A stretch of DNA of 64,000 nucleotides from an uncultured Gammaproteobacteria bacterium. Lineage in GTDB: Bacteria; Patescibacteriota; Microgenomatia; Woykebacterales; RBG-16-39-9b. Of the stretch, positions 1 to 64,000 are shown piece by piece. Each line of letters opens with the position of its first letter. The stretch's first letter is position 1. The DNA lies in NCBI GenBank assembly GCA_964349395.1, contig CAYGGA010000003.1, positions 1,424 to 65,423 of the forward strand. Reading direction: 5' to 3'. Both the position numbers and the translations under genes were made by a program. The notes beneath the pieces are model-generated. The model made no database searches. It worked only from the letters and a program-made list of their open reading frames with translations, and had not been told where the DNA came from.

Positions 1-13
1 TCAAAGTGGAAAG

Positions 14-790
14 TTAGGAAGCTCTTGTTCTTTTAGAAAAAGAAATAGTTTTTAGGTCTTTCTCTAAAACAAACTCAATATAACTTTGAAGCAAATCTTC
101 TAATTCATGCAAAACTAGTGGTTCAATTTTGAGTTTTGTGGCCTGCTCCCAATTCTGGGTTTGAAAGAATCTTAGAGTTTTAATACTATCAATTGGGATC
201 TCCACTCCCGCTACCACTGTGCTTCTACAGTTTTTATCTACCACACCACCAAGGTGAGGTGAAAAGATATTTCCATCCCCCCTTAGTTTGTTTCCACACT
301 TTACACATGCAGTTAGCTCTGGTTTAAACCCAACCATTGTGAGTAGATTGATCTGGAAAAAAACAAGTGTTGCACGAGCTCTATCTTCTTGAGGGGATTT
401 GTTTAATTCTTCAATGGTTTGTTTAAATAGAAAATAGGCTTGCGGATTTGATTGATCTTCCTGGACAAATTGGTCAATGAGTTCAATCATCTGGTAAACT
501 ACTGAGATTAAGTGCAGATTATCGCGCAAACTTTTGTAACTCTCCTCCACTTCTGCTTCCACAATCAAATCCATGCTTTTACCTTCAGCTAGTTGAAATC
601 TAGTTAAGTTAAATAGTTCCACATTCCCACCTTTTCTGGAGGTAGATTTTCTCACCCCCTTGGCAACAGTCGTGATTTTTCCTTGATATTGCGTAAACAA
701 AGTCAAAATCCGGTCACCTTCACCATAATCAGCCCTTTTTATAACAAATCCAACTGCGCGGTACATAGCCATAAAGGCAGTATACCTCAA
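14..790 (-). CDS. recO: DNA repair protein RecO
   Basis: N-terminal OB-fold signature (RADYGEGDRILTLFTQ..GKITTVAKGVRKSTSRKGG) typical of RecO. C-terminal Cys cluster CVKCGNK...NCR. About 250 aa. Confidence 0.8.
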   Translation of the reverse strand: MRYTAFMAMYRAVGFVIKRADYGEGDRILTLFTQYQGKITTVAKGVRKSTSRKGGNVELFNLTRFQLAEGKSMDLIVEAEVEESYKSLRDNLHLISVVYQMIELIDQFVQEDQSNPQAYFLFKQTIEELNKSPQEDRARATLVFFQINLLTMVGFKPELTACVKCGNKLRGDGNIFSPHLGGVVDKNCRSTVVAGVEIPIDSIKTLRFFQTQNWEQATKLKIEPLVLHELEDLLQSYIEFVLEKDLKTISFSKRTRAS

Positions 791-868
791 TTGAAAACGC
801 TATATAATCTAGGCTATGGAAGCTTATTTGAAACCATTAAATCGATTCCTGGGATTGAAAAAACGGGA

Positions 869-2758
869 TTAGACTTTAAACTTTAATTCTCTGTCTGTCT
901 CTAGGAAGAATTTCTCTTTTTGCTTACCATTTACTTTGATGATCACTTCAGGCTGCCCAGTACCAGGTTGTTTCTGAATTAGCATTTTGTACTCCTGACC
1001 TTTTTTGATCTTCATGGGTATCTCATAAATAAACGTCACTGAGGCTGAGTTTTTAGGAGTTGTTTTCAGAACTGTTTGGTACATTTGTTTACCTAACTCC
1101 TTACTATTATTAAAACTTCCCTCAAGCAATTTACTACCATCCGGAACATAAATCCTCAACCAATTGGTGTATACAGTAGGATTGAGCCAACCATCAGCTT
1201 GTTTGGGATTAGCATTGGTGAAAGTTACTTTCTTAGTAACCGTCCCATCCTCTTTAATTGTAATATCTTGTTCAATCTTTTGAGCGACATACAGATCACC
1301 CTTTAGTCCAGCAAAGTTATTGGAATTAAAGTGGAGATAATCACCATCATAGTCCTGAATTCTACCCGCAAAATTGTATTTCTCCAGCAGGACTTGGGAA
1401 CTTTTGTCATGAGAGTAAGCCAAAAGATGCTTTTCCTTGGCCATTGTATGAACTACTTCGAGCAATTTGGGCCAAGTTTTTTTATCAGACCCCAAGACCT
1501 TGGCTTTCAAACCATTCATCAGTTGCCCAATTAAATCTTTCCTGTTTTCAGTCTTTGCCAAAAGCTGCTCTGAGTACAATTCTAATTTATAAACGACATC
1601 GGGAATACCATAATTTGGATTTATCTTAGCAGTAAAAGTTTCATTGTAAGCAGGCACATGGACTTCTCCCACTACCTCCAGAAGAGCCCAGACAAACTCA
1701 GTATCCAATGCTATTATTCCATCGATTGACGCCACACCAGTGGCACTGTCATACATGTCTTCAAAAAATCTCATCGACTCTACATAATCTGGGGAAATAT
1801 TGGCATCACGGATCCAAAATTTGTTTACTTTTAAATAATCTCTTAACTGGGTGGGAATGTCTGGTCTAAAAGTAACTTTATCATCCAAACGATAAGCATC
1901 TTCCGAAACAATTGATACTAGTCGACCTTTGCTGATTTTGGCAGTCGCGTAAGCAGTAATAAACCCACCGGTGGAACGAATTTCTTTGTCGTTCTGAAAG
2001 AGAATTAAATAAGTTTTGTCGACAGGGGAACCTAAAGCATTTGGTAGGGCCATCAAAATCGGCCGCAGCTCCGGCATGAAAGTCTCCAAATTGTCTACCG
2101 TAGTGATCGCTTGTTCAATACTACTTCGCACTTCATATTTACCAATTTTCTGGGGATATTTTTTTGCGTTCACCTGATCTAACTCTTTGCGAGCTAATTT
2201 CAATTTGTCTTCAATATCATCTAGGGCCGGAACAATTCTAGGCATGGCTTCGACTGCCTTTTGGGCGTATGTTTCCGCATTCCCCACACCGCCTCCTTCA
2301 AGACCTAAGGCAGCGGCAAAAGGAATCAGAGAATCAGCAATGATTACCCCAGCATCAGACCCATGAACCCCAGCTTTAATAAAATGATGACCATCACGGT
2401 AGTAACTACCCACCAACGGGACGATATTGGTCCAGGCAAAATAGCTCAGGTTTTTATCGAGTTTCACAAGCTCATCTTTTAGCTTGACTGTTTCTGCTCG
2501 AGCTTTATTTACATCTTGCAATTGCCAAGCTTCACTAAGCTTTTTGGCCTGATCACGGGTGACTTTTAATTGGGTGGTAAAGGTTTTAATTCCAGGAAAA
2601 GAGATAGCGACGATAACAGTACAGATAACTATAAAAATACCTAGACCAATAAGGGTGCGTTTAATTAGCTTTTTTCGTCTTGCAGAGTTAGAATTGGGCA
2701 ACTTTGTTGTTTGCGTCCCTTCTTGACTACCATTTATGTTAACATATTTAAGACTCAT
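869..2758 (-). CDS. DUF4012 domain protein, membrane-anchored with a large extracytoplasmic domain
   Basis: N-terminal TM helix after a basic stretch. Motif LILFQNDKEIRSTGGFITAYA matches the DUF4012 signature (QNnaElRatGGfig). Sits directly next to the priming sugar transferase, as in actinobacterial and CPR EPS loci. Confidence 0.6.
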   Translation of the reverse strand: MSLKYVNINGSQEGTQTTKLPNSNSARRKKLIKRTLIGLGIFIVICTVIVAISFPGIKTFTTQLKVTRDQAKKLSEAWQLQDVNKARAETVKLKDELVKLDKNLSYFAWTNIVPLVGSYYRDGHHFIKAGVHGSDAGVIIADSLIPFAAALGLEGGGVGNAETYAQKAVEAMPRIVPALDDIEDKLKLARKELDQVNAKKYPQKIGKYEVRSSIEQAITTVDNLETFMPELRPILMALPNALGSPVDKTYLILFQNDKEIRSTGGFITAYATAKISKGRLVSIVSEDAYRLDDKVTFRPDIPTQLRDYLKVNKFWIRDANISPDYVESMRFFEDMYDSATGVASIDGIIALDTEFVWALLEVVGEVHVPAYNETFTAKINPNYGIPDVVYKLELYSEQLLAKTENRKDLIGQLMNGLKAKVLGSDKKTWPKLLEVVHTMAKEKHLLAYSHDKSSQVLLEKYNFAGRIQDYDGDYLHFNSNNFAGLKGDLYVAQKIEQDITIKEDGTVTKKVTFTNANPKQADGWLNPTVYTNWLRIYVPDGSKLLEGSFNNSKELGKQMYQTVLKTTPKNSASVTFIYEIPMKIKKGQEYKMLIQKQPGTGQPEVIIKVNGKQKEKFFLETDRELKFKV

Positions 2759-2761
2759 ACA

Positions 2762-3412
2762 CTAGGTAGCTCCCTCGGCTTTGATGACCGCCGGAATTGT
2801 CTTTAGAATTATCTTTATATCATAGAATAAAGATCGACGCAAAGCATAACTGGCATCCATCCTGACTCTTTGATCAAAATTGATATTGCTGCGCCCGCTT
2901 ACCTGCCAAGGACCAGTCAACCCAGGTTTAGTATTCAGTAATTCCGCCACATACTGCTTACTTTCTGGATAAGCATCTTGTTGCTCCAAAAGTTCATCCG
3001 GCATGTAAGCCCGAGGACCCACAATGCTCATCTCCCCTTTTAGGACATTGAAAAGCTGGGGGATCTCATCAATCGAGTATTTGCGGATGAATCTTCCCAC
3101 CCTAGTTACCCGAGGATCATTTTTTAGTTTATAACTATTTTGTTTGTACTCTGCCAGTAAGCTTGGATTTTTCTTGAGAATCTCTTCGGCATGGGCCGCT
3201 TCTCCTCCAACGACCGTCATTACCATACTACGATATTTATACATTTGAAAAGGCCGGCCAAAGCGACCTACCCGAGTAGGTTTATAAAGAATTGGACCAG
3301 TAGAGTCCATTTTGATCAATAAACTAGTAACTACCAACAAAGGAGTGAGAATTAAAAGCCCAATTAAAGCAAGGAGAATATCAATAATGCGTTTTAAGAT
3401 TTCGTAAAACAT
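2762..3412 (-). CDS. Bacterial sugar transferase (polyprenyl-phosphate hexose-1-phosphate transferase, WbaP/CpsE C-terminal-domain type); candidate priming enzyme
   Basis: Single N-terminal TM ([19 protein letters not shown]), then the motifs [19 protein letters not shown] and [21 protein letters not shown]. About 216 aa. Confidence 0.75.
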
Positions 3413-3456
3413 ACTAGCTTGTCTAACCTAAGCGCAGAAGCATACCCCGCCTGCTT

Positions 3457-4584
3457 CTATAGTAAGTGGGCTTTTTTGTCTTCGTTTAATTTTTCAACAA
3501 TTTTTTTAACATCCTGGGCTCTTTCCCGCGGGATGATGAGCAGGGCATCCGGAGTATCCACGATCACTAAATCACTTATTCCCACCGTGGCCACCAGTCG
3601 ATTATCACTATGGATCAGACATCCCACGGTATCCACCCCAATATGTTCCCCATCTCCTAAACCAGTTAATACATTCGCTTCTGGATGCTTAGCTGCGACC
3701 TCATACAACACATTCCAATCCCCAATATCACTCCAACCAAAATCCCCAGGTACAATGAGGACGTTTTTGGCTTTTTCCAAAACTCCATAGTCAATTGGTA
3801 TATTTTCCATTTGACCCCATTCTCTTTCTAAAACCTCGTTTTCCTCAGGTGTTCCGATGCTATTTTGAACTTTCATTAGTCCTGCGTAGTGGTCGGGCAT
3901 AAAATTCCGTAAAGCATTTATTAGGGTTTGGGCACGGTAACTATTTATATTGGCGTTCCAAAAATACTCCCCAGTCGCGACAAAGGCTTGAGCAGTGGGC
4001 AAATTTGGTTTCTCAGTGAAACTTTCCACTTCAAAAATAGATTGTTTTCTAGACTTGAGTTTTTCTGGACCAATGTGAATATAGCCTAAACCAGTGTGTG
4101 GATAGGTCGGCACGATCCCGATAGTAACCAGGTACTCACCGCTTTCGGCACTGTCTTGGGTTACGCCCAGAATGTGACGAAACTCACTTTCTTTTTTAAT
4201 CAAATGATCGGAAGCCAAAGTCGAGATAATAGCATCAGGATCCTTTTTCAAGATATGGATTGCTGCCAAACCCGCAGCAGCAGCGCTGCCTTTGGGGGAG
4301 GGTTCAGCTAAAATATTTTCTTCGGGGATTTGTGGTAACTGCTCCTTAACTTTTTTAGCATAATCCCCGGCCACCACAACATAAAGTCTATCGAAACTAA
4401 CTATAGATTCCACCCTTTTGGCGGTTTCTTGAAGCATGGAAAGATTGGAGACCAGTTTTAAAAATTGCTTGGGAGTATTTTTGCGGGAGCGGGGCCAAAG
4501 TCTGGTCCCACCACCTCCAGCCAAAATTACTATATACCTGTTATTTGTTTTTCGCGCTCCAGCGTTCAAGTTTGCCTTATCCAT
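3457..4584 (-). CDS. manC: Mannose-1-phosphate guanylyltransferase (nucleotidyltransferase domain only, no PMI domain)
   Basis: G-rich NTP-binding motif VILAGGGGTRLWPRSR..PKQF near the N-terminus. About 375 aa. Confidence 0.7.
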   Translation of the reverse strand: MDKANLNAGARKTNNRYIVILAGGGGTRLWPRSRKNTPKQFLKLVSNLSMLQETAKRVESIVSFDRLYVVVAGDYAKKVKEQLPQIPEENILAEPSPKGSAAAAGLAAIHILKKDPDAIISTLASDHLIKKESEFRHILGVTQDSAESGEYLVTIGIVPTYPHTGLGYIHIGPEKLKSRKQSIFEVESFTEKPNLPTAQAFVATGEYFWNANINSYRAQTLINALRNFMPDHYAGLMKVQNSIGTPEENEVLEREWGQMENIPIDYGVLEKAKNVLIVPGDFGWSDIGDWNVLYEVAAKHPEANVLTGLGDGEHIGVDTVGCLIHSDNRLVATVGISDLVIVDTPDALLIIPRERAQDVKKIVEKLNEDKKAHLL

Positions 4585-5674
4585 ATAGTTTTTCGACCAG
4601 TCTTTTCATATTGGTTTGGAAAGTTTCTACTGAAAATCTTTGGGCATTTTGCCCTATCATATCTGGGTCAAACTCTTTTGGGTTAAAGTCCTCCAAGGCT
4701 TCTTTTAGGCTTTGTGGGGTTTGATGTTTAAAAAATACCCCAGAGACTTTAGGGACAACTGATTCTAGCACACCACCAGCAAAGTAGGCAACCACAGGCT
4801 TTCTTGCAGCTTGAGCCTCTACCGGCACAATCCCAAAATCTTCTTCGGCGGCAAAGATCACTGCCTTACATCCAGCGATTAGTTTTTTCAACTTTTCGTC
4901 ATCCACTCTCCCCAAAATTTCTACATTACTTTTGGCCATTTTTTTAAGCTTTTCAAACTCCAAACCACTGCCAGCTACTTTTAGTGGCCACCCTAGCTCA
5001 TTAAAAGCTTCGACAATAATATCTGTTCTTTTGTGGGCGACCAACCGACCATAGGTAAAAAAATAGTTGCCAGTAGTTGGTTTTAGCTCAGCAAATTTTT
5101 TAATGTCCACTGGTGGGTAAATAACCTCTGCACTACGCTGATAATGCTTTTGAATACGTCCTTGAGTTTCTTTGGAATTAGTTACAAAATAATCTACCCT
5201 TCTAGCACTATCTTGGTCCCATTTTCGAACTACGCTGTACAACCAGCCCATGAAAGGTAAATATCTTTTTATTTTGGCATGATCTAGTTCGGTATCATAC
5301 CCATACAAATACCTGGAAGGAGTATGGCAGTAACAAACATTTATTCCCTCTTTTACAGTGGTGTGAATAGCCGCATAGGAGCTGGAAGTAATCACTACAT
5401 CATACCCTTTAAGATTTAAACTTCTAAAAGCTAGCGGATAAAGTAAAAAATAAAATTTGTAGAGTTGTCTTTTAAAAGGAAGGAACTGCATCCAGGTGGT
5501 TTTGACTTTTTTTAAATCTACACCAAAACCCTCTTTTTTCATTTTTTCTGCAAGGAGAAAACTGGTATAAATAGGAGCTTCAGGAAAAGTCACGGCCAGT
5601 GCTTCGACCACCTTTTCCGCCCCACCTACAGTCCACAAATAATCATGTACAATTGCTACTTTTGGTTTGCCCAT
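4577..5674 (-). CDS. Glycosyltransferase family 4
   Basis: C-terminal GT-B motif EDFGIVPVEAQAARKPVVAYFAGGVLE (E-x7-E type). Confidence 0.65.
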   Translation of the reverse strand: MGKPKVAIVHDYLWTVGGAEKVVEALAVTFPEAPIYTSFLLAEKMKKEGFGVDLKKVKTTWMQFLPFKRQLYKFYFLLYPLAFRSLNLKGYDVVITSSSYAAIHTTVKEGINVCYCHTPSRYLYGYDTELDHAKIKRYLPFMGWLYSVVRKWDQDSARRVDYFVTNSKETQGRIQKHYQRSAEVIYPPVDIKKFAELKPTTGNYFFTYGRLVAHKRTDIIVEAFNELGWPLKVAGSGLEFEKLKKMAKSNVEILGRVDDEKLKKLIAGCKAVIFAAEEDFGIVPVEAQAARKPVVAYFAGGVLESVVPKVSGVFFKHQTPQSLKEALEDFNPKEFDPDMIGQNAQRFSVETFQTNMKRLVEKLYG

Positions 5675-5819
5675 AAATAGAATTATATCAAGATTTCTTG
5701 GTTTAGAGAAAGGAACTGGGGTAGACTCTCTGTTTGGATATCAGCCACAGTTAATTGTAATTAAGAAGCCCATTTTCAATTTGACTGGTTGTGATTTCAA
5801 ATGATCGCTTTTGTCCCTA

Positions 5820-5848
5820 TTGACAAGCAATTGACCGCTTTCTAAACT
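5820..5848 (+). promoter_or_regulatory. Candidate sigma70-like promoter: TTGACA, 17-bp spacer, TAAACT
   Basis: Consensus -35 TTGACA at 5820-5825 and -10-like TAAACT at 5843-5848, in the only long intergenic region upstream of the plus-strand cassette. Confidence 0.3.
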
Positions 5849-5943
5849 GTTATTAGAAGAAAAACTTCGGTACATGTGGACAGCAGGGACCAACTAGTTT
5901 TTCCTCTTTTCAAAAATTTAATCTGTCTGCAAAGGACTGCTAC

Positions 5944-6075
5944 ATGGCTGCTTATTTTAAAATTGCTTTGCTCTTGCGGGCTTTAAGAAAAATTGAAGTT
6001 ATCTTTGACTTTGTCCTCAAGAAAAACAAACTCAATAGTTCCTTCTCTATAAATGAACTTACAGGATCCGTCTAA
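5944..6075 (+). CDS. Candidate 43-aa leader ORF (MAAYFKIALLLRALRKIEVIFDFVLKKNKLNSSFSINELTGSV)
   Basis: AAAGGA RBS at 5931-5936, 7 nt before the ATG at 5944. The TAA stop at 6073-6075 is the loop of the downstream terminator hairpin. Too short to appear in the ORF track. Confidence 0.3.
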   Translation: MAAYFKIALLLRALRKIEVIFDFVLKKNKLNSSFSINELTGSV

Positions 6076-6091
6076 GACGGATTCTTTTTTT
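6064..6091 (+). terminator. Intrinsic terminator-like hairpin (9-bp stem GGATCCGTC/GACGGATTC, 3-nt loop) followed by T7
   Basis: Seen directly: ggatccgtc-taa-gacggattc, then ttttttt, 17 nt upstream of the ATG of the TasA-like gene. The plus-strand orientation gives the U-tract. Confidence 0.5.
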
Positions 6092-6108
6092 GAAAGGAGG
6101 TGAATAAA

Positions 6109-6702
6109 ATGACAATTAATCCAAGAATCTTACTATCCATGGCCTCTATCGCAGCGGCAGCGACCCTCGGTATCGGCGCTACCTTTGCGTTCTTCTCAAG
6201 CACAGCGACAAGTACTGGTAACGTTTTCAGTACAGGGACACTAACCTTGTTACTTGACGACTTTAATGAGTTAACCCCTGCAGCTACTGTCACTGCATCA
6301 ATTGGGGCCACTATGAATCCTGGACAGACCACAACAGGTTTTGTTTCTTTGCACAATGGCGGAACGGTTGATATAGCAGAAGTCAACGTAGACTCAACAG
6401 CTACTGTACCAAGCTCACCAGATTTAGCGGATAAATTAAATATCACGTTAGCAAGAATAGGTTCAGAGTTCACTTGCACAGTAAGTCCGCTTGACGTAAC
6501 TGGAAGCTTTCCAGCAACCTTGGCTTTATTAAACGCCGATGTTGATGGTGTTGATCTGCCTGGAACTGCATTAGCAGCGCTAGGAACAGATAAGTATCTT
6601 TGTATGACCTTAACGTTGGATTCGGGAACTGACAACACCTATCAAGGTAAAACCATTACCGAAACCTTTACGTTCGTTGGTCATCAAGATCTGACTCAAT
6701 AA
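6109..6702 (+). CDS. TasA/camelysin (CalY)-family secreted protein with a SipW-cognate-class signal peptide
   Basis: N-terminus ...ATFAFFSSTATSTGNVFSTGTLTL matches the AFFSD..s.N.F.aGTLdL signature of TasA/camelysin/SipW-cognate signal peptides. GGAGG RBS 8 nt upstream of the ATG at 6109. The track start at 6100 is a GTG. Confidence 0.6.
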   Translation: MTINPRILLSMASIAAAATLGIGATFAFFSSTATSTGNVFSTGTLTLLLDDFNELTPAATVTASIGATMNPGQTTTGFVSLHNGGTVDIAEVNVDSTATVPSSPDLADKLNITLARIGSEFTCTVSPLDVTGSFPATLALLNADVDGVDLPGTALAALGTDKYLCMTLTLDSGTDNTYQGKTITETFTFVGHQDLTQ

Positions 6703-6712
6703 GAGGGGAATA

Positions 6713-7993
6713 ATGAATTCAAAACTCCTGAGTGGAGTAAAAATTACATTAGCAATTGTGCTGGTAGTGGTGACTGGGGTCTTCGCTTATCTGATCACAC
6801 CGATCTTTGGAAATAAAGTGTTGATCGTGAGAAGTGGGAGTATGTCTCCGTCTCTACCGGTTGGTTCTTTGGTGGCAATAAGGCCCAAAGAAGCACTCCG
6901 TAGCCCACTACCAGCCGTTCCCGTATATCATCCCGGAGATGTTATCTCCTTTAGAGATCCTCTAAACTCCAAAACCATTACTACTCACCGCGTAGTCAGC
7001 GCCAAAACAGAAAACTACTCCGTACTTTATCAAACCAAAGGTGATGCCAATAATGACACTGATCAGAGTTTGGTTGCCGAGAAAAATGTCTTAGGAGCAG
7101 CTTTTCTCACTGTCCCCTACTTAGGACAACTTTTCTCTTTTACTAAAACTGCTTTTGGTTTCTTGCTTTTAGTCCTTATGCCAGCTATATTTGTAATTTT
7201 GATGGAAAGCTGGAATATCATTAGGGAATTAAGAAAAAAGAAACCAATCCCCTATTTCTATCTCAAAGATTTTAAAAACTCAGTCACCCACGGCCCGACC
7301 CTGACTTCTCTAATTCCACTCCTAGCAATAGGCTTAATTTTCAGCCAAACTTTTGCCTATTTTTCTGATACTGCTACTAGCACCAGCAATGTTTTTGCCG
7401 CATCAGCAGAATTTCCCAATCAAAACATAGCAGATCATGTTGTTATTAGTGAAGTTCAAATAACAGGTGGCCCTGGATCTACAAATAATGATTTTATTGA
7501 GTTATATAACCCCACTGACTCACCAATTAATTTAGATCCTTATATATTAGTGAAACGTTCAGGGAGTAGTACTACAGACACCACAATTGTTACATTTACC
7601 TCTACCCATATAATTCCCGCTCAAGGGTTCTTTCTTTGGGCGAATAGTAGCTTCACTTCAATTTCTGCAGATATTGCAACAACTGATATTTTAGCATCTA
7701 GCAATAGTATCGCTCTCAAGGTTCAAACATCAGGTGTAATTGTTGATGCTTTAAGCTGGAATAATGCGACAGAAAGTTATAAAGAAGGAACTGAATTCTC
7801 CCCAGATCCGGATCCAGGGTCAAGTATGGAGAGAAAAGCGCTCTCAACTTCCACGGCAGCGACAATGGTTTCTCCTGGAATCGATGCCACTAAGGGTAAC
7901 GGTCATGACACCAACAACAATAGCACTGATTTTATTTTAAGACCTGTATCACAACCACAAAATAGCACTAGCGGAGGAACAGAAAGTCCTTAA
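6713..7993 (+). CDS. sipW: SipW-type (S26B, archaeal/ER-like) signal peptidase I fused in frame to a second SipW-cognate signal peptide and a lamin-tail domain (LTD)
   Basis: N-terminal TM, then catalytic region VRSGSMSPSLPVGSLV (Ser motif) and a C-terminal TM anchor (FGFLLLVLMPAIFVIL). The frame continues with no stop into ...FSQTFAYFSDTATSTSNVFAAS (second camelysin-type signal). After that comes ISEVQITGGPGSTNNDFIELYNPTD..., typical of an LTD (PF00932). Confidence 0.6.
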   Translation: MNSKLLSGVKITLAIVLVVVTGVFAYLITPIFGNKVLIVRSGSMSPSLPVGSLVAIRPKEALRSPLPAVPVYHPGDVISFRDPLNSKTITTHRVVSAKTENYSVLYQTKGDANNDTDQSLVAEKNVLGAAFLTVPYLGQLFSFTKTAFGFLLLVLMPAIFVILMESWNIIRELRKKKPIPYFYLKDFKNSVTHGPTLTSLIPLLAIGLIFSQTFAYFSDTATSTSNVFAASAEFPNQNIADHVVISEVQITGGPGSTNNDFIELYNPTDSPINLDPYILVKRSGSSTTDTTIVTFTSTHIIPAQGFFLWANSSFTSISADIATTDILASSNSIALKVQTSGVIVDALSWNNATESYKEGTEFSPDPDPGSSMERKALSTSTAATMVSPGIDATKGNGHDTNNNSTDFILRPVSQPQNSTSGGTESP

Positions 7994-9012
7994 TGAAAAA
8001 ATATTTGAGAATTATTAGTCTTACTTTGATCACTTCCTTACTGATTACTCTAAATGGTGGTTTGGATTTGAGCGCTCAGACTGCTCAAGCAGCTGGGGAT
8101 TTGACAGTGAATTGGGGTCCTGGCCTCTCTGAAGGCGACCCAATTTTTGTGGTTTCCAATATGTCTCCGGGACAAATGGAAACTAGAAGTGTTGGGGTAA
8201 CCAACTCTGCCCCCTCATCTAGATCGGTCGGAGTACGGGGTATCCCCACGGATGACAGTGATAGCCTCTCTTCCCAACTGAATATTTTAATCACTGAAGG
8301 AGCGGTTACTCGCTATGGCCCCCAAACTTTGGCTCAATTTTTCACAGCTAGCGGTGGTCCGGATGGAATTTTTCTCTCTAACCTTAACTCTGGGAATTCC
8401 ACGACCTATGATTTCCAGGTAACCTTCAAAGAAACATCTGGTAATAGCTGGCAAAACAAAAGTGTGGTTTTTGACCTAAAAATTGGAGTAGCCATTGATT
8501 TGCCCTCAGAATGTGATAATTTGAACCTATCCTCTACCCCGATTATTGGTTCCTCCAAAGCAGAAACTCTGACAGGTACCCCCGGAAACGATTTGATCAT
8601 GGGTTTAGAAGGAGCAGACAAAATCAATGGTAATGGGGGAGATGATTGCATACTGGGTGGTAGCGGCGCTGACAGTATAAATGGTAATAGTGATAATGAC
8701 GTAATCTTTGGTGAAGATGGTGCAGACACTATCAATGGCAACAATGGGGATGACATCATTGTGGGTGGAGTGGGAGCTGACAGTCTCAAGGGTGAAAACG
8801 GTCAAGATCACTTGCGGGGTGGTTTAAATGCGGATACTCTCGATGGTGGCAATAATGATGATATTTTAGAAGGTAATGAACACGCGGATACCTTAAAAGG
8901 CGGTAATGGGAGTGATAATTTAGATGGTGGAAGTGGAGTAGATACTGCTAATGGTAACAATGGGATAGACACTTGTGTAGCGGAAACCAGAAACAACTGT
9001 GAACTTCCCTAA
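7993..9012 (+). CDS. Secreted beta-roll protein with hemolysin-type calcium-binding (RTX) nonapeptide repeats; Sec signal peptide
   Basis: N-terminal signal (MKKYLRIISLTLITSLLITL...AQA). C-terminal half has at least 14 tandem 9-residue repeats GGxGxDxUx (GGSGADSIN GNSDNDVIF GEDGADTIN GNNGDDIIV ...). Confidence 0.7.
   Translation: MKKYLRIISLTLITSLLITLNGGLDLSAQTAQAAGDLTVNWGPGLSEGDPIFVVSNMSPGQMETRSVGVTNSAPSSRSVGVRGIPTDDSDSLSSQLNILITEGAVTRYGPQTLAQFFTASGGPDGIFLSNLNSGNSTTYDFQVTFKETSGNSWQNKSVVFDLKIGVAIDLPSECDNLNLSSTPIIGSSKAETLTGTPGNDLIMGLEGADKINGNGGDDCILGGSGADSINGNSDNDVIFGEDGADTINGNNGDDIIVGGVGADSLKGENGQDHLRGGLNADTLDGGNNDDILEGNEHADTLKGGNGSDNLDGGSGVDTANGNNGIDTCVAETRNNCELP
8575..8970 (+). repeat. Tandem 27-bp (nonapeptide) RTX repeat array inside the CDS
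   Basis: 27-nt periodicity in the protein (GNxxDxxxG pattern). It generates spurious antisense ORFs at 8406-8996. Confidence 0.65.
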
Positions 9013-9059
9013 AGGAAAGTAGCTGATCAAGCTTTGGAAAGCTGTATCAGCTACTGTAG

Positions 9060-10380
9060 GCTGCCTGGGCTAACAATGATGTTCTCCTGTTAGTTGGTCA
9101 GTGTCGTCCCCGTGAGGAAGACGGGGAAAGTTGCGGTACATTCTTGAAAAGGATCTCCTTTTTGACGTCGTCGGACAGCTCTGTAGTGTTGTCTCGCAGA
9201 GATATGAGCTGGGCGATGCGCATTTCCTTGGTAATTTGTCCCCTCTGGAACTTCTTCCAAATCTGGCGCACGCCGTCCTCGAATTTCTCCTCTGTACTGA
9301 TGAGCCGAAGCCCGTCAAGCACTGGTGGAGACTGACTATAAACACTCAAGGGTTCTTCTCCTTTCAACCTGGTGGCAGCCTAGGTAAAACTTAACACCAT
9401 TACTATCAAATTTCAATAGGGAATTTTGGGGAACCAGTTTGGAAAGAGCGGCACTTGGTTTGCTGTTGCAAACTAGTAATCCGCTCGTTATTTTCTGGCC
9501 GCCGAAGAGAGCCTCAGCTCACTTTCAACACTAATCTTTGGCATGTAGTGCTCAATAGCAAAGGGTGGAACCTCGACTCGAACCTCACCCCGCTAGGGTA
9601 AGCGATTGTCTTGCCTTTGCTTGAACTACTTGGTGTAGCCTCAGTACTGGTGCAGAATCGGAACGTCAATGAACTCTCTCCGGCGATGTGAGTTGCCATC
9701 TCACCATTGTAGAACTGGATAGGGTCAGACCCCTCAGGGTTGACTAGGCTGATTGGACAGAGACCACCACACCTTCCTCTTGTAGGAGAGCAGGTATTCC
9801 TTGCGGAGCCAATGCTTTCCAGTACACAGGGTGACCTCTTTGCACACCCAGGAGTAGGTCGCCAATTGTGCTAATTGCCTGCGACTCGGGACTGCTTTCA
9901 ACCTTGATCGTATCGCCTTGCCAGACTTTCGAAACGTGATCTCCACCTTCGAATTCCGGCGTGGCAGTAATACTGGCTGCTTTTTTCGAGCTTCTCAGCA
10001 CGTTCTGAATAGCCAACATCTCCACCAAGGCCGTTCGTCCCGCATGGACATGACCATCGTAGACTGACGAAGCTGACCCACTTGGGGAAACAGCATTTTT
10101 CACGAGTACCTCATAAAGAACGCGAACGGACTCCAGAAGGTGCTCGACTGGGTCAGGAGTTTTCTTCAGCAAGGCAGCCGAACTGCCCACTTATTTAAAC
10201 TCCAGACAGAATTCAGCGGCGGGGAGGGTTCCACTTCTCTCCACCAATGACATGATCTCTCACCTCACGGGCATATTGCCCCAATGACTGATGAGATGGC
10301 AACGATCTAAAAACAAAATCTATTTTCAAACCGTTGCCACTCAACTAGCAACCAATATTATCACAAAAGCAATTAGTTGT
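9060..10380. other. Compositionally anomalous GC-rich (~50% GC) segment in a convergent intergenic position; no intact gene; possible pseudogene remnant, foreign DNA or structured RNA
   Basis: Sharp GC jump against ~37% flanks. Only short overlapping ORFs (89, 91, 148 aa) with GC3-rich codon usage unlike the rest of the window. Stop-to-stop bounded. No recognisable domain. Confidence 0.4.
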
Positions 10381-10389
10381 TCAAGGTTA

Positions 10390-11520
10390 TTAACTAGTTG
10401 TTTTTTCCTCTGCTAACACGTCTAACAAAACTTTTCTTGTCTCTCTTGAAAATTTTTCCCAACTATACTTTTTGACCTGATCTTTTCCAAGACGAATGTA
10501 TTTTTCCCTGATCTCCTTCTCCTTTAGTAAAATATTGATTCTGGTTATTAAATCTTCTTTGTCCTGTGGGTCAAAATACATGGCCGCCTCACCGTAAACT
10601 TCTTTAAAGACAGGAATATCACTAACCAAAACTGGCAGACCGACACTCATAGCCTCAAGACCTGGTAAACCAAATCCTTCCTCAAAGGAGGGGAAAACAA
10701 AAGCAGTGGCTGTTTGATATAAATCTTTTAGATCGCTATCCCCAACTCTTCCCGTAAAAACAATTTTCTCAAGAACCCCATTGTCAATTGCCTGCCTTTT
10801 AAGACGTCTAAGAAATTCATTTTCAGGACTTACTAAAACAATCTTCACCCCTTTTAGAGAGCCAGCTACCTCCACTAATAGTTCCAAGTTTTTGTGGGGA
10901 GAATTATTACCAACTGCTAAGATAAAATCATTTACATGATACCTTTCTCTAACACTAGCTTTTTCTTCCTGAGTTAATTTATCCCCAAAAGTCTCATCCG
11001 CTGCTTCGGCAATCACGGCGATACGATCTTCAGGTAAACTAAATTTTCCAATTAATTTCTCCTTAACTACCAGACTGGGAACAATTATTTTCTCCGCTTT
11101 TCTTACTGCTCGATTTAAAACTACTTGGTAGCTAAGATGTTTAAAATTATACAAAAGCGGATTTCTTAGAGTCGCTTTTTGTCCTTTAAACTCAGTGATG
11201 ATCAGGTCATGAATCATTACCACCATTTTACCCGGGTAAAAAACAGGGATATTTAGATGGGGAACAAAAAGTAAGTCTAGCTTTTCCCTAGAGAAAATTC
11301 TGGGGAGGAGAATTTGTTCTGATATCGAGTACCATCCTACATTGGCAACAACTTTTTTGAAGTTAGGCTGTTCCGGGTGGTACTGATCAAAATTGTCTTC
11401 CTTTAAAAACACAACGTAATTTGTTTCAGAGTCAATTTTTTCTAAGTTCCTAAGCAAATTTACTAGGACTCGACCAATACCAAAATCACCATAGAACCGT
11501 GCGTCAATACCAATCGTCAT
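10390..11520 (-). CDS. Glycosyltransferase family 4
   Basis: GT-B C-terminal motif FEEGFGLPGLEAMSVGLPVLVSDIPVFKEV. Confidence 0.7.
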   Translation of the reverse strand: MTIGIDARFYGDFGIGRVLVNLLRNLEKIDSETNYVVFLKEDNFDQYHPEQPNFKKVVANVGWYSISEQILLPRIFSREKLDLLFVPHLNIPVFYPGKMVVMIHDLIITEFKGQKATLRNPLLYNFKHLSYQVVLNRAVRKAEKIIVPSLVVKEKLIGKFSLPEDRIAVIAEAADETFGDKLTQEEKASVRERYHVNDFILAVGNNSPHKNLELLVEVAGSLKGVKIVLVSPENEFLRRLKRQAIDNGVLEKIVFTGRVGDSDLKDLYQTATAFVFPSFEEGFGLPGLEAMSVGLPVLVSDIPVFKEVYGEAAMYFDPQDKEDLITRINILLKEKEIREKYIRLGKDQVKKYSWEKFSRETRKVLLDVLAEEKTTS

Positions 11521-12812
11521 ACCATCATCTCCACCACTTCTTGCGCCAGTTTTATAGAATAGTTTTGGCCTCTATCCCAAGGATAGACCTGACCCATATT
11601 AGCTAAATAAATATTTTTGATTCCCGTGGTGTGAGGTGGAATATGGTCCTTGTACCCAATCTTGACAATTGGTTGTGCGTAGGGGGCTCTAAATAGTTGA
11701 TAATCTTCTACCCAATCTTCCTTAAAACTAGGATTTATCTTGGCTAGATATGGGACATATTTTTTAAAGGTTTCTTCTGGAGTTAGTTTAAATCTAGGAT
11801 CAGTAGTAGCTAAGTAATTACCCAAGTAAATTAAATGTTTGCCGCCGTAATCAGACGTGGGCATAAAATTGGTATGCTCAACAAATACCAAAAAAGGAAA
11901 AGACTGGTCAGAAATATTTAGCCAGTAATAGTCACTTAACTTTCTTTTCAAAGTCAGAACCAAAGTCTGGGCCCCAAAATAATCATCCCAATGGTATTTT
12001 TCCTTGAAACTAGGACTCAGTTGGGGTGTGAGTTTGAAAAACAGATTAGTTGGCAAGGTCACTAAGACCTTGTCAAATTTATAGTCCTTTTTGTCAGTGG
12101 TCACAGTTACTTCACCATCTTTCTCCTCAATCATAATTGCGCTTTCCCCGAAGACCATGTTCCCTCCGCCTTTTTTAATTCTTTCTTCCAGAGCGACATA
12201 CAATTGGTAAAAGCCATTTTTTAGGTAACCTAGTTTTTGGGTACGGCTAAAGACTCGAGCCCAAAACCAACTCATGGTAATCTGGTCATAGTTTTTGTCA
12301 AATTTACCTTTCAGCAACGGGTCAAAAATTACCTGATAAGCTTCTTTACCGATTGCTTTTTTAAGCCAGATTGCGGCAGTAATGTTTTCGAACTGGTGAT
12401 AATTCTTAGTTAGTTTTAGGTAAGCTAAAACTAGTCCCAAACGAACACGATTAAAAGGTTTTAAGGGTGAGAATTTTAAAACAGTGGCAGGGGAATCAAG
12501 TGGGTAAATTTCACCTTTATATAAAGTACCAGTTTTCCCTGGTTTCCAAATTAGTTTATTTTCTAATCCAAGTTCCTTTATAAGACTCACAATGACTGTG
12601 TCGGTTTGAAAAATATGATGGTAAAATTTTTCGAAGTAACTGTCACCGATTTTCAGAGAGGTGAGTAGACCACCGACTGTTTCTTCCTTTTCAATGACGG
12701 TGACTTCATGACCTTTTTCTTGCAAACGAAGGGCAGCCGTCAGTCCTAAGGCCCCACTGCCTAGAACACCAATTTTGAGCTTTTGCGAAAAACGAGCTTC
12801 GCTTCTCTTCAA
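11517..12812 (-). CDS. FAD/NAD(P)-dependent oxidoreductase (amine-oxidase / UDP-galactopyranose-mutase-like fold)
   Basis: Rossmann dinucleotide motif KIGVLGSGALGLTAALRLQEKGHEVTVIEKEETVGG. The likely start is a TTG at 12812-12810 preceded by GAGGGG, which abuts the stop of the upstream gene. The track ATG at 12893 would overlap that gene by 85 nt. Confidence 0.55.
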   Translation of the reverse strand: MKRSEARFSQKLKIGVLGSGALGLTAALRLQEKGHEVTVIEKEETVGGLLTSLKIGDSYFEKFYHHIFQTDTVIVSLIKELGLENKLIWKPGKTGTLYKGEIYPLDSPATVLKFSPLKPFNRVRLGLVLAYLKLTKNYHQFENITAAIWLKKAIGKEAYQVIFDPLLKGKFDKNYDQITMSWFWARVFSRTQKLGYLKNGFYQLYVALEERIKKGGGNMVFGESAIMIEEKDGEVTVTTDKKDYKFDKVLVTLPTNLFFKLTPQLSPSFKEKYHWDDYFGAQTLVLTLKRKLSDYYWLNISDQSFPFLVFVEHTNFMPTSDYGGKHLIYLGNYLATTDPRFKLTPEETFKKYVPYLAKINPSFKEDWVEDYQLFRAPYAQPIVKIGYKDHIPPHTTGIKNIYLANMGQVYPWDRGQNYSIKLAQEVVEMMV

Positions 12813-13774
12813 GATTTCCCCTCTGAAAGTTTGGTTACCGAGATATTCATTTTCCAAGCATAGTAAAAACCCACCAGAGTAATCGGCAGCCATTGGGTGA
12901 AGTGAGTTAAGATCGCGTAAGAAAAAGCGATATTTCTATCCACTCCAAAAAAGACGGCGACCTGCGTGAAGAAAAACTCAAATGTTCCCAAATACCCTGG
13001 TCCTGAGGGTATGAGAGTAGAGAGACCTACCACCAAAGCAATGAGGGCAGCTTGATAAATACTAAGATCTAAATTAAAACTTTTGGCAATTAGCCAAAAC
13101 ATTCCCGCTTCAATCATCCAAATCACCAGAGAGGCAAGCAAAACTAGAGCCACTGATCGGATAGATTTCAAAGCCTTAAGACCTTCCAAAAAAGCTACAG
13201 CCGAGGCGAAAGGGCGTTTCAATCTTTCTTGACGTTCAACCCAAACAAAGATTTTTTTGACAGAAGTTGTTTTTTCGATCAGGGGGAGGAGAAAAACTCC
13301 TACCGCAACGACCCCGAAAAGTAGACTAGCTAAAAGCAAGGGGGTCTTCAAATCTTCTGGAAAAGGGAGCACCATGATAAGTAAGCTAAATAAGATAACT
13401 AGCGAGAGGCCATCATAGAGTCTTTCTCCAAATATCACGGCCAGCATGCTGCTACGAGATACCCCCAGAGTGCGCCCCGTGATATGCGCGCGGACAACCT
13501 CCCCAAGTCTCAAAAACAAGACGTTGTTAGACATGTACCCGATTGCTAAATAAGGAAAGAGACTACGTACCCTTACTTCTTTAAATGAAAGAAGCAGGTA
13601 TTTCCATCTCAAAGTCCTAAGCCAAAAACCAAGAAAATGAAAAGCTACCGATACTAAAACTAGCGGGTAGTTCACTTTTGTAAAAGCAACCCCCAAAGCC
13701 TCAAAATTTATCTGGCGCACCACTAAAAAAAGAAAGAAAGCGCTCACCACTAAGCCAACTAGAACTCTTTTCAT
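12809..13774 (-). CDS. Flippase-like membrane protein (UPF0104 / lysylphosphatidylglycerol-synthase TM-domain family)
   Basis: About 8 predicted TM helices. Conserved basic/Gly segment YLAIGYMSNNVLFLRLGEVVRAH typical of the MprF-TM/UPF0104 family. Confidence 0.5.
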   Translation of the reverse strand: MKRVLVGLVVSAFFLFLVVRQINFEALGVAFTKVNYPLVLVSVAFHFLGFWLRTLRWKYLLLSFKEVRVRSLFPYLAIGYMSNNVLFLRLGEVVRAHITGRTLGVSRSSMLAVIFGERLYDGLSLVILFSLLIMVLPFPEDLKTPLLLASLLFGVVAVGVFLLPLIEKTTSVKKIFVWVERQERLKRPFASAVAFLEGLKALKSIRSVALVLLASLVIWMIEAGMFWLIAKSFNLDLSIYQAALIALVVGLSTLIPSGPGYLGTFEFFFTQVAVFFGVDRNIAFSYAILTHFTQWLPITLVGFYYAWKMNISVTKLSEGKS

Positions 13775-14520
13775 TTAAGACTCCTTTGAGATTTTCCAGG
13801 ACCCATATATCTCCACCACAAAAGAATCGTCTCAAAAAAGGCTTTGATGATGACTTTTGGATTGGCTCCAGATTGCTTACCAGCCACTCGGGGATAATGA
13901 TTTACCCCTACTTCTTTCACACTTTTACCCATAATCTGAGCTTTTAGCATAATTTCAGTATTTACTAAAGCGCCAATGGTTTCAAAATTTATCTTATCTA
14001 AAACTTCACGATGGTAGATTTTGAAAGCACAATCAATATCTCGAAGTTTAACACTAAATAATGTAATCACCATTAAATTGTATGTGCGTCCGATCATCAC
14101 GCGGTACCATGGGTCTTGGCGCACTGTTCTAAAACCAGCAACAATGTCAAAACTTCTAACATATGGTAACAATTTGGTAATATCTTTGATCTCAAACTGT
14201 CGATCTGAATCCATAAAGAAAACTAGGTCGCGTGTGCTCGCCCTGAAACCAGTAGTGAGAGCAGCTCCATAACCCAAATTCTTAGGGTGAGAGATTAGTC
14301 TCACTCTTCCTTCTTTCTTGACAAAATCCTCTACTACTTCTTTGGTGTTATCCGTACTACCATCATCAACCACAATAATCTCGTAATCAAGTTTAAGCGA
14401 ATTTAGGACCAAAACTGCTTCTGGTAACAGTATGGGAAGATTTTTTCCTTCATTATGAGCTGGCAAAACTACCGAGATGGAGAGGTGTTCGGCTGCTGAT
14501 TTAGTGTTTTTGTCTTGCAT
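13771..14520 (-). CDS. GT2 glycosyltransferase, Dpm1/GtrB-like polyprenyl-phosphate sugar synthase
   Basis: ISVVLPAHNEGKNL...IIVVDDGSTDNT DxD region, about 250 aa, C-terminal amphipathic segment. Confidence 0.7.
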   Translation of the reverse strand: MQDKNTKSAAEHLSISVVLPAHNEGKNLPILLPEAVLVLNSLKLDYEIIVVDDGSTDNTKEVVEDFVKKEGRVRLISHPKNLGYGAALTTGFRASTRDLVFFMDSDRQFEIKDITKLLPYVRSFDIVAGFRTVRQDPWYRVMIGRTYNLMVITLFSVKLRDIDCAFKIYHREVLDKINFETIGALVNTEIMLKAQIMGKSVKEVGVNHYPRVAGKQSGANPKVIIKAFFETILLWWRYMGPGKSQRSLK

Positions 14521-14548
14521 TCAGAAATATCATCTTAGTGTGCAGAAC

Positions 14549-17095
14549 TTAATAATTAGCCAATAAAACTAGCATACCAGCTCTTTTTAAGAGCCGCAAT
14601 CCTCTCTCATCGCGGGCAAATTTCTGGAGCAGGACTTCCCCGCGATCAGCTGAGGTAATCAAAAGTTGGAGTTTTTCACTGGTAATTGTCTTTTCAATAT
14701 CATAGTTGTCGACTTCCTGGTACTTACCTTCAGTATAATAACCAGCCACTTTGGTACTCACCCCGTTTAGTAGCAGTAAATTTTGGCTTCTTCCTTGGTA
14801 TTCAGGACTTAGAATTAGGTCAGCCAAATCTTGGTTGGCATTAGGAGGCGTGATCTTGGTTGTGACTGATGGTAAATTAATATACAGAGGCAACGAGATT
14901 ATCAAAATGACTGGGATAGCGTACTTTACCAGTTTTCCAACGCGCAGATGGTTGAGAGAATGCTTTTGGTAATATTTATAAGTAAGATACACAATAAGTA
15001 GTGACAGCAAGGGTGTCAAAGCGAAAATATTCGGTAAGTGACGGAAATAATTTTGCATAAAAATTACCGGGTCATAAATAACGCTGTAGAGATGCCATGG
15101 TAAAAAGATCAGTAAAAATACGGTTAGATTGACATTGATAAGCAACCCTTTCTTAAGTAGAGTTCGATTCCAGTTTAGTAGTAATAAAAGGTAAATTGGC
15201 AAAAATAGAATAGTAAGTAAACCATCAGTTAGGCTAGCTAACCCCAAAGAGACGCCACTGAGAAGAAAAAGGTGACGGTGTTTTTTACTAAGTTGTAAGG
15301 TATAAATAGAAAGCAAAATAAAGAATGCTGCCATAATTTCCGTATTGACACTACGAGTGAGATAGACAAAAGGTGTGATAAACAGACTTAGCAGGGCTGT
15401 CACAGTAGCCCAGTAACGGTTAATTAGTTGCCTCGCAATAAGATAAGTGAGGAAAATTGCCCCCACTCCAAAGAGGGCCGGCAAAAAACGAATGATAAGA
15501 TTTGGTACGCTCAAATAGAGATGAATAATATTGGTTGATAACCAGTAAAACAAAGGTGGGTAGGACAGATAAGTTGCGCCCTGGTAAGTAGGTACCAGCC
15601 AGTTAGTATTGCGATACATTTCACGAGCAACGGTTGCCAAAACCGCTTCGGAGCTAATGACATTAGTCGATCCCAACCTGTAGAAAATAACAAAGATTGC
15701 TGAGAGTAAGACCGAAACTGCCGGAATAATCTCATACCAATTTAGAGTCTCTTTTTTTTCTCCGTCTGCTAAAACTACCCCTTCTTTCATCAACCGCTCA
15801 AACACCATGGTAAAAAGTAATGCTAAAAAGATGTAAAACCAAAAAAATTCTAAGTTGTAGGAGTAGAAGATTCCCCCAGTCCAAATTCCGATCAGGCCAC
15901 TTAGGAATCCAATGGAGTAAATTTTGACAGTTTTATTATGACTGTGACGAATAAGTTTAATAAGTGATTTAAGAATTAGAATGACAAAAGCTAAATAGAC
16001 AGACAGACCAACCAACCCAGTCTCTGTGATAATCTCAAACCAAACAGAGTGAGCCGGAATTCTCACATCCGCGGGGTCAACTCTAGAGTGTTCCATCCCC
16101 GTTTCACTCTGGCGAAACTTTTCAGAAAAACTACCATAACCAATTCCGAAAATTGGGTTTTCTGTAAAAAGCTCAACTTCACCCCGAAGCAATAGGTAAT
16201 GAGCCTTGGTAGAAGGTTCTTCAAGGTCAACTACGGATTTTACCCTATCAAGTAAAGAACGTCCGGTAGCATTGGAAACAAAGATTACCAGTCCTGATAT
16301 GGCAATGGCCCCAAGTAAGGGTAAAATCTTGCGGTAATACCCCGACTTGATTCCTAAAATTAATATGACCAGACTACCTACTATTAAGGAAAGTAGCCCA
16401 CTTCGGGAAAAGGAGTAAAGAATGACAAAAGAGATCAAGAAATAAGCTAACCACCAGAAAGCTTTTGGCCAGAATTTTTTTTCGAGCCATGAAAAAGCTA
16501 CCACCATGGGGGCAATCATGCTCAGGTAAGCCGCAAAATGATTAGCGTCAAAAAATGTTCCGGGTAAGCGTATATAGTCTCCCCCACTTAGAACTCCAGG
16601 AAGATTATGTCCAATAAAGGTAATTACTACATACTGAAACAAACCATAAAAACCAACTACAAGACCAAAAAGGACAAAAGCTCGCACCAATTTGATTACA
16701 AAAAATCTCGATGGCAAAAGAATCGACCTCATCAAAATGTATAGACTTATCATCGCTGTGTAGAAAGCGAAAAGCTCGACACTGGCACCAAGATTACCAC
16801 TTTGCATGAGTGATACTAATCTTATCAACCAGAGTACTCCTAAAAGGCGGAAAACATTGTCCCCTGAAAGTTCTTTGACTGCTTTAGTGAAATTTAGTGT
16901 CTTTTTAGTGATACCCTGAAAAATAAAGTAAACTCCTGCCAAGATTAGAAAGAGCAATAAAATTCTTACGGGCACAATTTTGTTATAGAGGATACTCATA
17001 CGAGAGTGGTCAGCTAAGGGAATTAAGACTACAAAAAGTAGCAGACTGTATTGGAAAAATTCTAAAAAGTTTGTAATTTTAGGCAGTTTTGGCAT
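14549..17095 (-). CDS. Fusion membrane protein: N-terminal O-antigen ligase/polymerase-like (Wzy_C) domain plus C-terminal GT-C (PMT/ArnT-like, GT39/GT83) domain
   Basis: N-terminal half is multi-TM with the YSFSRSGLLSLIVG motif (Wzy_C SRG signature) and a large loop. C-terminal half has a loop-1 acidic motif SSEAVLATVAREMY...YPPLFYW, as in ArnT/PMT. 848 aa. Confidence 0.5.
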   Translation of the reverse strand: MPKLPKITNFLEFFQYSLLLFVVLIPLADHSRMSILYNKIVPVRILLLFLILAGVYFIFQGITKKTLNFTKAVKELSGDNVFRLLGVLWLIRLVSLMQSGNLGASVELFAFYTAMISLYILMRSILLPSRFFVIKLVRAFVLFGLVVGFYGLFQYVVITFIGHNLPGVLSGGDYIRLPGTFFDANHFAAYLSMIAPMVVAFSWLEKKFWPKAFWWLAYFLISFVILYSFSRSGLLSLIVGSLVILILGIKSGYYRKILPLLGAIAISGLVIFVSNATGRSLLDRVKSVVDLEEPSTKAHYLLLRGEVELFTENPIFGIGYGSFSEKFRQSETGMEHSRVDPADVRIPAHSVWFEIITETGLVGLSVYLAFVILILKSLIKLIRHSHNKTVKIYSIGFLSGLIGIWTGGIFYSYNLEFFWFYIFLALLFTMVFERLMKEGVVLADGEKKETLNWYEIIPAVSVLLSAIFVIFYRLGSTNVISSEAVLATVAREMYRNTNWLVPTYQGATYLSYPPLFYWLSTNIIHLYLSVPNLIIRFLPALFGVGAIFLTYLIARQLINRYWATVTALLSLFITPFVYLTRSVNTEIMAAFFILLSIYTLQLSKKHRHLFLLSGVSLGLASLTDGLLTILFLPIYLLLLLNWNRTLLKKGLLINVNLTVFLLIFLPWHLYSVIYDPVIFMQNYFRHLPNIFALTPLLSLLIVYLTYKYYQKHSLNHLRVGKLVKYAIPVILIISLPLYINLPSVTTKITPPNANQDLADLILSPEYQGRSQNLLLLNGVSTKVAGYYTEGKYQEVDNYDIEKTITSEKLQLLITSADRGEVLLQKFARDERGLRLLKRAGMLVLLANY

Positions 17096-18242
17096 AAACA
17101 GAATTTAGCTTCCGGCCGATTTTTTCCCATGAATATTTTTCCTCGACCAATTTTTTTGCACCTTGTACTATCTTAACATTTAGAGCAGAGTTCTCCAAGA
17201 GCTCAGCGCAAGCAAGGGAAAATTCCGCGGGAGTTTCAGCCAGCAGAAATTCCTCCCTAGGTCGCGCTTCCAAACCCTCAATCCCCACTTTGGTCGTAAT
17301 CACGGGCAAGCTACTGGCAAAAGCTTCAAGTACTTTGAATTTTGTACCACTTCCTGCCCGCAAAGGAGCCAACATCACCGTCGCTTTGCAGTAAGCTTCA
17401 CGGATGTCGTTTAAATCAGTCTGAACTTTAATATCAGGGTTATTTAGCTTTAGCAACCAGTCTTGTTGAGCTCTCCCGACAAACCATAGCCTAGCATTTG
17501 GTACTGCCCTTTTAATCTCCGGCCAGATTTCTTTCACTAGCCAAATGGCACTATCTGCGTTTTGAATATAGTTGGTGGGCCCCACAAAAAGGAAAAGAGA
17601 ATCTTCTGGTTGCCTCTTTACACCCTTAAAAAAATCTATGTCAATACCATTGGGTATCACCGGGCAGTCTTTACTAACCACATCTTCAATTACCTTTTGG
17701 TCACTCACTGAAACTGCTAGACTAGTATCGGCAATCTTCCATTTATTTTCCTCATACGTTTTCATGCGGGCAATATCAAATTTCATAAGTGAGCGAGCTG
17801 GTTCCTTTTTAGTGGCTGCGTATCTTTGGTAGATAAAATACTCAACGTTTTGGTTCCCAGCTACTACCTTTACTCCTAAATCCTTTTCCAAAAAAGGAAA
17901 GGTATAAAAAGACTCAAAGTGAGCTAGATCATAACCCTGACGTAGCTCCACTTTTAACTTACGAGTGACTTCCGGATCATAGTAAAGAGCAGCGGCAAAA
18001 GGGTATTTCACCAAATACTTCAAGTTGTTGAAAGAATTAATTTTTCTCCTTTTAAAGGTTTTCACCTCCTTGACAATTTTTTTAAGTTCCGACAGATAAT
18101 TCAGCTCACTCTCTTGCCGAATAAAGGAAAAAAGAGTGACTTCATGCTCTTTTGAGATTTGTTTTAGCAGGTTTAAAGATCTGACCTGTCCCCCACTAAA
18201 GGGTGGCAAAGGCAGAGCGGAAGTGAAAAAAAGTACCTTCAT
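17079..18242 (-). CDS. Glycosyltransferase family 4
   Basis: GT-B motif LRAGSGTKFKVLEAFASSLPVITTKVGIEGL. Confidence 0.7.
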   Translation of the reverse strand: MKVLFFTSALPLPPFSGGQVRSLNLLKQISKEHEVTLFSFIRQESELNYLSELKKIVKEVKTFKRRKINSFNNLKYLVKYPFAAALYYDPEVTRKLKVELRQGYDLAHFESFYTFPFLEKDLGVKVVAGNQNVEYFIYQRYAATKKEPARSLMKFDIARMKTYEENKWKIADTSLAVSVSDQKVIEDVVSKDCPVIPNGIDIDFFKGVKRQPEDSLFLFVGPTNYIQNADSAIWLVKEIWPEIKRAVPNARLWFVGRAQQDWLLKLNNPDIKVQTDLNDIREAYCKATVMLAPLRAGSGTKFKVLEAFASSLPVITTKVGIEGLEARPREEFLLAETPAEFSLACAELLENSALNVKIVQGAKKLVEEKYSWEKIGRKLNSVYAKTA

Positions 18243-19363
18243 GAAATCGCCTCTCTATATATAGTATCTAGCCTGTCTACTATTTTGGTCCAATTGTATT
18301 TCTCGGCAACGTCTGTAGATGCATTATTGATCAAATTTTGAGTGGCTTTCTTATCTCCTAAAATGGTAATTACTTTTTCCGCCAAGTCCTTTGAATTCTC
18401 AGTGTCAAAAAGCAGACCAGTTTCTCCGTCCCTCACTATCTCGGGTATGGCTGTGTTGTTTGCGGCGACCACTGGTATTCCAGCAGCAAAGGCTTCAATC
18501 ATAACGATCCCAAATGCTTCGCTTCTCGAGGGCAAGCAAAAAAGATCACTTACTTTATACGCACCTAAAAGTTGGGGTCGCGTCACCTTTCCGGCAAAAA
18601 TAACCTGTTCTGTCAACCCCAAATCCTGGGTGGTTTTTTCGAAAAATGCTTTTTCCCCAAAATCCGGTCCGACTACTAAAAGCTTGACTTCCTTGTCCTT
18701 CTCTAAAACTCTCGGAAGAGCTCGAAGAAGTGTATCCACACCTTTATGCGCTGTTAACCTCCCGACAAAGAGAATCACTTTATGATCACGTAAATTGTAT
18801 TTGTCCCAGAAAGAGGTGTCTGCTCCCCCAAATTCTGCCACATCGACTCCAATAGGCAAGACTTCAAATCTTTTTACAGTTACCTTCTCTTTTTCAATAA
18901 GACTTTTTTCGAAATTGGAGATCACAATGGTAGTCTCAGCATTAAAAGCTAGTTTACCAATCGTACGATTATGTAACCTACCTAAAGAAGTAGTACCAAA
19001 CATCCCTGCGTAAGGTGAAAAAATGTAAGGAGTTCTTTTTATTTTTTGTAAAACAGCAGCCAGGTCAGTAGTAAATCTTTTATTAGCATGCAAATGCCAA
19101 AGATCAAAACTACTTCCTAACAACTTTAGAGCCATGCTTGGGACTACTGGTGAAAACGGACCTTTTCTAACTCCTGGCACAGTCCACAATCTTTCTACTT
19201 TTACACTATTAACAATGTTTGAGTAATCAGTATCTAGATTGGAAGTAAAAACTGTAACTTCATGGCCCAGGTTCATCACTAGTCTTTCGGAGTATTGTTT
19301 GACTGTTTCTTCCACACCACCTATGGAAGGATAATAACGTGGGGTGACTTGTAAAATTTTCAT
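18239..19363 (-). CDS. Glycosyltransferase family 4
   Basis: SRSEAFGIVMIEAFAAGIPVVAANNTAIPEIVRDGETG. Confidence 0.75.
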   Translation of the reverse strand: MKILQVTPRYYPSIGGVEETVKQYSERLVMNLGHEVTVFTSNLDTDYSNIVNSVKVERLWTVPGVRKGPFSPVVPSMALKLLGSSFDLWHLHANKRFTTDLAAVLQKIKRTPYIFSPYAGMFGTTSLGRLHNRTIGKLAFNAETTIVISNFEKSLIEKEKVTVKRFEVLPIGVDVAEFGGADTSFWDKYNLRDHKVILFVGRLTAHKGVDTLLRALPRVLEKDKEVKLLVVGPDFGEKAFFEKTTQDLGLTEQVIFAGKVTRPQLLGAYKVSDLFCLPSRSEAFGIVMIEAFAAGIPVVAANNTAIPEIVRDGETGLLFDTENSKDLAEKVITILGDKKATQNLINNASTDVAEKYNWTKIVDRLDTIYREAIS

Positions 19364-19375
19364 TTGAGACCTCTT

Positions 19376-20920
19376 CTAGCGCCAAGTGTAAAGATAAAAT
19401 CCATTCTTTAGTTTTGTTTCCTGACAAGGGCCATGTTGTTTTAGTAAATCTTTCTGACAAGGCACCAATTGCTGTTGATGATCTAGTAGCAAACCCTTCT
19501 CCTCCAGTGGTGCTGTGTTTACTAAACGTCGGTACTCAGGGTAACGAGCCTCGATAGGCGGATTGTCTCTCGTAGCGGCGATTATTTCTTCCCCTGATTC
19601 TAAAACCAGGTGGTAAGAAACCAAGGCATGAGTATCCACATACTTGATGTTTTTTTCTCTTAGGGTCTGGATGGTTTCTTTTAGGTCAACCTGGGAGACA
19701 AAGGAACCTACAGGAACTTGAGTTAGACCAAAAATTTGGGTTCCTAAAACAATCAAGTAGAGTCCCATGGCTAAGCCTTTATTAAATCTTTCTTTTATTT
19801 CTTTAACCAGAAAAACTATTAAAATAGGGAGCGCAGTGTAAAGTGGGCCAATATAACGTGGCTCCTCAATGAATTGGTTGAAGGGAGAAGAAAAACTAAA
19901 AATTATAAAAACTGAAAGCGAAAAAAGTAAAATTAAATCCACTGGCTGCAAACTGAAAGCGATTTTTAACCTCGGAGTTAAGGTAATTAGTCCAAAAGAC
20001 AAAGTTTTCAAAACATCCAGTAGTCTTTTCACTAGCAACCACCCGAACGCAAGTAGGTAGATACCACTTACCAAATAAGTAAGCAGGGTAGAGAAATCCA
20101 CTCGGGAAAAAGGCTTTCTAAGCCCAAACATAATCGGCAGGCCCACGGTAAAAAACTCCACCATGGCTTTTTTCACTCCAAACGGTTTATGGAAAAGAGA
20201 TTGGGTATTGAGATTTGAATGATTGATGTTAAAAACAATTACGGTCAGGCTACCTAGAACAAACCCTAGAATTCCTGCTAAAAATAGCCTAGTTAAAAAA
20301 ATCTTCGGTTTCCAAAAAAAGACAAAGGCTGCTGAAGGCAGCAAGTAGTAGATGATTGTGGGTTGCACCCAATAACCAAGCCCCGCAAAAATACCCATAA
20401 GGAAAAAAGAAACCGTCTGTGCTCTGGAATTTAGTTTGTCATAAACATTCTTGATAATCAGAATAAAAATTAGATTTCCAAAAACCATGGTCTCCGGGTA
20501 CCCAGTACCAGCGCGAGTCGTCCAATTCATCCAAAAGGGGCTAGTTATGGCAGTTAACAGAAGAGATAAAAGAGCATAGTTTCTCGAGTTAAAAACCAAC
20601 TTTGCTAGAAAGTAAGAACTAAAAAGAAAACCAATGGAAAAAAGAAAGATAGGTAATTTTACTAAGTAATCATGAATTCCAAAGAGTCCAAAAAAGGCCG
20701 CTGTAACAAACGCACTCAAAGTCCCAGTGTAGTTTTGATTGTAATAAAAAACACTCCTCTCCCCTTGCAGGATATTTAAGGCCTGGACGCCATAAACTGC
20801 TTCATCCGCACTCAGCCTAGTTTCTGGAGCCATCATATAATAAAGTCTTAAACCAATCCCAACTAAGAGAATGATCCAAAACCCAATTTTGAAATTTAGG
20901 GGGGTTAATTTAAAACTCAT
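19376..20920 (-). CDS. GT-C glycosyltransferase (ArnT/PMT-like, GT39/GT83); polyprenyl-phosphate-sugar dependent
   Basis: TM1, then loop motif RLSADEAVYGVQALNILQG (DE motif). More than 10 TM helices. 514 aa. Confidence 0.55.
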   Translation of the reverse strand: MSFKLTPLNFKIGFWIILLVGIGLRLYYMMAPETRLSADEAVYGVQALNILQGERSVFYYNQNYTGTLSAFVTAAFFGLFGIHDYLVKLPIFLFSIGFLFSSYFLAKLVFNSRNYALLSLLLTAITSPFWMNWTTRAGTGYPETMVFGNLIFILIIKNVYDKLNSRAQTVSFFLMGIFAGLGYWVQPTIIYYLLPSAAFVFFWKPKIFLTRLFLAGILGFVLGSLTVIVFNINHSNLNTQSLFHKPFGVKKAMVEFFTVGLPIMFGLRKPFSRVDFSTLLTYLVSGIYLLAFGWLLVKRLLDVLKTLSFGLITLTPRLKIAFSLQPVDLILLFSLSVFIIFSFSSPFNQFIEEPRYIGPLYTALPILIVFLVKEIKERFNKGLAMGLYLIVLGTQIFGLTQVPVGSFVSQVDLKETIQTLREKNIKYVDTHALVSYHLVLESGEEIIAATRDNPPIEARYPEYRRLVNTAPLEEKGLLLDHQQQLVPCQKDLLKQHGPCQETKLKNGFYLYTWR

Positions 20921-22398
20921 TTAAGTCCTTTTTTCTTGGCGAGTAGTCTTACCCCATCATCTACCAAAACCTCATAAGTGCCTAGACTCCTAATTTCTTT
21001 TTTAAAACTTTCTAAAGCTTCGTATTTGTAAAAAGAATCTGAGGTTTCTAGATTTGTTAAAACTAAATAATCAGGGCTCTGCCTACCCAATAAACTGGGT
21101 TCGAACGAATAAATCTCTTTTCTCTGGCTTAGGTGAGGTACCCACGAGGACTGCGCTCCCACACTCACATCCGAGGGAATCATTTTCAAAACTTCATAGT
21201 TTTTCTTCAAATCCTGCGATAACTCGTAGGATTTCGGGTTGATAATTCTCGTCAAGGGACCATTATTGCGGTAAGTAAAGTAAAGAGGTGAAATAATCAG
21301 CACAATCGATACTACAGGTAGGAGATAACTACTCACCTTATCTTTGATTTTTAACTTCCTTGAGACCCATAAGAGATTAGAAATAGCATTGATTGTTGCA
21401 ATTGCAAAGATCACGCCCAAAATAGCTGAATACTGGAACCGGATGATCCACCGCTGAATCAAGGTTGTCAAGAATCTTTCGGCAATGTTAGGAAAAGTTA
21501 AGACCAAAGTTTCTGGACTAAGCAGAGGCAGAAAAGCAAAAGAACCAATCAAATTGAAGGTTGTTTTGATCTTGATTAAATGGTCATCATAAAAAGCAGC
21601 CTTAGCTACGAGAAAGGGATTGGTAATGGATTTTACGACTAGATCTAAGCCAGTTTTACCAATCTCAGGAGGCAAGTGTTCATAAGCAAAAATGTCTTTC
21701 TTAAAGAAAGGAATAATATAACTAGTGATTATAAAGTAGCTAGCAAGTCCTACTCCGACGGTAATTAGCCCGATTTTATAGAGTCTCAATCGAATCACTC
21801 CATAAACTCCTAACATCGCTACGTATAGAGGCATATCTTCTTTGACCAAAAGACTCAGACCAATCATCAGGAAATAAAGTTTGATCCTTTTGTCATGCAG
21901 AAAAAGAATTGCAAAAGCAAATAGTGGCAAACCAAAGGCAATTTCATGAAAATCATAATCAATCAGCGTCTGCACCCCAATGAAGGTCAGGTAGGCAAAT
22001 GCAATTGCCAGCCCAAAATATTTTTTCTTGAATCGATTGACGGCTAGTTGGTACAATGGCCAAGCAGCAATGCCCACCGCTAACGCTTGAGCTACCAGAA
22101 TTCCAGACACATCTTTCCATATCCAATAGATCGGAGCTAAGAAAACCAAGATGGGATGGAAATGGTCACCAAGTAAATTGGCCCCAGGAGTCGTGCCAAA
22201 TTTGACAGTGCTCATTGGGGCTTCAAAGTGTGAATAATGCCAGAGTGCTTGGTCAAAAATTCCTAGGTCCACAGCGTCGGTTTGAAAATGAAGGTGGCGG
22301 TTTATACTCCACAAAGCATAAACAACAATAAAAAAGGTGATTAGGAACAGAATTTCCCAATGCACTCTAATTTTAGGCCAAAGTTTCATCCTTTTCAT
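20917..22398 (-). CDS. DUF2079-family polytopic membrane protein
   Basis: Conserved HFHPILVFLAPIYWIW block. Multi-TM N-terminal half, extracytoplasmic C-terminal domain. Paralog of 25091-26569. Confidence 0.5.
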   Translation of the reverse strand: MKRMKLWPKIRVHWEILFLITFFIVVYALWSINRHLHFQTDAVDLGIFDQALWHYSHFEAPMSTVKFGTTPGANLLGDHFHPILVFLAPIYWIWKDVSGILVAQALAVGIAAWPLYQLAVNRFKKKYFGLAIAFAYLTFIGVQTLIDYDFHEIAFGLPLFAFAILFLHDKRIKLYFLMIGLSLLVKEDMPLYVAMLGVYGVIRLRLYKIGLITVGVGLASYFIITSYIIPFFKKDIFAYEHLPPEIGKTGLDLVVKSITNPFLVAKAAFYDDHLIKIKTTFNLIGSFAFLPLLSPETLVLTFPNIAERFLTTLIQRWIIRFQYSAILGVIFAIATINAISNLLWVSRKLKIKDKVSSYLLPVVSIVLIISPLYFTYRNNGPLTRIINPKSYELSQDLKKNYEVLKMIPSDVSVGAQSSWVPHLSQRKEIYSFEPSLLGRQSPDYLVLTNLETSDSFYKYEALESFKKEIRSLGTYEVLVDDGVRLLAKKKGLK

Positions 22399-22428
22399 TT
22401 TACATTAGGATCAGACAACCTGGCAATG

Positions 22429-23109
22429 TTAGTTGGTAAAACGGTACTTAACTAGTGTCCAAAGAGCTGCCACGCCATCATTCCATCTAATTTTCTTGCC
22501 TTCCCCTTTGGTACGTCCATTATATTGGATCGGTACTTCGTAAATTTTTACACCTTGTTTGGATAATTTGGCAGTGATCTCTGGGCAAAAATCAAACCGG
22601 TTACATTTTAGTTTTTGGTTTTTTAAAATTTCACTTTTAAAAACTTTATAGCAAGTGGCCTCATCCGTTATATTAATGAGATAAAGGACGTTAGCAGTCA
22701 TTGTTAAAATTTTGTTTGCTAACCAGTTGGCAAGGGCCATTCCTTTAATTGACCCTTTAAATCTGGACCCATAAACTACCTTGGCCCTCCCATCCTCGAT
22801 CGGTTTTACCAGTGAGTAGTAGTCTTGAGGGTTATACTCCATGTCCGCATCTTGAATCAGGATGATGTTCCCACTTGCTTCCTTAATACCGGTTCGAATC
22901 GCGGCCCCTTTGCCCATATTTTTGGTGTGGCTCACAACTTTGAGACTTTTTAGTTTAAACTTTTTTAGCTCCGGCAGGGAGCCATCAGACGAAAAATCAT
23001 TAACAACAATAATTTCTTTAGGGATTTTTACTTTATTAACTGCCTCAATCACCCGCCCAATATTTTTCTCTTCGTTATAGACAGGGATGATAACTGACAG
23101 ACGTGTCAT
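22429..23109 (-). CDS. GT2 glycosyltransferase, Dpm1/GtrB-like
   Basis: LSVIIPVYNEEKNI...IIVVNDFSSDGS. 226 aa. Confidence 0.7.
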   Translation of the reverse strand: MTRLSVIIPVYNEEKNIGRVIEAVNKVKIPKEIIVVNDFSSDGSLPELKKFKLKSLKVVSHTKNMGKGAAIRTGIKEASGNIILIQDADMEYNPQDYYSLVKPIEDGRAKVVYGSRFKGSIKGMALANWLANKILTMTANVLYLINITDEATCYKVFKSEILKNQKLKCNRFDFCPEITAKLSKQGVKIYEVPIQYNGRTKGEGKKIRWNDGVAALWTLVKYRFTN

Positions 23110-25034
23110 TGTGTCTCTCTTAGATAGAGTTTATCGGAGTGGAGTAAGTCTTTTGAGAAGTCATGTTTATCAATAACGTCACCCAGGTAATAAAGATGGT
23201 AGTCAGTTTTTAGCTGCGGATTACCATCCAAGATCTTCTGCCAATTTTCTGAAGCGATGGCCCTTCCGAAAACATAAGTTCCGATCTTTTTTACATTTAC
23301 ATACTCAAAATCAGTGACGGTAAATTGGTTAAAGTCCTTAAAAGTAAATCTGTGCCCCAACACAGAGATCAAGTCATTTTTCTCATTCGAGGTGCTAAAG
23401 ATAATTGAGTTTAAAGGTAACTGGCGGTCTATCTGAGCATAGATTGGGTCGACTTTTATAAATGCTGACTTATACCGATTCCAACCCTCATAGATAGTAG
23501 TTGGAGCACCTAAAACAATAAAAAGGACCATGGTTGAGGCCAAAAATACTTTAGCCCCTCTTCTTTTTTTATTGTTTTCCCAAAAATATCCTATTACCAA
23601 AGCAGAGATAACAGCCAGAGCAACTTGTGTTGGTATCAGGGATCTCATACTAATATTGTTATCATCTAAGGCCTTAACAAAGAAAATAACCCAGACAGGT
23701 ACGTAAAGAAAAAGCCCCCAGTAAAGAAGTTCTGTTTGGTAAAGCTTCTTTTTGTAAAACACCCAAGCGCCCAAAACAAAAGTAATAAACAATGGCCCAA
23801 ATTCGATCAGGAAAAAAAGGATTGCGGTCAAGGCCATATTTAGGGGACGGTAGTACCAAATATTATTGGGCAGAAACCAAAAGACGTTAGAGTGGAAAAT
23901 AAAATAGTGCCCTTTTTCACCCCCAATATAGAGGAGAAACATAGGTAAGGCTAGAAGAACTCCTATCCCACCAATGATAAAATTGTCCCTAATAAGAGAC
24001 TTTAGCTTTTCTTTTCTCTGCAAGAAACGGACTAAAAAATAAGCAACGTAAATCACCGCCACGGTCATGAAGACAAAGAAAGTGTAGCCTACCATTGCCG
24101 CTAAAATAAGGGCAATAAGGATTTTGGTGAGTAGCTTCTTCCTTTCAGAGGAGATGATCAAGAAGTAAAGTGGAATCACTAGTAAACCACCAAAAAGGTG
24201 TTGCGAAACCCAATAAAACAATGTTATGGGAGCCGAGATTTGGGTATGGATCGCAGGGTTCAATCCTACCCAATCTGTCCACCACTCTAAATGAGTATCT
24301 TTTATGCCTTTCCATTGCGCCAAAAAATATTCCAAACCAGAAGAAAAAGTAAATGCAAAAATCAACACAAATCTTTCCAAATAGGTACTAAAGATTTTAG
24401 TGGCAAGCAAGTGTATTAACCAGAGCATTAGGACAATCAAGATAACGGTATGAATAAACCAGCTCTCGTTTACCAGCACAAAGTTGTTGGTAAACTTAGT
24501 TAGCAGCCCACTAGGAATATGATTGAAGTAGTAAATTGTCATGTCACTGATTGGGAAGTTATAAAAAAGGGGTTGCTTAGGACTAATGGCAACCGAGGTG
24601 GTCTTTTGCATTCTGGGCTTGTCATCCCCAACCGGCAAAAAACCTTGAGGTAAACCTAATTTCCCAATCATAATCAACAGAAAAAAGCTGACTAGTAAGA
24701 AATAACCACCCCACTTGAATAGATCCCCAAAAGGCGATTTCTTGGTTTCTTTAAATGGGAAAACCTGATCACTATCAATCAAACTTTTGGGGAATTTTCT
24801 GCGAAAAATTTCAGCTAGACCCAAGGCCCCAAGAGCTAAAATAATCCAGCTTAACCCATTCAAAAGATCCAACTGGGCTAGAAACAAATAATAAAAAGGA
24901 GCTAGCAAAAGGGATAAAAGTAGGATAAAAAACGGATTTTTACTAAATTTACCAGTGAAAAGTCTCCCGAGGGCAAGACCAGGAAGTACGTAGATAGCAT
25001 TAATAAAGAGAAAAGCCAAAAGGTAATTGGTCAT
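23106..25034 (-). CDS. Large polytopic membrane protein, function unknown (possible polymerase or GT-C-like)
   Basis: More than 12 hydrophobic segments. No motif I recognise. 642 aa. Confidence 0.4.
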   Translation of the reverse strand: MTNYLLAFLFINAIYVLPGLALGRLFTGKFSKNPFFILLLSLLLAPFYYLFLAQLDLLNGLSWIILALGALGLAEIFRRKFPKSLIDSDQVFPFKETKKSPFGDLFKWGGYFLLVSFFLLIMIGKLGLPQGFLPVGDDKPRMQKTTSVAISPKQPLFYNFPISDMTIYYFNHIPSGLLTKFTNNFVLVNESWFIHTVILIVLMLWLIHLLATKIFSTYLERFVLIFAFTFSSGLEYFLAQWKGIKDTHLEWWTDWVGLNPAIHTQISAPITLFYWVSQHLFGGLLVIPLYFLIISSERKKLLTKILIALILAAMVGYTFFVFMTVAVIYVAYFLVRFLQRKEKLKSLIRDNFIIGGIGVLLALPMFLLYIGGEKGHYFIFHSNVFWFLPNNIWYYRPLNMALTAILFFLIEFGPLFITFVLGAWVFYKKKLYQTELLYWGLFLYVPVWVIFFVKALDDNNISMRSLIPTQVALAVISALVIGYFWENNKKRRGAKVFLASTMVLFIVLGAPTTIYEGWNRYKSAFIKVDPIYAQIDRQLPLNSIIFSTSNEKNDLISVLGHRFTFKDFNQFTVTDFEYVNVKKIGTYVFGRAIASENWQKILDGNPQLKTDYHLYYLGDVIDKHDFSKDLLHSDKLYLRETQ

Positions 25035-25090
25035 GATCTAATCATATTCGTTTGTGGTTAATGTCTGCAAACTCATTAATTCTTGCAGAA

Positions 25091-26569
25091 TTATAGTTTT
25101 TTTAACAAGGTTGTACCCTCTCGATCAAAAATCACTTCCCACTCGGGCAAGGTTTTTACGTAGTCGATCAGCTTGAGAAACTCCTCTTTGGTCTGTGGAC
25201 GCCAGTGAAAGGCGTTCGCTGACAGAAGTAAATACTCTGCTCTTTCAGGAATAGCATACTCTTCGGGCTTCGCCTCGGGAGGTAAATCCTCTTCGCGGTC
25301 ATCAGCAGCGTTGGAAGGATCAGGATATTTGAGGATGTGATCACGGTGGGAAAGGTGAGGCTGCAGGGCGGACTGAGTCCCAATACTTGCCTGAGGTGGA
25401 ACCAATTTTAAGGCTTCAAAAATTGCCCCACTTCCCTGAATAGGTATGTAAAAACCAACTTTCAAAAGGTTTAAAAGCGGCATTTGGTAAACTATAGTCA
25501 CTGCCAAAGTGAGGACTAACATGAGACTCACAACTATCTGAATATAACTTCTCTCCACGACATCCGGCAGTTTAAAAGGGGGGAGTATTTTACCTAGATT
25601 CACTAACCCAAAAATAGCTCCATAAGCTAGTATCGGCCCTTGGTTAGAAGAGTAATGCATCCAAGGAAGATGACGTTGCAAAGTGTCGTTTAAAAATCTT
25701 TCTGCCAAAAAAGGACTCAGAATCAGTAGGAAAGAAGGTGACAGTAATGGCAGAAAAGCAAAAGAAGCAAACATACTGATCATAGTTCGTAATTTTACTA
25801 ACGGGGTGAAAAAATAAACGACCGCTCTCACCGGATTTAAAATTGCGTTAACTATAATCTGCGTAGGTGAATCTCCTAGTTGAGAGACAAAATAACCATA
25901 TTTCCTCCCTACAAAATAGGGCATTATTTTATAAATCACCACATAGAAATAAAATAGGGAGATAAATAAAGTAGCCGCTCCAATTAGGTATTTTCTTTTG
26001 AAAAGTAGATAAACTCCTAAGACCATCCCAAATAAGGGGATATCTTCCTTGCAAATTAAGGCTAGTACCAACATTGGCCAGTAAAGAGCCCATTTTTCCT
26101 CCAAGACTGCGTAAATAGTCCAGGCGATAAAAACAATTGAAAAAGTGGCTAAGTGAAAAGGAAAGATAGTTCCTGCTTGAAAACCAAAGTAAAGTAAGTA
26201 ACCAATTATGAAAAGGATAGCCCAAATTTCTTTTACCTTGAGGTGTTTCTTAAAAGTTAGGTAAATCGGGATAGCACTTAAAACAATTGATAGGGTTTGC
26301 AGCAAAAGTAAAACTATCACTGAATCCCAGAGCCAGTACAGGGGTGCGATCAAAACTTCGATTAGCCCAAAATGGTCACCAAAAGCATTGTGGTCTTTGA
26401 AAGAGCTAATTGCCAATCTCCCCTGGGACAAAAACCAGATCTGCTGGTCATAAATGCCTAAGTCCGAATCAGTAGTGGAGTAATTGAAGTGAAGCCGGAG
26501 AATCAAAAATAAATAACCAATAAAAAAGGTTGTTAACACAATCCAAACTGGTTTATTGAGTCTTGCCAT
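25091..26569 (-). CDS. DUF2079-family polytopic membrane protein (paralog)
   Basis: GDHFGLIEVLIAPLYWLW corresponds to the HFHPILVFLAPIYWIW block of 20917-22398. Same size and TM layout. Confidence 0.5.
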   Translation of the reverse strand: MARLNKPVWIVLTTFFIGYLFLILRLHFNYSTTDSDLGIYDQQIWFLSQGRLAISSFKDHNAFGDHFGLIEVLIAPLYWLWDSVIVLLLLQTLSIVLSAIPIYLTFKKHLKVKEIWAILFIIGYLLYFGFQAGTIFPFHLATFSIVFIAWTIYAVLEEKWALYWPMLVLALICKEDIPLFGMVLGVYLLFKRKYLIGAATLFISLFYFYVVIYKIMPYFVGRKYGYFVSQLGDSPTQIIVNAILNPVRAVVYFFTPLVKLRTMISMFASFAFLPLLSPSFLLILSPFLAERFLNDTLQRHLPWMHYSSNQGPILAYGAIFGLVNLGKILPPFKLPDVVERSYIQIVVSLMLVLTLAVTIVYQMPLLNLLKVGFYIPIQGSGAIFEALKLVPPQASIGTQSALQPHLSHRDHILKYPDPSNAADDREEDLPPEAKPEEYAIPERAEYLLLSANAFHWRPQTKEEFLKLIDYVKTLPEWEVIFDREGTTLLKKL

Positions 26570-26584
26570 TCCAACTATTGTATA

Positions 26585-27706
26585 CTACTTCAAAAGGCGG
26601 TTAAAGACTGCGCTTGTTTCCTTCGCTGTTTTCTCCCATTTAAATGTGTCAGCTAAGTCTTGTCCCTTTTTCACTAAAGATTCTCTTAGTTTCCCATTTT
26701 TCAAAACTTCGCCGACACTGAGAGCTAGTTTCTCGGGATTGGTGACTTCGGTAAAATAGGCTGCCTTCCCTAAAAGCTCACCTAGAGAAGCCCGCTTTGA
26801 GGTAACCACGGGTACACCCGCTTTCATAGCTTCAAGCGGAGGAAACCCAAACCCTTCGTAAAGTGAGGGGTAAACAAATACTTTAGCATGCTGATACAGT
26901 GCGGGTAGATCAGTTTCGTCTATAAATCCGGGGAAAATCACTTTATCCTTTAATTTGTTTTTAATAATTTCAGTGATAATTTCTCTAAACGAAGACTGAC
27001 CACCTTTAGTCTCTTCACTCTTGCCACCTAAAACTAGCTTTAAATCCAAATTGCTGTTACTTATTAGGGCAAAAGCTCTGACCAACCCCAAGACATTTTT
27101 ATGAGGGCTAAAACCACCAATGTAAAAAATGTAATCGCCGCTAATTTTATACTTCTTCAAGGTCTCCTCTTTCCCCTTTTTCTCAAAATTATCTTCGATT
27201 CCTTCATAAGTGACGGTAATTTTTTCTGGATCAATATTTAGAATTTGAGAAATGTCTTTTTTCGAGTTTTGTGAAACAGTTAAAATATGAGTTGCTTTTC
27301 TGAGGGCGGCTTCTTGCAACTTAAAGTAGAGCACTTGTCTCGCCTTTAGAAGGGGATTAGAACTTAAAATCATTTCCGGGAACTTCCAAGGAATAACGTC
27401 ATGTAAAGTTACTACACTTAAAGGGACGCAGCTAAAAAACTCAGTATTATCGGGATGAAAAACCAAATCCAAGTTTGTCCCTTTAATAAGTCGGTTGAAG
27501 CGGAGGTGATCAGTTAAAACTTTTTTAGGTGGGAGCGGGAAAACTGAGGCCAAATCACCAAAACTACTAACTTTCTCAACATTGTCAGTAAGTAACACAT
27601 AGCTGTTAGTTGTGTCTACTTTTAATAGTTCCGAGACGAGGTTGCGGGTGTAGCGCTCTAAGGCTTTATTCGTCCCCAAAACTCGAACATCAATACCAAT
27701 CCTCAT
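26585..27706 (-). CDS. Glycosyltransferase family 4
   Basis: SLYEGFGFPPLEAMKAGVPVVTSKRASLGELLG. Confidence 0.75.
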   Translation of the reverse strand: MRIGIDVRVLGTNKALERYTRNLVSELLKVDTTNSYVLLTDNVEKVSSFGDLASVFPLPPKKVLTDHLRFNRLIKGTNLDLVFHPDNTEFFSCVPLSVVTLHDVIPWKFPEMILSSNPLLKARQVLYFKLQEAALRKATHILTVSQNSKKDISQILNIDPEKITVTYEGIEDNFEKKGKEETLKKYKISGDYIFYIGGFSPHKNVLGLVRAFALISNSNLDLKLVLGGKSEETKGGQSSFREIITEIIKNKLKDKVIFPGFIDETDLPALYQHAKVFVYPSLYEGFGFPPLEAMKAGVPVVTSKRASLGELLGKAAYFTEVTNPEKLALSVGEVLKNGKLRESLVKKGQDLADTFKWEKTAKETSAVFNRLLK

Positions 27707-27741
27707 ACCTACAAGTATAGCTAAATATTGGCGATCACGCT

Positions 27742-29064
27742 ATGATTTTAACTACCTTTATGTGGGAAAAACTAAAAGAAAATAAACTGGTTTTAATCCC
27801 TAGCTTGATTGGTCTTGTTACCCTTTTTTATGGCTTGGGAAGTCATTACCAAAAATTGGTCAGTGATGAAATGACCTTTTTTCTGAATGCCGATTTTCTC
27901 AAAGGAGACCCGTACTACCCTTACCTTATTCTTCCTGAAGGGATAGGCACTACTCACACTCTACTGCCTTATCTAATCGGCTTCTCACTCGAAATTTTTG
28001 GTTACACAATCTTCGGTCTTAGATTTGTTCCAGCTCTTTTTGGGCTTTTGGGAATTGCAGTTTTTTTCTTCTTGGTAAAAGGTATGGTCAACAAACACAG
28101 ATCCGCTTTGCTAGCCGCCACTTTATTGGCGCTTACTCATTGGTATATCGCAATTTCCCGAGTTGCGATTGAACTCTCTGAAATCCTCTTTTTTACGATC
28201 CTAAATCTATATTGTCTATCTTTGTTTTTAAATGTGGATCCCTCTACTGCCACTATTGGCAACTTTAAAATTAAGAAAAAGTATATCTTTATCCTCCTAA
28301 CTGGTCTGACCTTTGGACTAGTCCAACATACCTATCAATCAGCTCGAGTTTACTTACTTTTTTATATCCTTTTCTTCCCAATTTATTGGTGGGTGAAAAA
28401 AGTCCGCTTGAAAGAAATGGTCGTTTACAGTCTCCTTTTTGCCTTAGGTTTTATAATTACCCTCTCTCCTCTCATTTTTGCATACCTGCAGCACCCTGAA
28501 AGTTTTGACTCTCGGAAAGGGGAACTAGTCTTCTACCAAAACCTAGGCCCACAAGATTTGCTTTGGTCTCTCAAAGAAAGCACTTTTAGAACTTTAGGAA
28601 TGTTTCATTTTAGAGGTAGTGATGTTAGCTGTTACAATGTTCCCGCTAGACCCATGCTTGACCCTTACTCCAGTTTTTTCCTAATAATTGGCTTTGTCCT
28701 CGCTCTTAAAAATTTTAGAAGGGAAGTCAATTTAGTTTTATTACTTTTCTTTGCGGTAGCTTTAGTTCCCAGTATTATTTCTTATTGGCCAGCCGCCCCA
28801 CACGGCCTAAGAGCATCTGGAGTCATCATTCCGACCATGGTCTGGGTAGGTTTGGGACTAGAAAAAACCAGTCAATTATTTAAAAAGTACCAATGGATTT
28901 TTCTAATCTTCGCCCTCTTAATAATTGGCTATTTAAATCTAAAAACTTATTTTGTTGATCAGGCATCCTTACAAACAGACTGCTTTAGAATTGACGTGGG
29001 GGATTTCCAAAAATATAAGGATCAGTTCTTGGAGTTTACAGAAGGTGTAAAATATATCCGATGA
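27742..29064 (+). CDS. GT-C glycosyltransferase (ArnT/PMT-like, GT39/GT83)
   Basis: Loop-1 motif KLVSDEMTF after TM1, then multiple TM helices. 440 aa. Start uncertain because only 35 bp separate it from the divergent gene. Confidence 0.5.
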   Translation: MILTTFMWEKLKENKLVLIPSLIGLVTLFYGLGSHYQKLVSDEMTFFLNADFLKGDPYYPYLILPEGIGTTHTLLPYLIGFSLEIFGYTIFGLRFVPALFGLLGIAVFFFLVKGMVNKHRSALLAATLLALTHWYIAISRVAIELSEILFFTILNLYCLSLFLNVDPSTATIGNFKIKKKYIFILLTGLTFGLVQHTYQSARVYLLFYILFFPIYWWVKKVRLKEMVVYSLLFALGFIITLSPLIFAYLQHPESFDSRKGELVFYQNLGPQDLLWSLKESTFRTLGMFHFRGSDVSCYNVPARPMLDPYSSFFLIIGFVLALKNFRREVNLVLLLFFAVALVPSIISYWPAAPHGLRASGVIIPTMVWVGLGLEKTSQLFKKYQWIFLIFALLIIGYLNLKTYFVDQASLQTDCFRIDVGDFQKYKDQFLEFTEGVKYIR

Positions 29065-30041
29065 AGAAACTTCTAAAAGTTGGAGTGGTCGGGGTTGGTG
29101 TCATGGGTGCTGAGCATGCTCGTGTCTACTCTACACTAAAAGGCTGCCAACTAGTGGGGGTTTATGATAACCATAAAAGCCTTGCAAAAAAGGTGGCTAG
29201 AAAACTAGGTGTTACTTCCTTTCAAAATTTGGATGATTTACTGAAGGAAGTAAAGGCAGTAAGCGTGTGCACCCCAACAACCACCCATTTTGATGTTGCC
29301 TCCAAAGCTCTAAACCAAAGGGTCGCGGTTCTGATCGAAAAACCCATCGCTAATACCCTTGAAGAGGCGGAGAAACTCATCAAGCTAGCCAAGATAAATA
29401 AAACGACCTTGTCCGTGGGTCACATCGAACGATTTAACCCGGTTATTGAGACTCTTAAAAAGAGATTAGAGAAACAAAAAGTCATCTCAATAAATATTAC
29501 TAGGCTGGGTCCTATACCACCAAGAATTAAAGACGTCGGAATTATATTAGATCTTGGAACTCATGATATTGACTTAATCAGGTATTTAACTAAAAGTCAT
29601 TTTGAGAAGATAAATTCAGTTTTTTCTAGCAAATCGAATAAATTTGAAGATGCGGCCATTTTAAGCTTTCAGATGAAAAACAAGACTATTGCCTCAGTAA
29701 TTACCAATTGGTACACTCCATATAAAGTCCGACAGATCGAGGTGGCGACCATGGACAAACTTTTGGTGGGTAATTTGATGAGTCAGCAAGTAGTGGAGTA
29801 CTCCAACTACGATGGTTCCGGGTCTTATGTAACGAAAAGTTTGCCTGTTAAATATACTGAACCTTTATATGAAGAGTTGAATAGTTTTACCCAAGCAATC
29901 AGTAGTAACAAAAAGCCACGAGTCTCGGGTTTAGATGGCCTGGAGGCGGTTAGAGTGGCTCTTTACTGCCAAAAACTAGTTGCGGATAAGCAACCAAACA
30001 AAGTCACGGAAAGCCAAAACCGGAGTCCAAAGTTTAACTGA
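29061..30041 (+). CDS. Gfo/Idh/MocA-family NAD(P)-dependent sugar oxidoreductase
   Basis: KVGVVGVGVMGAEHARVY Rossmann motif and EKPIA motif. Confidence 0.7.
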   Translation: MKKLLKVGVVGVGVMGAEHARVYSTLKGCQLVGVYDNHKSLAKKVARKLGVTSFQNLDDLLKEVKAVSVCTPTTTHFDVASKALNQRVAVLIEKPIANTLEEAEKLIKLAKINKTTLSVGHIERFNPVIETLKKRLEKQKVISINITRLGPIPPRIKDVGIILDLGTHDIDLIRYLTKSHFEKINSVFSSKSNKFEDAAILSFQMKNKTIASVITNWYTPYKVRQIEVATMDKLLVGNLMSQQVVEYSNYDGSGSYVTKSLPVKYTEPLYEELNSFTQAISSNKKPRVSGLDGLEAVRVALYCQKLVADKQPNKVTESQNRSPKFN

Positions 30042-30659
30042 GCTTGGTTTTTGGTTAGGATAATGAGTCACTTTCACTGAACTAATCTTGTACCCGTACC
30101 TAGAAGCCTTGATTAGCCGTTCTGCTTCCCCAAATACACTGGTTGATTTAATCTGGATTTTTTTATAAATGGAGGTTTTGAAAAGTTTGGCACAACCAGC
30201 ATCGTAAGGGTCAAAACCAAAAAACAACTTGATGAGGAGATTAAACCCCCAAGACATCGTGTGCCGAAAAAGATTGTACTCTTTACTTATCCTCTGGGCC
30301 ACCACAATGTCATTACCCTGCTTCAGCTTCCGAATCATACCAGGCAGAATGGTCATCCTAATTTCATTGTCTGCCCCATTGAAAAAGGTAGTTTTCCCTA
30401 AAGCATTTTTGTATAAGTCCTTTAGACTCGGCTCAATACCCAAATTAACAGGGTGAGTAATAATTCTTATTTGGGGGTATTTTTTTCCAAGCTTAGTGAG
30501 AAGCAAAGGTGTATTATCTCTACTACCATCATCCACAACCAAGATTTCATAACTAATCTTTAATTTATCCGCGACCTTAACTGCAAGAAGAACGGCTTTT
30601 TCAATATTGTCTTCTTCGTTATAAGCGGGGATCGCTATTGTCAGATCCAAGTTCTTCAT
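29976..30659 (-). CDS. GT2 glycosyltransferase, Dpm1/GtrB-like
   Basis: LTIAIPAYNEEDNIEKAV...ILVVDDGSRDNT. Confidence 0.7.
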   Translation of the reverse strand: MKNLDLTIAIPAYNEEDNIEKAVLLAVKVADKLKISYEILVVDDGSRDNTPLLLTKLGKKYPQIRIITHPVNLGIEPSLKDLYKNALGKTTFFNGADNEIRMTILPGMIRKLKQGNDIVVAQRISKEYNLFRHTMSWGFNLLIKLFFGFDPYDAGCAKLFKTSIYKKIQIKSTSVFGEAERLIKASRYGYKISSVKVTHYPNQKPSSVKLWTPVLAFRDFVWLLIRN

Positions 30660-31296
30660 ATAAATTCTGGAGGTCTGCTACTGAATTTAAAACTTCCGCA
30701 GCGCCACTGCCTTCTAATTCTTCTCTACTACTAACTCCGGTTAAAACACCAATTCCTAAAACACACGCCTTAACCGCCGCCTGCATGTCGTAGATAAAAT
30801 CGCCCACTACCCAAACTTCCTCTTTTTTAATTTTTAGCTTCTCTAGTGCCCATAGTATCCCATCGGGAGATGGTTTTACATTAGTTACTGTCTCTCTACT
30901 CACAATAATCGCGAATTTTCCTAGCCCAAATTTTTCGAGTTCATTTTCGATAGCGGAGAGAGAAGTTCGAGAGAAGATACCAACTAAAACCTCTTTTCGA
31001 CTAAAGAACGCTAAGGTTTCTTTTACCCCTTTTAAAAGGTTGGATTCTTTAGTAGCTTGGTCCTCGACTTGATTGATAAATCCCAATGCCTGATAGACTA
31101 GGGTATTTTGTTCCTCCTTGTCACTACTGACTAATCTTGCTGCTTCCCTTATCTTAGGTAAAACCGGTTTAAAATCAAAATCATCTTGAAGTCCTCGATC
31201 GCGGAATAATTTTCTAATTCTATCTCGAGCCAATTCATAATCAGTCCCAGTTCTGATCAAGGTCCCGTCAAGGTCAAACAGAATTAGTCTAACCAT
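30619..31296 (-). CDS. HAD-superfamily hydrolase/phosphatase
   Basis: Motif I LILFDLDGTLI at the N-terminus. GDFIYDMQAA motif IV-like near the C-terminus. Confidence 0.65.
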   Translation of the reverse strand: MVRLILFDLDGTLIRTGTDYELARDRIRKLFRDRGLQDDFDFKPVLPKIREAARLVSSDKEEQNTLVYQALGFINQVEDQATKESNLLKGVKETLAFFSRKEVLVGIFSRTSLSAIENELEKFGLGKFAIIVSRETVTNVKPSPDGILWALEKLKIKKEEVWVVGDFIYDMQAAVKACVLGIGVLTGVSSREELEGSGAAEVLNSVADLQNLYEELGSDNSDPRL

Positions 31297-31303
31297 AGCT
31301 CTC

Positions 31304-32350
31304 CTAAATCTTTATTGAAGTCCACTTGTTATTTTTTACCATCACCGGCCCACCATCGGGTATCCTCATCCAGTAAATATTCGATTTTACACTATTGTAA
31401 GGAGCTACTTTCCTTGGTGTTTCTCCATAAGCAAGCTGGGTGTAAATATAGGGCATATTGACTCCGGCGGCTGCAAAAAAAAGTGAGGTGGTAAAAAATC
31501 TACCTGGATTGATTTCCATAACGCAGGGTACTCCCAGTCTATTTTCCTTAGTATCCACCACGTAAATCCCTTCTGGTTTTTTGTCCAGGGCCAAAACAGT
31601 CTTTGTCCCAACCTCGTTTACTTTGCTGCTACTAACAGTTCTCTGAATTGCGGTCGTCCCAGTGACTCCACTAGGAGACAGTCCAGCTTCCACCCATTCC
31701 ACTCTTTCTTTGCCTTGAGAACAAACCAGCAATCCATCTTTCCAAACACTAAGCCAAGACACCTCCGTCCCAGTGAGAGTCTCACTCGCCAAAAAATCAG
31801 ACCATTTAAGCCCTTTGCCCAGCCAATAGCTTACCCACATTTTGGCTTGTTCAAAAGATGTTACCGGTAGACTGGCTTTACCTCCATGCCCAGTACTTGC
31901 TCTCAACCAAATTGTCCCTTTTATCTCTTTGAAAGCTTCAGTTAAACTTGCTTTATTCTTAAGCCGGATAGTAGCGGCAACCGGCACTTGGGCCTCAGTT
32001 AAAGCAAGGTAGGTTTTCCACTTGTCATGACTAATCTCAACCGCTTTCGGAGAGGGTAAAAGAGTTTTAGCTTTTATTTCATGTCGATAATCAGAGATTA
32101 TTCTAACTTCAGGATCAGGCTGGGCATGAACAAAATCAATCTTCTCTTTTTTAATAATCTTGTTAATAGTTTGAATGTAATCTTTTTCATTTCCCTTAGA
32201 ATGAGAGACCAGATACCTTTTGTTTACTGGAGCCATCTCGATGTAGTATTTATTAACATCCAAGCCCACGATGTAGCATCTCTCCGGAGCGAGACGAAGA
32301 GCTTTGATATAATTAATACCTGCGGAACCACCACAACCTAAAATTAAAAT
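31304..32350 (-). CDS. ATP-grasp family ligase
   Basis: The central and C-terminal regions are ATP-grasp-like. The in-frame upstream extension, stop-bounded at 32369-32371, encodes RILILGCGGSAGINYIKAL, a nucleotide-binding pre-ATP-grasp motif. The track GTG start at 32269 therefore looks truncated. The likely start is a non-AUG codon (ATT 32350 or ATA 32359) after an AAGGAGG at 32364-32370. Confidence 0.5.
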   Translation of the reverse strand: MLILGCGGSAGINYIKALRLAPERCYIVGLDVNKYYIEMAPVNKRYLVSHSKGNEKDYIQTINKIIKKEKIDFVHAQPDPEVRIISDYRHEIKAKTLLPSPKAVEISHDKWKTYLALTEAQVPVAATIRLKNKASLTEAFKEIKGTIWLRASTGHGGKASLPVTSFEQAKMWVSYWLGKGLKWSDFLASETLTGTEVSWLSVWKDGLLVCSQGKERVEWVEAGLSPSGVTGTTAIQRTVSSSKVNEVGTKTVLALDKKPEGIYVVDTKENRLGVPCVMEINPGRFFTTSLFFAAAGVNMPYIYTQLAYGETPRKVAPYNSVKSNIYWMRIPDGGPVMVKNNKWTSIKI

Positions 32351-32368
32351 TCTTTTTATTTTGCCTCC

Positions 32369-34000
32369 TTACCACAACTTGTTACGATAGGTTATTGGGA
32401 TATCAACAATTGTAGGCTTTCTACTTTTTAGTGCCCTCCGGAGAGTTGGTAGTAATCCTGTTTCGGGAGTGACTCTAAGACCTAAACCACCATAAGCTTC
32501 TGCCAGCTTCACAAAATCGGGATTTTTGTACTCTACCCCGTAGTTACCACCAAACGCTTTCTCTTGTTCGTACTTAATAATACCATAGGCATTATCGTTT
32601 AAAATTAAGACTTTAATAGGGATTTTGTGTTCCACCGCAGTGATAAATTCTGAGGATGTCATCTGAAAACCACCATCTCCCACCACCACAATGACGTTTT
32701 TATTAGGGAGAGCTAATTTCGCCCCAATCCCACCCGGCATAGCATAGCCCAAAGTGGACTGCCCATTGGAAAAAACTACTGACTTAGGAAGAGGTGCCTC
32801 ATAAAAAAGACCCATAACTTGTTTATGCTCACCCACATCAACAATAATTATGTCATCTTTGCCTAATATAGTACTCAATTTTTTAACAAAAGCTAAAGGG
32901 TTGATGGGGTAAGTATTAGTACTAAATTTTAACTGGTTTATACCAAATCTTTGAATCTTTCTTTCCGGGAACTTTTCTCTTACAGATTCCCCGCTATTTA
33001 AAACAGCAAAAAATTCCTTCAGATTGCAAATTATTTCCATATCTGGATTGTAAAATTTACCCCCAGTTTTGCTATCAGTATCGATGTTAATAACCTTCGG
33101 CACTTCCCCTTGAGACCAAACTTTAGGAGTGATTCCTTCGCTGTAATCATAGCCAATATTTATAAGCACATCGACTTCTTTTAAAATCTCGGTGGTTGTC
33201 TGCAAATGGCGGCTCATAACTCCTAGGTAAAGAGGGTGATCAGGTGGGATAATTCCCTTACCATGAAAACTAGATAAAGCGTAAATTCGATACTTTTCCA
33301 TAAAATGAAGTAGCTCGCGACTCGCACTTTGCCTGGCCACACTTGCCCCCACTAAAAGTAACGGAAATGTAGCTTTTTTTAACTCTTTCAAAAAAAGATC
33401 CACTTTGGGCAAAGGTAATTTTTCCCTCACACCTTCGACCCGAAGTGGCATTTTGTCTATTTCCTCTTCAAAAACATCAACCAATAGCTCAACGTGCACA
33501 GGTCCAGGCCTTTCTTCCACTGCTTTTTGGAAGGCATAATCAATAATAGTGGGGATTTCCTCAATATTGTCAATTCGAAGGCTGCGTTTAGTCTTGTGTT
33601 TAAATTCCGCGGACATATCAATGTATTGATGAGCATCTTTGTGCCACATTGACTGGGGTAGTTGAGCACTTAGACAAACAACAGGAGACCTGTCTAGATT
33701 GGCAGTAGCAATAGAAGTGGAGATATTTGTCGCTCCCGGTCCCAAGGTAGTGTAACAAACACCAGCCTTTCCAGACATTCGCCCATACAAATCAGCCATA
33801 TAACCAGCATTTTGTTCATGAGTAGTTCTGATGAAAGTTATTTTTTTACTCTTCCGCAACTCGCGAAAGATAAACGTCTCACTAACGGCCTTCTTTCCAT
33901 GAGTATCTCCTGGAACACCGAAAATATATTCGACACCATTTTTTTCTAAGGCTTTAATAAGAATTTCTGCACCATTCATCATTTTTGCCTGCTCCTTCAA
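32369..34000 (-). CDS. Thiamine-diphosphate-dependent enzyme, acetolactate-synthase-like (three-domain ALS/YerE/sulfopyruvate-decarboxylase family)
   Basis: N-terminal ThDP-Pyr domain GVEYIFGVPGDTH. C-terminal ThDP-binding motif GDGGFQMTSSEFITAV...NDNAYG (GDG-x24-NN-like). Confidence 0.65.
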   Translation of the reverse strand: MKEQAKMMNGAEILIKALEKNGVEYIFGVPGDTHGKKAVSETFIFRELRKSKKITFIRTTHEQNAGYMADLYGRMSGKAGVCYTTLGPGATNISTSIATANLDRSPVVCLSAQLPQSMWHKDAHQYIDMSAEFKHKTKRSLRIDNIEEIPTIIDYAFQKAVEERPGPVHVELLVDVFEEEIDKMPLRVEGVREKLPLPKVDLFLKELKKATFPLLLVGASVARQSASRELLHFMEKYRIYALSSFHGKGIIPPDHPLYLGVMSRHLQTTTEILKEVDVLINIGYDYSEGITPKVWSQGEVPKVINIDTDSKTGGKFYNPDMEIICNLKEFFAVLNSGESVREKFPERKIQRFGINQLKFSTNTYPINPLAFVKKLSTILGKDDIIIVDVGEHKQVMGLFYEAPLPKSVVFSNGQSTLGYAMPGGIGAKLALPNKNVIVVVGDGGFQMTSSEFITAVEHKIPIKVLILNDNAYGIIKYEQEKAFGGNYGVEYKNPDFVKLAEAYGGLGLRVTPETGLLPTLRRALKSRKPTIVDIPITYRNKLW

Positions 34001-34014
34001 ACAGATTTAAGTAT

Positions 34015-34077
34015 AGCAGATATCAAAATCAACTTTGATATCTGCTGCGACTGGCTTATGTAGATTTTAAGCCAGTC
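34015..34077. promoter_or_regulatory. Two adjacent inverted repeats in a divergent promoter region: a 13-6-13 perfect palindrome (AGCAGATATCAAA-n6-TTTGATATCTGCT) and a 9-bp-arm hairpin (GACTGGCTT-n11-AAGCCAGTC)
   Basis: Seen directly at 34015-34046 and 34049-34077, between the ThDP-enzyme gene (minus) and the SGNH hydrolase gene (plus). Confidence 0.4.
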
Positions 34078-34138
34078 TAAGCAAAATATTCATGAAAGTT
34101 ATGTAATTTTAAACTAATTGGCTGTAATATAGAGACTA

Positions 34139-35350
34139 ATGGTCAAGAAACTCAAAAATCTTCTCATTTCTCTCACTGTCCTCCTTACCACTTTAGTCCT
34201 TATTTTTCTGGCGGGGGAATTTTGGGTTAGAAATTTTGTATTGGTTAATAAAACTAGTGGCAACTGTGTCCAGGCTGATCCCATCGTAAAATTTAAAGCT
34301 GTACCCAGTAGTGAGTGCAGATCTCAAACCCCAGAATGGAATATTATCAATAAACACAACTCTTTTGGTCTCAGGAACCCCGAGACTACCTTGGAAAAAC
34401 CTGCAAATACATTTAGAATTTTGTATTTAGGAGATTCGTTTGTCCAAGGATATGGAGTCGCTGAGGAAAAAAGCTTTGTCAGAACTTTGGAAAAGAAGCT
34501 CAACGAAAAATACTCCGGGAGTCCAAAAATTGAAGTAATCAATGCCGGGGTTCCTAATTACTCCCCTCTAATTGAGTATCTCTATCTTAAAAATGAAGGG
34601 GTTAAGTTTAGTCCTGATTTGGTAATTCTTGAATTTGATATGACTGACTTCTCCAATGACCTAGCTTACAGTCGTGAAGCAGATTACGATGAGCGAGGCG
34701 AACCAATTGCCGTCCCTGCAACCCCGTCGGCTAGTCCCAGGCCTCAAGAAGCTACCTCTCAAGCCATCTCTACTCCCGCCTCAACTCCAAAAATGGCTGA
34801 TAAAAAACTGTTGCCCTTCCTGCCAAGCAATATTAAGCAATTTTTCCATGATAATTCAGTTTTTTACAAATGGCTCTCCACCCAGTTTAAAATCCTCTTA
34901 GGACAACCTTTAGCTGATCCAGAGAAAGAGGGAATTGAGAATTTTTACACCATTGTGAAAGAAGACAAACAGTATGATGACAAACTTTGGGGAAACCCAA
35001 AGAAGAATCTAAAATTAATCAATGAAATACTTAAAGAAGAAAATATACCTTTTATAGTCAGCGCTCACCCACACGCGATTTTAGTAAGTGGTACTGAGTG
35101 GAGCACGGGTAGACTATTGCATGGTCTTGAGAGAGGCAAAGTTTATGATGCACGTTACTTTACCCAAATGGATACGTTTCTAAAAGAAGAAGGAATTTCT
35201 TTTATAAATCTACTTAGCTACTTTAGAGACGACAAAAAGGAAAAGTATTTTCCTTTTGATGGCCACTTTAATAACCATGGACACGAGGTGGCCGCTAATG
35301 GTATTTACCAAGAACTAACAAAATTGGATTTGATAAAGAATAAAGACTAG
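34139..35350 (+). CDS. SGNH/GDSL-family hydrolase, membrane-anchored (possible polysaccharide O-acyl esterase/transferase)
   Basis: N-terminal TM, GDSL block RILYLGDSFVQGYG, C-terminal DGHFNNHGH (catalytic Asp/His region). Pro/Ser/Thr-rich linker PATPSASPRPQEATSQAISTPASTPK. Confidence 0.6.
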   Translation: MVKKLKNLLISLTVLLTTLVLIFLAGEFWVRNFVLVNKTSGNCVQADPIVKFKAVPSSECRSQTPEWNIINKHNSFGLRNPETTLEKPANTFRILYLGDSFVQGYGVAEEKSFVRTLEKKLNEKYSGSPKIEVINAGVPNYSPLIEYLYLKNEGVKFSPDLVILEFDMTDFSNDLAYSREADYDERGEPIAVPATPSASPRPQEATSQAISTPASTPKMADKKLLPFLPSNIKQFFHDNSVFYKWLSTQFKILLGQPLADPEKEGIENFYTIVKEDKQYDDKLWGNPKKNLKLINEILKEENIPFIVSAHPHAILVSGTEWSTGRLLHGLERGKVYDARYFTQMDTFLKEEGISFINLLSYFRDDKKEKYFPFDGHFNNHGHEVAANGIYQELTKLDLIKNKD

Positions 35351-36552
35351 GCGAAAACTTTTTCTTTCTGCCAAATTCTCATGGTATCTTGGTAGACTTT
35401 AACCAACCCATTTATATAACCAGACTCATTCATATTTTTCTCTACAAACTCTCGACCGTTTTTACCCATCTCTTTATTTACTTCAGGGTTATCCAAAAGA
35501 AAATTAATTCTCTCCACCAAACCTTCTACATCTAGCCTGTTTACCAAGTACCCATTAAAAGAGTCCTTCAGCCATTCCCCCACTCCTCCTGTATCAAAAC
35601 CGACTACACTCCGACTAAAGCTCATTGCTTCTGGACCAGTCTTACCATGAGGCTCAGGCCAAATGCTTGGGAAAACAAGAAGATCGCATTCATTATAGTA
35701 ATGCCACAGGTGACTCTGGCTTACTTCTCCAACAAATCTTACTTTTCTTCCTACCCCCAAGTCCTGTGCCAATTGTTTATACTCTTCGAGTTGTGGTCCA
35801 TCACCCACAATAGTAAGAGTACCCGAAATGCCTTTCATAGCTTCAATCGCGTACTGAGGACCTTTTTCCAGGGTCACTCGGCCAACAAATAGAATTTGGC
35901 GCTTATTTTTGGGAACTGTACTTCTGCCTGGTAATGTCACTGGGTGAGGCAAAATAACCACCTTTTTCAAATCAAAATCATTTATCTCTAGCTGGGTAGA
36001 CATAAATTTTGAAGCTATCAAGATTTTAGGTAATTTTTGATTTACCTCTAGTTCATAAAATTTGGCTTGGTATTTTTTAAGTAGCTTTATTGGTTTGTTG
36101 GTAGCGCAATGCTCTTTGTAAGCATTTACTAGACACCTAACTGAAAAAGGGATCGGACAAATTTGATTAGAATTGTACCAAGTTTTTGAAAACCCAGGAC
36201 AGTAAAGACGGTGGTCATGGACATGACGCATCGTTGGGGCAAGGGTCATAAATTCATTAACAAAATAACCATTTAAAATATTGTTAATCTGAATTATGTC
36301 GGGCTTCTCAACACTAATTAGTCTTTCAATTTCCCCAAGGACTTGGTCTTTATTTTTGGGAAATTCTTCTTCTAACCCAGGAATCTGGTAGGCGGTAAAA
36401 CCTTCTTTTTTTATCTTTTTTGGATCGGGTCCATCCCCATAGATGATAATAATCTCATGGCCTAACTTTTTTAGGGCCGCGGAGATTTGACGAATATAGA
36501 TTTCAGTGCCACCTTCATAAAAGAACTTGTCATTAACCTGAAAAATCCTCAT
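35347..36552 (-). CDS. Glycosyltransferase family 4
   Basis: SIWPEPHGKTGPEAMSFSRSVVGFDTGGVGEWLKD. Confidence 0.65.
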   Translation of the reverse strand: MRIFQVNDKFFYEGGTEIYIRQISAALKKLGHEIIIIYGDGPDPKKIKKEGFTAYQIPGLEEEFPKNKDQVLGEIERLISVEKPDIIQINNILNGYFVNEFMTLAPTMRHVHDHRLYCPGFSKTWYNSNQICPIPFSVRCLVNAYKEHCATNKPIKLLKKYQAKFYELEVNQKLPKILIASKFMSTQLEINDFDLKKVVILPHPVTLPGRSTVPKNKRQILFVGRVTLEKGPQYAIEAMKGISGTLTIVGDGPQLEEYKQLAQDLGVGRKVRFVGEVSQSHLWHYYNECDLLVFPSIWPEPHGKTGPEAMSFSRSVVGFDTGGVGEWLKDSFNGYLVNRLDVEGLVERINFLLDNPEVNKEMGKNGREFVEKNMNESGYINGLVKVYQDTMRIWQKEKVFA

Positions 36553-38403
36553 CTACTCCATTTTAGCATAATTGAATTGACAGCCTTTTCCCAAACCAGT
36601 GATAATAAGTCTAACTTGAAAAAACTTTTCCTATCCCCCACCTTTAAGTTTGGTTTTATCGCTGCCATAGTTTATCTGTTAATTGCAATCGTACTCACCT
36701 GGCCGCTAATATCAAAATTTACGACTCACATTCCTGGGGTGGATGAAGACTCCGCCACTCATATTTGGTATCTGTGGTGGTTTAAATGGGCTTTTGTAGA
36801 AGGCCACTCACCTCTTTTTAAAACTGACTGGATTTTTCATCCCCAGATTATTGACAGGATTTTTGATGTCCATACTTTTGTAAATGCAGCTATCTCCCTG
36901 CCTTTCCAATACCTAGTTGGCCTAATTGCTTCATCCAACCTCCTTTTCTATCTTAACTTCTTCTTAACCGGTTTGGGTATGTTTGCTTTGGTTAAAAAAT
37001 TAACAGACAACTATTGGTCAGCTTTTATCGCAGGTTTGATAGTGGTCTTTATGCCCTATACATGGGGACAGATCCTGGACAATCACACCAATCTTTACAC
37101 TATCTGGTTTATTCCTTTTTATTTACTTTTTTTACTGCGGACTCTAGGTGAGAAAGGTTGGAAAAACCCACTACTAGCTGGGCTATTTTTTGGACTGCAA
37201 GCTTTGAATGATTTAACCCTAACTACTTTCATGATTGCTGCGACTTTAATGATCGGCTTTTATTACTTTGTTTTCCAACCCGGTATTATCCGAACTACCA
37301 AACTAAATCTTAATTGGGAAACTATTAAAAGGTTATTACTTCTAGGCACTATTTTTACTTTGGTTTTTCTTCCCCTTTTGGTTCCTGTTTCCCAAGCGAT
37401 TATGGGTGGCCAAGATCCAGGATCGTCTTTGCATGACCAGCAAGTTTGGTCAGCTCAACCCCAAAATTTCCTAATCCCTTCCGGAAACAATCCATTTCTT
37501 AGAGATTTCTCCAGAACTCAAAATGTTAATGCTATTGAGGGTAGCATCTATCTAGGCTTTATTGCAGTTGTATTAGCCCTAATTGGAATCATTTACTACT
37601 TGGCCATCAACCGTTATCTTTCTAGACAAATTGGTTTATGGGTTTTCCTTTTTATTTCTTTTCTGATTCTGTCTCTAGGTCCTTGCGCTCATTATCTAGG
37701 AATAAATACCAATTTGTCTTTTTGCTCTGGAACTCCCCTGCCTTTTGTCTTCTTTCACAAATTACCTTTTATTGGCGGTATCCAAGAACCTATCCGGATG
37801 CAAATCTACACCATGATTTGCTTAGCAGTGCTAGCTGGGTTTGGAATTAAGGCTACTCTAACTAGGTTTAACTTTGCCACTAAAATACTTCTCACCTTGG
37901 GGATTTCTCTTTTAATTCTCTTTGAATATTACACGCCCTTACCTTTAACTGATTTAACTGCTCCCCCAATCTATAAAACCATTCAGGAGGACAGAAGTGA
38001 TTTTAGTGTTTTAAGTTTACCAGTAGGATGGAATAATCAATCTTTTAACACTGGTTTTTCTCCGATTGGGTCCTTGCAGTTTTTCCAGACTGCCCACGAA
38101 CATAAGTCTTTTAGAGCCACGGTTGCGCGAGTTCCTACCCAAAATATTCACTATTATCTGGATAAACCCTTGTTTAAATACCTCACTCAACCAGATTTGA
38201 GAATTCCTGACAAAGACGATCTAGATCCAGATCTGGCCCAAAAAACATTTAGCGACTTTCATATCAAATATATTGTAATGCATAAAAAGTACTATTTGCA
38301 GAAGAAGAAAAGTGCCGGACAAACCCAAGAGCTCATTGAAGGAGTTTTAAAAGCAGAAAAAATTCAAGAAGACAATGATATCGTTACTTATAAACTAAAG
38401 TAG
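36487..38403 (+). CDS. Polytopic membrane protein, GT-C-like novel family (paralog of 45468-47507 and 47554-49650)
   Basis: Loop after TM1 has GVDEDSATHIWYLWWFKWAF. A later block has MPYTWGQILDNHTNLYTIWFIPFY. About 12 TM helices plus a C-terminal soluble domain. The start is uncertain: the track ATG overlaps the divergent GT4 gene by 66 nt, and an in-frame TTG lies at 36616. Confidence 0.45.
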   Translation: MTNIDFSATFIKELVINLKNPHLLHFSIIELTAFSQTSDNKSNLKKLFLSPTFKFGFIAAIVYLLIAIVLTWPLISKFTTHIPGVDEDSATHIWYLWWFKWAFVEGHSPLFKTDWIFHPQIIDRIFDVHTFVNAAISLPFQYLVGLIASSNLLFYLNFFLTGLGMFALVKKLTDNYWSAFIAGLIVVFMPYTWGQILDNHTNLYTIWFIPFYLLFLLRTLGEKGWKNPLLAGLFFGLQALNDLTLTTFMIAATLMIGFYYFVFQPGIIRTTKLNLNWETIKRLLLLGTIFTLVFLPLLVPVSQAIMGGQDPGSSLHDQQVWSAQPQNFLIPSGNNPFLRDFSRTQNVNAIEGSIYLGFIAVVLALIGIIYYLAINRYLSRQIGLWVFLFISFLILSLGPCAHYLGINTNLSFCSGTPLPFVFFHKLPFIGGIQEPIRMQIYTMICLAVLAGFGIKATLTRFNFATKILLTLGISLLILFEYYTPLPLTDLTAPPIYKTIQEDRSDFSVLSLPVGWNNQSFNTGFSPIGSLQFFQTAHEHKSFRATVARVPTQNIHYYLDKPLFKYLTQPDLRIPDKDDLDPDLAQKTFSDFHIKYIVMHKKYYLQKKKSAGQTQELIEGVLKAEKIQEDNDIVTYKLK

Positions 38404-38423
38404 GGCCAAAGAAAACTTTGACC

Positions 38424-38663
38424 CTAGTCATCTCCCTCACTTCTTACCACTCGCTTCGCCGGATCGATCCTTCTGAAGATGTAAAAACAAGCCACCAGTG
38501 AGACCAATCCCCCAGTAAGACTTATTATGGAAACGACGTCTTCACTAGCGTCAAACACACCATAGCCAACCAACGAAATGGTTGCTACAGCTACCGTGGC
38601 GATTATGATGTTGCGCAAAATCCACCATAAAGATTGGAGCTCTTCTGCCAAGATTTTTTTCAT
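38424..38663 (-). CDS. Small (79 aa) two-TM membrane protein, unknown function
   Basis: Two hydrophobic helices (IIIATVAVATISLVGYGVF; IISLTGGLVSLVACFYIF). Stand-alone gene flanked by intergenic regions. Confidence 0.3.
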   Translation of the reverse strand: MKKILAEELQSLWWILRNIIIATVAVATISLVGYGVFDASEDVVSIISLTGGLVSLVACFYIFRRIDPAKRVVRSEGDD

Positions 38664-38720
38664 GTCTCATCCCCTTCTCTCGGACCAAATTATACTCCCT
38701 TCGCAATCCTGTTTCAACAA

Positions 38721-38744
38721 TACTAATATACTAGTATATTAGTA
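38721..38744. promoter_or_regulatory. 24-bp perfect palindrome TACTAATATACTAGTATATTAGTA
   Basis: Seen directly. It lies about 60 bp upstream of the small membrane-protein gene and about 65 bp downstream of the GT4 gene that ends at 38809. Confidence 0.4.
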
Positions 38745-38808
38745 TATCGAACTACCAAACATACTGGCATACTTGGTACAAACTTAGGTTAAGCTAATAA
38801 ATAAATGA

Positions 38809-39939
38809 TCACTTTTTAGGGACGAGATTTTGGTATATTTCCCAAGTTTTACTAGCGATTTTTTCCTGCGTGTAGTTATTTTTTACTCTTTCAAGTCCCT
38901 TTTTGCTAAAGTCCTGCCAAAGTTTTTTATTACTTATTAATTCCTCTATCTTTTTCCTTAAATCTTCACTGTCTTTTTCTCTAAAAACTGCCCCCGCTTC
39001 CCCAATCACTTCAGGAATAGCACCACTATTTGACCCTAGGGTAGGGACGCCAGCCGCCATTGATTCAATTAGAACATGACCAAATTGCTCTTTCCAAACC
39101 GGAGTAGTTTCTGAAGCCAAAACAAAAAGATCTAACACACTAAAGTAACTTGGCATATCAGAATGAGGCACAACTCCAGGAGCCGCAATCCTAGGATCTT
39201 CATTGGCAAGGTTTTGAATTTCATTAAGCATAGGTCCTGACCCAATAAAAAGTAAGGAAATATTTGCAATTTTAATCTTTTTAAAAGCTTCTAAAATAGT
39301 TCTGATTCCCTTTTGCTCCTCTAGCCTAGCAAAGCTTCCGATTACAAAACTTCTCAAACCAAGTTTCTTTTTAAGCTCATCAGCTCCTCTTTTTTTGAAA
39401 ACTTCTGGATCTACACCTAGTTGGGGAAGAACAGTGATCGGTTTCCTAAAACCACGCTTTTCTAAAATTTCTTTAGCCTCAGAATTTCCTGCAATCGCCC
39501 AATCAGCCAATTTTAGATTTATTTTTTCAATTAGCTGATACCATGGTCGGTGACGTCTATAAAGATTCTCCCAGCTAAAAAAAATAATTTTTTTCTTAAA
39601 CAATTTTCCAAACACTATAAATTCAAACAAACTTATACTCCAGGGCTCTTCCTCCACATGAATAATATCAGGATCAAAATCATGTATTAGCTTCAGGACT
39701 TTTAGTGGGGAGAAAAAAAAGCGGTCATTCTTCCCAGACCCAATGGCTGGAAACGACTTTATCAAGTATTTTGGGTCTGAGGTTTTCTCTAGTTGAGTGT
39801 CCCGCAAGGGTGCTTTCCAAGAAGTAGGGGCCAGTAAATTTATCTCTAAATCAGGTTTTTGCGCTAAAGCTTCTACTTTTTGCTGGTTAATTGCTACTAC
39901 GTAAGCATGAGAAATAAGCAAAATTTTAGTTTTCTTCAT
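38809..39939 (-). CDS. Glycosyltransferase family 4
   Basis: FGHVLIESMAAGVPTLGSNSGAIPEVIGEAGAVF. Confidence 0.7.
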   Translation of the reverse strand: MKKTKILLISHAYVVAINQQKVEALAQKPDLEINLLAPTSWKAPLRDTQLEKTSDPKYLIKSFPAIGSGKNDRFFFSPLKVLKLIHDFDPDIIHVEEEPWSISLFEFIVFGKLFKKKIIFFSWENLYRRHRPWYQLIEKINLKLADWAIAGNSEAKEILEKRGFRKPITVLPQLGVDPEVFKKRGADELKKKLGLRSFVIGSFARLEEQKGIRTILEAFKKIKIANISLLFIGSGPMLNEIQNLANEDPRIAAPGVVPHSDMPSYFSVLDLFVLASETTPVWKEQFGHVLIESMAAGVPTLGSNSGAIPEVIGEAGAVFREKDSEDLRKKIEELISNKKLWQDFSKKGLERVKNNYTQEKIASKTWEIYQNLVPKK

Positions 39940-41038
39940 TTAACTCCTCATAAACTTGGTAGGTCTCTTTTGCGGTTTTTCCCCAATCAAACTTCTCTGC
40001 TTGCGCCACTAGAGTTTTTTTCAGCCCCTTGAGTTCCTCGCTTTTTAAACCTAACAACCTCTTTACTTCCTGAGCGATCTCCTTCTCCTCTTGAGGGTCT
40101 ACTCCCACTAGAGTGTCACCTGCGATTTCCTCTAAACTAGTATTTTTGGAAATGACTGCGGGCAAACCACAGCTCATCGCCTCTAACACCGGCAGCCCAA
40201 ACCCTTCAAAAAGGGAAGGGTAGACTAACACGCTACTAAGGCTATAAAGTTGTATTAACTCTTTCTCGTTGAGAAAGCCCGCTTCAATAATATCGTCCTT
40301 AAGATTATAGAGTTGTATTAATTCTTTCTGACCGGGAGTAAATTCTGGGCCCACTTTAACAAAAATAAAAGTAACCTTCTCTTCTCTGAGGATTTTAAGG
40401 GTCTGAAAGATTTTCTCGAGATTTTTGTAGGGAAGATTATTACCCACATGTAATAGGACCGGCCTGGCTGGTAAATCTAGCTTGGCTTTTATTTCCCCCG
40501 AGTTCTCAACTTGTCTGAAAGCTTCATTTCTACCCAAATAAATCACTTTAATCTTTTTGGGTGATATATCTAACATTGACAATAAGTCCTTTTTGGTAGC
40601 TTCAGAATCCACAATTATGCACTTAACCTCTTTCAAATAACTAACACTTTTTTTAAATAGATTTAAAGAGAGGGGGTCTTTTTCTACGCGGGTCCCATCG
40701 GGCAAGAATTTCAGGGGTATTAAGTCGTGACACGTGACAACTGTTTTCTCATGGTCTAAAAACTGACTGACCTGGGCAAAACTGTGATCAGTAATATGAT
40801 TTACATTACCTTCATGCCTTTGAGCATAAAAAGGGTAGTAGTAAAAACGCGAAAGTTGGTAACGCCATCTTGGAGGCAAATAAGTTAGGGCCTTAGGAAT
40901 ACTTGGTTGAAAACTAATCAGGTCATCATCACTTTTTCTGATTTTATCTAAGTTTTTTCTTAATTCCACTCCATACCTCTCCATACTTAAAGAAGTCCAT
41001 TTTTGATCTATTAAATTTAAGAAAAGTGCAATTCTCAT
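39926..41038 (-). CDS. Glycosyltransferase family 4
   Basis: SLFEGFGLPVLEAMSCGLPAVISKNTSLEEIAGD. Contains an internal duplication (KELIQLYNL / KELIQLYSL). Confidence 0.7.
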   Translation of the reverse strand: MRIALFLNLIDQKWTSLSMERYGVELRKNLDKIRKSDDDLISFQPSIPKALTYLPPRWRYQLSRFYYYPFYAQRHEGNVNHITDHSFAQVSQFLDHEKTVVTCHDLIPLKFLPDGTRVEKDPLSLNLFKKSVSYLKEVKCIIVDSEATKKDLLSMLDISPKKIKVIYLGRNEAFRQVENSGEIKAKLDLPARPVLLHVGNNLPYKNLEKIFQTLKILREEKVTFIFVKVGPEFTPGQKELIQLYNLKDDIIEAGFLNEKELIQLYSLSSVLVYPSLFEGFGLPVLEAMSCGLPAVISKNTSLEEIAGDTLVGVDPQEEKEIAQEVKRLLGLKSEELKGLKKTLVAQAEKFDWGKTAKETYQVYEELNEEN

Positions 41039-41922
41039 TTTATGTCTTTTTGCTTCCTGGAAGCAGACAGAAGCCCCCGAGCAATATTGAAGTTTTCAAG
41101 TAGTCGAATAAAAGCGTAAGGGCGAGTCTTTCGCCTAGCTAAATCCTTCAGAAACTGGGTAGGCACGGCCAAAAAACGTGAGTAAATAACATCTCCAGTA
41201 AGAGGGGACTCATGTTTATTGACAAAATAGTAAGTTCCTACCCCCCGAACATAACTCTGGCGAATAAATCTTTTCAAACCGTAAGGTTGGTAATGATCGG
41301 CTTTTAAAGGGATGTAAAGAAGTTTATACCCCAAATCAGTAATTCGTTTTTTCAAATCGGCATCTTCTCCTGCAGGAACGGGAAAATTCTCATCAAACCC
41401 ATTTACTTCATTTAGAATTTTTTTCTTAAAAGCCAGATTATTGGTTCCCCCCGCCGGGTTTTCAAACCTGCCTACTCGTTCTTGGTTATCTGCCTGGTAG
41501 ATGTCATGACTCACAAACCATTCATACTGCGCAAATTTATTGTTTTTAAAAACTTCCTCAGGTGCCTTCATATACCCACCAACACCAACTACTTCTGGAT
41601 GCCTCTTAAACCCATCCAGCATCTTCTCCACCCAATCTGAAGGGAGTTTCATATCATCATCAGTAAAAGCAATCAGGTCAGTTTTGGCTTCTTTTATCCC
41701 TCTATTTCTAGCCTTAGCCGGTCCTGCATTCTCTTGCCAGAAGTAGTCAATACTCTTTAGTTTTCTGGTGTAATCCCTGACTATCTCCTCGCCCACATGA
41801 GAGCCATCCTCGACCACAACCAATGCGAAGTCTTTTTCTGTCTGCTCGGCTAAAGAGTCTAGGACCCGTCTGAGTCCATCCGGACGATTGTAGGTGGGTA
41901 TCACAACACTAATCTTTGGCAT
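41035..41922 (-). CDS. Glycosyltransferase family 2
   Basis: ISVVIPTYNRPDGLRRVLDSLAEQT...VVEDGSH. Confidence 0.7.
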   Translation of the reverse strand: MPKISVVIPTYNRPDGLRRVLDSLAEQTEKDFALVVVEDGSHVGEEIVRDYTRKLKSIDYFWQENAGPAKARNRGIKEAKTDLIAFTDDDMKLPSDWVEKMLDGFKRHPEVVGVGGYMKAPEEVFKNNKFAQYEWFVSHDIYQADNQERVGRFENPAGGTNNLAFKKKILNEVNGFDENFPVPAGEDADLKKRITDLGYKLLYIPLKADHYQPYGLKRFIRQSYVRGVGTYYFVNKHESPLTGDVIYSRFLAVPTQFLKDLARRKTRPYAFIRLLENFNIARGLLSASRKQKDIK

Positions 41923-43363
41923 CTTTTTCCTTTATAATACTCACAAATAATTTTATATCTTCCTTAATTTGCTGTCTCTCTAGTGCTAGCAAAGCCAGGA
42001 CGTAGGCTAACCCAATGATACTTGTTTTCGCTACTAGTCTCCAAAAGATTGGTACCTCTTCCCATGATACTAAGTAATTTGTTAAACAATAAACTAAAGA
42101 AGTTAGTCCGACGGCCACAATTGTGGGTGCAAAGATACCTTTATAATCAATTTTCACAAATTTATTGGCGTAAAAGTAGGCTAAAACTACTCCCACAACC
42201 ATAACTAGATTCAAACTTAAAGCCGCTCCTCTTTCCTGATATAAAACCACTAAAATCGGAGTTAGAATTAACAAAATTACTGCCTGAATTGTTAGATACT
42301 TTGACAATATTTGCGGTTTTCCAATCGCGGTCAAAAACGCCCCAGTATCATCAAAAATCGGACGCAACATAGAGAAGACCAAAAGTAGTTTAAACACTGG
42401 CACCATGGGCAGCCATTTTCCCCCCAAGAAAAACATTACAAAGTCCTCAGCGATTAAAAATAACCACAAGGAAAAGGGGGCAGACACGCGGAAAATATTT
42501 CTCAGAACTAAATTAAATGCAATTCCTAATTTTTCTTTTTCAGTTTGCAGTTTAGCGTATGTGGGCAGCGCAACTCGAGAAACCACCGCCGTCACCAAAC
42601 CAGTGGGTAGTTGGGCAAACTGGAAAGCTTTCACATAAAAACCTAAGACCGCGGCACTTATAAAAGTTCCTAAAACAAAGTCATTGTATTGGAAAAGAAT
42701 AAAAGTGGTCAGACCACCAATAAAAAGGAAGAAACCAAATTTAAAATACCATTTTATCATTGCTTGATTTATAGAAAACCCGATTTTCCAGCCCGAGAAT
42801 ATTAGTAAGCCAAGGAAAGTAAATAAAATACCGCTCACGTTCAGAGCGACCAGACTCCAAAGTCCCCACCCCAAAAAGGCTAAAGTAATTCCTATGATAG
42901 AAGACATAACTAAAGAGAGTACATCAATGATGGTGGTAATCTTGAAATTCAGTTCTTTTTCTAGAAAGACTCGGGGCGTACTACTAGCTGCCTTTAAAGG
43001 CATAAAAAAAGCTAGGATTAAAAGGACTAATATAACGTCTTGGGAATAGAATTTTGTTAGGAAGGGTACACTAATCAAGACTAAAAGTAGGTTTAAAAGG
43101 GCCAAAAGAACCTGAAGCGTAAAATGAACTTTAAAAGCTTCTTCAAGGTCATCTTGGCGGTGAATCAAAGCATAGTCTAATCCAAATTCCCTGACTCGTC
43201 CAAAAAATGAAAGAAAGAAATTTCCCAAGGCAATAATTCCGAAATGGTCCGGGATGAGTAGTCGAGCCATTATGACTGAAGAGATAATTCCCACCCCTAG
43301 TGAGACATAAGTGTTGAGGGACGCAAAAAGAGTACTCCTCACTGCTTGTCGTCCGACCTTCAT
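41909..43363 (-). CDS. wzx: Wzx-type oligosaccharide flippase (MOP/polysaccharide biosynthesis protein family)
   Basis: About 12-14 TM helices. N-terminal basic and TM pattern typical of the PST family (QAVRSTLFASLNTYVSLGVGIISSVIMARLL). Confidence 0.6.
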   Translation of the reverse strand: MKVGRQAVRSTLFASLNTYVSLGVGIISSVIMARLLIPDHFGIIALGNFFLSFFGRVREFGLDYALIHRQDDLEEAFKVHFTLQVLLALLNLLLVLISVPFLTKFYSQDVILVLLILAFFMPLKAASSTPRVFLEKELNFKITTIIDVLSLVMSSIIGITLAFLGWGLWSLVALNVSGILFTFLGLLIFSGWKIGFSINQAMIKWYFKFGFFLFIGGLTTFILFQYNDFVLGTFISAAVLGFYVKAFQFAQLPTGLVTAVVSRVALPTYAKLQTEKEKLGIAFNLVLRNIFRVSAPFSLWLFLIAEDFVMFFLGGKWLPMVPVFKLLLVFSMLRPIFDDTGAFLTAIGKPQILSKYLTIQAVILLILTPILVVLYQERGAALSLNLVMVVGVVLAYFYANKFVKIDYKGIFAPTIVAVGLTSLVYCLTNYLVSWEEVPIFWRLVAKTSIIGLAYVLALLALERQQIKEDIKLFVSIIKEKDAKD

Positions 43364-44466
43364 CTAGTTTTTCCAATCTCTTCGTAAGTTTTAATGAGAT
43401 TTCTTTCATAATTTTCCCAAGTGAATTTTTCGATTTTTTCCCGGGCTTTTTTGGAGTAAGCAACAAGAAGATCTCGGTTGTTATAAAACTTCAGCAAAGC
43501 CTGCTTCAAGCTCTCAACACTCCCCGTCTCCACAATAAACCCTTCCTGTCCATCTGCCACCAAACTACCACTATTGTGGGTAACAATCAAAGGTAAGCCC
43601 GCCGCCATGGCTTCATAAGTCACTAGAGCACTACCCTCCTCGATCGATGGAAAAACAAATAAATCACTTTCTTGGTAGTACTGCGTGAGATTATTGGAGT
43701 AATCGATGAATCGAATCTTCCTTAAGTTGTAGTTTTTGATTAAGTCCTTAAAGTCAGGGAAAATAGGTCCAATCAAAAGTAGCTCACTATCTTTTAAGTC
43801 CAGTTCCTGCCATGCTTGCAGGAGGTAGGGCAATCCTTTGCGAATGCCGACTTGACCCACAAAAATAGCCCGGAAGAGATTATCTTTTTTGTTTTTTTGC
43901 GGGGTAAATTTTTTAATATCCACCCCAAAATGAATCAAGCGGAGTTTGACTTTTGGATACCCGTTTTCTAAAAAACTATCATAAGCGAATTGAGAAGGGA
44001 CAAAGACAAAGTCAGCTTCTAAGTATTCCTGAACAGATTTTTTTAGAGTAAGAGGATTTACCGGTGTAAAATTTACTTTAAATTTTTTCATCTCCCTCTT
44101 TAAAAGATTATTTTGGGTAACAATATGACTAGAGGCTCTCTCAATGATTATCTGGGCACCTTTTTTCTTCGCTTGACGTAGGGATAACAGAGAGAAATTG
44201 TTCCATCCGTGGAAGATATTAGCCTGAGGCACTTGACGCGAGACAAGAAAATCAAAAAGATTATCTTTTACCAGATAACTTGGGATTCTATTTAACCACG
44301 GATAGGTCTCAACTTCCGAGTCTTTGAGAAAAGTGGTGTTATTGCCCGTCAAAAATGCTTTTTTAAGGTATCCGTGACCACTCAGAGCCTGAAGAGCGTG
44401 GGACGCGACATTACCAATCCCCCCTCCCGGTACTTTTGCGCCCACGGAGTAAGTAACTTTCATCAA
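43360..44466 (-). CDS. Glycosyltransferase family 4
   Basis: SIEEGSALVTYEAMAAGLPLIVTHNSGSLVADGQEGFIV. Confidence 0.7.
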   Translation of the reverse strand: MMKVTYSVGAKVPGGGIGNVASHALQALSGHGYLKKAFLTGNNTTFLKDSEVETYPWLNRIPSYLVKDNLFDFLVSRQVPQANIFHGWNNFSLLSLRQAKKKGAQIIIERASSHIVTQNNLLKREMKKFKVNFTPVNPLTLKKSVQEYLEADFVFVPSQFAYDSFLENGYPKVKLRLIHFGVDIKKFTPQKNKKDNLFRAIFVGQVGIRKGLPYLLQAWQELDLKDSELLLIGPIFPDFKDLIKNYNLRKIRFIDYSNNLTQYYQESDLFVFPSIEEGSALVTYEAMAAGLPLIVTHNSGSLVADGQEGFIVETGSVESLKQALLKFYNNRDLLVAYSKKAREKIEKFTWENYERNLIKTYEEIGKTR

Positions 44467-45422
44467 GTTCTCCAGTAAGGGTCCTTTTTGGCCGCAAGCG
44501 TTTTGGTGATACCCACCTCAGGACTATTTTTTGGTTCCCAACCCATATCTCTCTTGATCTTGGAGACATCAGAGATGTAATCCCCAGTCTCTAGCTTTAA
44601 TTGGTTGGTGTCCCACGGAACTTGGGTAACATGCCCTTTGCCGACCACTGCAACGATAGTTTCAGCCATCTGCAGTAAACTTACACCCCTGCCCAAGCCA
44701 ATGTTATACACTTGACCATCACTTTTTTTGTCCTCACCTAACTGCAAAAACAGATCGATTAAATCATCAACATACAAATAATCTCTCTTTTGCTCACCTT
44801 TTCCAAAAACTTTCAGCTCCTCATCCATTGTCGCTAAGTCAAAGAAATAATTGATGATATTGTACCCAAGGTTTGTCATCTGTAGGTGAGGTCCGTAGGG
44901 ATTTGAGATTCTTAAAACCGTGCTTCGAAGACCAAAGTTATCAAAATAAGCCTGGTGATATTTCTCCGCGGTTAGTTTATGAATGCCGTAAATACTGGTT
45001 GGATGCATGGGGGCATCTTCACTAACAGGGAGTTTGTCGACCTTACCAAATTCTAATCTGGAACCTGGAAAAATTATCTTGATATTGGGGTTTACTTTCC
45101 TGGCTGCTTCTAAAACAGTTAGGGTGCCTAAACAATTTACCTCTAAATCCAGTTCTGGATCTTTCATAGAGTTCGCCGAGCCACTTTTTCCCGCTAGATT
45201 AAAGAGGACATCCTGGTCCTGAAGTATTCTGGCGATTTTCTCGGAGTCACGGATATCTCCTGGTTGGTAATTAATTTTTTGGAGAAGGGAGGGAAGGGGA
45301 ATTTCTTGTTTTGGATCCAAGACTGAGATTATACTTCCTTCTTTAATTAATCTAGCAATTAGATTTAAACCGATAAAACCAAAACCGCCCAAGACCGCAA
45401 CTTTTTTACCCTCATAGTTCAT
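44463..45422 (-). CDS. NAD-dependent epimerase/dehydratase (extended SDR; UDP-sugar 4-epimerase-like)
   Basis: VAVLGGFGFIGLNL Rossmann motif. YxxxK region (IYGIHKLTAEKY). Confidence 0.7.
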   Translation of the reverse strand: MNYEGKKVAVLGGFGFIGLNLIARLIKEGSIISVLDPKQEIPLPSLLQKINYQPGDIRDSEKIARILQDQDVLFNLAGKSGSANSMKDPELDLEVNCLGTLTVLEAARKVNPNIKIIFPGSRLEFGKVDKLPVSEDAPMHPTSIYGIHKLTAEKYHQAYFDNFGLRSTVLRISNPYGPHLQMTNLGYNIINYFFDLATMDEELKVFGKGEQKRDYLYVDDLIDLFLQLGEDKKSDGQVYNIGLGRGVSLLQMAETIVAVVGKGHVTQVPWDTNQLKLETGDYISDVSKIKRDMGWEPKNSPEVGITKTLAAKKDPYWRT

Positions 45423-45467
45423 CTATGGTGAAATTTTATCATTTAAGGGGTAGTTAGTCTACTTGAC

Positions 45468-47507
45468 TTACTCATGAGGTACCAAAGTAAAGTTGTCTAT
45501 TTGGACCTCACTACGAGCACGATCATTGGTAAAAACCATTTCGTTCTGGCCAGGCTTGACCAAAACCACATCCCCGCTTGTGACACGGATCCCATTCCAT
45601 ATGGCTTCCCGAATTCCCCCAAGGGAGATTTGGTAATTAAGTTTGGCTTTAGTTTCTTCACCTAAAGCATTGTAAACAAAGACCACATTATCCTCCTCGC
45701 TCCAAATCCAATTTACCTCGTACAACCAAGTGTAAGTTGGTTTTGTACCGTCAAGGTAGACTACTTTACCAACTTTCGTAGTGGGTTGATAAACGATGGC
45801 ATTAGCAAAACGAGCAACTTCTTTGGCCCAATATTGAGTTTCCCCCAAGGGTGATTCACCATATTCTTTGTAATAAAAGTCATTGATGGGGTGAGGTTTG
45901 TCGTATAAATACTGGGTGTGGAAAACGACATAATCCACCCCGCTCGCTTTTAATTTCAACCATGTTTGCACAGAAGATAGTTCACTAATTTCTTTCAGAG
46001 GGATGACTTCATTTTGGAAAAGACCATTGTAAAGATTTTTTTTGTGGTATCTTTGCCAGATTAGAGAATTAGCCGTGTCAAAATCAACGGGGTACTCGGC
46101 AATCACTGTCTTGTCTGGGGTATTTTTTACCCAGTCGTAAACTGGTTGGTTGGCCAAAGTGGTTGTTTGTCCCCAACCAAAAGGCAAAAATTCTATAAAT
46201 ATCAGAACTGAAAGTAACCCTAAGACTACCTTTTTCTTTAGGTCACTTTTCAGCATGGTCGTCAAACCCAAACTCCCAATTATCAGAACTAGTAGTAAGA
46301 CCATAATACCCAAACGGGCATACACTCTAAAGAAAGGTACGAGTGGGTAAATCCATGTGCTAGGGAAATCAATCTTTATACCCTTGAAGATAACAAAAGG
46401 CGGCGCACTGATGAGCAGGACTACCCCCATTGAGATGAGTATCACCAATGTTAGGTGGCGATAATTTCTTCTTTTAATTAGGTAGTACAGGCTGACGAGA
46501 AAAACCACCACGGTTGTAATTCCCAAAAAGGCTATTCTTTCGGGCAAAAAAGCGCTAATGGTTTTGAAGTCTACGCTTTGAGCTCGAATCCAACCTAGTA
46601 AATTGTTGGACACTTCCCCCAAGAAAGGGTGGTTGGGAGCTGGTAGTAAAAAATCCCAGGGCCGCATGGAGAGAGATAAAAGGTCATTTAAGGGCCGGCT
46701 CGCTAAACTACCCACGGTCCCAAAACCACTTTTCTGAAAAAAGACCCGGAAAAGCAGCGGGGAGGTCACCAATAGCACCACCCCACTAGCTACCAGCCCA
46801 CTCTTAAAAAAAGACCAAGAAAAATAATTTTTCCTTCTTAGCAAGCTTGTTAAGAGTTGACCAAGGAAAAAACCAAAAGTTAGAAAAACTAAAAAGAGTC
46901 CGTAGTAGAGACTAGTAAAAAAGGCAAAGAGGAAGCTTAGCCCCAAAAACAAACCACTTCTCAGAGTTCGGTTTATATCAAAATATAGTAGAGCCAGAGT
47001 ATACAAGGGCAGGGTATAGAGTAACCCCAGATTTATATGCACAAAACTTTGCCAGAAGTGGTAGGGTGCAAAACTAAAAACAAACCCCGCAAAAAGACTA
47101 ACTAACTTATCTTTGGTCAAATAATAAATTAGATAGTACATACTCACACCAGAGAACACAAAACCCAAAATAGTGATCAGATTAAAAGCAATCAGGCTAT
47201 TGGTCAGGTAAGTTAACACAAGATAAGGCAAAGCCCAAGCCATTTCTGGCGGCAGGTCGGATAGATTAACACCCAAGGGATAACGGATAGAAGTGGTGAT
47301 ATTCTGAGACAAATCCACCCCGATATCCTTTAGAACCCCAAAGTACCAGATGGTAGAGAAGTTATCAGAAGTGAAACCAAAAACAGTAGTGTTTAGCCTC
47401 AGTACTAAAGGAAAAGTTAAAATAACAGTAAGTAGCAGGTAAAAACCGCTCACTTGGAGAAGATGTTTGATTGATTTTTTGGATGGCATTATTCTGAGCC
47501 CGTTCAA
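45468..47507 (-). CDS. Polytopic membrane protein, GT-C-like novel family (tandem paralog A)
   Basis: YGFTSDNFSTIWYFGVL after TM1, then FAPYHFWQSFVHINLG, WDFLLPAPNHPFLGEVS and KTISAFLPERIAFLG. About 13 TM helices plus a C-terminal about 230-aa soluble domain. Confidence 0.5.
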   Translation of the reverse strand: MNGLRIMPSKKSIKHLLQVSGFYLLLTVILTFPLVLRLNTTVFGFTSDNFSTIWYFGVLKDIGVDLSQNITTSIRYPLGVNLSDLPPEMAWALPYLVLTYLTNSLIAFNLITILGFVFSGVSMYYLIYYLTKDKLVSLFAGFVFSFAPYHFWQSFVHINLGLLYTLPLYTLALLYFDINRTLRSGLFLGLSFLFAFFTSLYYGLFLVFLTFGFFLGQLLTSLLRRKNYFSWSFFKSGLVASGVVLLVTSPLLFRVFFQKSGFGTVGSLASRPLNDLLSLSMRPWDFLLPAPNHPFLGEVSNNLLGWIRAQSVDFKTISAFLPERIAFLGITTVVVFLVSLYYLIKRRNYRHLTLVILISMGVVLLISAPPFVIFKGIKIDFPSTWIYPLVPFFRVYARLGIMVLLLVLIIGSLGLTTMLKSDLKKKVVLGLLSVLIFIEFLPFGWGQTTTLANQPVYDWVKNTPDKTVIAEYPVDFDTANSLIWQRYHKKNLYNGLFQNEVIPLKEISELSSVQTWLKLKASGVDYVVFHTQYLYDKPHPINDFYYKEYGESPLGETQYWAKEVARFANAIVYQPTTKVGKVVYLDGTKPTYTWLYEVNWIWSEEDNVVFVYNALGEETKAKLNYQISLGGIREAIWNGIRVTSGDVVLVKPGQNEMVFTNDRARSEVQIDNFTLVPHE

Positions 47508-47553
47508 CCCCGTTCAGAGCGAAGAACAATTACTCCTCTCATACCGCGTCAAC

Positions 47554-49650
47554 TTACTTAGCGGTAGTTGATGTTACTTTAGCAATATTGATATTTTTTA
47601 GTTTTACTCTGCAGTCTAGACAGCTAGAATCCACTCTTAGGACATTAAGCCCCGGACGTAGTTCCAAGACTCTTTTGTCCAAATCATTAGTCTCAACACC
47701 ATTGTAAAACTTTCTACTAACTTTTGCGCTGTCGCCTTCTAGCTCATAATTAAAACTAAGTCTCTCCGTGGCTGTCCCAAAATTAAAGAGGTAAATCACA
47801 TTCTCTTGTTTAGTTAATTCCAAACTATTCTCCCCCACCCAAACCAAATTTTCTTGACGACTGGGATTGTAGGCTAGAAATTTGGAGTTTGTAAGGGTCA
47901 GTTCATAAACTCGAGCATCAGAATACTCTTGTTGGAGTTTTAGCCAGGGATACTCCCGAACATCGACCTTCACACCATCTTTTAGCTTGATAGTTGGTGG
48001 CGGTGCGAAACGTGTAAAGTAGAGCTCATCAAAAGGATGGATATGGTCATAAAGATAACTGGTATGAAAAATTACATACTTTACTCCTAGGGAGCTAAGG
48101 ATATCGGCATGCTCTTTTGACTCTAGATTACCGACCTGATCCCAAAGTTGGTGATACTCATTGGAAAACATATTAAAGAGCCTTTTTTGGTGGTAACGCT
48201 GCCAAATCAAGGCGTCTGCAAGGTCAAATCGAGCCGGGTACTCGGCCACAATGACATCCCCAAGTTGACCTTTGAGCCACTGATAATACTCAGGTGGCTT
48301 ATCGAGGGCCACCACCTTGGACGGTGGAAAAGGTAAAAACTCCACTAACACCACCCCAACAATAAGAATAACTAAAGCTAGTTTTGCCTTAGGGAATTTT
48401 TTTAAAACCTCTACCACCCCAAGAGAAGCAAGCAGCGAGACAAAGAGGAGTATTACCACTCCAAATCGCACTAAGACGCGCAATGGAGGTAAAATAAGAA
48501 AGATAAGATAAGAAGGTAAATAGATAGTTATCCCTTTGACCACCAGAACAGGAGGTAAAGCAAAAAATGTTACCAGAAGAAGTAGGCTGGTGATCAGAAT
48601 TGTTTTTTTCCGTCTTTCAGGGTTCTTTAAACCATAAATTATTCCTAGAAGAGCCAGCAAGCTAGGCAAAATTCCAAGATAGACTACCCGCTCTGGCAAA
48701 AAGGCACTAATAGTTTTGTAATCATTGCTCAGAGTAGTAATTTTTTTATAAACACTCTTAGATATCTCCCCGAAAAGGGGGTGGTCAGGAGCTGGTAAAA
48801 AAAGATCCCAAGGACGTAGAGACAAGGACAAAAAATCATTGAGGGTACGGTTACTAACTGAGCCAGAAGCCAGCGTAAAAGTAGTCTTAAGACTTGAATA
48901 AAAATCTAAAATTGAGGGGCCCATTAAAACTACCACTAGTAGGCCACTTACCAGCAAAGCCTTAATTCTTTGACCAGTAAAATAGTTTTCGTTTTTGAAA
49001 AGAGCCCCCAAAAAATTGACCAGGAAAAAACTAACCCCCACTAAAGCCATAAACAGTCCATAGTAAAAAGTGTTTAAAAAGACCAGGATAAAACTTAAAG
49101 CAAGCAGCACTCCGGCTAATACACTAGGCTTATCGTTTAGGTAAAATAAAGCCAGAAGAAAAAGCGGTAGTGTATAGATAAAAGTTAAAGAAATATGAGC
49201 ATATCCTTGCCAAAAATGGTAAGGTGCAAAAGTAAAAATCAAACCCGCAATAAAAGCACCAGCCTTGTTTTTAAACAAATAGTAAGATAGAAAGTACATA
49301 GTCATGCCAGCTAAAGGGAAAGACAACAAGAAAAGAGTATTTAGCGCTAGTAATTCATTTCCCAAAGTGCTTAGTATTCTGGCGGATAAGACCCAAAAAT
49401 TTTCCATTGCTAAGGCCCCATATTGAATTCCAAACGGAGCATTAATAAAAGGAATAAAATCAGCCTGTAAATTGTGGGAGGAGCTAAATTTCAACCACCA
49501 GAAGTGCCAAGCGGCACTAAAATTGTCTGAGGTGTACCCATAGAGTGAGGAGCTAATTTTAAAAACCAGGGGGTAAGTAAAAACAACGGTTACAAAAAGA
49601 TAGCCAAGTAAAGCTAAGATTTCAGTACGGATTTTTTTGAGCAGCATCAT
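47554..49650 (-). CDS. Polytopic membrane protein, GT-C-like novel family (tandem paralog B)
   Basis: YGYTSDNFSAAWHFWWL, FAPYHFWQGYAHISLT, WDLFLPAPDHPLFGEIS and KTISAFLPERVVYLG are collinear with 45468-47507. Confidence 0.5.
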   Translation of the reverse strand: MMLLKKIRTEILALLGYLFVTVVFTYPLVFKISSSLYGYTSDNFSAAWHFWWLKFSSSHNLQADFIPFINAPFGIQYGALAMENFWVLSARILSTLGNELLALNTLFLLSFPLAGMTMYFLSYYLFKNKAGAFIAGLIFTFAPYHFWQGYAHISLTFIYTLPLFLLALFYLNDKPSVLAGVLLALSFILVFLNTFYYGLFMALVGVSFFLVNFLGALFKNENYFTGQRIKALLVSGLLVVVLMGPSILDFYSSLKTTFTLASGSVSNRTLNDFLSLSLRPWDLFLPAPDHPLFGEISKSVYKKITTLSNDYKTISAFLPERVVYLGILPSLLALLGIIYGLKNPERRKKTILITSLLLLVTFFALPPVLVVKGITIYLPSYLIFLILPPLRVLVRFGVVILLFVSLLASLGVVEVLKKFPKAKLALVILIVGVVLVEFLPFPPSKVVALDKPPEYYQWLKGQLGDVIVAEYPARFDLADALIWQRYHQKRLFNMFSNEYHQLWDQVGNLESKEHADILSSLGVKYVIFHTSYLYDHIHPFDELYFTRFAPPPTIKLKDGVKVDVREYPWLKLQQEYSDARVYELTLTNSKFLAYNPSRQENLVWVGENSLELTKQENVIYLFNFGTATERLSFNYELEGDSAKVSRKFYNGVETNDLDKRVLELRPGLNVLRVDSSCLDCRVKLKNINIAKVTSTTAK

Positions 49651-50420
49651 GTTTTTTTGCCTAAAACGATAAAACTTCCGCCAAACTTGTTTAGAACAGG
49701 AGTTTTCTCGATTACTTTTTCTATTTTACTCCAAAAATTTTTCCTTTGTTTAAAGAAGGGTTGGTTTTTAGGGATAAACCCAAGACCAAAGACTTTAACG
49801 CTACTAAATTTCGTTTTCAAAGATTTGGTGATATTCCAAGGATAAATAATGGTCTCATTGGCTGACAGGTCTCGAGTTTCTCGCCACCTCTTCCCCAATG
49901 GTAAAAGCCTCTCTGGGGAGTTCTGTAGCCACCACTTAAACATAATTGGATTTAAACCATTTGGTTCTAGGACATAATAAAGTCCACCTTTTTTTAACAC
50001 CCGGAAAACTTCAGCCGTTACTTGGTTTAAACTCTCGGGCGGAAAATGATGCAGAGAGTAGGTTACAATTACTAAATCAAAACTATTCTCTTTAAAAGGT
50101 AGTCGGTGGGCATCTCCTTGCAAATACGTGGCTTTTATTTTTTCCTTATACGCCCGTCTTTTCGCATCAGCAACTAACTGCGCCATTAGATCCAACCCCG
50201 TATACTCGATCCCACTTTTTTTGATCAGCTCTACACTAAATTGGCCCCCACCACAAGCAATCTCCAGAACATTGTCCCCTTCACCTAGATTGGTTCTACT
50301 GATTAGATCTTGGACGTAGTGAGCAATACTATCTTGATCTAGCTGGTCTTGGGACTCGAGTCGATACCAATCATTTCTTTTAAAGTGTTCTAATTCTTTT
50401 TTTAGATCTTGGGTCCTCAT
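49647..50420 (-). CDS. Class I SAM-dependent methyltransferase
   Basis: Motif I VLEIACGGGQFS. Post-I acidic residue. Motif LKKGGLYYV. Confidence 0.65.
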   Translation of the reverse strand: MRTQDLKKELEHFKRNDWYRLESQDQLDQDSIAHYVQDLISRTNLGEGDNVLEIACGGGQFSVELIKKSGIEYTGLDLMAQLVADAKRRAYKEKIKATYLQGDAHRLPFKENSFDLVIVTYSLHHFPPESLNQVTAEVFRVLKKGGLYYVLEPNGLNPIMFKWWLQNSPERLLPLGKRWRETRDLSANETIIYPWNITKSLKTKFSSVKVFGLGFIPKNQPFFKQRKNFWSKIEKVIEKTPVLNKFGGSFIVLGKKT

Positions 50421-51625
50421 AAACGGTTAATAATCCTTACTAGATCCTTGACTACTTTTTCGTGATCAAAAAATTTTGCTTGCTCAACTGCTTCTTGACC
50501 TAATTTTTTCCTCAAACTCTCATTCTCTAAAACTTCTATTAACATGTCAGCAAATCTGTCCGTGTCAAAAAGCGGAACACTTTTAAACCCTTTTTTATAT
50601 ACTCCCCCAAAGATATCAATATCATAAGAGACTACTGGTAGTCCTGAGGACATGGCTTCACACACGGCCAAACCCCACCCATTTTCGTGATCTGGACAAA
50701 GAAAGACTTGGGCACTTTTTAAAATATTGTAAACTTCGTCTTTTTCTAAAAATCCCAGCAGAGAAAAAGATTCTCCAAAATCCTTATCCGTTATCAAATC
50801 TGACATTTTCTTCACGTAGTTAGTATTGCCGCCACCAATCCAACCAAGCTTCCATTTTTTATTCCGACTATGAACTTTTTCCCAAACTTTTATAGTGTCA
50901 AAGATTCCTTTCACCGGTGCAATTCTTCCCAAAACCACTACGTCATAATCATAATTCTGAGTTTTTTTAAAGGAGTGAATCATTTCAAAATCAATTCCGG
51001 CTCCTAAAATACCTACTTTTTCTTTTGGGAAACCAAGAGCAATGACTTCCTCACGGAGTTTTTGATTTAGAGCCAGGACAGTATCACTTCTCCTTTTCAT
51101 CATCCAAAAACTCAACCTCTGTAAATAGAAAGCACCCAAATTATTTAGAAAACCACCTTGCCTCCTGCTTGGAGAAAGCAAAACATGATAAATCCGGCTA
51201 ATCCATTTAATACTTTTTTTAGTGGATAAAAAATATGCTGGCCAAATATCAGCATAAGCAATATCACTACACGAGTAAATAACTTCAATCTTTTCTTTCT
51301 GCAAAAGCCGATATGTTTGCCAACTTCTAATAATGTAGCTTAAAAAAATAGCTACCGGACTATGTTTAAAGTCAAACCTATTAGTGGGTAAAAAACGGAA
51401 CTCTAGATTATCTCGGTGAATGTTTTTCCACAGATCTTTAGAAAATTCTGGGGTGACTATTACTATTTTTAGCTCCTTGGGAAGTCTTGGAGCAATATCA
51501 AGAAAAAGTTGGTCTCCACCACTCACCATGTCAGGAGTTACTAGCCCCGTAAACAAAACATGTAGAGTTTTGACCCTAGTCATTTTGAAAGTTCCCCAAC
51601 CAAAGTTAAGGCATGTTTTTCCCAC
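50417..51625 (-). CDS. Glycosyltransferase family 4
   Basis: DHENGWGLAVCEAMSSGLPVVSYDIDIFGG. Confidence 0.65.
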   Translation of the reverse strand: MGKTCLNFGWGTFKMTRVKTLHVLFTGLVTPDMVSGGDQLFLDIAPRLPKELKIVIVTPEFSKDLWKNIHRDNLEFRFLPTNRFDFKHSPVAIFLSYIIRSWQTYRLLQKEKIEVIYSCSDIAYADIWPAYFLSTKKSIKWISRIYHVLLSPSRRQGGFLNNLGAFYLQRLSFWMMKRRSDTVLALNQKLREEVIALGFPKEKVGILGAGIDFEMIHSFKKTQNYDYDVVVLGRIAPVKGIFDTIKVWEKVHSRNKKWKLGWIGGGNTNYVKKMSDLITDKDFGESFSLLGFLEKDEVYNILKSAQVFLCPDHENGWGLAVCEAMSSGLPVVSYDIDIFGGVYKKGFKSVPLFDTDRFADMLIEVLENESLRKKLGQEAVEQAKFFDHEKVVKDLVRIINRL

Positions 51626-52740
51626 GAGTAGTTATTGATAACTTTTTCCCAACCGTGTCTTCCCATGATAGTTGCTTTCTTCTTGTCATTTAGTAACATA
51701 GTTAGTTTTTCTAGCACCTGTTTTGTATCTCTTTCTTTAGTAAAAAACCCTTCTTGCCCATCGGTAAATAGCTCCCCTACCCCCTGACTCTCAGGAATGA
51801 TAAACGGGCAGCCCTGACTGGCTGCCTCCAACGCTGGCATACCAAAACCGCGATCGTCATTGGTTTGAACAAAGACTCTAGCAGTGGTATACAAGTGGTT
51901 CAATTCTAGCTCACTTAAACTCCCGGTAATGATAACTCTAGATTCAAGATTGCGAGCAACAACTTTTTTTCTAAATTCTTCTTGTAAATTCTCTGGGTAC
52001 CAGCTACCAGCCATAACTAATTTAGTAGAAGGTAGTTTTTCTATCAAATCTAAATTGTATTCTGGGTTTTTACCTTCCTTCCAAGCTGTGACCATCAAAA
52101 TGAAATCCCCTCTCTCTTGTAAAATTTCTTTTGCGGGGTTAATACCAGGATAAAGTTTATCAATTCTTTTAACGCCTAGTTTTTTTAAATAAGGGATATT
52201 CGCCCCTCCAGCTACCAAAACCACGGAAGCCTTAAAAACCACTAAATAATCAACCAACTTTGCTAGTGGTAAAAGGAGAGATCTTAATATTCTAATTGGG
52301 CCTTGGGAATAGGCTTTTTCCAGAATATAAGCAGTTGGATCCCAGATCAAAACGGCAAAAGGGATCTTTTTAAAAGCTCTTAAGGCTAAAGAGGTGAAAG
52401 TAGTGTAAGTGCCGTGCGACAAAAAAATGCTAAACTCCTCTCGTTTGACCACCCAGGGTAACAGTAAAGGATAGCTTAGGTGAAAAAGGGAGAAAAAGGA
52501 AAAGGCCGGGAACTTAAAAGAAATTTTTAAAAAAGCGGGCAATCTACTATCAAGAAAAACAATCGGGACTTTCTGCAATAGATCAGAAAAAGGATGGTTA
52601 GTGATATCTGTTTCTCTGAGAACTACTAAAGAAGCCGGAGTGCCAATATTATTTAAAGCGTACACCTGTTGGATAGCAATTTTCTCCACCCCACCACTGT
52701 GAATCTGGTCTATCAAAATTCCAATTTTACCCTCAGACAT
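51580..52740 (-). CDS. Glycosyltransferase family 4
   Basis: NDDRGFGMPALEAASQGCPFIIPESQGVGELFTDGQEGFF. Confidence 0.7.
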   Translation of the reverse strand: MSEGKIGILIDQIHSGGVEKIAIQQVYALNNIGTPASLVVLRETDITNHPFSDLLQKVPIVFLDSRLPAFLKISFKFPAFSFFSLFHLSYPLLLPWVVKREEFSIFLSHGTYTTFTSLALRAFKKIPFAVLIWDPTAYILEKAYSQGPIRILRSLLLPLAKLVDYLVVFKASVVLVAGGANIPYLKKLGVKRIDKLYPGINPAKEILQERGDFILMVTAWKEGKNPEYNLDLIEKLPSTKLVMAGSWYPENLQEEFRKKVVARNLESRVIITGSLSELELNHLYTTARVFVQTNDDRGFGMPALEAASQGCPFIIPESQGVGELFTDGQEGFFTKERDTKQVLEKLTMLLNDKKKATIMGRHGWEKVINNYSWEKHALTLVGELSK

Positions 52741-52782
52741 GCATTAATGATAACAAAAAGAACTGGCAGAGAGATAGGAGAA

Positions 52783-54030
52783 TTACTTTTTGAGTGAAGC
52801 AAAAAAGCGGTCAAAAACACTCGTCATGTAGTCAATGTCACTTTTTTTGATTTCTTGATGGCAACCAATGTAAAAGCCATTATGATCGACCCATTTAGCC
52901 ACGGGGTATTGATCTTCAATCTCACCAAATATCTCTTTATACACGGGTTGGCTCAAAAGGGGCATCAAGTTTCTGGTTTCTATTCCGGCTGCTTCTAAGA
53001 AGAAGATTAAATCTTCACGACTAAAGGGGGCATCTTTTTCCACGACGATGGGAAACATCATAAAAGCATGCTCAGTCTCTGGTCTTACTTTTGGTAACTG
53101 TAGATAATTGGAGTATTTCCTTAGCCTACGCAGAAGTGCTTGAGCATTACGCCAGCGCTTTTTTAGCATCTGATCTTTGGTCTCAAGCATCGCCACCCCA
53201 AGAGCTCCTTCCATCTCGGTGCCACGGTAACTATAGCCAACATGAACAAAAGAGAATCTTCTTTCCACAATCTTAAACAGTTTACTCTTGTCTTGAGTGT
53301 CGTCGTCGTCAATGGAAATATAAATACTGTCGCGACCATGATTATAAAGACTTTTAATCAGGACCGCGAGATCATCATCATTGGTAAGTGTTAAACCACC
53401 GACGCCAGTGACGATCAGATGAGCTACGTAAGTAGAAAAACAAGCTACATCTCCCCAAGAACCAGTGGGCTTACCCTTGTACTTCACAAACATCGTCTCA
53501 CATGAATCCTCGATCACCCGCAGATTGTGTTTCTTGGCTATTTCCATAATCGGATCCATATCGCAAGGCTGACCAAAAAGGTGAACTGGCATGATAGCTC
53601 TGGTTTTTTTGGTGATTTTAGCTTCAATCTTAGATGGGTCGATCTCGTAATAAACCGGGTCAATATCAACAAAAACTGGTTTTAGATTGTTTTGAATAAT
53701 GACATTGGAGGACGCTACAAAAGTAATCGCGGGCACCAAAACCTCGTCACCATCTTCCCAACCATATTTTTCTTTTAGGGCGTGTAGACCTACCTGAAGA
53801 GCCGAGGTACCAGAATTACAAAAAAGGGCGTACTTGCGATCATGAAGAGAAGCAAACTCTGACTCAAATCTCTGCGTAAAAGGTCCATAAGAAAGACGAT
53901 TACTATCTAAAACTTGGCGGACATATTTTTTGGCTTTAGGAGAGATAAAAGTACCACCAACACCAATTGTTCTTTCAGGTTTATTCGAAGAAAAGCTCTG
54001 CTTATTCGCAGAAAAACTATGTTTATTCAT
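52783..54030 (-). CDS. DegT/DnrJ/EryC1/StrS-family PLP-dependent sugar aminotransferase
   Basis: Fold-type I aminotransferase blocks (FCNSGTSALQV; DSCETMF; catalytic Lys region). The likely start is the internal ATG at about 54030. The track start would overlap the upstream gene. Confidence 0.65.
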   Translation of the reverse strand: MNKHSFSANKQSFSSNKPERTIGVGGTFISPKAKKYVRQVLDSNRLSYGPFTQRFESEFASLHDRKYALFCNSGTSALQVGLHALKEKYGWEDGDEVLVPAITFVASSNVIIQNNLKPVFVDIDPVYYEIDPSKIEAKITKKTRAIMPVHLFGQPCDMDPIMEIAKKHNLRVIEDSCETMFVKYKGKPTGSWGDVACFSTYVAHLIVTGVGGLTLTNDDDLAVLIKSLYNHGRDSIYISIDDDDTQDKSKLFKIVERRFSFVHVGYSYRGTEMEGALGVAMLETKDQMLKKRWRNAQALLRRLRKYSNYLQLPKVRPETEHAFMMFPIVVEKDAPFSREDLIFFLEAAGIETRNLMPLLSQPVYKEIFGEIEDQYPVAKWVDHNGFYIGCHQEIKKSDIDYMTSVFDRFFASLKK

Positions 54031-54049
54031 ACGGAAAGTATATCCAAAT

Positions 54050-54862
54050 TTACCTTTTCTGTCTAGAAAAAAGACTATCAACCAACCCTAGAAAGCCAGC
54101 GGCAAACTCGGTACTTTTCAAAACAAATAAACCCACTGTTTTGCCAGGGTTTTTTAAAAGTCTGGCTGGGCTTTTAAAAAAGGCTGCTCTCAAGGGAGTA
54201 ACTTGGGAGTATGTAAAATTTCTTTTGGCTAGATAGTTTCTTATTTGTCTACCATAGTAAAATTTCTTCTTGGCGGTTTTAAGAAGCCCTAGGCTCCCCT
54301 CGTTGTGCAAAATCAACGCGTGAATTCTGTCTATTTTTACTCCGGATGATTTGATACGGTTGGCTAAATCCCAATCTTCCCCCGCCACCAACTTTTCATC
54401 ATAACCTCCAACTTTTTCAAAAATCTTTTTTTCGATAAATCTAGGCGCCTCCAAATCAGTTTCGCCAATATAGAAACTTCTTTCAAATGCTTTGACCTCA
54501 GACCAAAACCCAACTCCAAAGGATTTCTCCGGAATCGACAATGCTTTAACATCTGGTTTTTGGCTCACCAAGTCACAAGATTCAGCAATCACATCTTTTG
54601 TAAGTTCCATATCGGCGTCCACAAACAGCAAGTAATCACCCTGGGCATAAGTTGCCCCAAAGTTTCTCTGGGCACTTCTCTCTGGGCCATGATTAAACAC
54701 TGCTGTGGTGTATTTTTTGGCAATCGCAACGGTATTATCGGTTGAGTTTCGATCAACGATAATGATTTCCTCAGGCGAGCGTGATTGGTTATTAATCGAC
54801 TTTAAGCAATTTTCCAAAGTCTCCGCCGCATTTCTGGTACTCAAAATTACGGTAACCTTCAC
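54050..54862 (-). CDS. Glycosyltransferase family 2
   Basis: KVTVILSTRNAAETLENCL...IIIVDRNSTDNT and the DADME (DxD) motif. Confidence 0.7.
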   Translation of the reverse strand: MKVTVILSTRNAAETLENCLKSINNQSRSPEEIIIVDRNSTDNTVAIAKKYTTAVFNHGPERSAQRNFGATYAQGDYLLFVDADMELTKDVIAESCDLVSQKPDVKALSIPEKSFGVGFWSEVKAFERSFYIGETDLEAPRFIEKKIFEKVGGYDEKLVAGEDWDLANRIKSSGVKIDRIHALILHNEGSLGLLKTAKKKFYYGRQIRNYLAKRNFTYSQVTPLRAAFFKSPARLLKNPGKTVGLFVLKSTEFAAGFLGLVDSLFSRQKR

Positions 54863-55386
54863 TTAACTGCCTCCAACTCGTACTCGATTACTCCCACTGG
54901 AAAAATAAAGGCAAATCTGCGCTCGTAAAAAACTTGATGGCTATTGATCCACCAAAGAATTAACTTCAGGATAGGGTTACTGACCTGCGGTGGTCCCAAC
55001 AAGACCTTTTTCTTTTTAAACTCTGTTTTACTGTAGTGCCAATCGAAATAAAGTGAGTCTTTAACAAAATAATCAAAAGTTCTCGAGGTCATAAAGTGTT
55101 TATGAGTTGGGTCTGTAAACATATCAGCACTTGAAAAGTGTGGCCCACGGACGATTAGTTTACCACCCTTTTTCAAAACCCGATGAATCTCTTCCATTAC
55201 TTTTGGAATATTGTTCATGTGCTCAATCACATGCTCCGCGAAAACTTGGTCAAAGCTGCTCACCTTGATAGGGTAAGGAAATTTTTCCATGTCATGGATA
55301 ATGTCAGCCTCTGATTTGGGGTCAATATCTAGCCCCACAGCTCCCCGCAATTTGGTGGATCCACAGCCTAAATGAAGAATTTTCAT
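54859..55386 (-). CDS. Class I SAM-dependent methyltransferase (small, 175 aa)
   Basis: ILHLGCGSTKLRGAVGLDI motif I and LKKGGKLIV. Confidence 0.6.
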   Translation of the reverse strand: MKILHLGCGSTKLRGAVGLDIDPKSEADIIHDMEKFPYPIKVSSFDQVFAEHVIEHMNNIPKVMEEIHRVLKKGGKLIVRGPHFSSADMFTDPTHKHFMTSRTFDYFVKDSLYFDWHYSKTEFKKKKVLLGPPQVSNPILKLILWWINSHQVFYERRFAFIFPVGVIEYELEAVK

Positions 55387-56465
55387 TTACTCCCTCGCTC
55401 TAAAAATTTACTAAAATAACTTTGGTACTCAAGAGAGGTTTTTGCCCAACTAAATCCTTGGGCAAATTTTACTCCTTCTTTTCCCATTTTAATCCTTAAC
55501 GATAAATCTTGGCAGAGAAGTTTGATTTTTTCTTCAAACTCTTCTTGACTGCTCGCTAGAAAACCAGTTTTTCCATCCTCAACTACTTCTGGCAAGGAGG
55601 TATTTCTAAAACCAATCACTGGTTTCCCCAAAAGCGCTGCCTCTAAAAAAGGTAGTCCAAACCCTTCCCAGGTAGTCCCTGACACATAAAGACTACACTT
55701 TTGATAGTAGTTGATTAAAACTTGATCACTTGGACTTAAAATTATCTCCACATCTCTATCAGCCTTGCTTTTAAGATAATTGAGATACGCAGTGTCTTGA
55801 CTGGTACCAACCAGAGCTAATTTTAGCTCAGGAAAACTTCTTTTGATGTTTTTATAGGCAGCCAAAACTCGATGAAACCCTTTGTAAGGAGTTAGTCGAC
55901 TAACACTCAGTAACAAAAGCGTCTTTTTTTCTGATCTGTTTAGTTTGGCTTTATCATCCAAGTCAGCGCCTAGATAAATATAATCAATTTTGCGTTGATA
56001 CATTCTGGCTGCTTCCAAGACAGTGCTTTTGGAAATTCCCAAAACTCTCACGGCTTTATGAATCCTTAGTTTTTCTAAACGCAAAATTATCTGGTCGGCT
56101 AACTTTAGTTTTTGTTGTTTAACCCAAGAATTCCTGAGCCCCGTCTCTTTCTCCATGTGGCGATCAAAGGCGGTTAACTGAGTACCATAATAAGTGTAAA
56201 TAATTGGTTTACCACTTCGAGCCGCGGCAAAAAAAAGCGGGTAGCTAGAATGACAAGAGATCAGATCATGATTGTGCTCTCGTAGTGGTTTCAACAAGTT
56301 GCTAGCCGTCAAAAACTTACCCAACCTAGTTTTAGGGTTTTGAACATACACAATCTCAACTTTTAGTTCTTTAAGCTTGTCTTCGACCTCAGTGTCTTTT
56401 GCCTCCGGATAAGCATAAATGGTTATTTTTTCTCCAAGTAAAGCTAACCCCTGGGCAATCTTCAT
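55383..56465 (-). CDS. Glycosyltransferase family 4
   Basis: TTWEGFGLPFLEAALLGKPVIGFRNTSLPEVVEDGKTGFL. The likely start is the internal ATG (MKIAQG...) at about 56465. The track start at 56630 overlaps the upstream GT2 gene by 118 nt. Confidence 0.65.
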   Translation of the reverse strand: MKIAQGLALLGEKITIYAYPEAKDTEVEDKLKELKVEIVYVQNPKTRLGKFLTASNLLKPLREHNHDLISCHSSYPLFFAAARSGKPIIYTYYGTQLTAFDRHMEKETGLRNSWVKQQKLKLADQIILRLEKLRIHKAVRVLGISKSTVLEAARMYQRKIDYIYLGADLDDKAKLNRSEKKTLLLLSVSRLTPYKGFHRVLAAYKNIKRSFPELKLALVGTSQDTAYLNYLKSKADRDVEIILSPSDQVLINYYQKCSLYVSGTTWEGFGLPFLEAALLGKPVIGFRNTSLPEVVEDGKTGFLASSQEEFEEKIKLLCQDLSLRIKMGKEGVKFAQGFSWAKTSLEYQSYFSKFLERGSK

Positions 56466-56512
56466 AGGCGCACGTGCGCCAGATTTTTCGTTTATTTGAT
56501 CCACTAAAAAGC

Positions 56513-57346
56513 CTAAATCCACTTTGCGATCTTGGCGTACAGGTACCCTGCACCGCCCGCCCCCTGTTTTGAAAAAGTCATCACTATCAAACCACCCAAA
56601 AGAAGAGGGTGGGCTACCAATTTTCGCCAATGGCGGAAGTAGGATGGTCTTATCAAACTTGCATGCCTAAGGCCCATGGCCCGATGTTTAGCAAAATACT
56701 TCTCCACGGTGGTACCGTAATAAAAACTCTTGCTAATAATTTGACCTAGATTGTCAGGTTCCCCAAGGTGGTGTTCCACGACTCCTTTGGTTCTTGTGAT
56801 TTTCGCGTTGGCGTCTTTGAGTCTGTTTTGCAGATCATGCTCTTCATAGGCTACCAGAGAAGAGTCGTAACCACCAATCAGGTCATAAATTTTGCGGGTG
56901 AAAAAACGTGACGCTTCGATAAAATCATCACCAACATAAGTCGATCTTTCTAGTCGTCTTACTTTAGCCCAAAAAGAACTGCCCACACTGTCTTGTTCGA
57001 TGATAACAGCGTCACTGCCCTCCTCGATTTGCTGGGCAGCTTTTTCGATTACTTTATCCTCCAACGCGTAATCAGACCCAATGTAGTACAAAATTTTTCC
57101 CTTAGATTTGCTCACTCCGAAATTAAACTGAGAGGTTCTTTCGGTACCAGCAGTGTAGAAAGACAGGTTTTTTATAACCTTTCTATACTTGTGGACAAGC
57201 TCTTCGGTTCTATCACTACTACCCTTGTCCACCACAATAACTTCGAAATTAATGTAAGTCTGCTGACTCAAACTTTTCAGGGTCTTCTCAAAGTAGCGAC
57301 CAGAATTAAAAGTAGGAATAATCACCGAGACAAGAGGTTTTTTCAT
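56513..57346 (-). CDS. Glycosyltransferase family 2
   Basis: VSVIIPTFNSGRYFEKTLKSLSQQTYINFEVIVVDKGSSDRT. Confidence 0.7.
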   Translation of the reverse strand: MKKPLVSVIIPTFNSGRYFEKTLKSLSQQTYINFEVIVVDKGSSDRTEELVHKYRKVIKNLSFYTAGTERTSQFNFGVSKSKGKILYYIGSDYALEDKVIEKAAQQIEEGSDAVIIEQDSVGSSFWAKVRRLERSTYVGDDFIEASRFFTRKIYDLIGGYDSSLVAYEEHDLQNRLKDANAKITRTKGVVEHHLGEPDNLGQIISKSFYYGTTVEKYFAKHRAMGLRHASLIRPSYFRHWRKLVAHPLLLGGLIVMTFSKQGAGGAGYLYAKIAKWI

Positions 57347-58431
57347 ACCACTTCTTTAACACTTTCTGAAATAAACTTTACTTCGTCTTCGGTTAACCCC
57401 GGGTCCATGGGCAAAGATAAAACTTTCGCACACAGTTTTTCGGTCACGGGAAAATCTCCCTTTCTATAACCCAAATCTTTTAAAGCAATTTGCATATGAA
57501 GAGGAAGAGGATAATGAATTCCAGTCGCAATCCCTTTTTGGTGTAAATACTCCTGAACTTCCTTACGGTTTGATACCTGAACGCTAAACTGATGCCAAAC
57601 ATGACCCTCTGACATCGTTGGTAAAACTAAATTGGTTTCTTGCAAAAGTTCTTGGTACCAGCCTGCGACCTGGACTCTCTTTTGATTCCAAGAGTCTAGA
57701 TATTTTAACTTCACTCTCAAAACAGCCGCCTGCAAGGTATCAAGGCGGTCATTATACCCTTTAACTACATGGTTATACTTAGATTTCTGACCAACATTAC
57801 TTAGAACTCTAATTTTTTCGGCTAGCTTGGGGTCATCAGTCACCACTGCCCCGGCATCTCCGTAAGCACCCAGATTTTTCCCAGGGTAAAAACTAAAAGC
57901 ACTCAGTTGACCAAAGCTACCGACCTTTTTCCCCTGGAATTTGGCTCCTTGGGCTTGGGCACTATCTTCTAAAACCTTCACCTTGTGTTTTTGGGCTAGT
58001 TTTAAAATAGCTTCCATATCACAAGGACGCCCATAAAGATGAACCGGAATAATCACCTTTGTTTTCTTTGTAATGGCCTTTTCCAATAAATTGGGGTTGA
58101 GGTTAAAAGTCTCTGGATCAACATCTACCAATCTCACTTTGGCTCCCAAATGCATTGCTCCTAAGACAGTGGCTATGAAAGTGTTGGCGGAGGTAACTAC
58201 TTCATCACCCTGGCCTACTCCCAAAACAGATAAGCTCAAAGTCAGGGCTGAGTAACCAGAGGAAACACCAATTGCCTCCTTAACACCAATATAGTTAGCT
58301 AGCTCTTTCTCAAAAAGCCCCACCTCTGCTCCCAAAATAAAGTCACCCTGTGTTACCACCTTGCGTATCGCTTGGTCAATCTCAGGTTTGATACTTAGGT
58401 ATTGTTTTTGCAAATTAAGTAAGGGAATCAT
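57343..58431 (-). CDS. DegT/DnrJ/EryC1-family sugar aminotransferase (WbpE/PglE-like)
   Basis: GDEVVTSANTFIATV; DSAQAQGAKFQGKKVGSFGQLSAFSFYPGKNLGAYGDAGAVVT (catalytic Lys in YPGKNLG). Confidence 0.75.
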   Translation of the reverse strand: MIPLLNLQKQYLSIKPEIDQAIRKVVTQGDFILGAEVGLFEKELANYIGVKEAIGVSSGYSALTLSLSVLGVGQGDEVVTSANTFIATVLGAMHLGAKVRLVDVDPETFNLNPNLLEKAITKKTKVIIPVHLYGRPCDMEAILKLAQKHKVKVLEDSAQAQGAKFQGKKVGSFGQLSAFSFYPGKNLGAYGDAGAVVTDDPKLAEKIRVLSNVGQKSKYNHVVKGYNDRLDTLQAAVLRVKLKYLDSWNQKRVQVAGWYQELLQETNLVLPTMSEGHVWHQFSVQVSNRKEVQEYLHQKGIATGIHYPLPLHMQIALKDLGYRKGDFPVTEKLCAKVLSLPMDPGLTEDEVKFISESVKEVV

Positions 58432-58883
58432 TTTAGTTTAGCTGGGTTTCCATAGACTACGGCGCTGTCCGGAACATCCTTAGTCACTACACTACCCGCT
58501 CCAACCAAGGCTTTTTCCCCAATTGTGACTCCACAAATGATAGTACAATTAGCTCCCAAGCTCGCTCCTTTTTTTACCAGAGTGGGGAGTTGTTCCCAGT
58601 CCTCCTCTGTCAGCTGTTCACCTGTTTCATTGGTAGCTTTAGGATATTTGTCATTGGTAAAGACTACATGAGGACCAAGAAAAACATTATCCTCAATGGT
58701 CACCCCTTCAGGAATAAAAACTCCAGCTTGGATTTTGCAGTTGTTCCCTACCCTTACACCATTTCTAATTTCCACAAATGATCCAATCTTACAATTGTTT
58801 CCGATTACGCAACCATATAAATTGACTAACTCGGGGTGAGGAATAAAACAATTTTCACCAAGACTGACGTCATCTTTAATCAT
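58428..58883 (-). CDS. Left-handed beta-helix (hexapeptide-repeat) sugar N-acetyltransferase (WbpD/PglD-like)
   Basis: Hexapeptide repeats ([LIV]G-x4 periodicity: IGNNCKIGSFVEI..VGNNCKIQAGVFI). 151 aa. Confidence 0.7.
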   Translation of the reverse strand: MIKDDVSLGENCFIPHPELVNLYGCVIGNNCKIGSFVEIRNGVRVGNNCKIQAGVFIPEGVTIEDNVFLGPHVVFTNDKYPKATNETGEQLTEEDWEQLPTLVKKGASLGANCTIICGVTIGEKALVGAGSVVTKDVPDSAVVYGNPAKLK

Positions 58884-59901
58884 TTAAGTAAACCTCCTTG
58901 CCACCTAATTTTAATGATTTTTGTGCGGCTTCAATAATCTCTACAATCCCTAAAGACTTCTGACCTGAGGTTAGTGGTTCTTTCTTCTTTACAATTGCTT
59001 CGATAAACTCGCCGGCCATTACTTCCAAGGGTTCTTTTTCCGTCACTGCCACTGTTTTCTGCTCCCCAAGACGGTAAACATACCTAAACTCTTGAAAAGT
59101 TTTGTAATAAGGCATTTTAGGACTTTTTTCCTCTTCTAAACTTACCCCCTTATTATAGAGCTGAAGCTTTTCGGTTTTAGTATCATCATACTCTAACATT
59201 TTTTTACTACCCACAATGGTAACTTTACGGACTTTGATAGGGGAAAGCCAAGAGAGATAAATAGTGGCGGTCACTCCATCCTGGAATTTTAGGTATAGAT
59301 GGGCGACATCCTCAACTTTCAGGTTGACATGGGCGCTTCCTAGACAGATTACACTTAAAGGCTTTGCCCCCAAAAGAAACAGTAAGATCGAGAGATCATG
59401 AGGAGAGAGATCCCACAACACATTATAGTTTTGTTGAAAGAGACCTAAATTCACTCTTACCATATCAATATTAAAGATTTTACCTAAGGTTTTTTTATCC
59501 AGTAATTCTTTTATCTTTCTCACTGACTGTGAGTATTCAAAAGTGTGATCTACCATCAAAACCAACTTTTTGGTTTTTGCTTTTTTTATTAACTCTTGCG
59601 CCTCAGTTACTTTAGAAACAAAAGGCTTCTCCACCAAGACGTGTTTACCCATATCTAATGCTTCCGAGGCGAGAGTGAAATGGCTTGTCAGTGGAGTAGC
59701 AACTACCACCCCATCCACAAGTGGTAGTAGATCTCCATAATCCTCTAGGACTTTGACATTGGGAAATTGTTTAGTAACATCACGCCGTCTTAAAGAGTCT
59801 AAATCAGCCACTCCTACGACCTGACAGTTTTTAATTTTTGAAAAATTGCGAACTAAGTTTGGCCCCCAATAACCTGCCCCAATCACCCCAATTTTTACCA
59901 T
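58876..59901 (-). CDS. Gfo/Idh/MocA-family oxidoreductase (WbpB-like nucleotide-sugar 3-dehydrogenase candidate)
   Basis: MVKIGVIGAGYWGPNLVRNF Rossmann motif and EKPF motif. Operon context with an acetyltransferase and an aminotransferase. Confidence 0.7.
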   Translation of the reverse strand: MVKIGVIGAGYWGPNLVRNFSKIKNCQVVGVADLDSLRRRDVTKQFPNVKVLEDYGDLLPLVDGVVVATPLTSHFTLASEALDMGKHVLVEKPFVSKVTEAQELIKKAKTKKLVLMVDHTFEYSQSVRKIKELLDKKTLGKIFNIDMVRVNLGLFQQNYNVLWDLSPHDLSILLFLLGAKPLSVICLGSAHVNLKVEDVAHLYLKFQDGVTATIYLSWLSPIKVRKVTIVGSKKMLEYDDTKTEKLQLYNKGVSLEEEKSPKMPYYKTFQEFRYVYRLGEQKTVAVTEKEPLEVMAGEFIEAIVKKKEPLTSGQKSLGIVEIIEAAQKSLKLGGKEVYLND

Positions 59902-59914
59902 GGTTGTAAGTATA

Positions 59915-61072
59915 TCATTCTACTTCCTGTTTGATGATTTTCAAACTTTCCAGCGCGGTCTTTTCCCAAGTGAGCTCTTTGGCCCAATCATAAGCTTGTT
60001 TCTGCAAACCATGATAAAGTTTCGGATCTTCCCAAATCTTACTAATTGCTTGAGACAGTGCTTGTGGGCTTTGGTCGACTATCAAACCAGTCTCACCATC
60101 CTTCACGACGTCTTTTAAACCTCCTACATTATAGACAACAGCTGGGGTCTTGAGACCATTGGCCTCAGTCACGATTAATCCCCAACCCTCTCTGATCGAG
60201 GTAACTACAATCAGGTGGGCTCTAGACATTAGACGGAATTTCTCTTCTTGATTTACAAAACCCTTAAATTCAACCTGTTTATCTACCCCAAGTGAATTTG
60301 CTAAGTCCTTTAGACCACGGACAAAGCGAGTGTCCCCACCGCCCACTAACCATACCTTTAAATTAGGGTATTGGGTGCTTAGAGTAGCTGCGGCTTTAAT
60401 AATCTCCTCTGGCCTTTTGCTTTTTACCAATCTACCCACAAAAATAATTGCTAGTTCTTTTTCTTTTGGTTCCAAATACTTTTGCTCCTCCTCAAAGTTA
60501 ATAGCCATGGGGAAAACTGAGACCTTCTTGAACCCCAACTTTAATAAGTCTGTCTTGGTTGATTGCGAAATAGTCATGGCGGGGACTGAATGATAAAATC
60601 TCAAATAAAGTGGTTCAAGAAGATAGCCAATAATATTTATGGGAAACCTAGCCTCATAAAACCATACCTCCCTAGCCAGTTGATTAAAATAAACCAACTT
60701 TTTTTCTTTTACAAATAAGGTTGTGAAAAAAGGTAAGGTGTTGATTTCGTCAATCACAACATCTACATTTCCTTTTAAATACTTTTGGTAGTAGAAATAG
60801 GCATAAAACCGCACCGTCACTTGGCCACCTTGGCGAATAATTTTGACACCGTCAACCACTTCGTCACTGTTTGCCCCTGGAAAACTGGCAGTAAATAAAG
60901 TAACTTCGTGACCCCATCCTACCCACCTTTTGGCAATTTCCTGGGTCACGATTTCTGCTCCACCTGAACGAGGGTTTTTAATATCCCGCCAATTAAAGAT
61001 TAGAATTCTCATTTTAAAAGCTCGGTTACTTTTTGATGTAGAATAGCGCGGAATTGGCACCACTCTGACCAA
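59915..61072 (-). CDS. Glycosyltransferase family 4
   Basis: SIREGWGLIVTEANGLKTPAVVYNVGGLKDVVKDGETG. Confidence 0.7.
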   Translation of the reverse strand: MVRVVPIPRYSTSKSNRAFKMRILIFNWRDIKNPRSGGAEIVTQEIAKRWVGWGHEVTLFTASFPGANSDEVVDGVKIIRQGGQVTVRFYAYFYYQKYLKGNVDVVIDEINTLPFFTTLFVKEKKLVYFNQLAREVWFYEARFPINIIGYLLEPLYLRFYHSVPAMTISQSTKTDLLKLGFKKVSVFPMAINFEEEQKYLEPKEKELAIIFVGRLVKSKRPEEIIKAAATLSTQYPNLKVWLVGGGDTRFVRGLKDLANSLGVDKQVEFKGFVNQEEKFRLMSRAHLIVVTSIREGWGLIVTEANGLKTPAVVYNVGGLKDVVKDGETGLIVDQSPQALSQAISKIWEDPKLYHGLQKQAYDWAKELTWEKTALESLKIIKQEVE

Positions 61073-61451
61073 TAAGGTTTCTTTTTAAGGTTTTCCTGAT
61101 TTGCCCAGCTCTGTGCTATTTGACCTACTCTCGATTTGGCAACCTTCTTAAAACCACTTATCCCTTCATTCTCATCGGTGGCCACCGGGGTTCTATCACC
61201 AAATTTAATAGTGAAAATATAGCTAGCAAAGTAAACCTTCTCCTCTGGTAAACTAATCTCATAAACAATAGTTCCCAAAAGTTTAGTCTTCAATTTCTCT
61301 CTGATCCCAGTTTCTTCAAATAACTCCCTTTGCAATGTTTGGAGCGTGGTTTCATCGTGGTGTATACCCCCCGTGGGAATACGGTAAAGCGAGTTCTCGT
61401 AATGGTCCTTCCGAAGCATCCAAATACTGTCCCCAGACTCTAGAACCATAG
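61009..61451 (-). CDS. NUDIX hydrolase (candidate GDP-sugar / GDP-mannose mannosyl hydrolase)
   Basis: Nudix box GGIHHDETTLQTLQRELFEETGI (G-x5-E-x7-REUxEExGU). The likely start is the internal ATG at about 61451. The track start at 61614 overlaps the upstream GT2 gene. Confidence 0.6.
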
Positions 61452-61537
61452 CTACTTCACCTCGTCTTTTTTTAGTTTGGAAATTGGCACTACTTAGTTT
61501 CCCGTATTTTAAATACTCATAAAAAATCGGAGAGTTT

Positions 61538-62326
61538 TTAACCGACATTGATCTTAAAATCCAAGTCTTTATCATAAACCCATTTCCTTCTATTACCATT
61601 ATTATAGTAGCCACGAAGTTTTAGCCGGTAAAATACTGCCAAGGTATCAATTAACATATTACGGATCACCTTAAGGCTGGCAGCGGAAGTGATTTGGCCA
61701 AAATTATAGTGAAGCTCGATGGGAGCCTCGGCTATCTTTTTGTAACCTAGGTGATTGGCCACTGATAGAATCTCAATATCAAAAGCGTATCTTTTAACTA
61801 GTAGCCTAGGTAAAACATCTTCTAAAACCTTCCTCTTAAAAAGTTTGAGACCTACTTGGGTGTCTTTGACATTCAAACCAAAGAGAAAAAAGACTAGAGT
61901 CTGGTAACCAAAACTTAAAAATCTTCTTATTGGCGGGTAAGTTACCTGAGAGTTCTCGTGTCTTTTAGACCCAATTACGACATCAGCATCTTCATCTTCA
62001 AAAATCTGTATCGATGTTTGTAAACCCTCGGGGTGAATCTCCATACCAGCATCCAGAAAAGCAACCGCGTCACCACGACTTCTAGCCATACCATAACGAA
62101 TAGCATACCCTTTACCGTGATTTTTCTCGAGTTGAAAACTCTTCAGATTTGGCTCTTTAATTTTCCTAATCTCTCTAAAACTATCATCTAGTTTTCCATC
62201 TACTATACAGAGGAGTTCAAAGGCAACTCCAATCTGCTTCAATGAGACCAAAATTCTTTCCAGGTCTTTTTTGATGGTTTTTTCTTGGCGATATACAGGC
62301 ACAATTACTGAAATTAGCTTAATCAT
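61538..62326 (-). CDS. Glycosyltransferase family 2
   Basis: ISVIVPVYRQEKTIKKDLERIL...CIVDGKLDDS and the LDAGME (DxD-like) motif. Confidence 0.65.
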   Translation of the reverse strand: MIKLISVIVPVYRQEKTIKKDLERILVSLKQIGVAFELLCIVDGKLDDSFREIRKIKEPNLKSFQLEKNHGKGYAIRYGMARSRGDAVAFLDAGMEIHPEGLQTSIQIFEDEDADVVIGSKRHENSQVTYPPIRRFLSFGYQTLVFFLFGLNVKDTQVGLKLFKRKVLEDVLPRLLVKRYAFDIEILSVANHLGYKKIAEAPIELHYNFGQITSAASLKVIRNMLIDTLAVFYRLKLRGYYNNGNRRKWVYDKDLDFKINVG

Positions 62327-63600
62327 TTCTTTACCCTTTTTAGATTAAACCAATAATAAAGAGAAAGGACTAACAAAAGTAAAAAGTTGGCTATAATATT
62401 CACTATAATCACCTGATTTAAATTTTGATGGAAAAACCAAATCAAAATTCCTTGCAGGACCCCCGCTATTAATGGTGCGATAGAGAATTTAACTTTTTGT
62501 AAGGAGAGGAAAAGATAAGTTAGCAAAGTGTTTAGTGAAAAAAGAGTGATGAAAACACTGTAGACAGCTAAGAGGTAGCCTGCAGCCTGGTATTCTGAGC
62601 TACGTGAGAAAAAGAAACCCTTTAAGACTAGCTCTGGCCAAAGTAAGTATAGAAGTGAAATAGTTGCTCCAATTAGAGCAGTCATGATTAAGCCAGCCAC
62701 TACGAATTTGTGGTAAGGCTTACCAGCTTCAAATCTCTGAACGACAACTGGGAAAATTACTTGGGTAATAGGTAGACAAGTAAAAATTATCACTCTGCCA
62801 GTTACAGTTACAGCACTGTAAAGACCCGCTTCGATCGGGGAAAAAAAGTGTTTAACTAAAATAATGTCAACGGTACTTAGTATTGTGATCCCTAAAAGGG
62901 AGGAAAAAGCTGGTCCTACGAAATAAAATATCTTTCTCCAGTTGACCAACTGACCACCAGGGAAAGTCAAAATCTTTTTTAGAAATACCAAGGTTAATAG
63001 GTAGGCGGAAAAGAGAGCCAAGATTAACCCCGCCAAAGCCCCACGTACATTTAACCCTAGATATATCAATCCCGCTGCAAAAATAATTCTTAAAAAGGAG
63101 TTCAAAAAACTAGCGCTAGTAAAGGCTTCAAATTTTAGCAATCCTTGCAAAAAAGCACCATTGATGGTGAAAAAGATGGTCACTATGGTTAGTATTCCTA
63201 AATATATTAGTAAATTAGAGTCATCAATCTGCAAAAACTGGGCAATATAATCCTTGCTAAACCAAGAAATCAATAGTAAAACGAATGAGGCAAAAAACAA
63301 TTTTTTTGACGCTTCAACAAAAAGTGATTTAACGCTTGCCATATCTCCTTGAGCTTGATAGCTAGCAGAGAATTTAATCAAAACAGTATTTAGTGTAAGT
63401 GACGGGACCGAAAGAATAATTAGTAAGGACAGGATGGTCACTAATTCCCCGTATTCCTTAATAGTCAGGAGATTACCCATAACCGGGTTAAAAAGAAAAC
63501 TTATCCCACCCACCATAAAAGAACCGCCTACCATCACTAACGTGCCACGACCTAACTTGGTGGTAAATAGTTTCTTTATGAGTTCCAAAATTTTAGACAC
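62323..63600 (-). CDS. Wzx-like flippase / polysaccharide biosynthesis protein (MOP superfamily)
   Basis: About 12 TM helices. PST-family N-terminal pattern (LGRGTLVMVGGSFMVGGISFLFNPVM). Confidence 0.55.
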   Translation of the reverse strand: MSKILELIKKLFTTKLGRGTLVMVGGSFMVGGISFLFNPVMGNLLTIKEYGELVTILSLLIILSVPSLTLNTVLIKFSASYQAQGDMASVKSLFVEASKKLFFASFVLLLISWFSKDYIAQFLQIDDSNLLIYLGILTIVTIFFTINGAFLQGLLKFEAFTSASFLNSFLRIIFAAGLIYLGLNVRGALAGLILALFSAYLLTLVFLKKILTFPGGQLVNWRKIFYFVGPAFSSLLGITILSTVDIILVKHFFSPIEAGLYSAVTVTGRVIIFTCLPITQVIFPVVVQRFEAGKPYHKFVVAGLIMTALIGATISLLYLLWPELVLKGFFFSRSSEYQAAGYLLAVYSVFITLFSLNTLLTYLFLSLQKVKFSIAPLIAGVLQGILIWFFHQNLNQVIIVNIIANFLLLLVLSLYYWFNLKRVKK

Positions 63601-64000
63601 CTTTAAACCTTATATGAATACATTTCCTTAATAATTTATAATAGCTTTTAACAAGCTTGCCATTGTAGATCATTTTGGAATTTCCAAATCTCCTCGTAGT
63701 TAAGATAATCGGCACTTCCCCAAGTTTAAATCCATTTGCCGCTGCTAACACCGTCTCTTCCAACTGTATTCCGAACCCAGTCTCAGTGAGAATGATCTTC
63801 TTAAAGACTTCTCGTTTGCCCGCTCTAAAACCAGTGGTAAAGTCTCGAACAGGAACATTTAGCAAAATTTTGCCGACCATATTACCCATTTTAGAAATTA
63901 AAGCTCGTAAATAAGGGACCCCCACCATCTTACCACCAGGTACAAAACGGGACCCCAGAACCAAATCATAACCTTCCTCAATTTTCTTAATAAACTTAGG
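63593..64000 (-). CDS. GT2 glycosyltransferase, Dpm1-like; C-terminal part only (5-prime end lies beyond the window)
   Basis: VLGSRF..G.....P..R...S...N....L...V.DFTTGFR is the conserved C-terminal region of Dpm1/GtrB-type GT2. The ORF is open at the window edge. Confidence 0.55.
   Translation of the reverse strand, partial: PKFIKKIEEGYDLVLGSRFVPGGKMVGVPYLRALISKMGNMVGKILLNVPVRDFTTGFRAGKREVFKKIILTETGFGIQLEETVLAAANGFKLGEVPIILTTRRFGNSKMIYNGKLVKSYYKLLRKCIHIRFKGV

Follow-up and report, generated by a model that had tools for sequence, protein, structure and literature searches.

Introduction

Can one membrane protein carry two transferases for lipid-linked glycans, and do both of its halves still work as enzymes? 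The cell envelope of Patescibacteria (CPR), which rely on surface contact with their hosts, is biochemically almost unknown. In the 64,000-nucleotide stretch of DNA analysed here (the window), an 848-aa open reading frame had been interpreted, in a sequence-only reading, as an O-antigen ligase/polymerase-like domain fused to a PMT/ArnT-like GT-C domain, which would couple chain ligation to side-branch addition. That reading held the two halves to be normally separate enzymes, which is true of the Wzy_C-type and GT-C halves in every characterised system that we found in the literature. It also did not recognise the architecture from any such system, and our full-text searches likewise gave no paper on a Wzy_C/GT-C fusion.

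The fusion is real

The single 848-aa protein proposed for positions 14549-17095 is indeed encoded by a continuous frame, uninterrupted from ATG to stop, on the minus strand, a detail that the earlier interpretation did not give; read on the plus strand, the interval yields only stops, which places the gene on the minus strand. The linker between the two halves contains neither a stop nor a change of frame. Pfam recognises both halves, with Wzy_C (PF04932) at E 4e-17 and 62.7 bits against a gathering score of 31.7, PMT (PF02366) over aa 499-673 at E 1.6e-15 and 57.8 bits against 22.7, and PMT_2 (PF13231) over aa 513-668 at 47.6 bits against 26.1. All three scores are well above their gathering scores, so that chance is ruled out. 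An AlphaFold2 model of the whole protein (pLDDT 87.5, pTM 0.80) has two membrane modules, one WaaL-like and one ArnT-like, rather than a single fold, and WaaL and ArnT are also its best PDB matches in Foldseek. At the sequence level, a phmmer search with the single window protein gave no match among PDB sequences; only the profile of the fused family reached the ArnT sequence (E 3.5e-38), and no such match was obtained for WaaL.

The same fusion is found well beyond the window. An identical protein (P0001 and P0204, 100%) is recorded in an ENA assembly and in an NCBI genome contig, an unrelated sample holds a colinear 848-aa ORF that is 81% identical, and some 65-70 independently assembled, full-length fused homologues, down to about 25% identity, sit in MAGs that carry the source label WWE3, Woykebacteria or Patescibacteria. 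Residue conservation was counted in an alignment of 39 of these homologues. In the linker, which AlphaFold2 models with high pLDDT, E449 is kept in 37 of the 39 and W453 in 31. We regard it as confirmed that an ArnT/PMT-like module is joined to an O-antigen ligase/polymerase-like module in one membrane protein. It is extremely improbable that two adjacent genes were merged by faulty sequencing or assembly, through a frameshift or the loss of a stop codon. Although the halves are apart in a few relatives (L022, L018 and L020), the samples and assemblers behind the 65-70 full-length fused ORFs are many and independent, the NCBI and ENA assemblies give the same product, the colinear ORF shows saturated synonymous divergence, and the linker is both conserved and confidently modelled.

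Among the relatives with interrupted frames, only L022, in which the halves lie as adjacent genes in the same order (TGA, 9 nt, ATG), looks like two real genes. L018 has one in-frame TAA without a credible restart and L020 is frameshifted; neither was accepted as a split gene pair. P0059 was rejected as a split homologue, as it is truncated where its contig ends, and P0072 is ambiguous as a stand-alone half, as it stops 22 nt short of the contig end.

Table 1. Features of the fused protein and of the surrounding locus, in window coordinates.
Feature	Position	Strand	Basis
Fused Wzy_C/GT-C membrane protein, whole ORF	14549..17095	-	848 aa + stop, ATG start
N-terminal module, aa 1-437	15785..17095	-	12-helix WaaL/Wzy_C-type (GT-C_B-like) fold; AF2, Foldseek
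Wzy_C match, aa 217-368	15992..16447	-	Pfam
SRSG motif, aa 230-233, within YSFSRSGLLSL	16397..16408	-	sequence and family alignment
H349, invariant His of H-S-x9-G-x2-G (H349...G360..G363)	16049..16051	-	family alignment
Linker, aa 438-452 (EGVVLADGEKKETLN)	15740..15784	-	predicted cytoplasmic; AF2 and family alignment
GT-C (ArnT/PMT-like) transmembrane module, aa 453 to ~750	14846..15739	-	Pfam PMT/PMT_2, Foldseek, family profile
First external loop, S481-S482-E483	15647..15655	-	profile alignment to ArnT
YPPLFYW, aa 512-518	15542..15562	-	family and ArnT profile alignment
R536, invariant Arg of GT-C module (39/39)	15488..15490	-	family alignment
E586, position of ArnT D158	15338..15340	-	profile alignment
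C-terminal alpha/beta domain, aa ~751-848	14552..14845	-	predicted extracytoplasmic; AF2
Small GT2, polyprenyl-phosphate sugar synthase type, downstream neighbour	13771..14520	-	Pfam; position conserved across loci
Flippase-like membrane protein (LPG_synthase_TM / TIGR00374)	12809..13774	-	Pfam/NCBIfam; conserved across loci
Two upstream GT4 genes	17079..19363	-	Pfam; same pair upstream in other loci
Bac_transf, initiating polyprenyl-phosphate phosphoglycosyl transferase	2762..3412	-	domain match
Wzx-type flippase (Polysacc_synt_3)	41909..43363	-	domain match
Second Wzx-type flippase	62323-63600

The N-terminal half keeps its family-invariant residues

The N-terminal module shares with WaaL of Cupriavidus metallidurans (PDB 7TPG) a 12-helix scaffold and a large helical external loop, which the AlphaFold2 helices place at aa 276-350, before TM10. 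In Foldseek, WaaL chain 7tpg_B leads (E 1e-6, TM-score on target 0.65), with FtsW and RodA next. The two differ in that they share only about 17% sequence identity, and in that the window module forms one polypeptide with a second membrane enzyme module; the residue correspondence between them is drawn by motif and fold. Like WaaL, PglL and PglS, the module has Wzy_C above threshold, invariant Arg residues and an invariant His, the latter within H349-S350...G360..G363, which fits the conserved external-loop His motif of the Wzy_C superfamily, H-[NSQ]-x9-G-x2-[GTY]. The YSFSRSGLLSL block singled out in the sequence-only reading is where it was said to be, and its S230 and R231 are invariant in the 39 fused homologues, as are R176 and H349. 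The window protein retains, in this half, all residues that are invariant in the fused family; its conserved set comprises R176, D183, N185, H186, R231, H299, D340, H349, E354 and Y411-E416. By analogy with WaaL, PglL and PglS, H349 is presumed to be the catalytic base: a catalytic His and pyrophosphate-binding Arg residues have been described for WaaL and PglS, and PglS H324A serves as an inactive control (PMC12800693).

Against all NCBIfam equivalogs the N-terminal half stays far below the cut-offs. Its best similarities there, taken over the full length, are TuaE, a teichuronic acid polymerase candidate (54.7 against 366), the IctB family (48.5 against 188) and PEP_O_lig_1 (27.9 against 400), none of which is fused to a GT-C. 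It is also the only recognisable polymerase candidate in the 64-kb, Wzx-containing locus. The best reading of these sequence features is that the N-terminal half is an active WaaL/Wzy-type polyprenyl-PP-glycan transferase. The label of ligase is not established for it: the homologues carry the labels WWE3, Woykebacteria and Patescibacteria, hosts that are not known to make LPS, and the window host, unlike that of WaaL, is of the Patescibacteria type, without an evident lipid A-core acceptor.

The GT-C half has lost the catalytic signature

The top Foldseek match of the C-terminal transmembrane module is ArnT (5f15, E 2e-7), and the module follows ArnT (GT83; PDB 5EZM/5F15) and PMT (GT39) in its order of TM1, external-loop helix, PPL motif and conserved Arg. 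It is shorter than ArnT, with about 9 helices where ArnT has 13, and at 32.1 bits it fails the curated cut-off of 567 for the ArnT equivalog NF009784. Within the alpha/beta domain that follows, Y787 and L844 are invariant among the fused homologues.

The first-loop acidic motif proposed in the sequence-only reading survives in part. Its Glu is present as E483, which is kept in 38 of the 39 fused homologues and corresponds to the DE-motif Glu; the Asp that is regarded as catalytic is gone, and S482 stands in the column of ArnT D55 and PMT1 D77. The window protein reads S-S-E here, against D-x-D-E in canonical fused relatives and P-D-E in ArnT. The importance of the loop Asp has been documented with PMT1 D77 and with TMEM260, in which D52A is inactive (PMC10214176). 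The YPPLFYW block named in the same reading is present as well, and its P514 is invariant. Immediately around it, ArnT E84 and K85 correspond to S511 and Y512, at a place where the canonical relatives read FEKPP. In ArnT, K85 (the Lys of ‘FEKP’) binds lipid phosphate. The position of ArnT D158 is Asp in the canonical relatives, Glu (E586) in the window clade and lost in most degenerate members, and the segment that matches ArnT H265, H267 and R270 is about 25 residues shorter in the window protein than in the canonical relatives. R685-H686 still lies near this shortened segment, where the alignment is ambiguous.

The canonical fused relatives (900-1070 aa) keep DxDE, FEKPP, LD and YHxxxR, and the loop Asp-Glu is retained by other GT-Cs of the locus, including two stand-alone PMT-type paralogues in the window. 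Judged by these alignments, the GT-C half of the window protein is without the ArnT/PMT catalytic signature, which other GT-Cs of its locus have. Its best reading is as a partner that is now non-catalytic or chemically altered; that it is inactive we infer from the loss of residues alone. Of the proposed coupling of chain ligation and side-branch addition, two enzyme-type folds in one protein are supported, and a working GT39/83 active site is not: with Ser, Ser and Tyr at the equivalents of D55, E84 and K85, and with a short H265-R270 segment, side-branch addition by this half is doubtful. Speaking against inactivity, E483 could act as a base, E586 could replace D158, and the basic R685 and H686 are close to the shortened segment.

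Constraint on the two halves

Identities of the N- and C-terminal halves are 41 and 40.5% among the canonical members, 51 and 27% in the large degenerate clade and 67 and 48% in the window clade. On these values, constraint on the GT-C half is relaxed only in the groups that lost the catalytic residues. The degenerate module is nevertheless still under purifying selection: between the window protein and the 81%-identical ORF, dN is 0.11, 0.17 and 0.06 in three parts of the protein, values used qualitatively and without a dN/dS ratio, because dS is saturated in two of the three regions. Tentatively, the GT-C residues were lost two independent times, as judged from a neighbour-joining tree without support values.

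A conserved glycan locus

The fusion always occupies the same position within a conserved cell-envelope glycan locus, with synteny kept in four other loci: GT4-GT4-[fusion]-GT2-flippase-like-FAD oxidoreductase ... Bac_transf-DUF4012-RecO. The GT2 next to it is most similar, among NCBIfam entries, to ArnC, PgfS, PpgS and AglJ, all below cut-off. At least five GT-C enzymes are recognised in the locus by Pfam or by structural match, which points to heavy lipid-phosphate-sugar chemistry outside the membrane. A Pfam-less neighbour of 642 aa (23106-25034) was considered as a hidden Wzy polymerase and rejected, as its fold is that of an STT3/PglB-like GT-C.

This arrangement recalls the multi-component transmembrane glycosylation systems, which consist of a GT2 synthase of C55-P-sugar, a flippase and a GT-C (reviewed in PMC8035078). 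Examples are GtrABC, CsbB/GtcA/YfhO and GacI/J/K/L. The window locus resembles them in that genes for a putative ArnC/PpgS/AglJ-like GT2 and a putative flippase follow directly downstream of the GT-C-containing gene, an order conserved across loci. The window locus differs from them in that its GT-C is fused to a Wzy_C enzyme and, in its clade, is without the catalytic signature, in that an LPG_synthase_TM-type protein, and not GtrA or Wzx, is the candidate flippase, and in that the real third component could be one of several other GT-Cs encoded there. The window clade has kept the adjacent GT2 and flippase-like genes, which would fit an active GT-C module; the two genes could just as well work with the stand-alone GT-Cs nearby.

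A possible mode of action and its alternatives

We propose that the product would work as one polytopic membrane protein, with module 1 (aa 1-437), a 15-residue linker and module 2. [quoted passage not shown] In the canonical relatives, module 2 could add a sugar from a polyprenyl-P-sugar onto the product of module 1, with the adjacent GT2 making this donor and the adjacent flippase-like protein flipping it; side-branch addition by their GT-C half is plausible from the residues that they keep. In the window clade, module 2 would most likely take no part in catalysis and instead hold substrate or lipid or serve as a scaffold; alternatively, it would have an altered chemistry centred on the retained E483 and R536. 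We give the scheme as a whole, an active transferase in the N-terminal half with a non-catalytic or altered GT-C partner, an even chance of being right.

A further, tentative suggestion, which we consider possible but doubtful, is that the GT-C half is a pseudo-glycosyltransferase that holds lipid or acceptor, is required by the WaaL/Wzy half and arose at least twice, independently, from an ancestral fusion with two active halves. If true, neither a covalently coupled GT-C_A/GT-C_B machine nor a pseudo-enzyme of the GT-C class would have been known before it, and it would make the protein a Patescibacteria-specific core step of envelope-glycan assembly. The fixed fusion of both classes of lipid-linked-glycan transferase indicates a physical coupling of two outer-face steps, the canonical and degenerate versions offer a natural experiment on roles of the GT-C scaffold beyond catalysis, and the canonical members are candidate two-in-one enzymes for glyco-engineering.

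The alternative that survives best is that both modules are active in the window protein, with the Wzy_C half ligating or polymerising a polyprenyl-PP chain and the GT-C half, with E483 as base, adding a monosaccharide branch from a donor supplied by the GT2 and the flippase. The near-invariance of E483 and the invariance of R536, a PMT score that is still 57.8 bits, the acidic E586 at the D158 position, the GT2 and flippase-like genes directly downstream and the low dN, by which the module should be functional in some sense, are all consistent with it. We nevertheless hold it to be rather unlikely, as the loop Asp, E84 and K85 have each given way to another residue and the H265-R270 segment is short, as the GT-C half is relaxed relative to the N-terminal half only in clades without the catalytic residues, and as the Asp is still present in the stand-alone GT-Cs of the locus, which could use the product of the GT2.

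A coupling of polymerase and ligase is improbable. Here, the Wzy_C half would polymerise flipped units and the GT-C half would move the finished lipid-linked chain en bloc to another envelope polymer, as proposed for WpsJ. The precedent for a GT-C chain ligase in a monoderm is the Lactococcus PSP pathway, in which WpsH/WpsI polymerise lipid-linked repeats and the GT-C WpsJ then attaches the chain to rhamnan at the outer face, a pathway that is partly a model (PMC10821137); in the fused protein, two steps of this sort would be joined physically, and the Wzy_C half is the sole match to its family in a 64-kb locus with two Wzx and a Bac_transf initiator. The Lactococcus enzymes, however, are separate proteins of different families without sequence relation to the fusion, and the role of WpsJ is itself still a model. 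Moreover, the catalytic residues of the GT-C half are gone, its closest solved relative, ArnT, is a monosaccharide transferase, and the separate STT3/PglB-like GT-C of the locus is a better candidate for en-bloc transfer.

It is very improbable that the protein serves protein O-glycosylation, with secreted, pilin or S-layer proteins as the shared targets of a PglL/PglS-like O-oligosaccharyltransferase and a PMT-like protein O-glycosyltransferase: Wzy_C and the invariant His motif also define PglL and PglS, the C-terminal half matches Pfam PMT, and genes for an LTD-domain protein and an RTX-repeat protein lie close by on the opposite strand, but across five loci the neighbourhood of the fusion has no conserved pilin or S-layer gene, the C-terminal half is nearer to ArnT than to PMT and is without the Asp of the PMT DE motif, and the conserved context, with Bac_transf, Wzx and many GT4s, is that of a polysaccharide assembly locus. 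A scan of 9000-27800 for promoters and terminators was near shuffle expectation and was left out of account. The nearer of the two GT4 genes overlaps the start of the fusion by 17 nt.

A fused ligase-like and GT-C membrane protein

The 848-codon open reading frame that joins a WaaL/Wzy_C-type first half (aa 1-437) to an ArnT/PMT-like GT-C half (aa 453 onward) runs from ATG to stop with no interruption; its minus-strand translation is clean and the plus strand is full of stops. Both motifs quoted in the sequence-only reading that first proposed the fusion, YSFSRSGLLSL and YPPLFYW, occur in it, at coordinates checked by back-translation, and domain HMMs bear the proposal out, with Wzy_C (aa 217-368, 62.7 bits, cut-off 31.7), PMT (aa 499-673, 57.8 bits, cut-off 22.7) and PMT_2 (aa 513-668, 47.6 bits, cut-off 26.1) all exceeding their Pfam gathering scores. 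The comparison with NCBIfam gave only sub-threshold similarities, to IctB, PEP_O_lig_1 and TuaE in the first half and to ArnT at aa 462-670.

Homologous fusions do exist: 39 full-length homologues (816-992 aa, to ~25% identity), most of them with both Pfam domains, came from 5.8 billion proteins searched through a word index, and ~30 further fused proteins (760-1160 aa) came from searching 1.84 billion cluster representatives exhaustively with a profile. Where their source records name an organism, the labels are WWE3, Woykebacteria, 'Patescibacteria group', 'Saccharibacteria' and, once, 'Gammaproteobacteria'. That the fusion is a product of frameshift or misassembly is effectively excluded by these homologues, by the identical 848-aa product recorded both in a metagenome assembly at ENA and in a genome contig of 70 kb at NCBI, by a gap-free, 81%-identical orthologue from an unrelated run, whose synonymous differences from the window gene are saturated, and by a linker that is conserved among fused homologues (E449 in 37 of 39, W453 in 31 of 39) and has high pLDDT in the AlphaFold2 model. 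The domain combination is already visible in precomputed annotations and one member is listed at NCBI as 'O-antigen ligase family protein', so the sequence family is already in databases; full-text literature searches found no description of the fusion. It is built from two known kinds of enzyme, and no member is characterised. The best match among species-representative genomes (CAZXPY010000001.1, 41% identity) is titled 'uncultured Gammaproteobacteria bacterium', which is probably a mislabelled bin, since every other carrier with an organism label is Patescibacteria-type.

Predicted structure and topology

The AlphaFold2 model, computed from the 39-sequence alignment (pLDDT 87.5, pTM 0.80), opens with twelve long helices, up to aa 437, and a 75-residue helical loop among them (aa 276-350). 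A short linker (aa 438-452) leads to about nine further helices in the membrane (aa 453-748), whose first loop contains an amphipathic helix (481-495), and the chain ends in a small alpha/beta domain (aa 755-848). In a Foldseek search of the PDB the best match was ArnT (5f15, E 2e-7), followed by WaaL (7tpg_B, E 1e-6, target TM-score 0.65) and then by AglB, ALG12, FtsW, RodA and PMT, which favours two folds over one, as had been supposed. Both ends of the WaaL chain are cytoplasmic; the ArnT chain starts in the cytoplasm and finishes with an external domain. Combined with the order of the modules, these topologies would place the two putative active sites at the outer face and the linker in the cytoplasm.

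An intact ligase-like half

Nearly all invariant columns of the 39 fused proteins fall in the first half (G167, R176, F181, D183, N185, H186, S230, R231, S295, H299, G317, G319-G321, D340, P347, H349, E354, G360, G363 and Y411-F417), whose WaaL/Wzy-type signature is, at the level of sequence, intact. The stretch H349-S350-x9-G360-x2-G363 agrees with the His motif of O-antigen ligases. For WaaL and PglS it is proposed that the corresponding His acts as catalytic base and that Arg residues bind the pyrophosphate; the H324A variant of PglS is used as a control that lacks activity (PMC12800693). Ligase-type chemistry of the first half would be favoured by this motif and by the match to WaaL, and polymerisation by the absence of another polymerase candidate in a Wzx-containing locus; no ORF of the window gave a second match to the Wzy_C half.

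Erosion of the GT-C catalytic signature

The unexpected point is that the catalytic signature of the GT-C half appears to have been eroded, tentatively more than once, with the module still retained. The family profile matches the ArnT sequence at E 3.5e-38 and, with the register set after correcting a 3-residue offset of the deposited chain, aligns ArnT D55, E56, E84, K85 and D158 with S482, E483, S511, Y512 and E586 of the window protein. At the H265-H267-R270 segment of ArnT, the corresponding stretch is ~25 residues shorter than in canonical relatives and reads YF-R685-H686-LPN. The full ArnT-like signature, made up of D-x-D-E, FEKPP, L-D and Y-H-x3-R, is present in canonical fused members, which are mostly of 880-1070 aa; degenerate members (784-874 aa), the window protein among them, are without these motifs and retain only E483 (38/39), P514, R536 and W667. 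As the canonical state is common to ArnT and PMT, the degenerate state is derived. The loop Asp is catalytically important in PMT1 (D77), and the equivalent D52A of TMEM260 is inactivating (PMC10214176); it is conserved in both PMT-type proteins that stand alone in the window, within 'SADEA' in the PMT_2 protein and within 'VSDEM' in the PMT protein.

As a measure of constraint, mean pairwise identity within each group was compared between the N-half and the GT-C membrane part: 41.3% and 40.5% in canonical members, 51.0% and 27.1% in the large degenerate clade, and 67.0% and 48.3% in the window clade. Relaxed constraint on the GT-C half thus coincides exactly with signature loss. This half is not decaying, and purifying selection continues: the ORF is intact in ~28 degenerate members, and in the comparison with the 81% orthologue the N-half has a dN of 0.114, the GT-C membrane part one of 0.172 and the C-terminal domain one of 0.062, with dS saturated and computable for the C-terminal domain only (1.48). 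In a neighbour-joining tree of the N-half (drawn without support values) the window clade adjoins the canonical homologues P0006-P0009 and the large degenerate clade lies elsewhere, beside other canonical members, which tentatively suggests at least two independent losses.

Origin of the fusion

One relative (L022) carries the halves as two apparently genuine genes lying side by side, in the order and context of the fusion: at 4651-4665 a TGA closes the Wzy_C gene just past helix 12 and, 9 nt on, an ATG opens the GT-C gene. This adjacency argues for a functional link between the halves, and the arrangement may be of the unfused ancestor type, the expected precursor of the fusion. Other apparent splits were discounted as evidence, being on truncated or possibly truncated contigs, or consisting of a lone in-frame TAA that interrupts the linker and is followed by no credible restart (L018, 1745-1784), which may be pseudogenisation, or of a copy broken into three frames (L020, 529-3195), which may reflect errors.

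Glycan locus and proposed mechanism

Nearly the entire 64-kb window is a single glycan locus on the minus strand, which besides the features tabulated holds more than 12 GT4 genes and several sugar-modifying enzymes. Four fused homologues (P0007, P0030, P0039, P0002) lie in the same conserved block of genes, GT4-GT4-[fusion]-GT2-(flippase-like)-FAD oxidoreductase ... Bac_transf-DUF4012-RecO.

Features of the fusion and of the surrounding locus
Feature	Position	Strand	Remark
RecO	14-790	minus	
DUF4012	869-2758	minus	629 aa
Bac_transf initiating transferase	2762-3412	minus	
ManC	3457-4584		
FAD/amine-oxidase-type oxidoreductase	11517-12893	minus	NCBIfam PRK07233 'hypothetical protein', 467 bits, above cut-off
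Flippase-like protein	12809-13774		TIGR00374 above cut-off
Small GT2s (three)	13771-14520, 22429-23109, 29976-30659		polyprenyl-P-sugar synthase type
Fusion ORF	14549..17095	minus	848 codons
SRSG within YSFSRSGLLSL	aa 230-233 of fusion	minus	checked by back-translation
YPPLFYW	aa 512-518 of fusion	minus	checked by back-translation
GT-C, PMT_2	19376-20920		
DUF2079 (two)	20917-22398, 25091-26569		
Polytopic protein, 642 aa	23106-25034	minus	no Pfam or NCBIfam match
GT-C, PMT	27742-29064	plus	
Polytopic proteins, 638-698 aa (three)	36487-38403, 45468-47507, 47554-49650	plus, minus, minus	no Pfam match
Wzx-type flippases (two)	41909-43363, 62323-63600		

We propose that the first module would move, at the outer face, a polyprenyl-PP-linked oligosaccharide that Bac_transf and the GT4s build and Wzx flips. 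The second module of canonical members, by analogy with multi-component transmembrane glycosylation systems (PMC8035078), would attach a sugar taken from polyprenyl-P-sugar; in the window clade it would be kept for a non-catalytic or altered role. Rival readings are that both halves are active, that the protein combines a polymerase with a GT-C that ligates the chain, the role given to WpsJ in a Lactococcus model (PMC10821137), or that it is a protein O-glycosylation machine.

The 642-aa polytopic protein was considered as a hidden polymerase and rejected, since its AlphaFold2 model (pLDDT 86.8, pTM 0.91) has a GT-C fold that most resembles the oligosaccharyltransferases STT3 and PglB, followed by AftA and ArnT; the protein is thus predicted to be one more GT-C, of oligosaccharyltransferase type, and its family looks undescribed and OST-like. 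Its homologues share contigs with fusion homologues, and its invariants include D137, E235 and E-W-W-x-D-W (aa 250-255). The three proteins of 638-698 aa have an acidic motif shortly after the first helix (PGVDEDS, GFTSDNFS and GYTSDNFS, respectively) and may be further GT-C-like enzymes; counting them, GT-C-type proteins in the locus could total nine or more.

The Bac_transf-DUF4012-RecO trio is kept at the locus end in distant relatives, and the uncharacterised DUF4012 protein could, from its position, be a chain-length or export partner of the pathway. The place of the FAD oxidoreductase beside the GT2/flippase-like pair is conserved at three or more further loci, and the enzyme might modify a lipid carrier or a lipid-linked sugar. 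With the called starts, its ORF and the end of the flippase-like gene have 85 nt in common (12809-12893); the true start is probably further downstream, as the NCBIfam alignment opens at ~aa 40. A cluster at 29061-34000, unusual in a locus of O-antigen type, encodes a GFO/IDH/MocA oxidoreductase, a HAD phosphatase, an ATP-grasp protein and a thiamine-diphosphate enzyme of 543 aa, and hints at an uncommon sugar or substituent. Plus-strand genes at 6713-9012, inside the minus-strand locus, encode a 426-aa Lamin-Tail-Domain protein and a 339-aa protein with four RTX calcium-binding repeats, both possible secreted or surface substrates.

Follow-up and report, generated by a model that had tools for sequence, protein, structure and literature searches.

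A putative sugar-tailoring operon with an apparent ATA initiation codon in a cell-surface glycan locus of a probable CPR bacterium

The window described here, a 64-kb stretch of DNA, carries on its minus strand one tightly packed operon. Its genes encode, in order, a ThDP-dependent acetolactate-synthase-like enzyme (32369..33982; 537 aa; Pfam TPP_enzyme_N/M/C), an ATP-grasp carboxylate-amine ligase (31304..32359; 351 aa; Pfam ATP-grasp_3 and PylC-like_N), a HAD-superfamily phosphatase of subfamily IA with a C1 cap (30619..31296; Pfam HAD_2, 8e-25, and Hydrolase), and a Dpm1/ArnC-like GT2 (29976..30659; Pfam Glycos_transf_2). The genes are separated by gaps of 9 nt and 7 nt, followed by an overlap of 41 nt. 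A preliminary description of this DNA had placed the first three genes here, next to Dpm1-like and Gfo/Idh/MocA genes, and all five were found in those positions.

The HAD gene begins 7 nt past the ATP-grasp stop codon, and a DLDGT motif is legible directly in its sequence; its NCBIfam matches, PpaX-like and phosphoglycolate-phosphatase-like, are all sub-threshold, and its relatives in the PDB are generic HAD phosphatases. The GT2 gene, the last of the operon, begins before the HAD gene ends; it likewise has only sub-threshold NCBIfam matches (PgfS, ArnC, PpgS, and Dol-P-hexose transferase), and its product is a probable polyprenyl-phosphate sugar synthase. Convergent to the operon lies a Gfo/Idh/MocA oxidoreductase gene (29061..30041, plus strand), closest to the archaeal UDP-GlcNAc 3-dehydrogenase (NF040723, 286 bits, E = 4e-85, cut-off 450). 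It overlaps by 4 nt, and is co-transcribed with, the gene for a PMT/GT-C-type membrane glycosyltransferase of 440 aa (27742..29064, plus strand; Pfam PMT and PMT_2). On the other side, divergent from the operon, is a gene for an SGNH/GDSL (AlgX-like) esterase or O-acyltransferase (34139..35350, plus strand; Pfam Lipase_GDSL_2 and ALGX).

Translation of the ThDP gene probably starts at the ATG at 33982, which has an AAGGAG 9 nt upstream and is also where public gene calls begin the protein (537 aa); a TTG at 34000 was set aside in its favor. All three TPP_enzyme domains are present in the protein. Its best NCBIfam match is PRK08322, at 474 bits under a cut-off of 509, and the remaining scores also miss their curated cut-offs (362 versus 510 and 323 versus 551 bits). 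It falls far below the cut-offs of the IlvB and AlsS models and passes neither. The preliminary description had named an IlvB with an IlvN/IlvC partner as the identity that would speak against its reading, and this is not what we found: TIGR00118 scores 356 bits, short of its cut-off of 538, and IlvN, IlvC, and AlsD are all missing from the 64-kb window. Among solved structures, the FAD-independent catabolic acetolactate synthases (ALS; 270 bits) come closest; CEAS, a close ALS relative that uses glyceraldehyde 3-phosphate, scores 216 bits. PDB chain 5ahk, which we take to be the YerE homologue PpYerE, reaches 118 bits, lower than AHAS, pyruvate oxidase, and glyoxylate carboligase. Alignment with catabolic ALS recovers the HEQNA motif with the catalytic Glu, the AlsS-type IGYDxxE..PKxW motif, and the GDGGF..NDNAY ThDP motif, and an insertion of about seven residues follows the GVPG motif. 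By sequence, then, the enzyme is of the FAD-independent AlsS/PRK08322-like type and far from the YerE-like structure, and the analogy to YerE drawn earlier lacks backing at this level.

The ATP-grasp protein belongs to the PRK12767 group, annotated “carbamoyl-phosphate-synthase-like” (“CPSase-like”). Its AlphaFold2 model (pLDDT 93.2) places strand beta1 at residues 2-7 and helix 1 at residues 12-22, and has as fold neighbors 2pn1, RizA, BacD, PurK, and PurD. As modeled, it is a complete three-domain carboxylate-amine ligase whose nearest relatives are L-amino-acid ligases, PurK, and PurD. The best structural neighbor, PDB 2pn1 (E = 3.9e-17, TM 0.69/0.78), is of the same PRK12767 group; it is an uncharacterized Exiguobacterium protein, named [quoted passage not shown] and shares just 18% identity with the ATP-grasp protein.

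The start of the ATP-grasp gene is unusual. Between the ThDP stop codon (TAA, 32371-32369) and a GTG at 32269 there are 33 in-frame codons, encoding (I)KRILILGCGGSAGINYIKALRLAPERCYIV, none of which is ATG, GTG, or TTG. The chance of such a stretch, estimated from base composition, is about 0.2 and so not improbable by itself, and it is the longest without a canonical start among the 55 long open reading frames of the window. A perfect Shine-Dalgarno sequence, AAGGAGG (32364..32370), shares bases with the ThDP stop codon; an ATA (32357..32359) follows it after 4 nt and an ATT (32350-32348) after 13 nt. The preliminary description had proposed a non-AUG start, ATT or ATA, after this sequence. 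We found that translation almost certainly begins at the ATA, and the orthologues, the Shine-Dalgarno sequence, and the pattern of selection all point to this codon. Seven orthologues have an ATG at exactly the ATA position, while the ATA itself is kept in L001 (90% amino acid identity, from a different metagenome sample) and in L002. Altogether, the ATA occurs in three independently assembled sequences that represent two lineages. A GGAGG precedes the start codon only in the two ATA-bearing lineages, the ATG orthologues being without it. Codons 2 to 33 show a dN of 0.057 and a dS of 0.383 (dN/dS of about 0.15), indicating purifying selection upstream of the first canonical start. Counting against the ATA, the 4-nt spacing is at the short end of the range for the other genes in the window.

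In public records the ATP-grasp protein is 321 aa long, beginning at the GTG at 32269; if the start is the ATA, this annotation loses the first 30 residues. The shorter form would lack beta1, the invariant Gly loop, and helix 1. The N-terminal GCGGSAG motif is found in all homologues, with G8 invariant and G11 kept in at least 90%, and the earlier suggestion of a conserved nucleotide-binding motif upstream of the first AUG or GUG holds. It is unlikely that the N terminus arises in some other way, whether from the ATT at 32350, from the GTG (giving a truncated or inactive protein), from a fusion by read-through of the ThDP stop, or through a sequencing error. ATT is also allowed as a start in genetic code table 11, but its distance from the Shine-Dalgarno sequence is outside the spacing range of the window; the GTG is the choice of public gene callers, but it would discard N-terminal elements whose codons are under purifying selection. 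In the window and in L001, the ATP-grasp codons continue in the reading frame of the ThDP stop, yet this stop is TAA in one ATA lineage and TGA in the other, and in three other loci the genes overlap or use different frames, so there is no conserved fusion. The recurrence of the ATA across assemblies speaks against an error or a different start.

Because the Shine-Dalgarno sequence overlaps the upstream stop codon, translational coupling is suggested: the perfect AAGGAGG over the ThDP stop would drive initiation at the ATA, probably through termination-reinitiation. The ATA start would yield less ATP-grasp protein than an ATG.

The order ThDP, ATP-grasp, HAD, GT2, with the Gfo, GT-C, and SGNH genes alongside, recurs in relatives at 56 to 71% identity; by ThDP identity these are L088 (71%), L003, L084, L085, and L095 (63%), and L004 and L098 (56%). 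The GT2 position is kept in L004, L098, and L088, and the SGNH gene adjoins the ThDP gene in L003, L004, L084, and L098. The ThDP gene always directly adjoins an ATP-grasp gene, and every recurrence of the pair, in five or more architectures, is within a glycan locus. The two genes are in reverse order in L096 and L097, with Gfo and DegT nearby, and in L086/87 and L093/94 the ThDP gene is paired with a different ATP-grasp subfamily (24 to 26% identity), L093/94 also carrying a HAD gene. Across 81 loci of the ATP-grasp family, mostly archaeal, a HAD gene lies beside the ATP-grasp gene in 53 (adjacent in 45), with DUF354 in 44, a nucleotide-sugar-dehydrogenase-like gene in 35, Gfo in 20, DegT in 19, and Gfo with DegT in 15; among the Gfo/DegT-type loci listed, a hexapeptide acetyltransferase occurs in just 2. 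The ATP-grasp-HAD pairing spans Archaea and CPR, often in the order DegT, Gfo, ATP-grasp, HAD. The trio that the preliminary description treated as the unit is thus a real, glycan-linked module whose order recurs in relatives, but the core of the cassette is the ATP-grasp-HAD pair, older and wider than was seen then, and the ThDP gene is a lineage-specific add-on.

The tightest recurring operon, DegT-Gfo-ATP-grasp-HAD, points to an amino sugar, and the cassette likely serves to attach an amide-linked group, at the expense of ATP, to an amino or uronic sugar that is afterward loaded on polyprenyl phosphate. In the scheme that we propose, Gfo and a DegT aminotransferase would convert a nucleotide sugar first to its 3-keto and next to its 3-amino form, and the ATP-grasp enzyme, in place of the usual acetyl-CoA N-acetyltransferase, would activate a carboxylate as an acyl phosphate and form an amide on this sugar. 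The HAD enzyme would strip a phosphate carried by the ligated partner, and so a putative phosphorylated partner is required; in this lineage, the FAD-independent ALS-like enzyme may use pyruvate or a different 2-oxoacid to make or elaborate the acyl partner. The GT2 would load the finished sugar on polyprenyl phosphate, and the GT-C enzyme would transfer it outside the membrane. Two absences count against this scheme. GT-C orthologues adjoin the cassette in L004, L084, and L098 with a DegT gene between GT-C and Gfo, which is missing in the window, where the two DegT genes lie 23 to 28 kb from the cassette and a complete Gfo/hexapeptide/DegT trio is found elsewhere (57343-59901). Furthermore, no HAD is recognizable in L086/87, L096, and L097, which have ThDP and ATP-grasp genes. 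Taken as a whole, with a cytoplasmic tailoring operon, a surrounding 64-kb locus for cell-surface glycans, a host that is probably a CPR bacterium of the Microgenomates type, the amide-forming mechanism, and the ATA start, we consider this account about as probable as all others together, every chemical step in it being read from gene context.

Amidation of a uronic acid is a rather unlikely alternative, in which the ATP-grasp enzyme would activate a C6 carboxylate and couple it to a phosphorylated amine (ethanolamine phosphate or serinol phosphate, for instance). The HAD enzyme would next remove the phosphate, and the ThDP enzyme would help to make the phospho-amine precursor, one route being decarboxylation of a phospho-2-oxoacid and transamination of the resulting aldehyde. 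In its favor, CEAS takes a phosphorylated substrate, glyceraldehyde 3-phosphate; a nucleotide-sugar-dehydrogenase-like gene accompanies the pair in 35 of the 81 loci, many of them archaeal, and L097 has a full-length one; and the ATP-grasp-HAD pairing mirrors that of Cj1438C and Cj1435 in Campylobacter jejuni, to which neither protein has detectable similarity. The window encodes no nucleotide-sugar 6-dehydrogenase, so the amino-acid decoration of uronic acids proposed earlier lacks local support, and the recurring DegT-containing operon favors an amino sugar instead.

In a model along the lines of the preliminary description, the ThDP enzyme would use pyruvate to add a two-carbon branch, acetyl or hydroxyethyl, at the keto carbon of a UDP-3-keto sugar made by Gfo, with the ATP-grasp and HAD enzymes serving a separate, unrelated decoration. 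Sugar branching by YerE-like enzymes is well established for LPS synthesis (PMC12247030), an ALS-like gene does sit in a glycan locus beside a probable sugar 3-dehydrogenase, and with the cassette's own DegT missing a keto sugar could be available. We nevertheless regard branching as unlikely, since the ThDP gene is linked to two ATP-grasp subfamilies, in both gene orders, and not to Gfo as such, a branched product gives the ligase no new carboxylate or amine, and catabolic ALS outscores 5ahk. Very improbable is a housekeeping or catabolic acetolactate synthase in a trio that makes a small soluble metabolite, its position in a glycan locus being incidental. The best family models are indeed named “acetolactate synthase large subunit,” and a generic cyanobacterial PRK08322 member occurs in an unrelated, nonglycan context, but all equivalog cut-offs are missed, the usual partner genes are absent from the window, the ThDP-ATP-grasp pair is confined to glycan loci, and the operon's HAD gene is overlapped by the GT2 gene. 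From the earlier interpretation, the module, the noncanonical start, the motif, and the non-IlvB identity are retained; the YerE analogy lacks sequence backing, uronic decoration lacks local support, and the trio as unit is revised.

Among known systems, the ATA start resembles the AUU/AUA start of infC and the AUA starts of ccpN and citZ in Staphylococcus aureus, where AUA/AUU codons with extended Shine-Dalgarno sequences give about 10 to 30% of AUG output (PMC13009471). A weak start with a strong extended Shine-Dalgarno sequence is kept between related lineages in both cases; here, however, that sequence overlaps an upstream stop codon, and the start is predicted from the sequence of an uncultured organism. 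In the C. jejuni HS:2 capsule, the TupA-like ATP-grasp amidoligase Cj1438C forms a sugar amide with a phosphorylated partner, and the HAD phosphatase Cj1435 then removes the phosphate (PMC11800379). The window likewise encodes ligase and phosphatase together in a glycan locus, but neither shows sequence similarity to its counterpart (hhalign probability 0.13%, BLASTP E > 1), the ligase is PRK12767/PylC-like rather than TupA-like and standalone rather than GT2-fused, and a uronic-acid-forming gene is absent. With the YerE-like lyases (YpYerE, ErwE, JanthE, and PpYerE) the ThDP enzyme shares the three-domain ThDP decarboxylase superfamily, a glycan cluster, and a nearby keto-sugar-forming enzyme; it differs in its closeness to catabolic ALS and in its constant coupling to ATP-grasp. 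AlsS/PRK08322 proteins are its best matches and share all three motifs, but its scores are sub-threshold, and the insertion after GVPG, the lack of an acetolactate decarboxylase partner, and the glycan context set it apart. As in Arn/Gtr-type decoration, a Dpm1/ArnC-like GT2 is in the operon and a PMT/ArnT-like GT-C is beside it, both kept in relatives, although the tailoring enzymes differ and no dedicated small flippase was identified. Finally, the cassette resembles the WbpB/WbpE/WbpD route to 3-acetamido sugars, with Gfo 3-dehydrogenase-like and DegT genes flanking the ligase in 15 loci and the complete Gfo/hexapeptide/DegT trio elsewhere in the window. It differs in that the window's Gfo is under the cut-off of the archaeal UDP-GlcNAc 3-dehydrogenase equivalog and that, instead of an acetyl-CoA-dependent hexapeptide acetyltransferase, the cassette has an ATP-grasp ligase and a HAD phosphatase.

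The region at 30619-34000 holds three minus-strand ORFs of 543, 321 and 225 codons. The first, opening at TTG 34000 (543 codons), encodes a three-domain ThDP enzyme of the acetolactate-synthase (ALS) type (Pfam, NCBIfam); its real start is likely ATG 33982, which makes the protein 537 aa long, is preceded by AAGGAG at a distance of 9 nt and is also the start in public gene calls. The second, read as 321 codons from GTG 32269, matches ATP-grasp_3 and PylC-like_N in Pfam and PRK12767 ("carbamoyl-phosphate-synthase-like") in NCBIfam. The third, at 31296-30619 (225 codons), is a HAD subfamily-IA phosphatase (Pfam HAD_2, 8e-25), with motifs I to IV present as DLDGT (residues 8-12), the Ser/Thr motif in GIFSRTS, the lysine in NVKPSP, and GDFIYD; the DxDGT motif with its Asp+2 general acid, read directly in the sequence, is that of a HAD-superfamily phosphatase. 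A Dpm1/ArnC-like GT2 gene (30659-29976, minus strand) shares 41 nt with the end of the HAD gene. Because of this overlap, and because only 9 nt separate the ThDP stop from the ATA codon discussed below and 7 nt the ATP-grasp stop from the HAD start, the four genes form one operon. A promoter and terminator scan returned sites no more numerous than in shuffled sequence; it gave only a weak promoter-like site ahead of the ThDP gene and, at the GT2 end, a hairpin resembling a terminator. The glycan-linked three-gene module of the preliminary description is real: its genes are confirmed and the cassette is kept in relatives.

Convergent to the operon on the plus strand lie a Gfo/Idh/MocA gene (29061-30041), closest to archaeal UDP-GlcNAc 3-dehydrogenase (286 bits against a cut-off of 450), and a co-transcribed PMT-type GT-C gene (27742-29064), the two overlapping by 4 nt; an SGNH/AlgX-like gene (34139-35350, plus strand) diverges from it. 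In three homologous loci (L004, L084 and L098) a DegT gene stands between the Gfo gene and a GT-C gene of 436-440 aa. The window is without that DegT, so that the cassette's own copy has been lost; the closest DegT genes lie at 57343-58431 and 52783-54081.

The whole 64-kb window is a glycan locus. It contains about 14 GT4, 8 GT2 and three PMT-like GT-C genes, three flippase-like transporters of the Polysacc_synt family, an initiating Bac_transf gene with a ManC-like nucleotidyltransferase, two DegT genes, two DUF2079 membrane proteins (20917-22398 and 25091-26569), and an 848-aa fusion of Wzy_C (O-antigen ligase) with a PMT-type GT-C (14549-17095, minus strand). A WbpB/WbpD/WbpE-like trio occupies 57343-59901 on the minus strand, with a Gfo/Idh/MocA gene (58876-59901), a hexapeptide acetyltransferase (58428-58883) and a DegT (57343-58431); since this trio is complete, the window has a second, conventional 3-acetamido-sugar route beside the ATP-grasp cassette. 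At the edge of the locus (6100-9012, plus strand) are genes for three probably secreted proteins, one camelysin/M73-like, one with a lamin-tail domain and one with RTX calcium-binding repeats. Between the RTX-repeat protein gene and a GT4 gene, some 1.3 kb (9050-10350) has no ORF of at least 150 aa and a GC content of 0.51-0.535, compared with 0.38-0.42 elsewhere in the window. An Rfam search up to E 1 gave no match for it and it holds no tRNA; its MFE z-scores, from only 20 shuffles, were -2.5 (plus strand) and -2.95 (minus strand). The stretch could be a large structured RNA or the decayed remnant of a foreign gene.

The start of the ATP-grasp gene is unusual. The ThDP stop TAA (32371-32369) is followed in frame by GGA GGC AAA ATA AAA AGA ATT TTA ATT TTA GGT TGT GGT GGT TCC GCA GGT, and 33 in-frame codons pass without ATG, GTG or TTG until GTG 32269. 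Homologues of the protein are about 351 aa long with the N-terminus MKRILVLGCGGSAG, and the codons for GCGGSAG (residues 8-14) come before the first canonical start; no canonical start lies upstream of the conserved residues in the window. All 37 aligned homologues have G8, and at least 90% of them have G11, so the N-terminal glycine-rich loop after strand beta1, on which the proposal of a non-AUG start had turned, is present in the family. In a DNA alignment of nine orthologous loci, ATA 32359-32357 falls exactly on the ATG of L089 (75% identity), L088, L003, L084, L085, L004 and L005. The same ATA occurs in L001, a locus from a different sequencing run with 90% amino acid identity, which carries synonymous changes throughout the GCGGSAG codons and an upstream stop, TGA, that differs from that of the window. 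Between the window and L001, codons 2-33 have a dN of 0.057 and a dS of 0.383, and are therefore translated and constrained. Among the orthologous loci compared, a GGAGG Shine-Dalgarno (SD) sequence occurs only in the two ATA lineages, as AAGGAGG in the window and GAGGAGG in L001; at the same position the ATG orthologues have AAAGAAG or nothing recognizable. AAGGAGG is not enriched across the window (11 copies, 13.3 expected), so the SD argument rests on position and orthologue comparison and not on counts. Strong SDs (at least 5 nt, 4-12 nt upstream of the start) are rare in the window, preceding only 7 of its 55 long ORFs, and the ThDP, ATP-grasp and HAD genes account for three of the seven.

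We consider it highly probable that ATA is the ATP-grasp start codon, and the non-AUG start after a perfect AAGGAGG holds up as first proposed. A sequencing error at this position is ruled out by the same codon in the window, in a near-identical ENA contig that agrees with the window sequence (L002) and in the diverged Logan locus L001. A read-through fusion of the ThDP and ATP-grasp proteins is ruled out by a stop codon that differs between the two lineages (TAA or TGA); in the orthologues, moreover, the two genes are out of frame or overlapping. ATT 32350, the other non-AUG candidate, is less likely, being 13 nt from the SD and not aligned with the methionine of the orthologues. In the AlphaFold2 model (pLDDT 93.2) residues 2-7 form strand beta1 and residues 12-22 helix 1, and initiation at GTG (residue 31) would, on this model, yield a protein lacking both. 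Weak AUA starts with an extended SD are known experimentally from Staphylococcus aureus ccpN, citZ and infC, where they give about 10-30% of the AUG output (PMC13009471). Since the SD overlaps the stop codon of the ThDP gene, coupling of ATP-grasp to ThDP translation by termination and reinitiation is plausible.

The gene calls of NCBI, ENA and Logan (public proteins P0001, P0002, P0241 and P0242) give the ATP-grasp protein 321 aa from GTG, since the usual gene callers accept no start other than ATG, GTG and TTG; these calls omit 30 conserved N-terminal residues, and the corrected protein has 351 aa. Two other family members that are too short in public data, P0054 (338 aa) and P0035 (345 aa), at L096 7001 and L097 3473, were considered as further noncanonical starts and set aside: both have an upstream in-frame ATG and are thus ordinary gene-caller errors.

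The AlphaFold2 model predicts a complete three-domain ATP-grasp fold with an N-terminal Rossmann-like pre-ATP-grasp domain. Foldseek matched it to 2pn1, RizA, BacD, PurK, PurD and biotin carboxylase with E values of 1e-14 to 1e-17; among solved structures the best neighbor is 2pn1, a structural-genomics protein, ahead of L-amino-acid ligases, PurK and PurD. Source databases give the family generic names only. Taking one genome per species, a survey of gene neighborhoods gave 289 loci, of which the best 80 were analyzed together with the window (81 loci, mostly from Bathyarchaeia and other Archaea, with a few from CPR). Among these 81, a HAD gene accompanies the ATP-grasp gene in 53 and is directly adjacent in 45. 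The Bathyarchaeia have the order ATP-grasp, HAD, DUF354 and a short (about 292 aa) nucleotide-sugar-dehydrogenase-like gene (44 loci, e.g., L021, L039 and L069); DUF354 has no NCBIfam match and is glycosyltransferase-like by prediction only, and the literature on DUF354 and AglU/MMP1084 yielded nothing usable. Outside the Bathyarchaeia the recurrent operon is DegT, Gfo, ATP-grasp and HAD, with a methyltransferase gene next in some cases. Gfo is found in 20 of the 81 loci, DegT in 19 and both in 15, with a hexapeptide acetyltransferase in only 2 Gfo/DegT-type loci among those listed. This recurrence of Gfo, DegT and HAD neighbors, with few hexapeptide acetyltransferases, suggests that the ATP-grasp protein acts on the Gfo/DegT amino sugar in place of the usual acetyl-CoA transferase, and that the HAD protein may remove a phosphate from the ligated partner.

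The ThDP enzyme falls below every curated equivalog cut-off in NCBIfam. Its nearest family is PRK08322 ("acetolactate synthase large subunit"), at 474.3 bits against a cut-off of 509 and with 36-40% identity to members; the AlsS models NF006378 (362 against 510) and TIGR02418 (323 against 551 bits) are also below threshold. In line with the preliminary description, it is not a bona fide IlvB: TIGR00118 scores 356 bits against a cut-off of 538, and Pfam scans of all ORFs of at least 150 aa except three overlapping or antisense ones, covering most of the 64 kb, showed no IlvN, IlvC, IlvD or AlsD in the window. The best solved relatives are FAD-independent catabolic ALS, followed by CEAS, BbmA and AHAS, with 270 bits for catabolic ALS, 216 for CEAS, 207 for AHAS, 157 for pyruvate oxidase and 154 for glyoxylate carboligase. 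The catalytic HEQNA, the AlsS-type IGYD..E..PK.W and GDGGF..NDNAY motifs are all present. Compared with the catabolic ALS structures there is an insertion of about 7 residues after GVPG, in the THGKKAVSETF region (window 33880-33910, residues ~26-34).

The preliminary description had seen in this enzyme a YerE-type protein adding a branch to a keto-sugar, and a probable keto-sugar-forming Gfo gene does adjoin the operon. As the YerE-type comparison we used 5ahk, which we take to be the YerE homologue PpYerE; it scores 118 bits against 270 for catabolic ALS, so that the enzyme is not closer to YerE than to other subclasses of the decarboxylase superfamily, and a YerE-like identity is not supported. 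The companion proposal, an amino-acid-decorated uronic acid, likewise lacks support, as no nucleotide-sugar 6-dehydrogenase was found in the window. Gene context points elsewhere. The ThDP enzyme has few close relatives (56-71% identity), and every one that was checked sits directly upstream of the ATP-grasp gene in the same cassette; loci L096 and L097 have the reversed order, ATP-grasp then ThDP, amid Gfo, DegT, formyltransferase and epimerase or dehydrogenase genes. ThDP enzymes of 42-43% identity pair with a different ATP-grasp subfamily (ATP-grasp', 24-26% identity), in the orders Hexa>Gfo>DegT...SDR>ThDP>ATP-grasp'>MT in loci L086/87 and HAD>ThDP>HD>ATP-grasp'>GT2 in L093/94. A cyanobacterial generic PRK08322 member has an unrelated gene context, and a metagenome scan with the ThDP protein gave one locus only, of an already known type. 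Since the adjacency of ThDP enzyme and ligase repeats across two ligase subfamilies and in both gene orders, it argues that the two would act consecutively, and we therefore favor a ThDP enzyme that makes the acid substrate of the ligase over YerE-type branching of the sugar, a preference drawn from gene neighborhoods.

We tentatively put forward a joint reading, to which we assign a low probability: that the ThDP enzyme and the ATP-grasp protein carry out an undescribed N-acylation of an amino sugar, free of acyl-CoA and ACP, and that the pair without the ThDP enzyme represents a widespread archaeal and CPR glycan amidation. In this reading a branched alpha-hydroxy-beta-keto acid (acetolactate-type, possibly phosphorylated) would come from the ThDP enzyme, the ATP-grasp protein would join it via an acyl-phosphate to the 3-amino group supplied by Gfo and DegT, and the HAD protein would then trim a phosphate. 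By family resemblance and conserved synteny, the GT2 in the operon and the conserved neighboring GT-C appear to resemble an Arn/Gtr-type decoration system, in which the Dpm1/ArnC-like GT2 would load the tailored sugar on polyprenyl phosphate and the loaded sugar would be flipped and then transferred outside the membrane.

Surface glycans are a major investment for CPR bacteria and many uncultured archaea, and to our knowledge the structures of these glycans are almost unknown. The present analysis defines a conserved, uncharacterized tailoring pair, ATP-grasp with HAD, to which Gfo and DegT are often added, in dozens of archaeal and CPR lineages, together with a lineage-specific coupling of the ligase to an ALS-like ThDP enzyme, and so names specific enzymes, with candidate substrates, that can be assayed. 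It also corrects a public misannotation, the ATP-grasp protein having 351 and not 321 aa, and documents a clean natural change from ATG to ATA accompanied by the gain of a strong SD, a case useful for gene callers limited to ATG, GTG and TTG and for the study of translational tuning within operons.

An ATP-grasp amidoligase working with a HAD phosphatase has precedent, as do ALS-like enzymes in glycan loci; the present ATP-grasp family and the combination of enzymes are uncharacterized. For Campylobacter Cj1438C and Cj1435, removal of phosphate from the ligated partner by the HAD enzyme has been demonstrated (PMC11800379). Alignment of Cj1438C with our ATP-grasp family by hhalign gave a probability of 0.13% and an E value of 0.44, and the best BLASTP E value of Cj1435 against the HAD protein was 1.7; membership in the TupA-like amidoligases, or homology to Cj1438C and Cj1435, was thus not detected by these methods, and the parallel is for that reason one of analogy only.

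Follow-up and report, generated by a model that had tools for sequence, protein, structure and literature searches.

Three genes in the analyzed stretch of DNA (64,000 nucleotides, referred to as the window), termed A, B and C, specify three members, belonging to two subfamilies, of one large uncharacterized family of proteins with a GT-C(A) fold, as judged from sequence comparisons and structure models. With a probability of roughly 0.55, the three proteins are extracytoplasmic glycosyltransferases that depend on lipid-linked sugars and act on a glycan exported by a Wzx flippase, with phosphate-linked sugar donors provided by GT2 enzymes of the DPMS/GtrB type. The initial annotation had proposed GT-C-like transferases or polymerases using lipid-linked sugars, and the fold search, the conservation of an acidic residue and the co-location with GT2 genes agree with this core of the proposal. 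The outcome is a solid annotation and not a new kind of system. The host of the giant sugar-polymer gene cluster present in the window is a probable member of the Candidate Phyla Radiation (CPR, Patescibacteria). The genes and the upstream neighbor of gene C are located as follows:

36577..38403, plus strand: gene A, putative A-type GT-C-fold membrane glycosyltransferase (likely TTG start, 608 aa; mechanical ORF 36487-38403, 638 aa)
45468..47507, minus strand: gene B, putative B/C-type GT-C-fold glycosyltransferase (ORF of 679 aa; likely ATG start, 673 aa)
47554..49650, minus strand: gene C, putative B/C-type GT-C-fold glycosyltransferase (698 aa)
49647..50420, minus strand: class I SAM methyltransferase, translationally coupled to gene C

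Translation of gene A probably starts at the TTG codon at 36577, matching the 608-aa call in public data, and that of gene B probably at the ATG codon at 47489; the ATG codon of gene C shares bases with the stop codon of the methyltransferase gene that precedes it (ATGA). The three ORFs of 638, 679 and 698 aa turned out to be mutually homologous, which bears out the earlier description of three related reading frames of 640-700 aa. B and C share 35% identity over their full length (692 columns, E 2e-127), and A is 26% identical both to B (484 aa, E 1e-17) and to C (355 aa, E 3e-15). The alignment of the A-family with the B/C-family profile yielded a probability of 100% (E 1e-78, 539 columns). 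When all ORFs of the window with at least 300 aa were scanned with both family HMMs, the matches comprised A, B and C only (E 1.5e-232 for B with the B/C-family HMM); the polytopic protein encoded at 23106-25034 was considered as a further member and ruled out by an hhalign probability of 9%. The four sequence blocks YG[FY]TSDNFS, FAPYHFWQ, WD[FL]LPAP[ND]HP and KTISAFLPER, to which the initial annotation had assigned a place in all three proteins, were found in B and C only and define the B/C subfamily only. Protein A carries the diverged equivalents PGVDEDSATHIWY, FMPYTWGQ and PQNFLIPSGNNPF, and neither the profile alignment nor the sequence of A provided a counterpart of the KTISAFLPER block.

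The view that B and C are clearly recent paralogs had to be abandoned, since they share only 35% mutual identity compared with 82-86% to orthologs elsewhere. The ortholog of B (P0005) is 86% identical and that of C (P0001) 82% identical, and their best contigs have an identical listed length of 9661 bases and are thus probably one contig. The phylogenetic tree places the B and C clades as sisters, each containing orthologs from other genomes. Because each copy has an ortholog of this similarity in another genome, the tandem pair is old. A, B and C are regarded as non-redundant, since other genomes keep the combination of a convergent A-type gene with one or two B/C-type genes.

The family comprises at least 24,709 cluster representatives. 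Accordingly, the designation as a novel family was overstated, the more so as relatives carry DUF6311 tags or sub-threshold YfhO, PMT_2 and PTPS_related tags, but the family is indeed uncharacterized. Scans of A, B and C against Pfam and NCBIfam yielded nothing above a curated threshold, and searching the PDB by sequence and by profile gave no meaningful match. The weak sequence links of the relatives in Pfam are confined to YfhO, PMT_2, PTPS_related, DUF2079 and DUF6541. In the case of YfhO (PF09586; gathering threshold 28.5 bits), A, B and C showed no Pfam match even at E <= 1, while weak matches were obtained for 4 of 23 B/C-type and 1 of 34 A-type relatives; the paralog from locus L003 aligned with profile positions 78-238 of 835 and, at 25.4 bits, stayed below the gathering score. 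Protein A matched the PMT_2 group (PF02366, PF13231) with 18.7 bits (E 0.002), below the gathering threshold of 26.1 bits, and weak PMT_2 matches were present in 11 of 34 A-type relatives, with no match in B or C in the Pfam scan. The same scan revealed no match to Wzy_C (PF04932) in any of the three proteins. Precomputed DUF6311 (PF19830) tags were found on relatives of both subfamilies (P0009, P0013, P0016, P0042, P0068 and others), including L003 paralogs. The deposited copy of A (P0038) has no such tag, and no exact copy of B or C was among the matches. Our Pfam scan recorded no DUF6311 match even for a tagged protein, the model probably being missing from the Pfam copy used. The source names of ten homologs were either "hypothetical protein" or absent, and some homologs are annotated as Chloroflexota. 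A literature search found no paper on DUF6311 and none on GT-C enzymes in the Candidate Phyla Radiation.

AlphaFold (AF2) models were confident for both subfamilies, with a pLDDT of 84.2 and a pTM of 0.84 for C and a pLDDT of 90.7 and a pTM of 0.91 for A. Foldseek searches of the PDB yielded 26 matches for C and 27 for A at E <= 1e-3, all of them GT-C enzymes, with near-full-length alignments and TM values of up to 0.53. The matches of C include STT3 (E 7e-11, TM 0.50), AglB, DPY19, PglB, AftD, AftA, ArnT and Emb, and those of A include DPY19 as top match (E 6e-8), STT3, AglB, PglB, ArnT, AftA, ALG12 and Pmt4. Transporters of the MFS type appeared at noise level (E 0.07-0.3, probability 0.07-0.25), so that the fold check proposed with the initial annotation returned GT-C enzymes only at significant E-values. 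The domains of C and the codons of the aligned acidic residues are as follows:

48337..49650, minus strand: membrane domain of C, residues 1-438, with PYH (143-145), H152, R391/R395 (RVLVR) and E437
48016..48336, minus strand: alpha/beta extracytoplasmic domain of C, residues 439-545, common to A
47557..48015, minus strand: all-beta C-terminal domain of C, residues 546-698, according to the strand content of the model
49525..49527, minus strand: codon GAC of Asp42 of C (YTSDNFS), the N-terminal residue of helix 42-58, which is the first in outside loop 1
47364..47366, minus strand: codon of Asp48 of B (FTSDNFS), equivalent of D42 of C
36748..36750, plus strand: codon GAC of Asp88 of A (D58 of the 608-aa protein), aligned with D42 of C, putative catalytic acid/base

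Each of the three proteins consists of a polytopic membrane domain and a C-terminal soluble domain, as had been described. The earlier count of 12-13 transmembrane helices holds only approximately, as the model of C has about 11 long helices in the membrane and additional interfacial ones, and a crude hydropathy count gives 9-13. The N-terminus of A, B and C is rich in Lys and Arg and is therefore placed in the cytoplasm according to the positive-inside rule. The long and partly disordered outside loop 256-326 of C ends in the motif LPER (E320), and the position of E437 is at the outer end of the last transmembrane helix. The all-beta C-terminal domain is confined to B and C; A has the membrane domain and the C-terminal alpha/beta domain without a beta-sandwich. 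The beta domain is possibly a carbohydrate-binding module, with weak Foldseek matches to CBM35 and CBM6 (E 0.14-0.23; probability 0.90-0.96 for CBM35 and 0.25 for CBM6). Moreover, family relatives were detected that carry C-terminal domains of carbohydrate-binding type, namely F5/8 type C or the sugar-binding ILEI domain.

The acidic residue reported to follow the first transmembrane helix in all three proteins was recovered, as D88 of A, D48 of B and D42 of C align mutually in the first outside loop. Its conservation was examined in a set of 144 homologs sharing at most 50% identity: the D42 position is acidic in 142 of them (D in 126, E in 16), a conservation check that had been proposed with the initial annotation. 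Asp88 of A, with which the first helix of outside loop 1 begins, is invariant in 34 A-type sequences. In the same 144 homologs, R395 of C is kept throughout, an acidic residue occupies the E437 position in 143, and conservation reaches 97% at Q484 and H487, while Y456, W458, E470-Y471-P472, Q484, H487 and H529 are near-invariant in the alpha/beta domain of C. D42, R391, R395, E437, Q484 and H487 are shared by A, B and C, with the exception of a Gln at the R391 position of A. E320, R395, E437 and the Y-P...Q..H cluster are probably active-site or substrate-binding residues, these predicted roles being assigned from conservation and secondary-structure position only. D42 of C is located in the same loop as the catalytic Glu71 of DPY19, which belongs to the first outside loop of that enzyme (PMC10154233).

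Further genes of the window with a possible part in donor supply or export are the following:

41909..43363, minus strand: Wzx-type (MOP) flippase (Polysacc_synt_3, E 1e-59), in the same co-directional array as B and C
61538..62326, minus strand: GT2 of the DPMS/GtrB/ArnC-like, polyprenyl-phosphate sugar synthase type, according to profile matches
62323-63600: second MOP flippase gene, adjoining the preceding GT2 gene
29976..30659, minus strand: second DPMS/GtrB-like GT2, 6 kb from gene A

The 25-kb co-directional array at 38.8-64 kb contains two Wzx, eight GT4 and five GT2 genes (one DPMS-like), and B and C are its sole polytopic proteins without an assignment. No Wzy_C, EpsG or WaaL-type protein was detected in this array, nor in the loci L003, L007, L009 and L015. 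Searching a genome collection with a 12-sequence alignment matched a single genome, that of a Ca. Woykebacteria member, and a metagenome scan provided four further loci. The gene order GT4, B/C-type gene(s), (epimerase), GT4, Wzx, GT2, GT4, GT4 and convergent A-type gene is shared by the window, L003 and L007 and is kept in part in L015; orthologs of the Wzx flippase at 41909..43363 occupy the same position in L003, L007 and L015. In all 10 distinct loci, B/C-type and ILEI-free A-type genes are located within multi-glycosyltransferase glycan-assembly operons that include Wzx. ILEI-fused A-type relatives adjoin a TMEM260_N/PMT_2 protein outside polysaccharide clusters. A methyltransferase gene directly upstream of a family member is also present in L003, L011 and L012; these methyltransferases share only generic Rossmann-core similarity, and their interpretation as orthologs was dropped as evidence. 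Elsewhere the window encodes a Wzy_C-PMT fusion protein (14549-17095) and, between 6.1 and 9.0 kb, proteins of secreted type; it also contains six additional genes of the GT-C type.

The window contains four DPMS/GtrB/ArnC-like GT2 genes, and a profile of these small GT2 proteins matched GtrB (5ekp, E 2e-33), DPMS (5mlz, E 6e-31) and ArnC (E 3e-30) in the PDB. Orthologs of the GT2 encoded at 61538..62326 (57% and 46% identity) share an operon with B/C-type genes in L002/L013/L014 and in L015, so that the suggested co-occurrence of the family with Dpm1-like GT2 genes was observed in the super-cluster as well as elsewhere. In Ca. Woykebacteria, the ortholog of one of the four GT2 genes precedes the B/C-type gene by two genes, and the GT2 encoded at 29976..30659 has a 58% identical ortholog near an A-type gene in L007. 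DPMS-like GT2 genes thus accompany the family in three lineages taken as CPR (the window, L002/L013/L014 and L015), and none was seen within 10 kb of the family members in L003, L006, L009 and L010. A GT2 gene beside a flippase gene and a GT-C gene in L009 is not clearly DPMS-like, with 46 bits compared to 331-368 bits for the four GT2 proteins of the window. The window does not encode a GtrA or SMR-type small flippase, the only small candidate being a 79-aa ORF with two transmembrane helices and without a family (38424-38663); in L004, a GT2 and two paired EamA proteins of 124 aa, presumably ArnE/F-like, are encoded after the family member.

In the proposed pathway, the cytoplasmic GT4 and GT2 enzymes of the cluster would assemble a lipid-linked glycan, which would then be exported by a Wzx flippase. 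We infer that the flippase encoded at 41909..43363 is the partner exporting the lipid-linked glycan or the donor. On the extracytoplasmic side of the membrane, each of the three proteins would attach its own type of sugar or linkage to the exported glycan, with the conserved Asp after the first transmembrane helix facing this side and the extra beta domain of B and C holding the glycan acceptor. The donors would be polyprenyl-phosphate sugars that are synthesized by the DPMS/GtrB-like GT2 proteins of the super-cluster and flipped by a MOP-type flippase; the GT2 at 61538..62326 would supply B and C and that at 29976..30659 possibly A. The use of lipid-phosphate-sugar donors by A, B and C is read from the context, namely the four DPMS-like GT2 genes, the two MOP flippases and the co-location elsewhere. 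Counter to a phosphate-monosaccharide donor, the closest structures are those of oligosaccharyltransferases, whose donors are PP-linked oligosaccharides and not P-monosaccharides; the loci without a DPMS-like GT2 within 10 kb and the lack of a GtrA or SMR flippase in the window also speak against it. A precedent exists in three-component systems in which a polyprenyl-phosphate-sugar synthase acts together with a flippase of the MATE/MOP or SMR type and a CBM-bearing GT-C enzyme (PMC11127046; PMC8035078; PMC5836110).

Since the array containing B and C has no recognizable Wzy polymerase, a polymerase or ligase role of the proteins is possible. Accepting a Wzx-flipped polyprenyl-PP-oligosaccharide en bloc, at least one of A, B and C might polymerize it as a Wzy equivalent or ligate it to lipid, cell wall or protein by STT3/PglB-like chemistry. 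Indeed, the highest-ranking fold matches of C, and the majority of those of A, are STT3, AglB and PglB, with the C-terminal domain included, and a metal site resembling that of oligosaccharyltransferases could be built from the conserved D, E, E and H residues. However, a regular expression search for the WWD[YW]G motif detected neither WWD nor WWE in A, B and C but only WW pairs in outside loop 1, and PDB profile searches with both family alignments detected no sequence of the catalytic oligosaccharyltransferase subunits STT3, PglB or AglB, the only related entry being a non-significant fragment of a putative oligosaccharyltransferase (3vgp, E 0.78). Moreover, the weak sequence links lead to the P-monosaccharide users YfhO and PMT_2, DPMS-like GT2 genes co-occur in three examined lineages, and the Wzy_C-PMT fusion protein could itself be the polymerase or ligase. 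En bloc transfer is accordingly regarded as doubtful. An unlikely extension of it is that the set of B/C-type and convergent A-type genes replaces the missing Wzy polymerase/ligase of a Wzx-dependent pathway in reduced-genome CPR bacteria, with STT3-like GT-C(A) enzymes polymerizing or transferring en bloc the flipped polyprenyl-PP-oligosaccharide. If this were true, GT4 enzymes, a MOP flippase, DPMS-like GT2 proteins, the GT-C set and the six additional GT-C-type genes of the window would constitute a bacterial glycan assembly line following the logic of the eukaryotic N-glycan pathway of the ER.

Modification of secreted or surface proteins instead of a glycan is improbable, even though DPY19, PMT and oligosaccharyltransferases are among the fold matches and secreted-type proteins are encoded in the window. 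The neighborhood of the ILEI-fused A-type relatives would also fit acceptors of the PMT, TMEM260, DPY19 or PglB type, as human TMEM260 is a protein O-mannosyltransferase (PMC10214176). Against a protein acceptor stand the multi-glycosyltransferase operons with Wzx in all ten loci and the carbohydrate-binding types of accessory C-terminal domains in the family, and neither an acceptor-peptide motif nor a conserved neighboring substrate gene was found. It is far less probable still that the proteins are non-catalytic scaffolds of the GT-C fold, such as PIG-U, or transporters. A weak match of C to chain 9ub7_B of the GPI transamidase (E 0.059), presumably a non-catalytic GT-C-like subunit, and the MFS matches would fit this explanation, but their TM values are 0.1-0.25 and the probabilities of the transporter matches are low, and the strict conservation of D42, R391, R395, E437, Q484 and H487 in 144 divergent homologs argues for an active site. 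The preferred reading therefore remains that of extracytoplasmic glycosyltransferases acting on an exported glycan.

These data provide a very large family hitherto labeled "hypothetical" or DUF with a fold, an orientation, candidate active-site residues and a conserved gene module. Characterization of a member would probably found a new GT-C family in CAZy and would help to explain how surface glycans are built in CPR/Patescibacteria and perhaps in Chloroflexota, which are mostly uncultured. In the present case, about 60 kb of a genome of probably about 1 Mb is devoted to glycan synthesis.

Among known systems, the YfhO/GtlB-type enzymes (PF09586) of Gram-positive three-component systems resemble A, B and C in the polytopic GT-C fold, an extracytoplasmic active site (predicted here) and a large outside domain. 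They transfer sugars to a surface glycopolymer from a C55-P-sugar donor made by a GtrB/CsbB-type GT2, whereas A, B and C differ in conserved motifs, C-terminal domain and taxa (probably CPR and some Chloroflexota). STT3, AglB and PglB (GT66) have several features in common with A, B and C: a membrane domain, an acidic residue in a long outside loop 1, a further long and flexible outside loop late in the protein that ends in a conserved Glu, and a C-terminal extracytoplasmic domain; A, B and C differ by the absence of WWDYG and of detectable sequence similarity and by a genomic context that points to a glycan acceptor. The C-mannosyltransferase DPY19 (GT98), to which A is only 10% identical despite the top structural match, is a eukaryotic enzyme with the Trp of a peptide as acceptor. 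It has 13 transmembrane helices, long EL1 and EL5 loops, a C-terminal "luminal dome", the catalytic acid in EL1 and Dol-P-Man as donor (PMC10154233). The logic of GT136 (Citrobacter youngae ORF12) comprises a lipid-P-sugar synthase, a MATE/MOP flippase and a GT-C enzyme whose C-terminal CBM binds the glycan backbone (PMC11127046). The DPMS-like GT2 proteins, MOP flippases and B/C beta domain of the window match this description of GT136 and the Gtr-type GT-C enzymes for O-antigen side chains, although the genes are not arranged in a compact three-gene module. The mycobacterial EmbA/B/C, AftA and AftD proteins have the GT-C(A) fold, bear carbohydrate-binding domains on the extracytoplasmic side and use polyprenyl-P-sugars as donors; they gave significant fold matches to A and C, but they are much larger, with TM values of 0.2-0.48, no sequence similarity and an origin in another phylum. 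These arabinosyltransferases include several paralogs working on a single glycan, with the paralogs EmbA and EmbB forming a heteromer; under the unlikely reading that the gene set replaces the Wzy polymerase/ligase, B and C might form a heteromer as well, by analogy with EmbA-EmbB or Pmt1-Pmt2.

Three long open reading frames (ORFs) of the window encode the polytopic proteins A, B and C:

36487-38403 (+), A, 638 aa
45468-47507 (-), B, 679 aa
47554-49650 (-), C, 698 aa

In public gene calls the start codon of A is the TTG at position 36577, and the resulting 608-aa protein is 100% identical to P0038, the deposited copy on a 70-kb NCBI/ENA contig. Pairwise alignments revealed 35% identity between B and C over the full length (E 2e-127), 26% between A and B (484 residues, E 1e-17) and 26% between A and C (355 residues, E 3e-15). 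Moreover, alignments of 23 B/C-type and 34 A-type sequences, which represent two subfamilies, matched in a profile comparison with 100% probability (E 1e-78, 539 columns) across the entire membrane domain and the first C-terminal domain. When the window ORFs of at least 300 aa were scanned with the HMMs of both subfamilies, only A, B and C were detected. These alignments, along with the profile match and the HMM scan, place the homology of the three proteins far beyond chance, as the initial annotation had proposed.

Confident AlphaFold2 models of C (pLDDT 84.2, pTM 0.84) and A (pLDDT 90.7, pTM 0.91), built with the family alignments, both display the GT-C fold. Foldseek searches of the PDB with these models yielded exclusively GT-C glycosyltransferases at E <= 1e-3. 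The best match of C was STT3 (8b6l_I; E 7e-11, TM 0.50, 731 aligned columns), with further matches to AglB, DPY19, PglB, AftD, AftA, ArnT and EmbA/B, and A matched DPY19 (E 6e-8), STT3, AglB, PglB, ArnT, AftA, ALG12 and Pmt4. MFS-type transporters appeared only at E > 0.07 (probability 0.07-0.25, TM about 0.1) and, since these matches are weak, the GT-C-like reading made from the sequence stands against a transporter assignment. Searches of the PDB by sequence and family profiles gave no related entry, the Pfam and NCBIfam scans of A, B and C passed no threshold (A scored 18.7 bits on PMT_2, below the Pfam cut-off of 26.1), and the motif WWD[YW]G was absent from all three proteins. Relatives show scattered sub-threshold matches to YfhO, PMT_2, PTPS_related, DUF2079 and DUF6541 and carry precomputed DUF6311 tags; the families named belong to the GT-C clan. 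DUF6311 gave no match in the Pfam copy used even for a tagged protein, and its model is probably absent from that copy; a literature search for DUF6311 returned no paper mentioning it.

A word-indexed search provided only 37 relatives of C and 81 of A. When 1.84 billion cluster representatives were scanned in full with the B/C profile (HMMER), 24,709 proteins scored E <= 1e-3, of which 13,752 reached E <= 1e-10 and 4,680 reached E <= 1e-30. The top 150 matches all lie below E 1e-109, and most of them cover nearly the whole profile. Close B/C-type motifs occurred in only one of 185,579 species genomes, that of Ca. Woykebacteria, a member of the Microgenomates/CPR group, and the source names of more distant homologs include Chloroflexales, Anaerolineae and Caldilineae. 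The source names found for homologs read 'hypothetical protein' in every case. According to these counts, names and DUF6311 tags, the family is large and uncharacterised, with nothing more than a DUF as its catalogue entry; this description should replace the term 'novel'.

The N-terminus of C is rich in Lys and Arg and thus cytoplasmic. The following segments were recognised in C:

about 8-30, TM1
42-58 and 84-96, two helices of outside loop 1 in the AlphaFold2 model
P143-Y-H145 and H152, short outside segment
256-326, long, partly disordered outside loop terminating in LPER (E320)
439-545, alpha/beta domain with Y456, W458, E470-Y471-P472, Q484, H487 and H529
546-698, all-beta domain, present in B and C only

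Residue D42 forms the N-terminus of the first loop helix, about ten more TM helices follow outside loop 1, R391 and R395 precede the final two TM helices, and E437 is located at the outer end of the last one. The all-beta domain gave weak Foldseek matches to CBM35/CBM6-like folds (E 0.14-0.23). Conservation was deduced from 144 sequences, comprising C, B and 142 representatives with at most 50% mutual identity. The acidic residue after TM1, to which the initial annotation had drawn attention, is indeed conserved (D42: D in 126, E in 16), as are E320 (E in 131, D in 4), R391 (141), R395 (all 144), E437 (E in 127, D in 16), Q484 (139) and H487 (140). In the 638-aa numbering, A retains the aligned D88, R437 (corresponding to R395), E480 and Q534..H537, and has Gln at the position of R391. 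The conserved residues represent a candidate active site.

The four sequence blocks originally assigned to all three proteins turned out to be motifs of the B/C subfamily, with the diverged counterparts PGVDEDSATHIWY, FMPYTWGQ and PQNFLIPSGNNPF in A. The view of B and C as recent paralogs had to be abandoned, since B has an 86% ortholog (P0005, the start of which corresponds to the ATG at 47489) and C an 82% ortholog (P0001) elsewhere, and the B and C clades form sister groups in a neighbour-joining tree, each with orthologs from other genomes. The best contigs of P0001 and P0005 are both listed at 9661 bases and are therefore probably one contig. Tandem pairs of separate origin occur in L003 (671 and 715 aa), L004 (732 and 699 aa) and L015 (604 and 576 aa), loci from public genomes or metagenomes.

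Nearly everything in the window after RecO (14-790) belongs to one super-cluster for glycan synthesis, about 60 kb long. For a CPR host with a genome of about 1 Mb, if that is what the organism is, this would be a very large investment. The cluster comprises 13 GT4 proteins, eight GT2 proteins (four ordinary and four small, DPMS/GtrB-like), two MOP (Wzx) flippases, sugar-modifying enzymes and, besides A, B and C, six GT-C-type proteins; tRNA genes were not found in the window. Individual genes include:

869-2758, DUF4012 protein
2762-3412, PglC-type phosphoglycosyl transferase (PGT), one in the window
12809-13774, LPG_synthase_TM protein
13771-14520, 22429-23109, 29976-30659 and 61538-62326, all (-), small GT2 proteins that resemble one another, 226-262 aa, 0-1 TM helices
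14549-17095 (-), Wzy_C-PMT fusion, 848 aa, about 18 hydrophobic segments
19376-20920 and 27742-29064, PMT-type genes
20917-22398 and 25091-26569, two DUF2079 paralogs
23106-25034 (-), orphan polytopic protein, 642 aa, about 13 hydrophobic segments, no Pfam match
32369-34000, TPP-dependent enzyme

A profile of the four small GT2 proteins matched GtrB (5ekp, E 2e-33), archaeal DPMS (5mlz, 6e-31) and ArnC (3e-30) across the catalytic and interface regions, and these best matches point to polyprenyl-phosphate sugar synthases. Four predicted donor synthases thus face nine or ten GT-C-type proteins. The orphan gene at 23106-25034 lies between the DUF2079 genes, directly upstream of the small GT2 gene at 22429-23109 with overlapping ends; it was ruled out as a family member (hhalign probability 9%) and might encode yet another GT-C protein. 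Enzymes for unusual sugars are encoded at 31304-34000 and 52783-59901. In addition to the TPP-dependent enzyme, they include an ATP-grasp protein, a HAD hydrolase, a hexapeptide acyltransferase, two DegT aminotransferases and two GFO/IDH/MocA oxidoreductases. L007 shows synteny for the ATP-grasp, HAD, DPMS-like GT2, GFO and PMT genes. Within the glycan cluster, on the opposite strand, 6100-9012 (+) specifies three secreted-type proteins (a camelysin-like Peptidase_M73, a Lamin-tail-domain and an RTX-repeat protein) that are possible glycoprotein substrates. The 400-bp gap between A and the GT4 gene at 38809 contains a 79-aa ORF (38424-38663, -) that has two hydrophobic segments and gave no match in a family search. 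The gene calls of the public contig L001 include this ORF as well.

B and C lie within a 25-kb co-directional array, which after further genes runs GT4, GT4, methyltransferase, C, B, epimerase, GT4, Wzx, GT2, GT4 and GT4; A converges on its end. This order is repeated in L003 (GCA_964360905.1) and L007 (GCA_964643435.1) with orthologs that are 31-53% identical gene by gene, and is kept in part on the 193-kb metagenome contig L015. The expected co-occurrence with Dpm1-like GT2 genes was observed in some loci only. Beyond the window, a 57% ortholog of the GT2 protein at 61538-62326 is encoded two genes upstream of the B/C-type gene of Ca. Woykebacteria (L002/L013/L014), a 46% ortholog within the same array of L015, and two DPMS-like GT2 proteins near the A-type gene of L007, whereas no clearly DPMS-like GT2 gene was found within 10 kb in L003, L006, L009 and L010. 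The tandem pair of L004 is followed by a GT2 gene and two 124-aa EamA proteins, presumably ArnE/F-like. The Ca. Woykebacteria-like contigs also contain a gene convergent with the B/C-type gene, encoding a 754-aa protein (605 aa on a shorter contig):

L013 6245-8509 (-)
L014 11934-13751 (-) and 419-2569 (-)

Weak A-type HMM matches (E 5e-25 and 7e-17) raise the possibility that these proteins, likewise encoded convergently, constitute a third subfamily that has diverged further.

In four loci covering both subfamilies, the gene directly 5' of a family member encodes a class I SAM methyltransferase, and it overlaps the start of that member in the window and L011:

window 49647-50420
L003 9229-9996
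L011 3022-3933
L012 7042-7974

Since these methyltransferases have generic core similarity only, their adjacency may be coincidental. A-type relatives of about 930 aa in L011 (3022-9225) and L012 (7042-12736) carry a C-terminal ILEI domain and belong to a conserved three-gene unit outside polysaccharide clusters (methyltransferase, GT-C+ILEI, TMEM260_N/PMT_2 GT-C), the architecture of which recalls eukaryotic O-mannosylation components. In a distant B/C-type clade (P0018-P0021), a DUF3108 gene is located 3' of the GT-C gene, next to it in L006 and L009 and with one gene in between in L010:

L006 11865-12650
L009 11824-12522
L010 14366-15154

In the 968-aa relative P0027, the GT-C protein and DUF3108 form a single chain. 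A nearby Glyco_transf_9 (heptosyltransferase-type) gene in L009 and L010 suggests diderm hosts for such loci.

The initial idea of GT-C-like transferases that depend on lipid-linked sugars holds, with the sugar donor as its predicted part. A, B and C would act on the cluster's glycan at the outward-facing side of the membrane. Each would attach a sugar, or form a linkage, different from those of the other two, with a polyprenyl-phosphate sugar as donor; the DPMS-like GT2 enzymes would synthesise this donor and a MOP-type flippase would carry it across the membrane. A glycan acceptor is favoured by the F5/8 type C and ILEI domains of relatives, which are of the carbohydrate-binding type, and by the beta domain of B and C. 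The main rival explanation, in which the three proteins would be polymerases, ligases or oligosaccharyltransferases working on a PP-linked oligosaccharide after its flipping, is consistent with OSTs as the best fold matches and with the lack of a Wzy-type gene in the B/C array and the syntenic loci. However, the window encodes a Wzy_C-PMT fusion at 14.5-17.1 kb, in which a Wzy_C (O-antigen ligase/polymerase) domain at the N-terminus (E 4e-17) is joined to a PMT/PMT_2 GT-C domain at the C-terminus (E 2e-15). This unusual ligase/polymerase-GT-C fusion is the sole Wzy_C protein of the window.

A comparison with DPY19 (PMC10154233) indicated that both this enzyme and C have TM helices, extended outside loops early and late in the chain and a C-terminal 'dome', and that the catalytic acid of DPY19 and the putative catalytic D42 of C are both located in loop 1. 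The same core structure of the DPY19 dome is found in OST, Emb and AftD (PMC10154233). The model for the proposed route is provided by the three-component glycosylation systems (reviewed in PMC8035078), a scheme to which MATE flippases and GT-C enzymes that carry a CBM have been added (PMC11127046).
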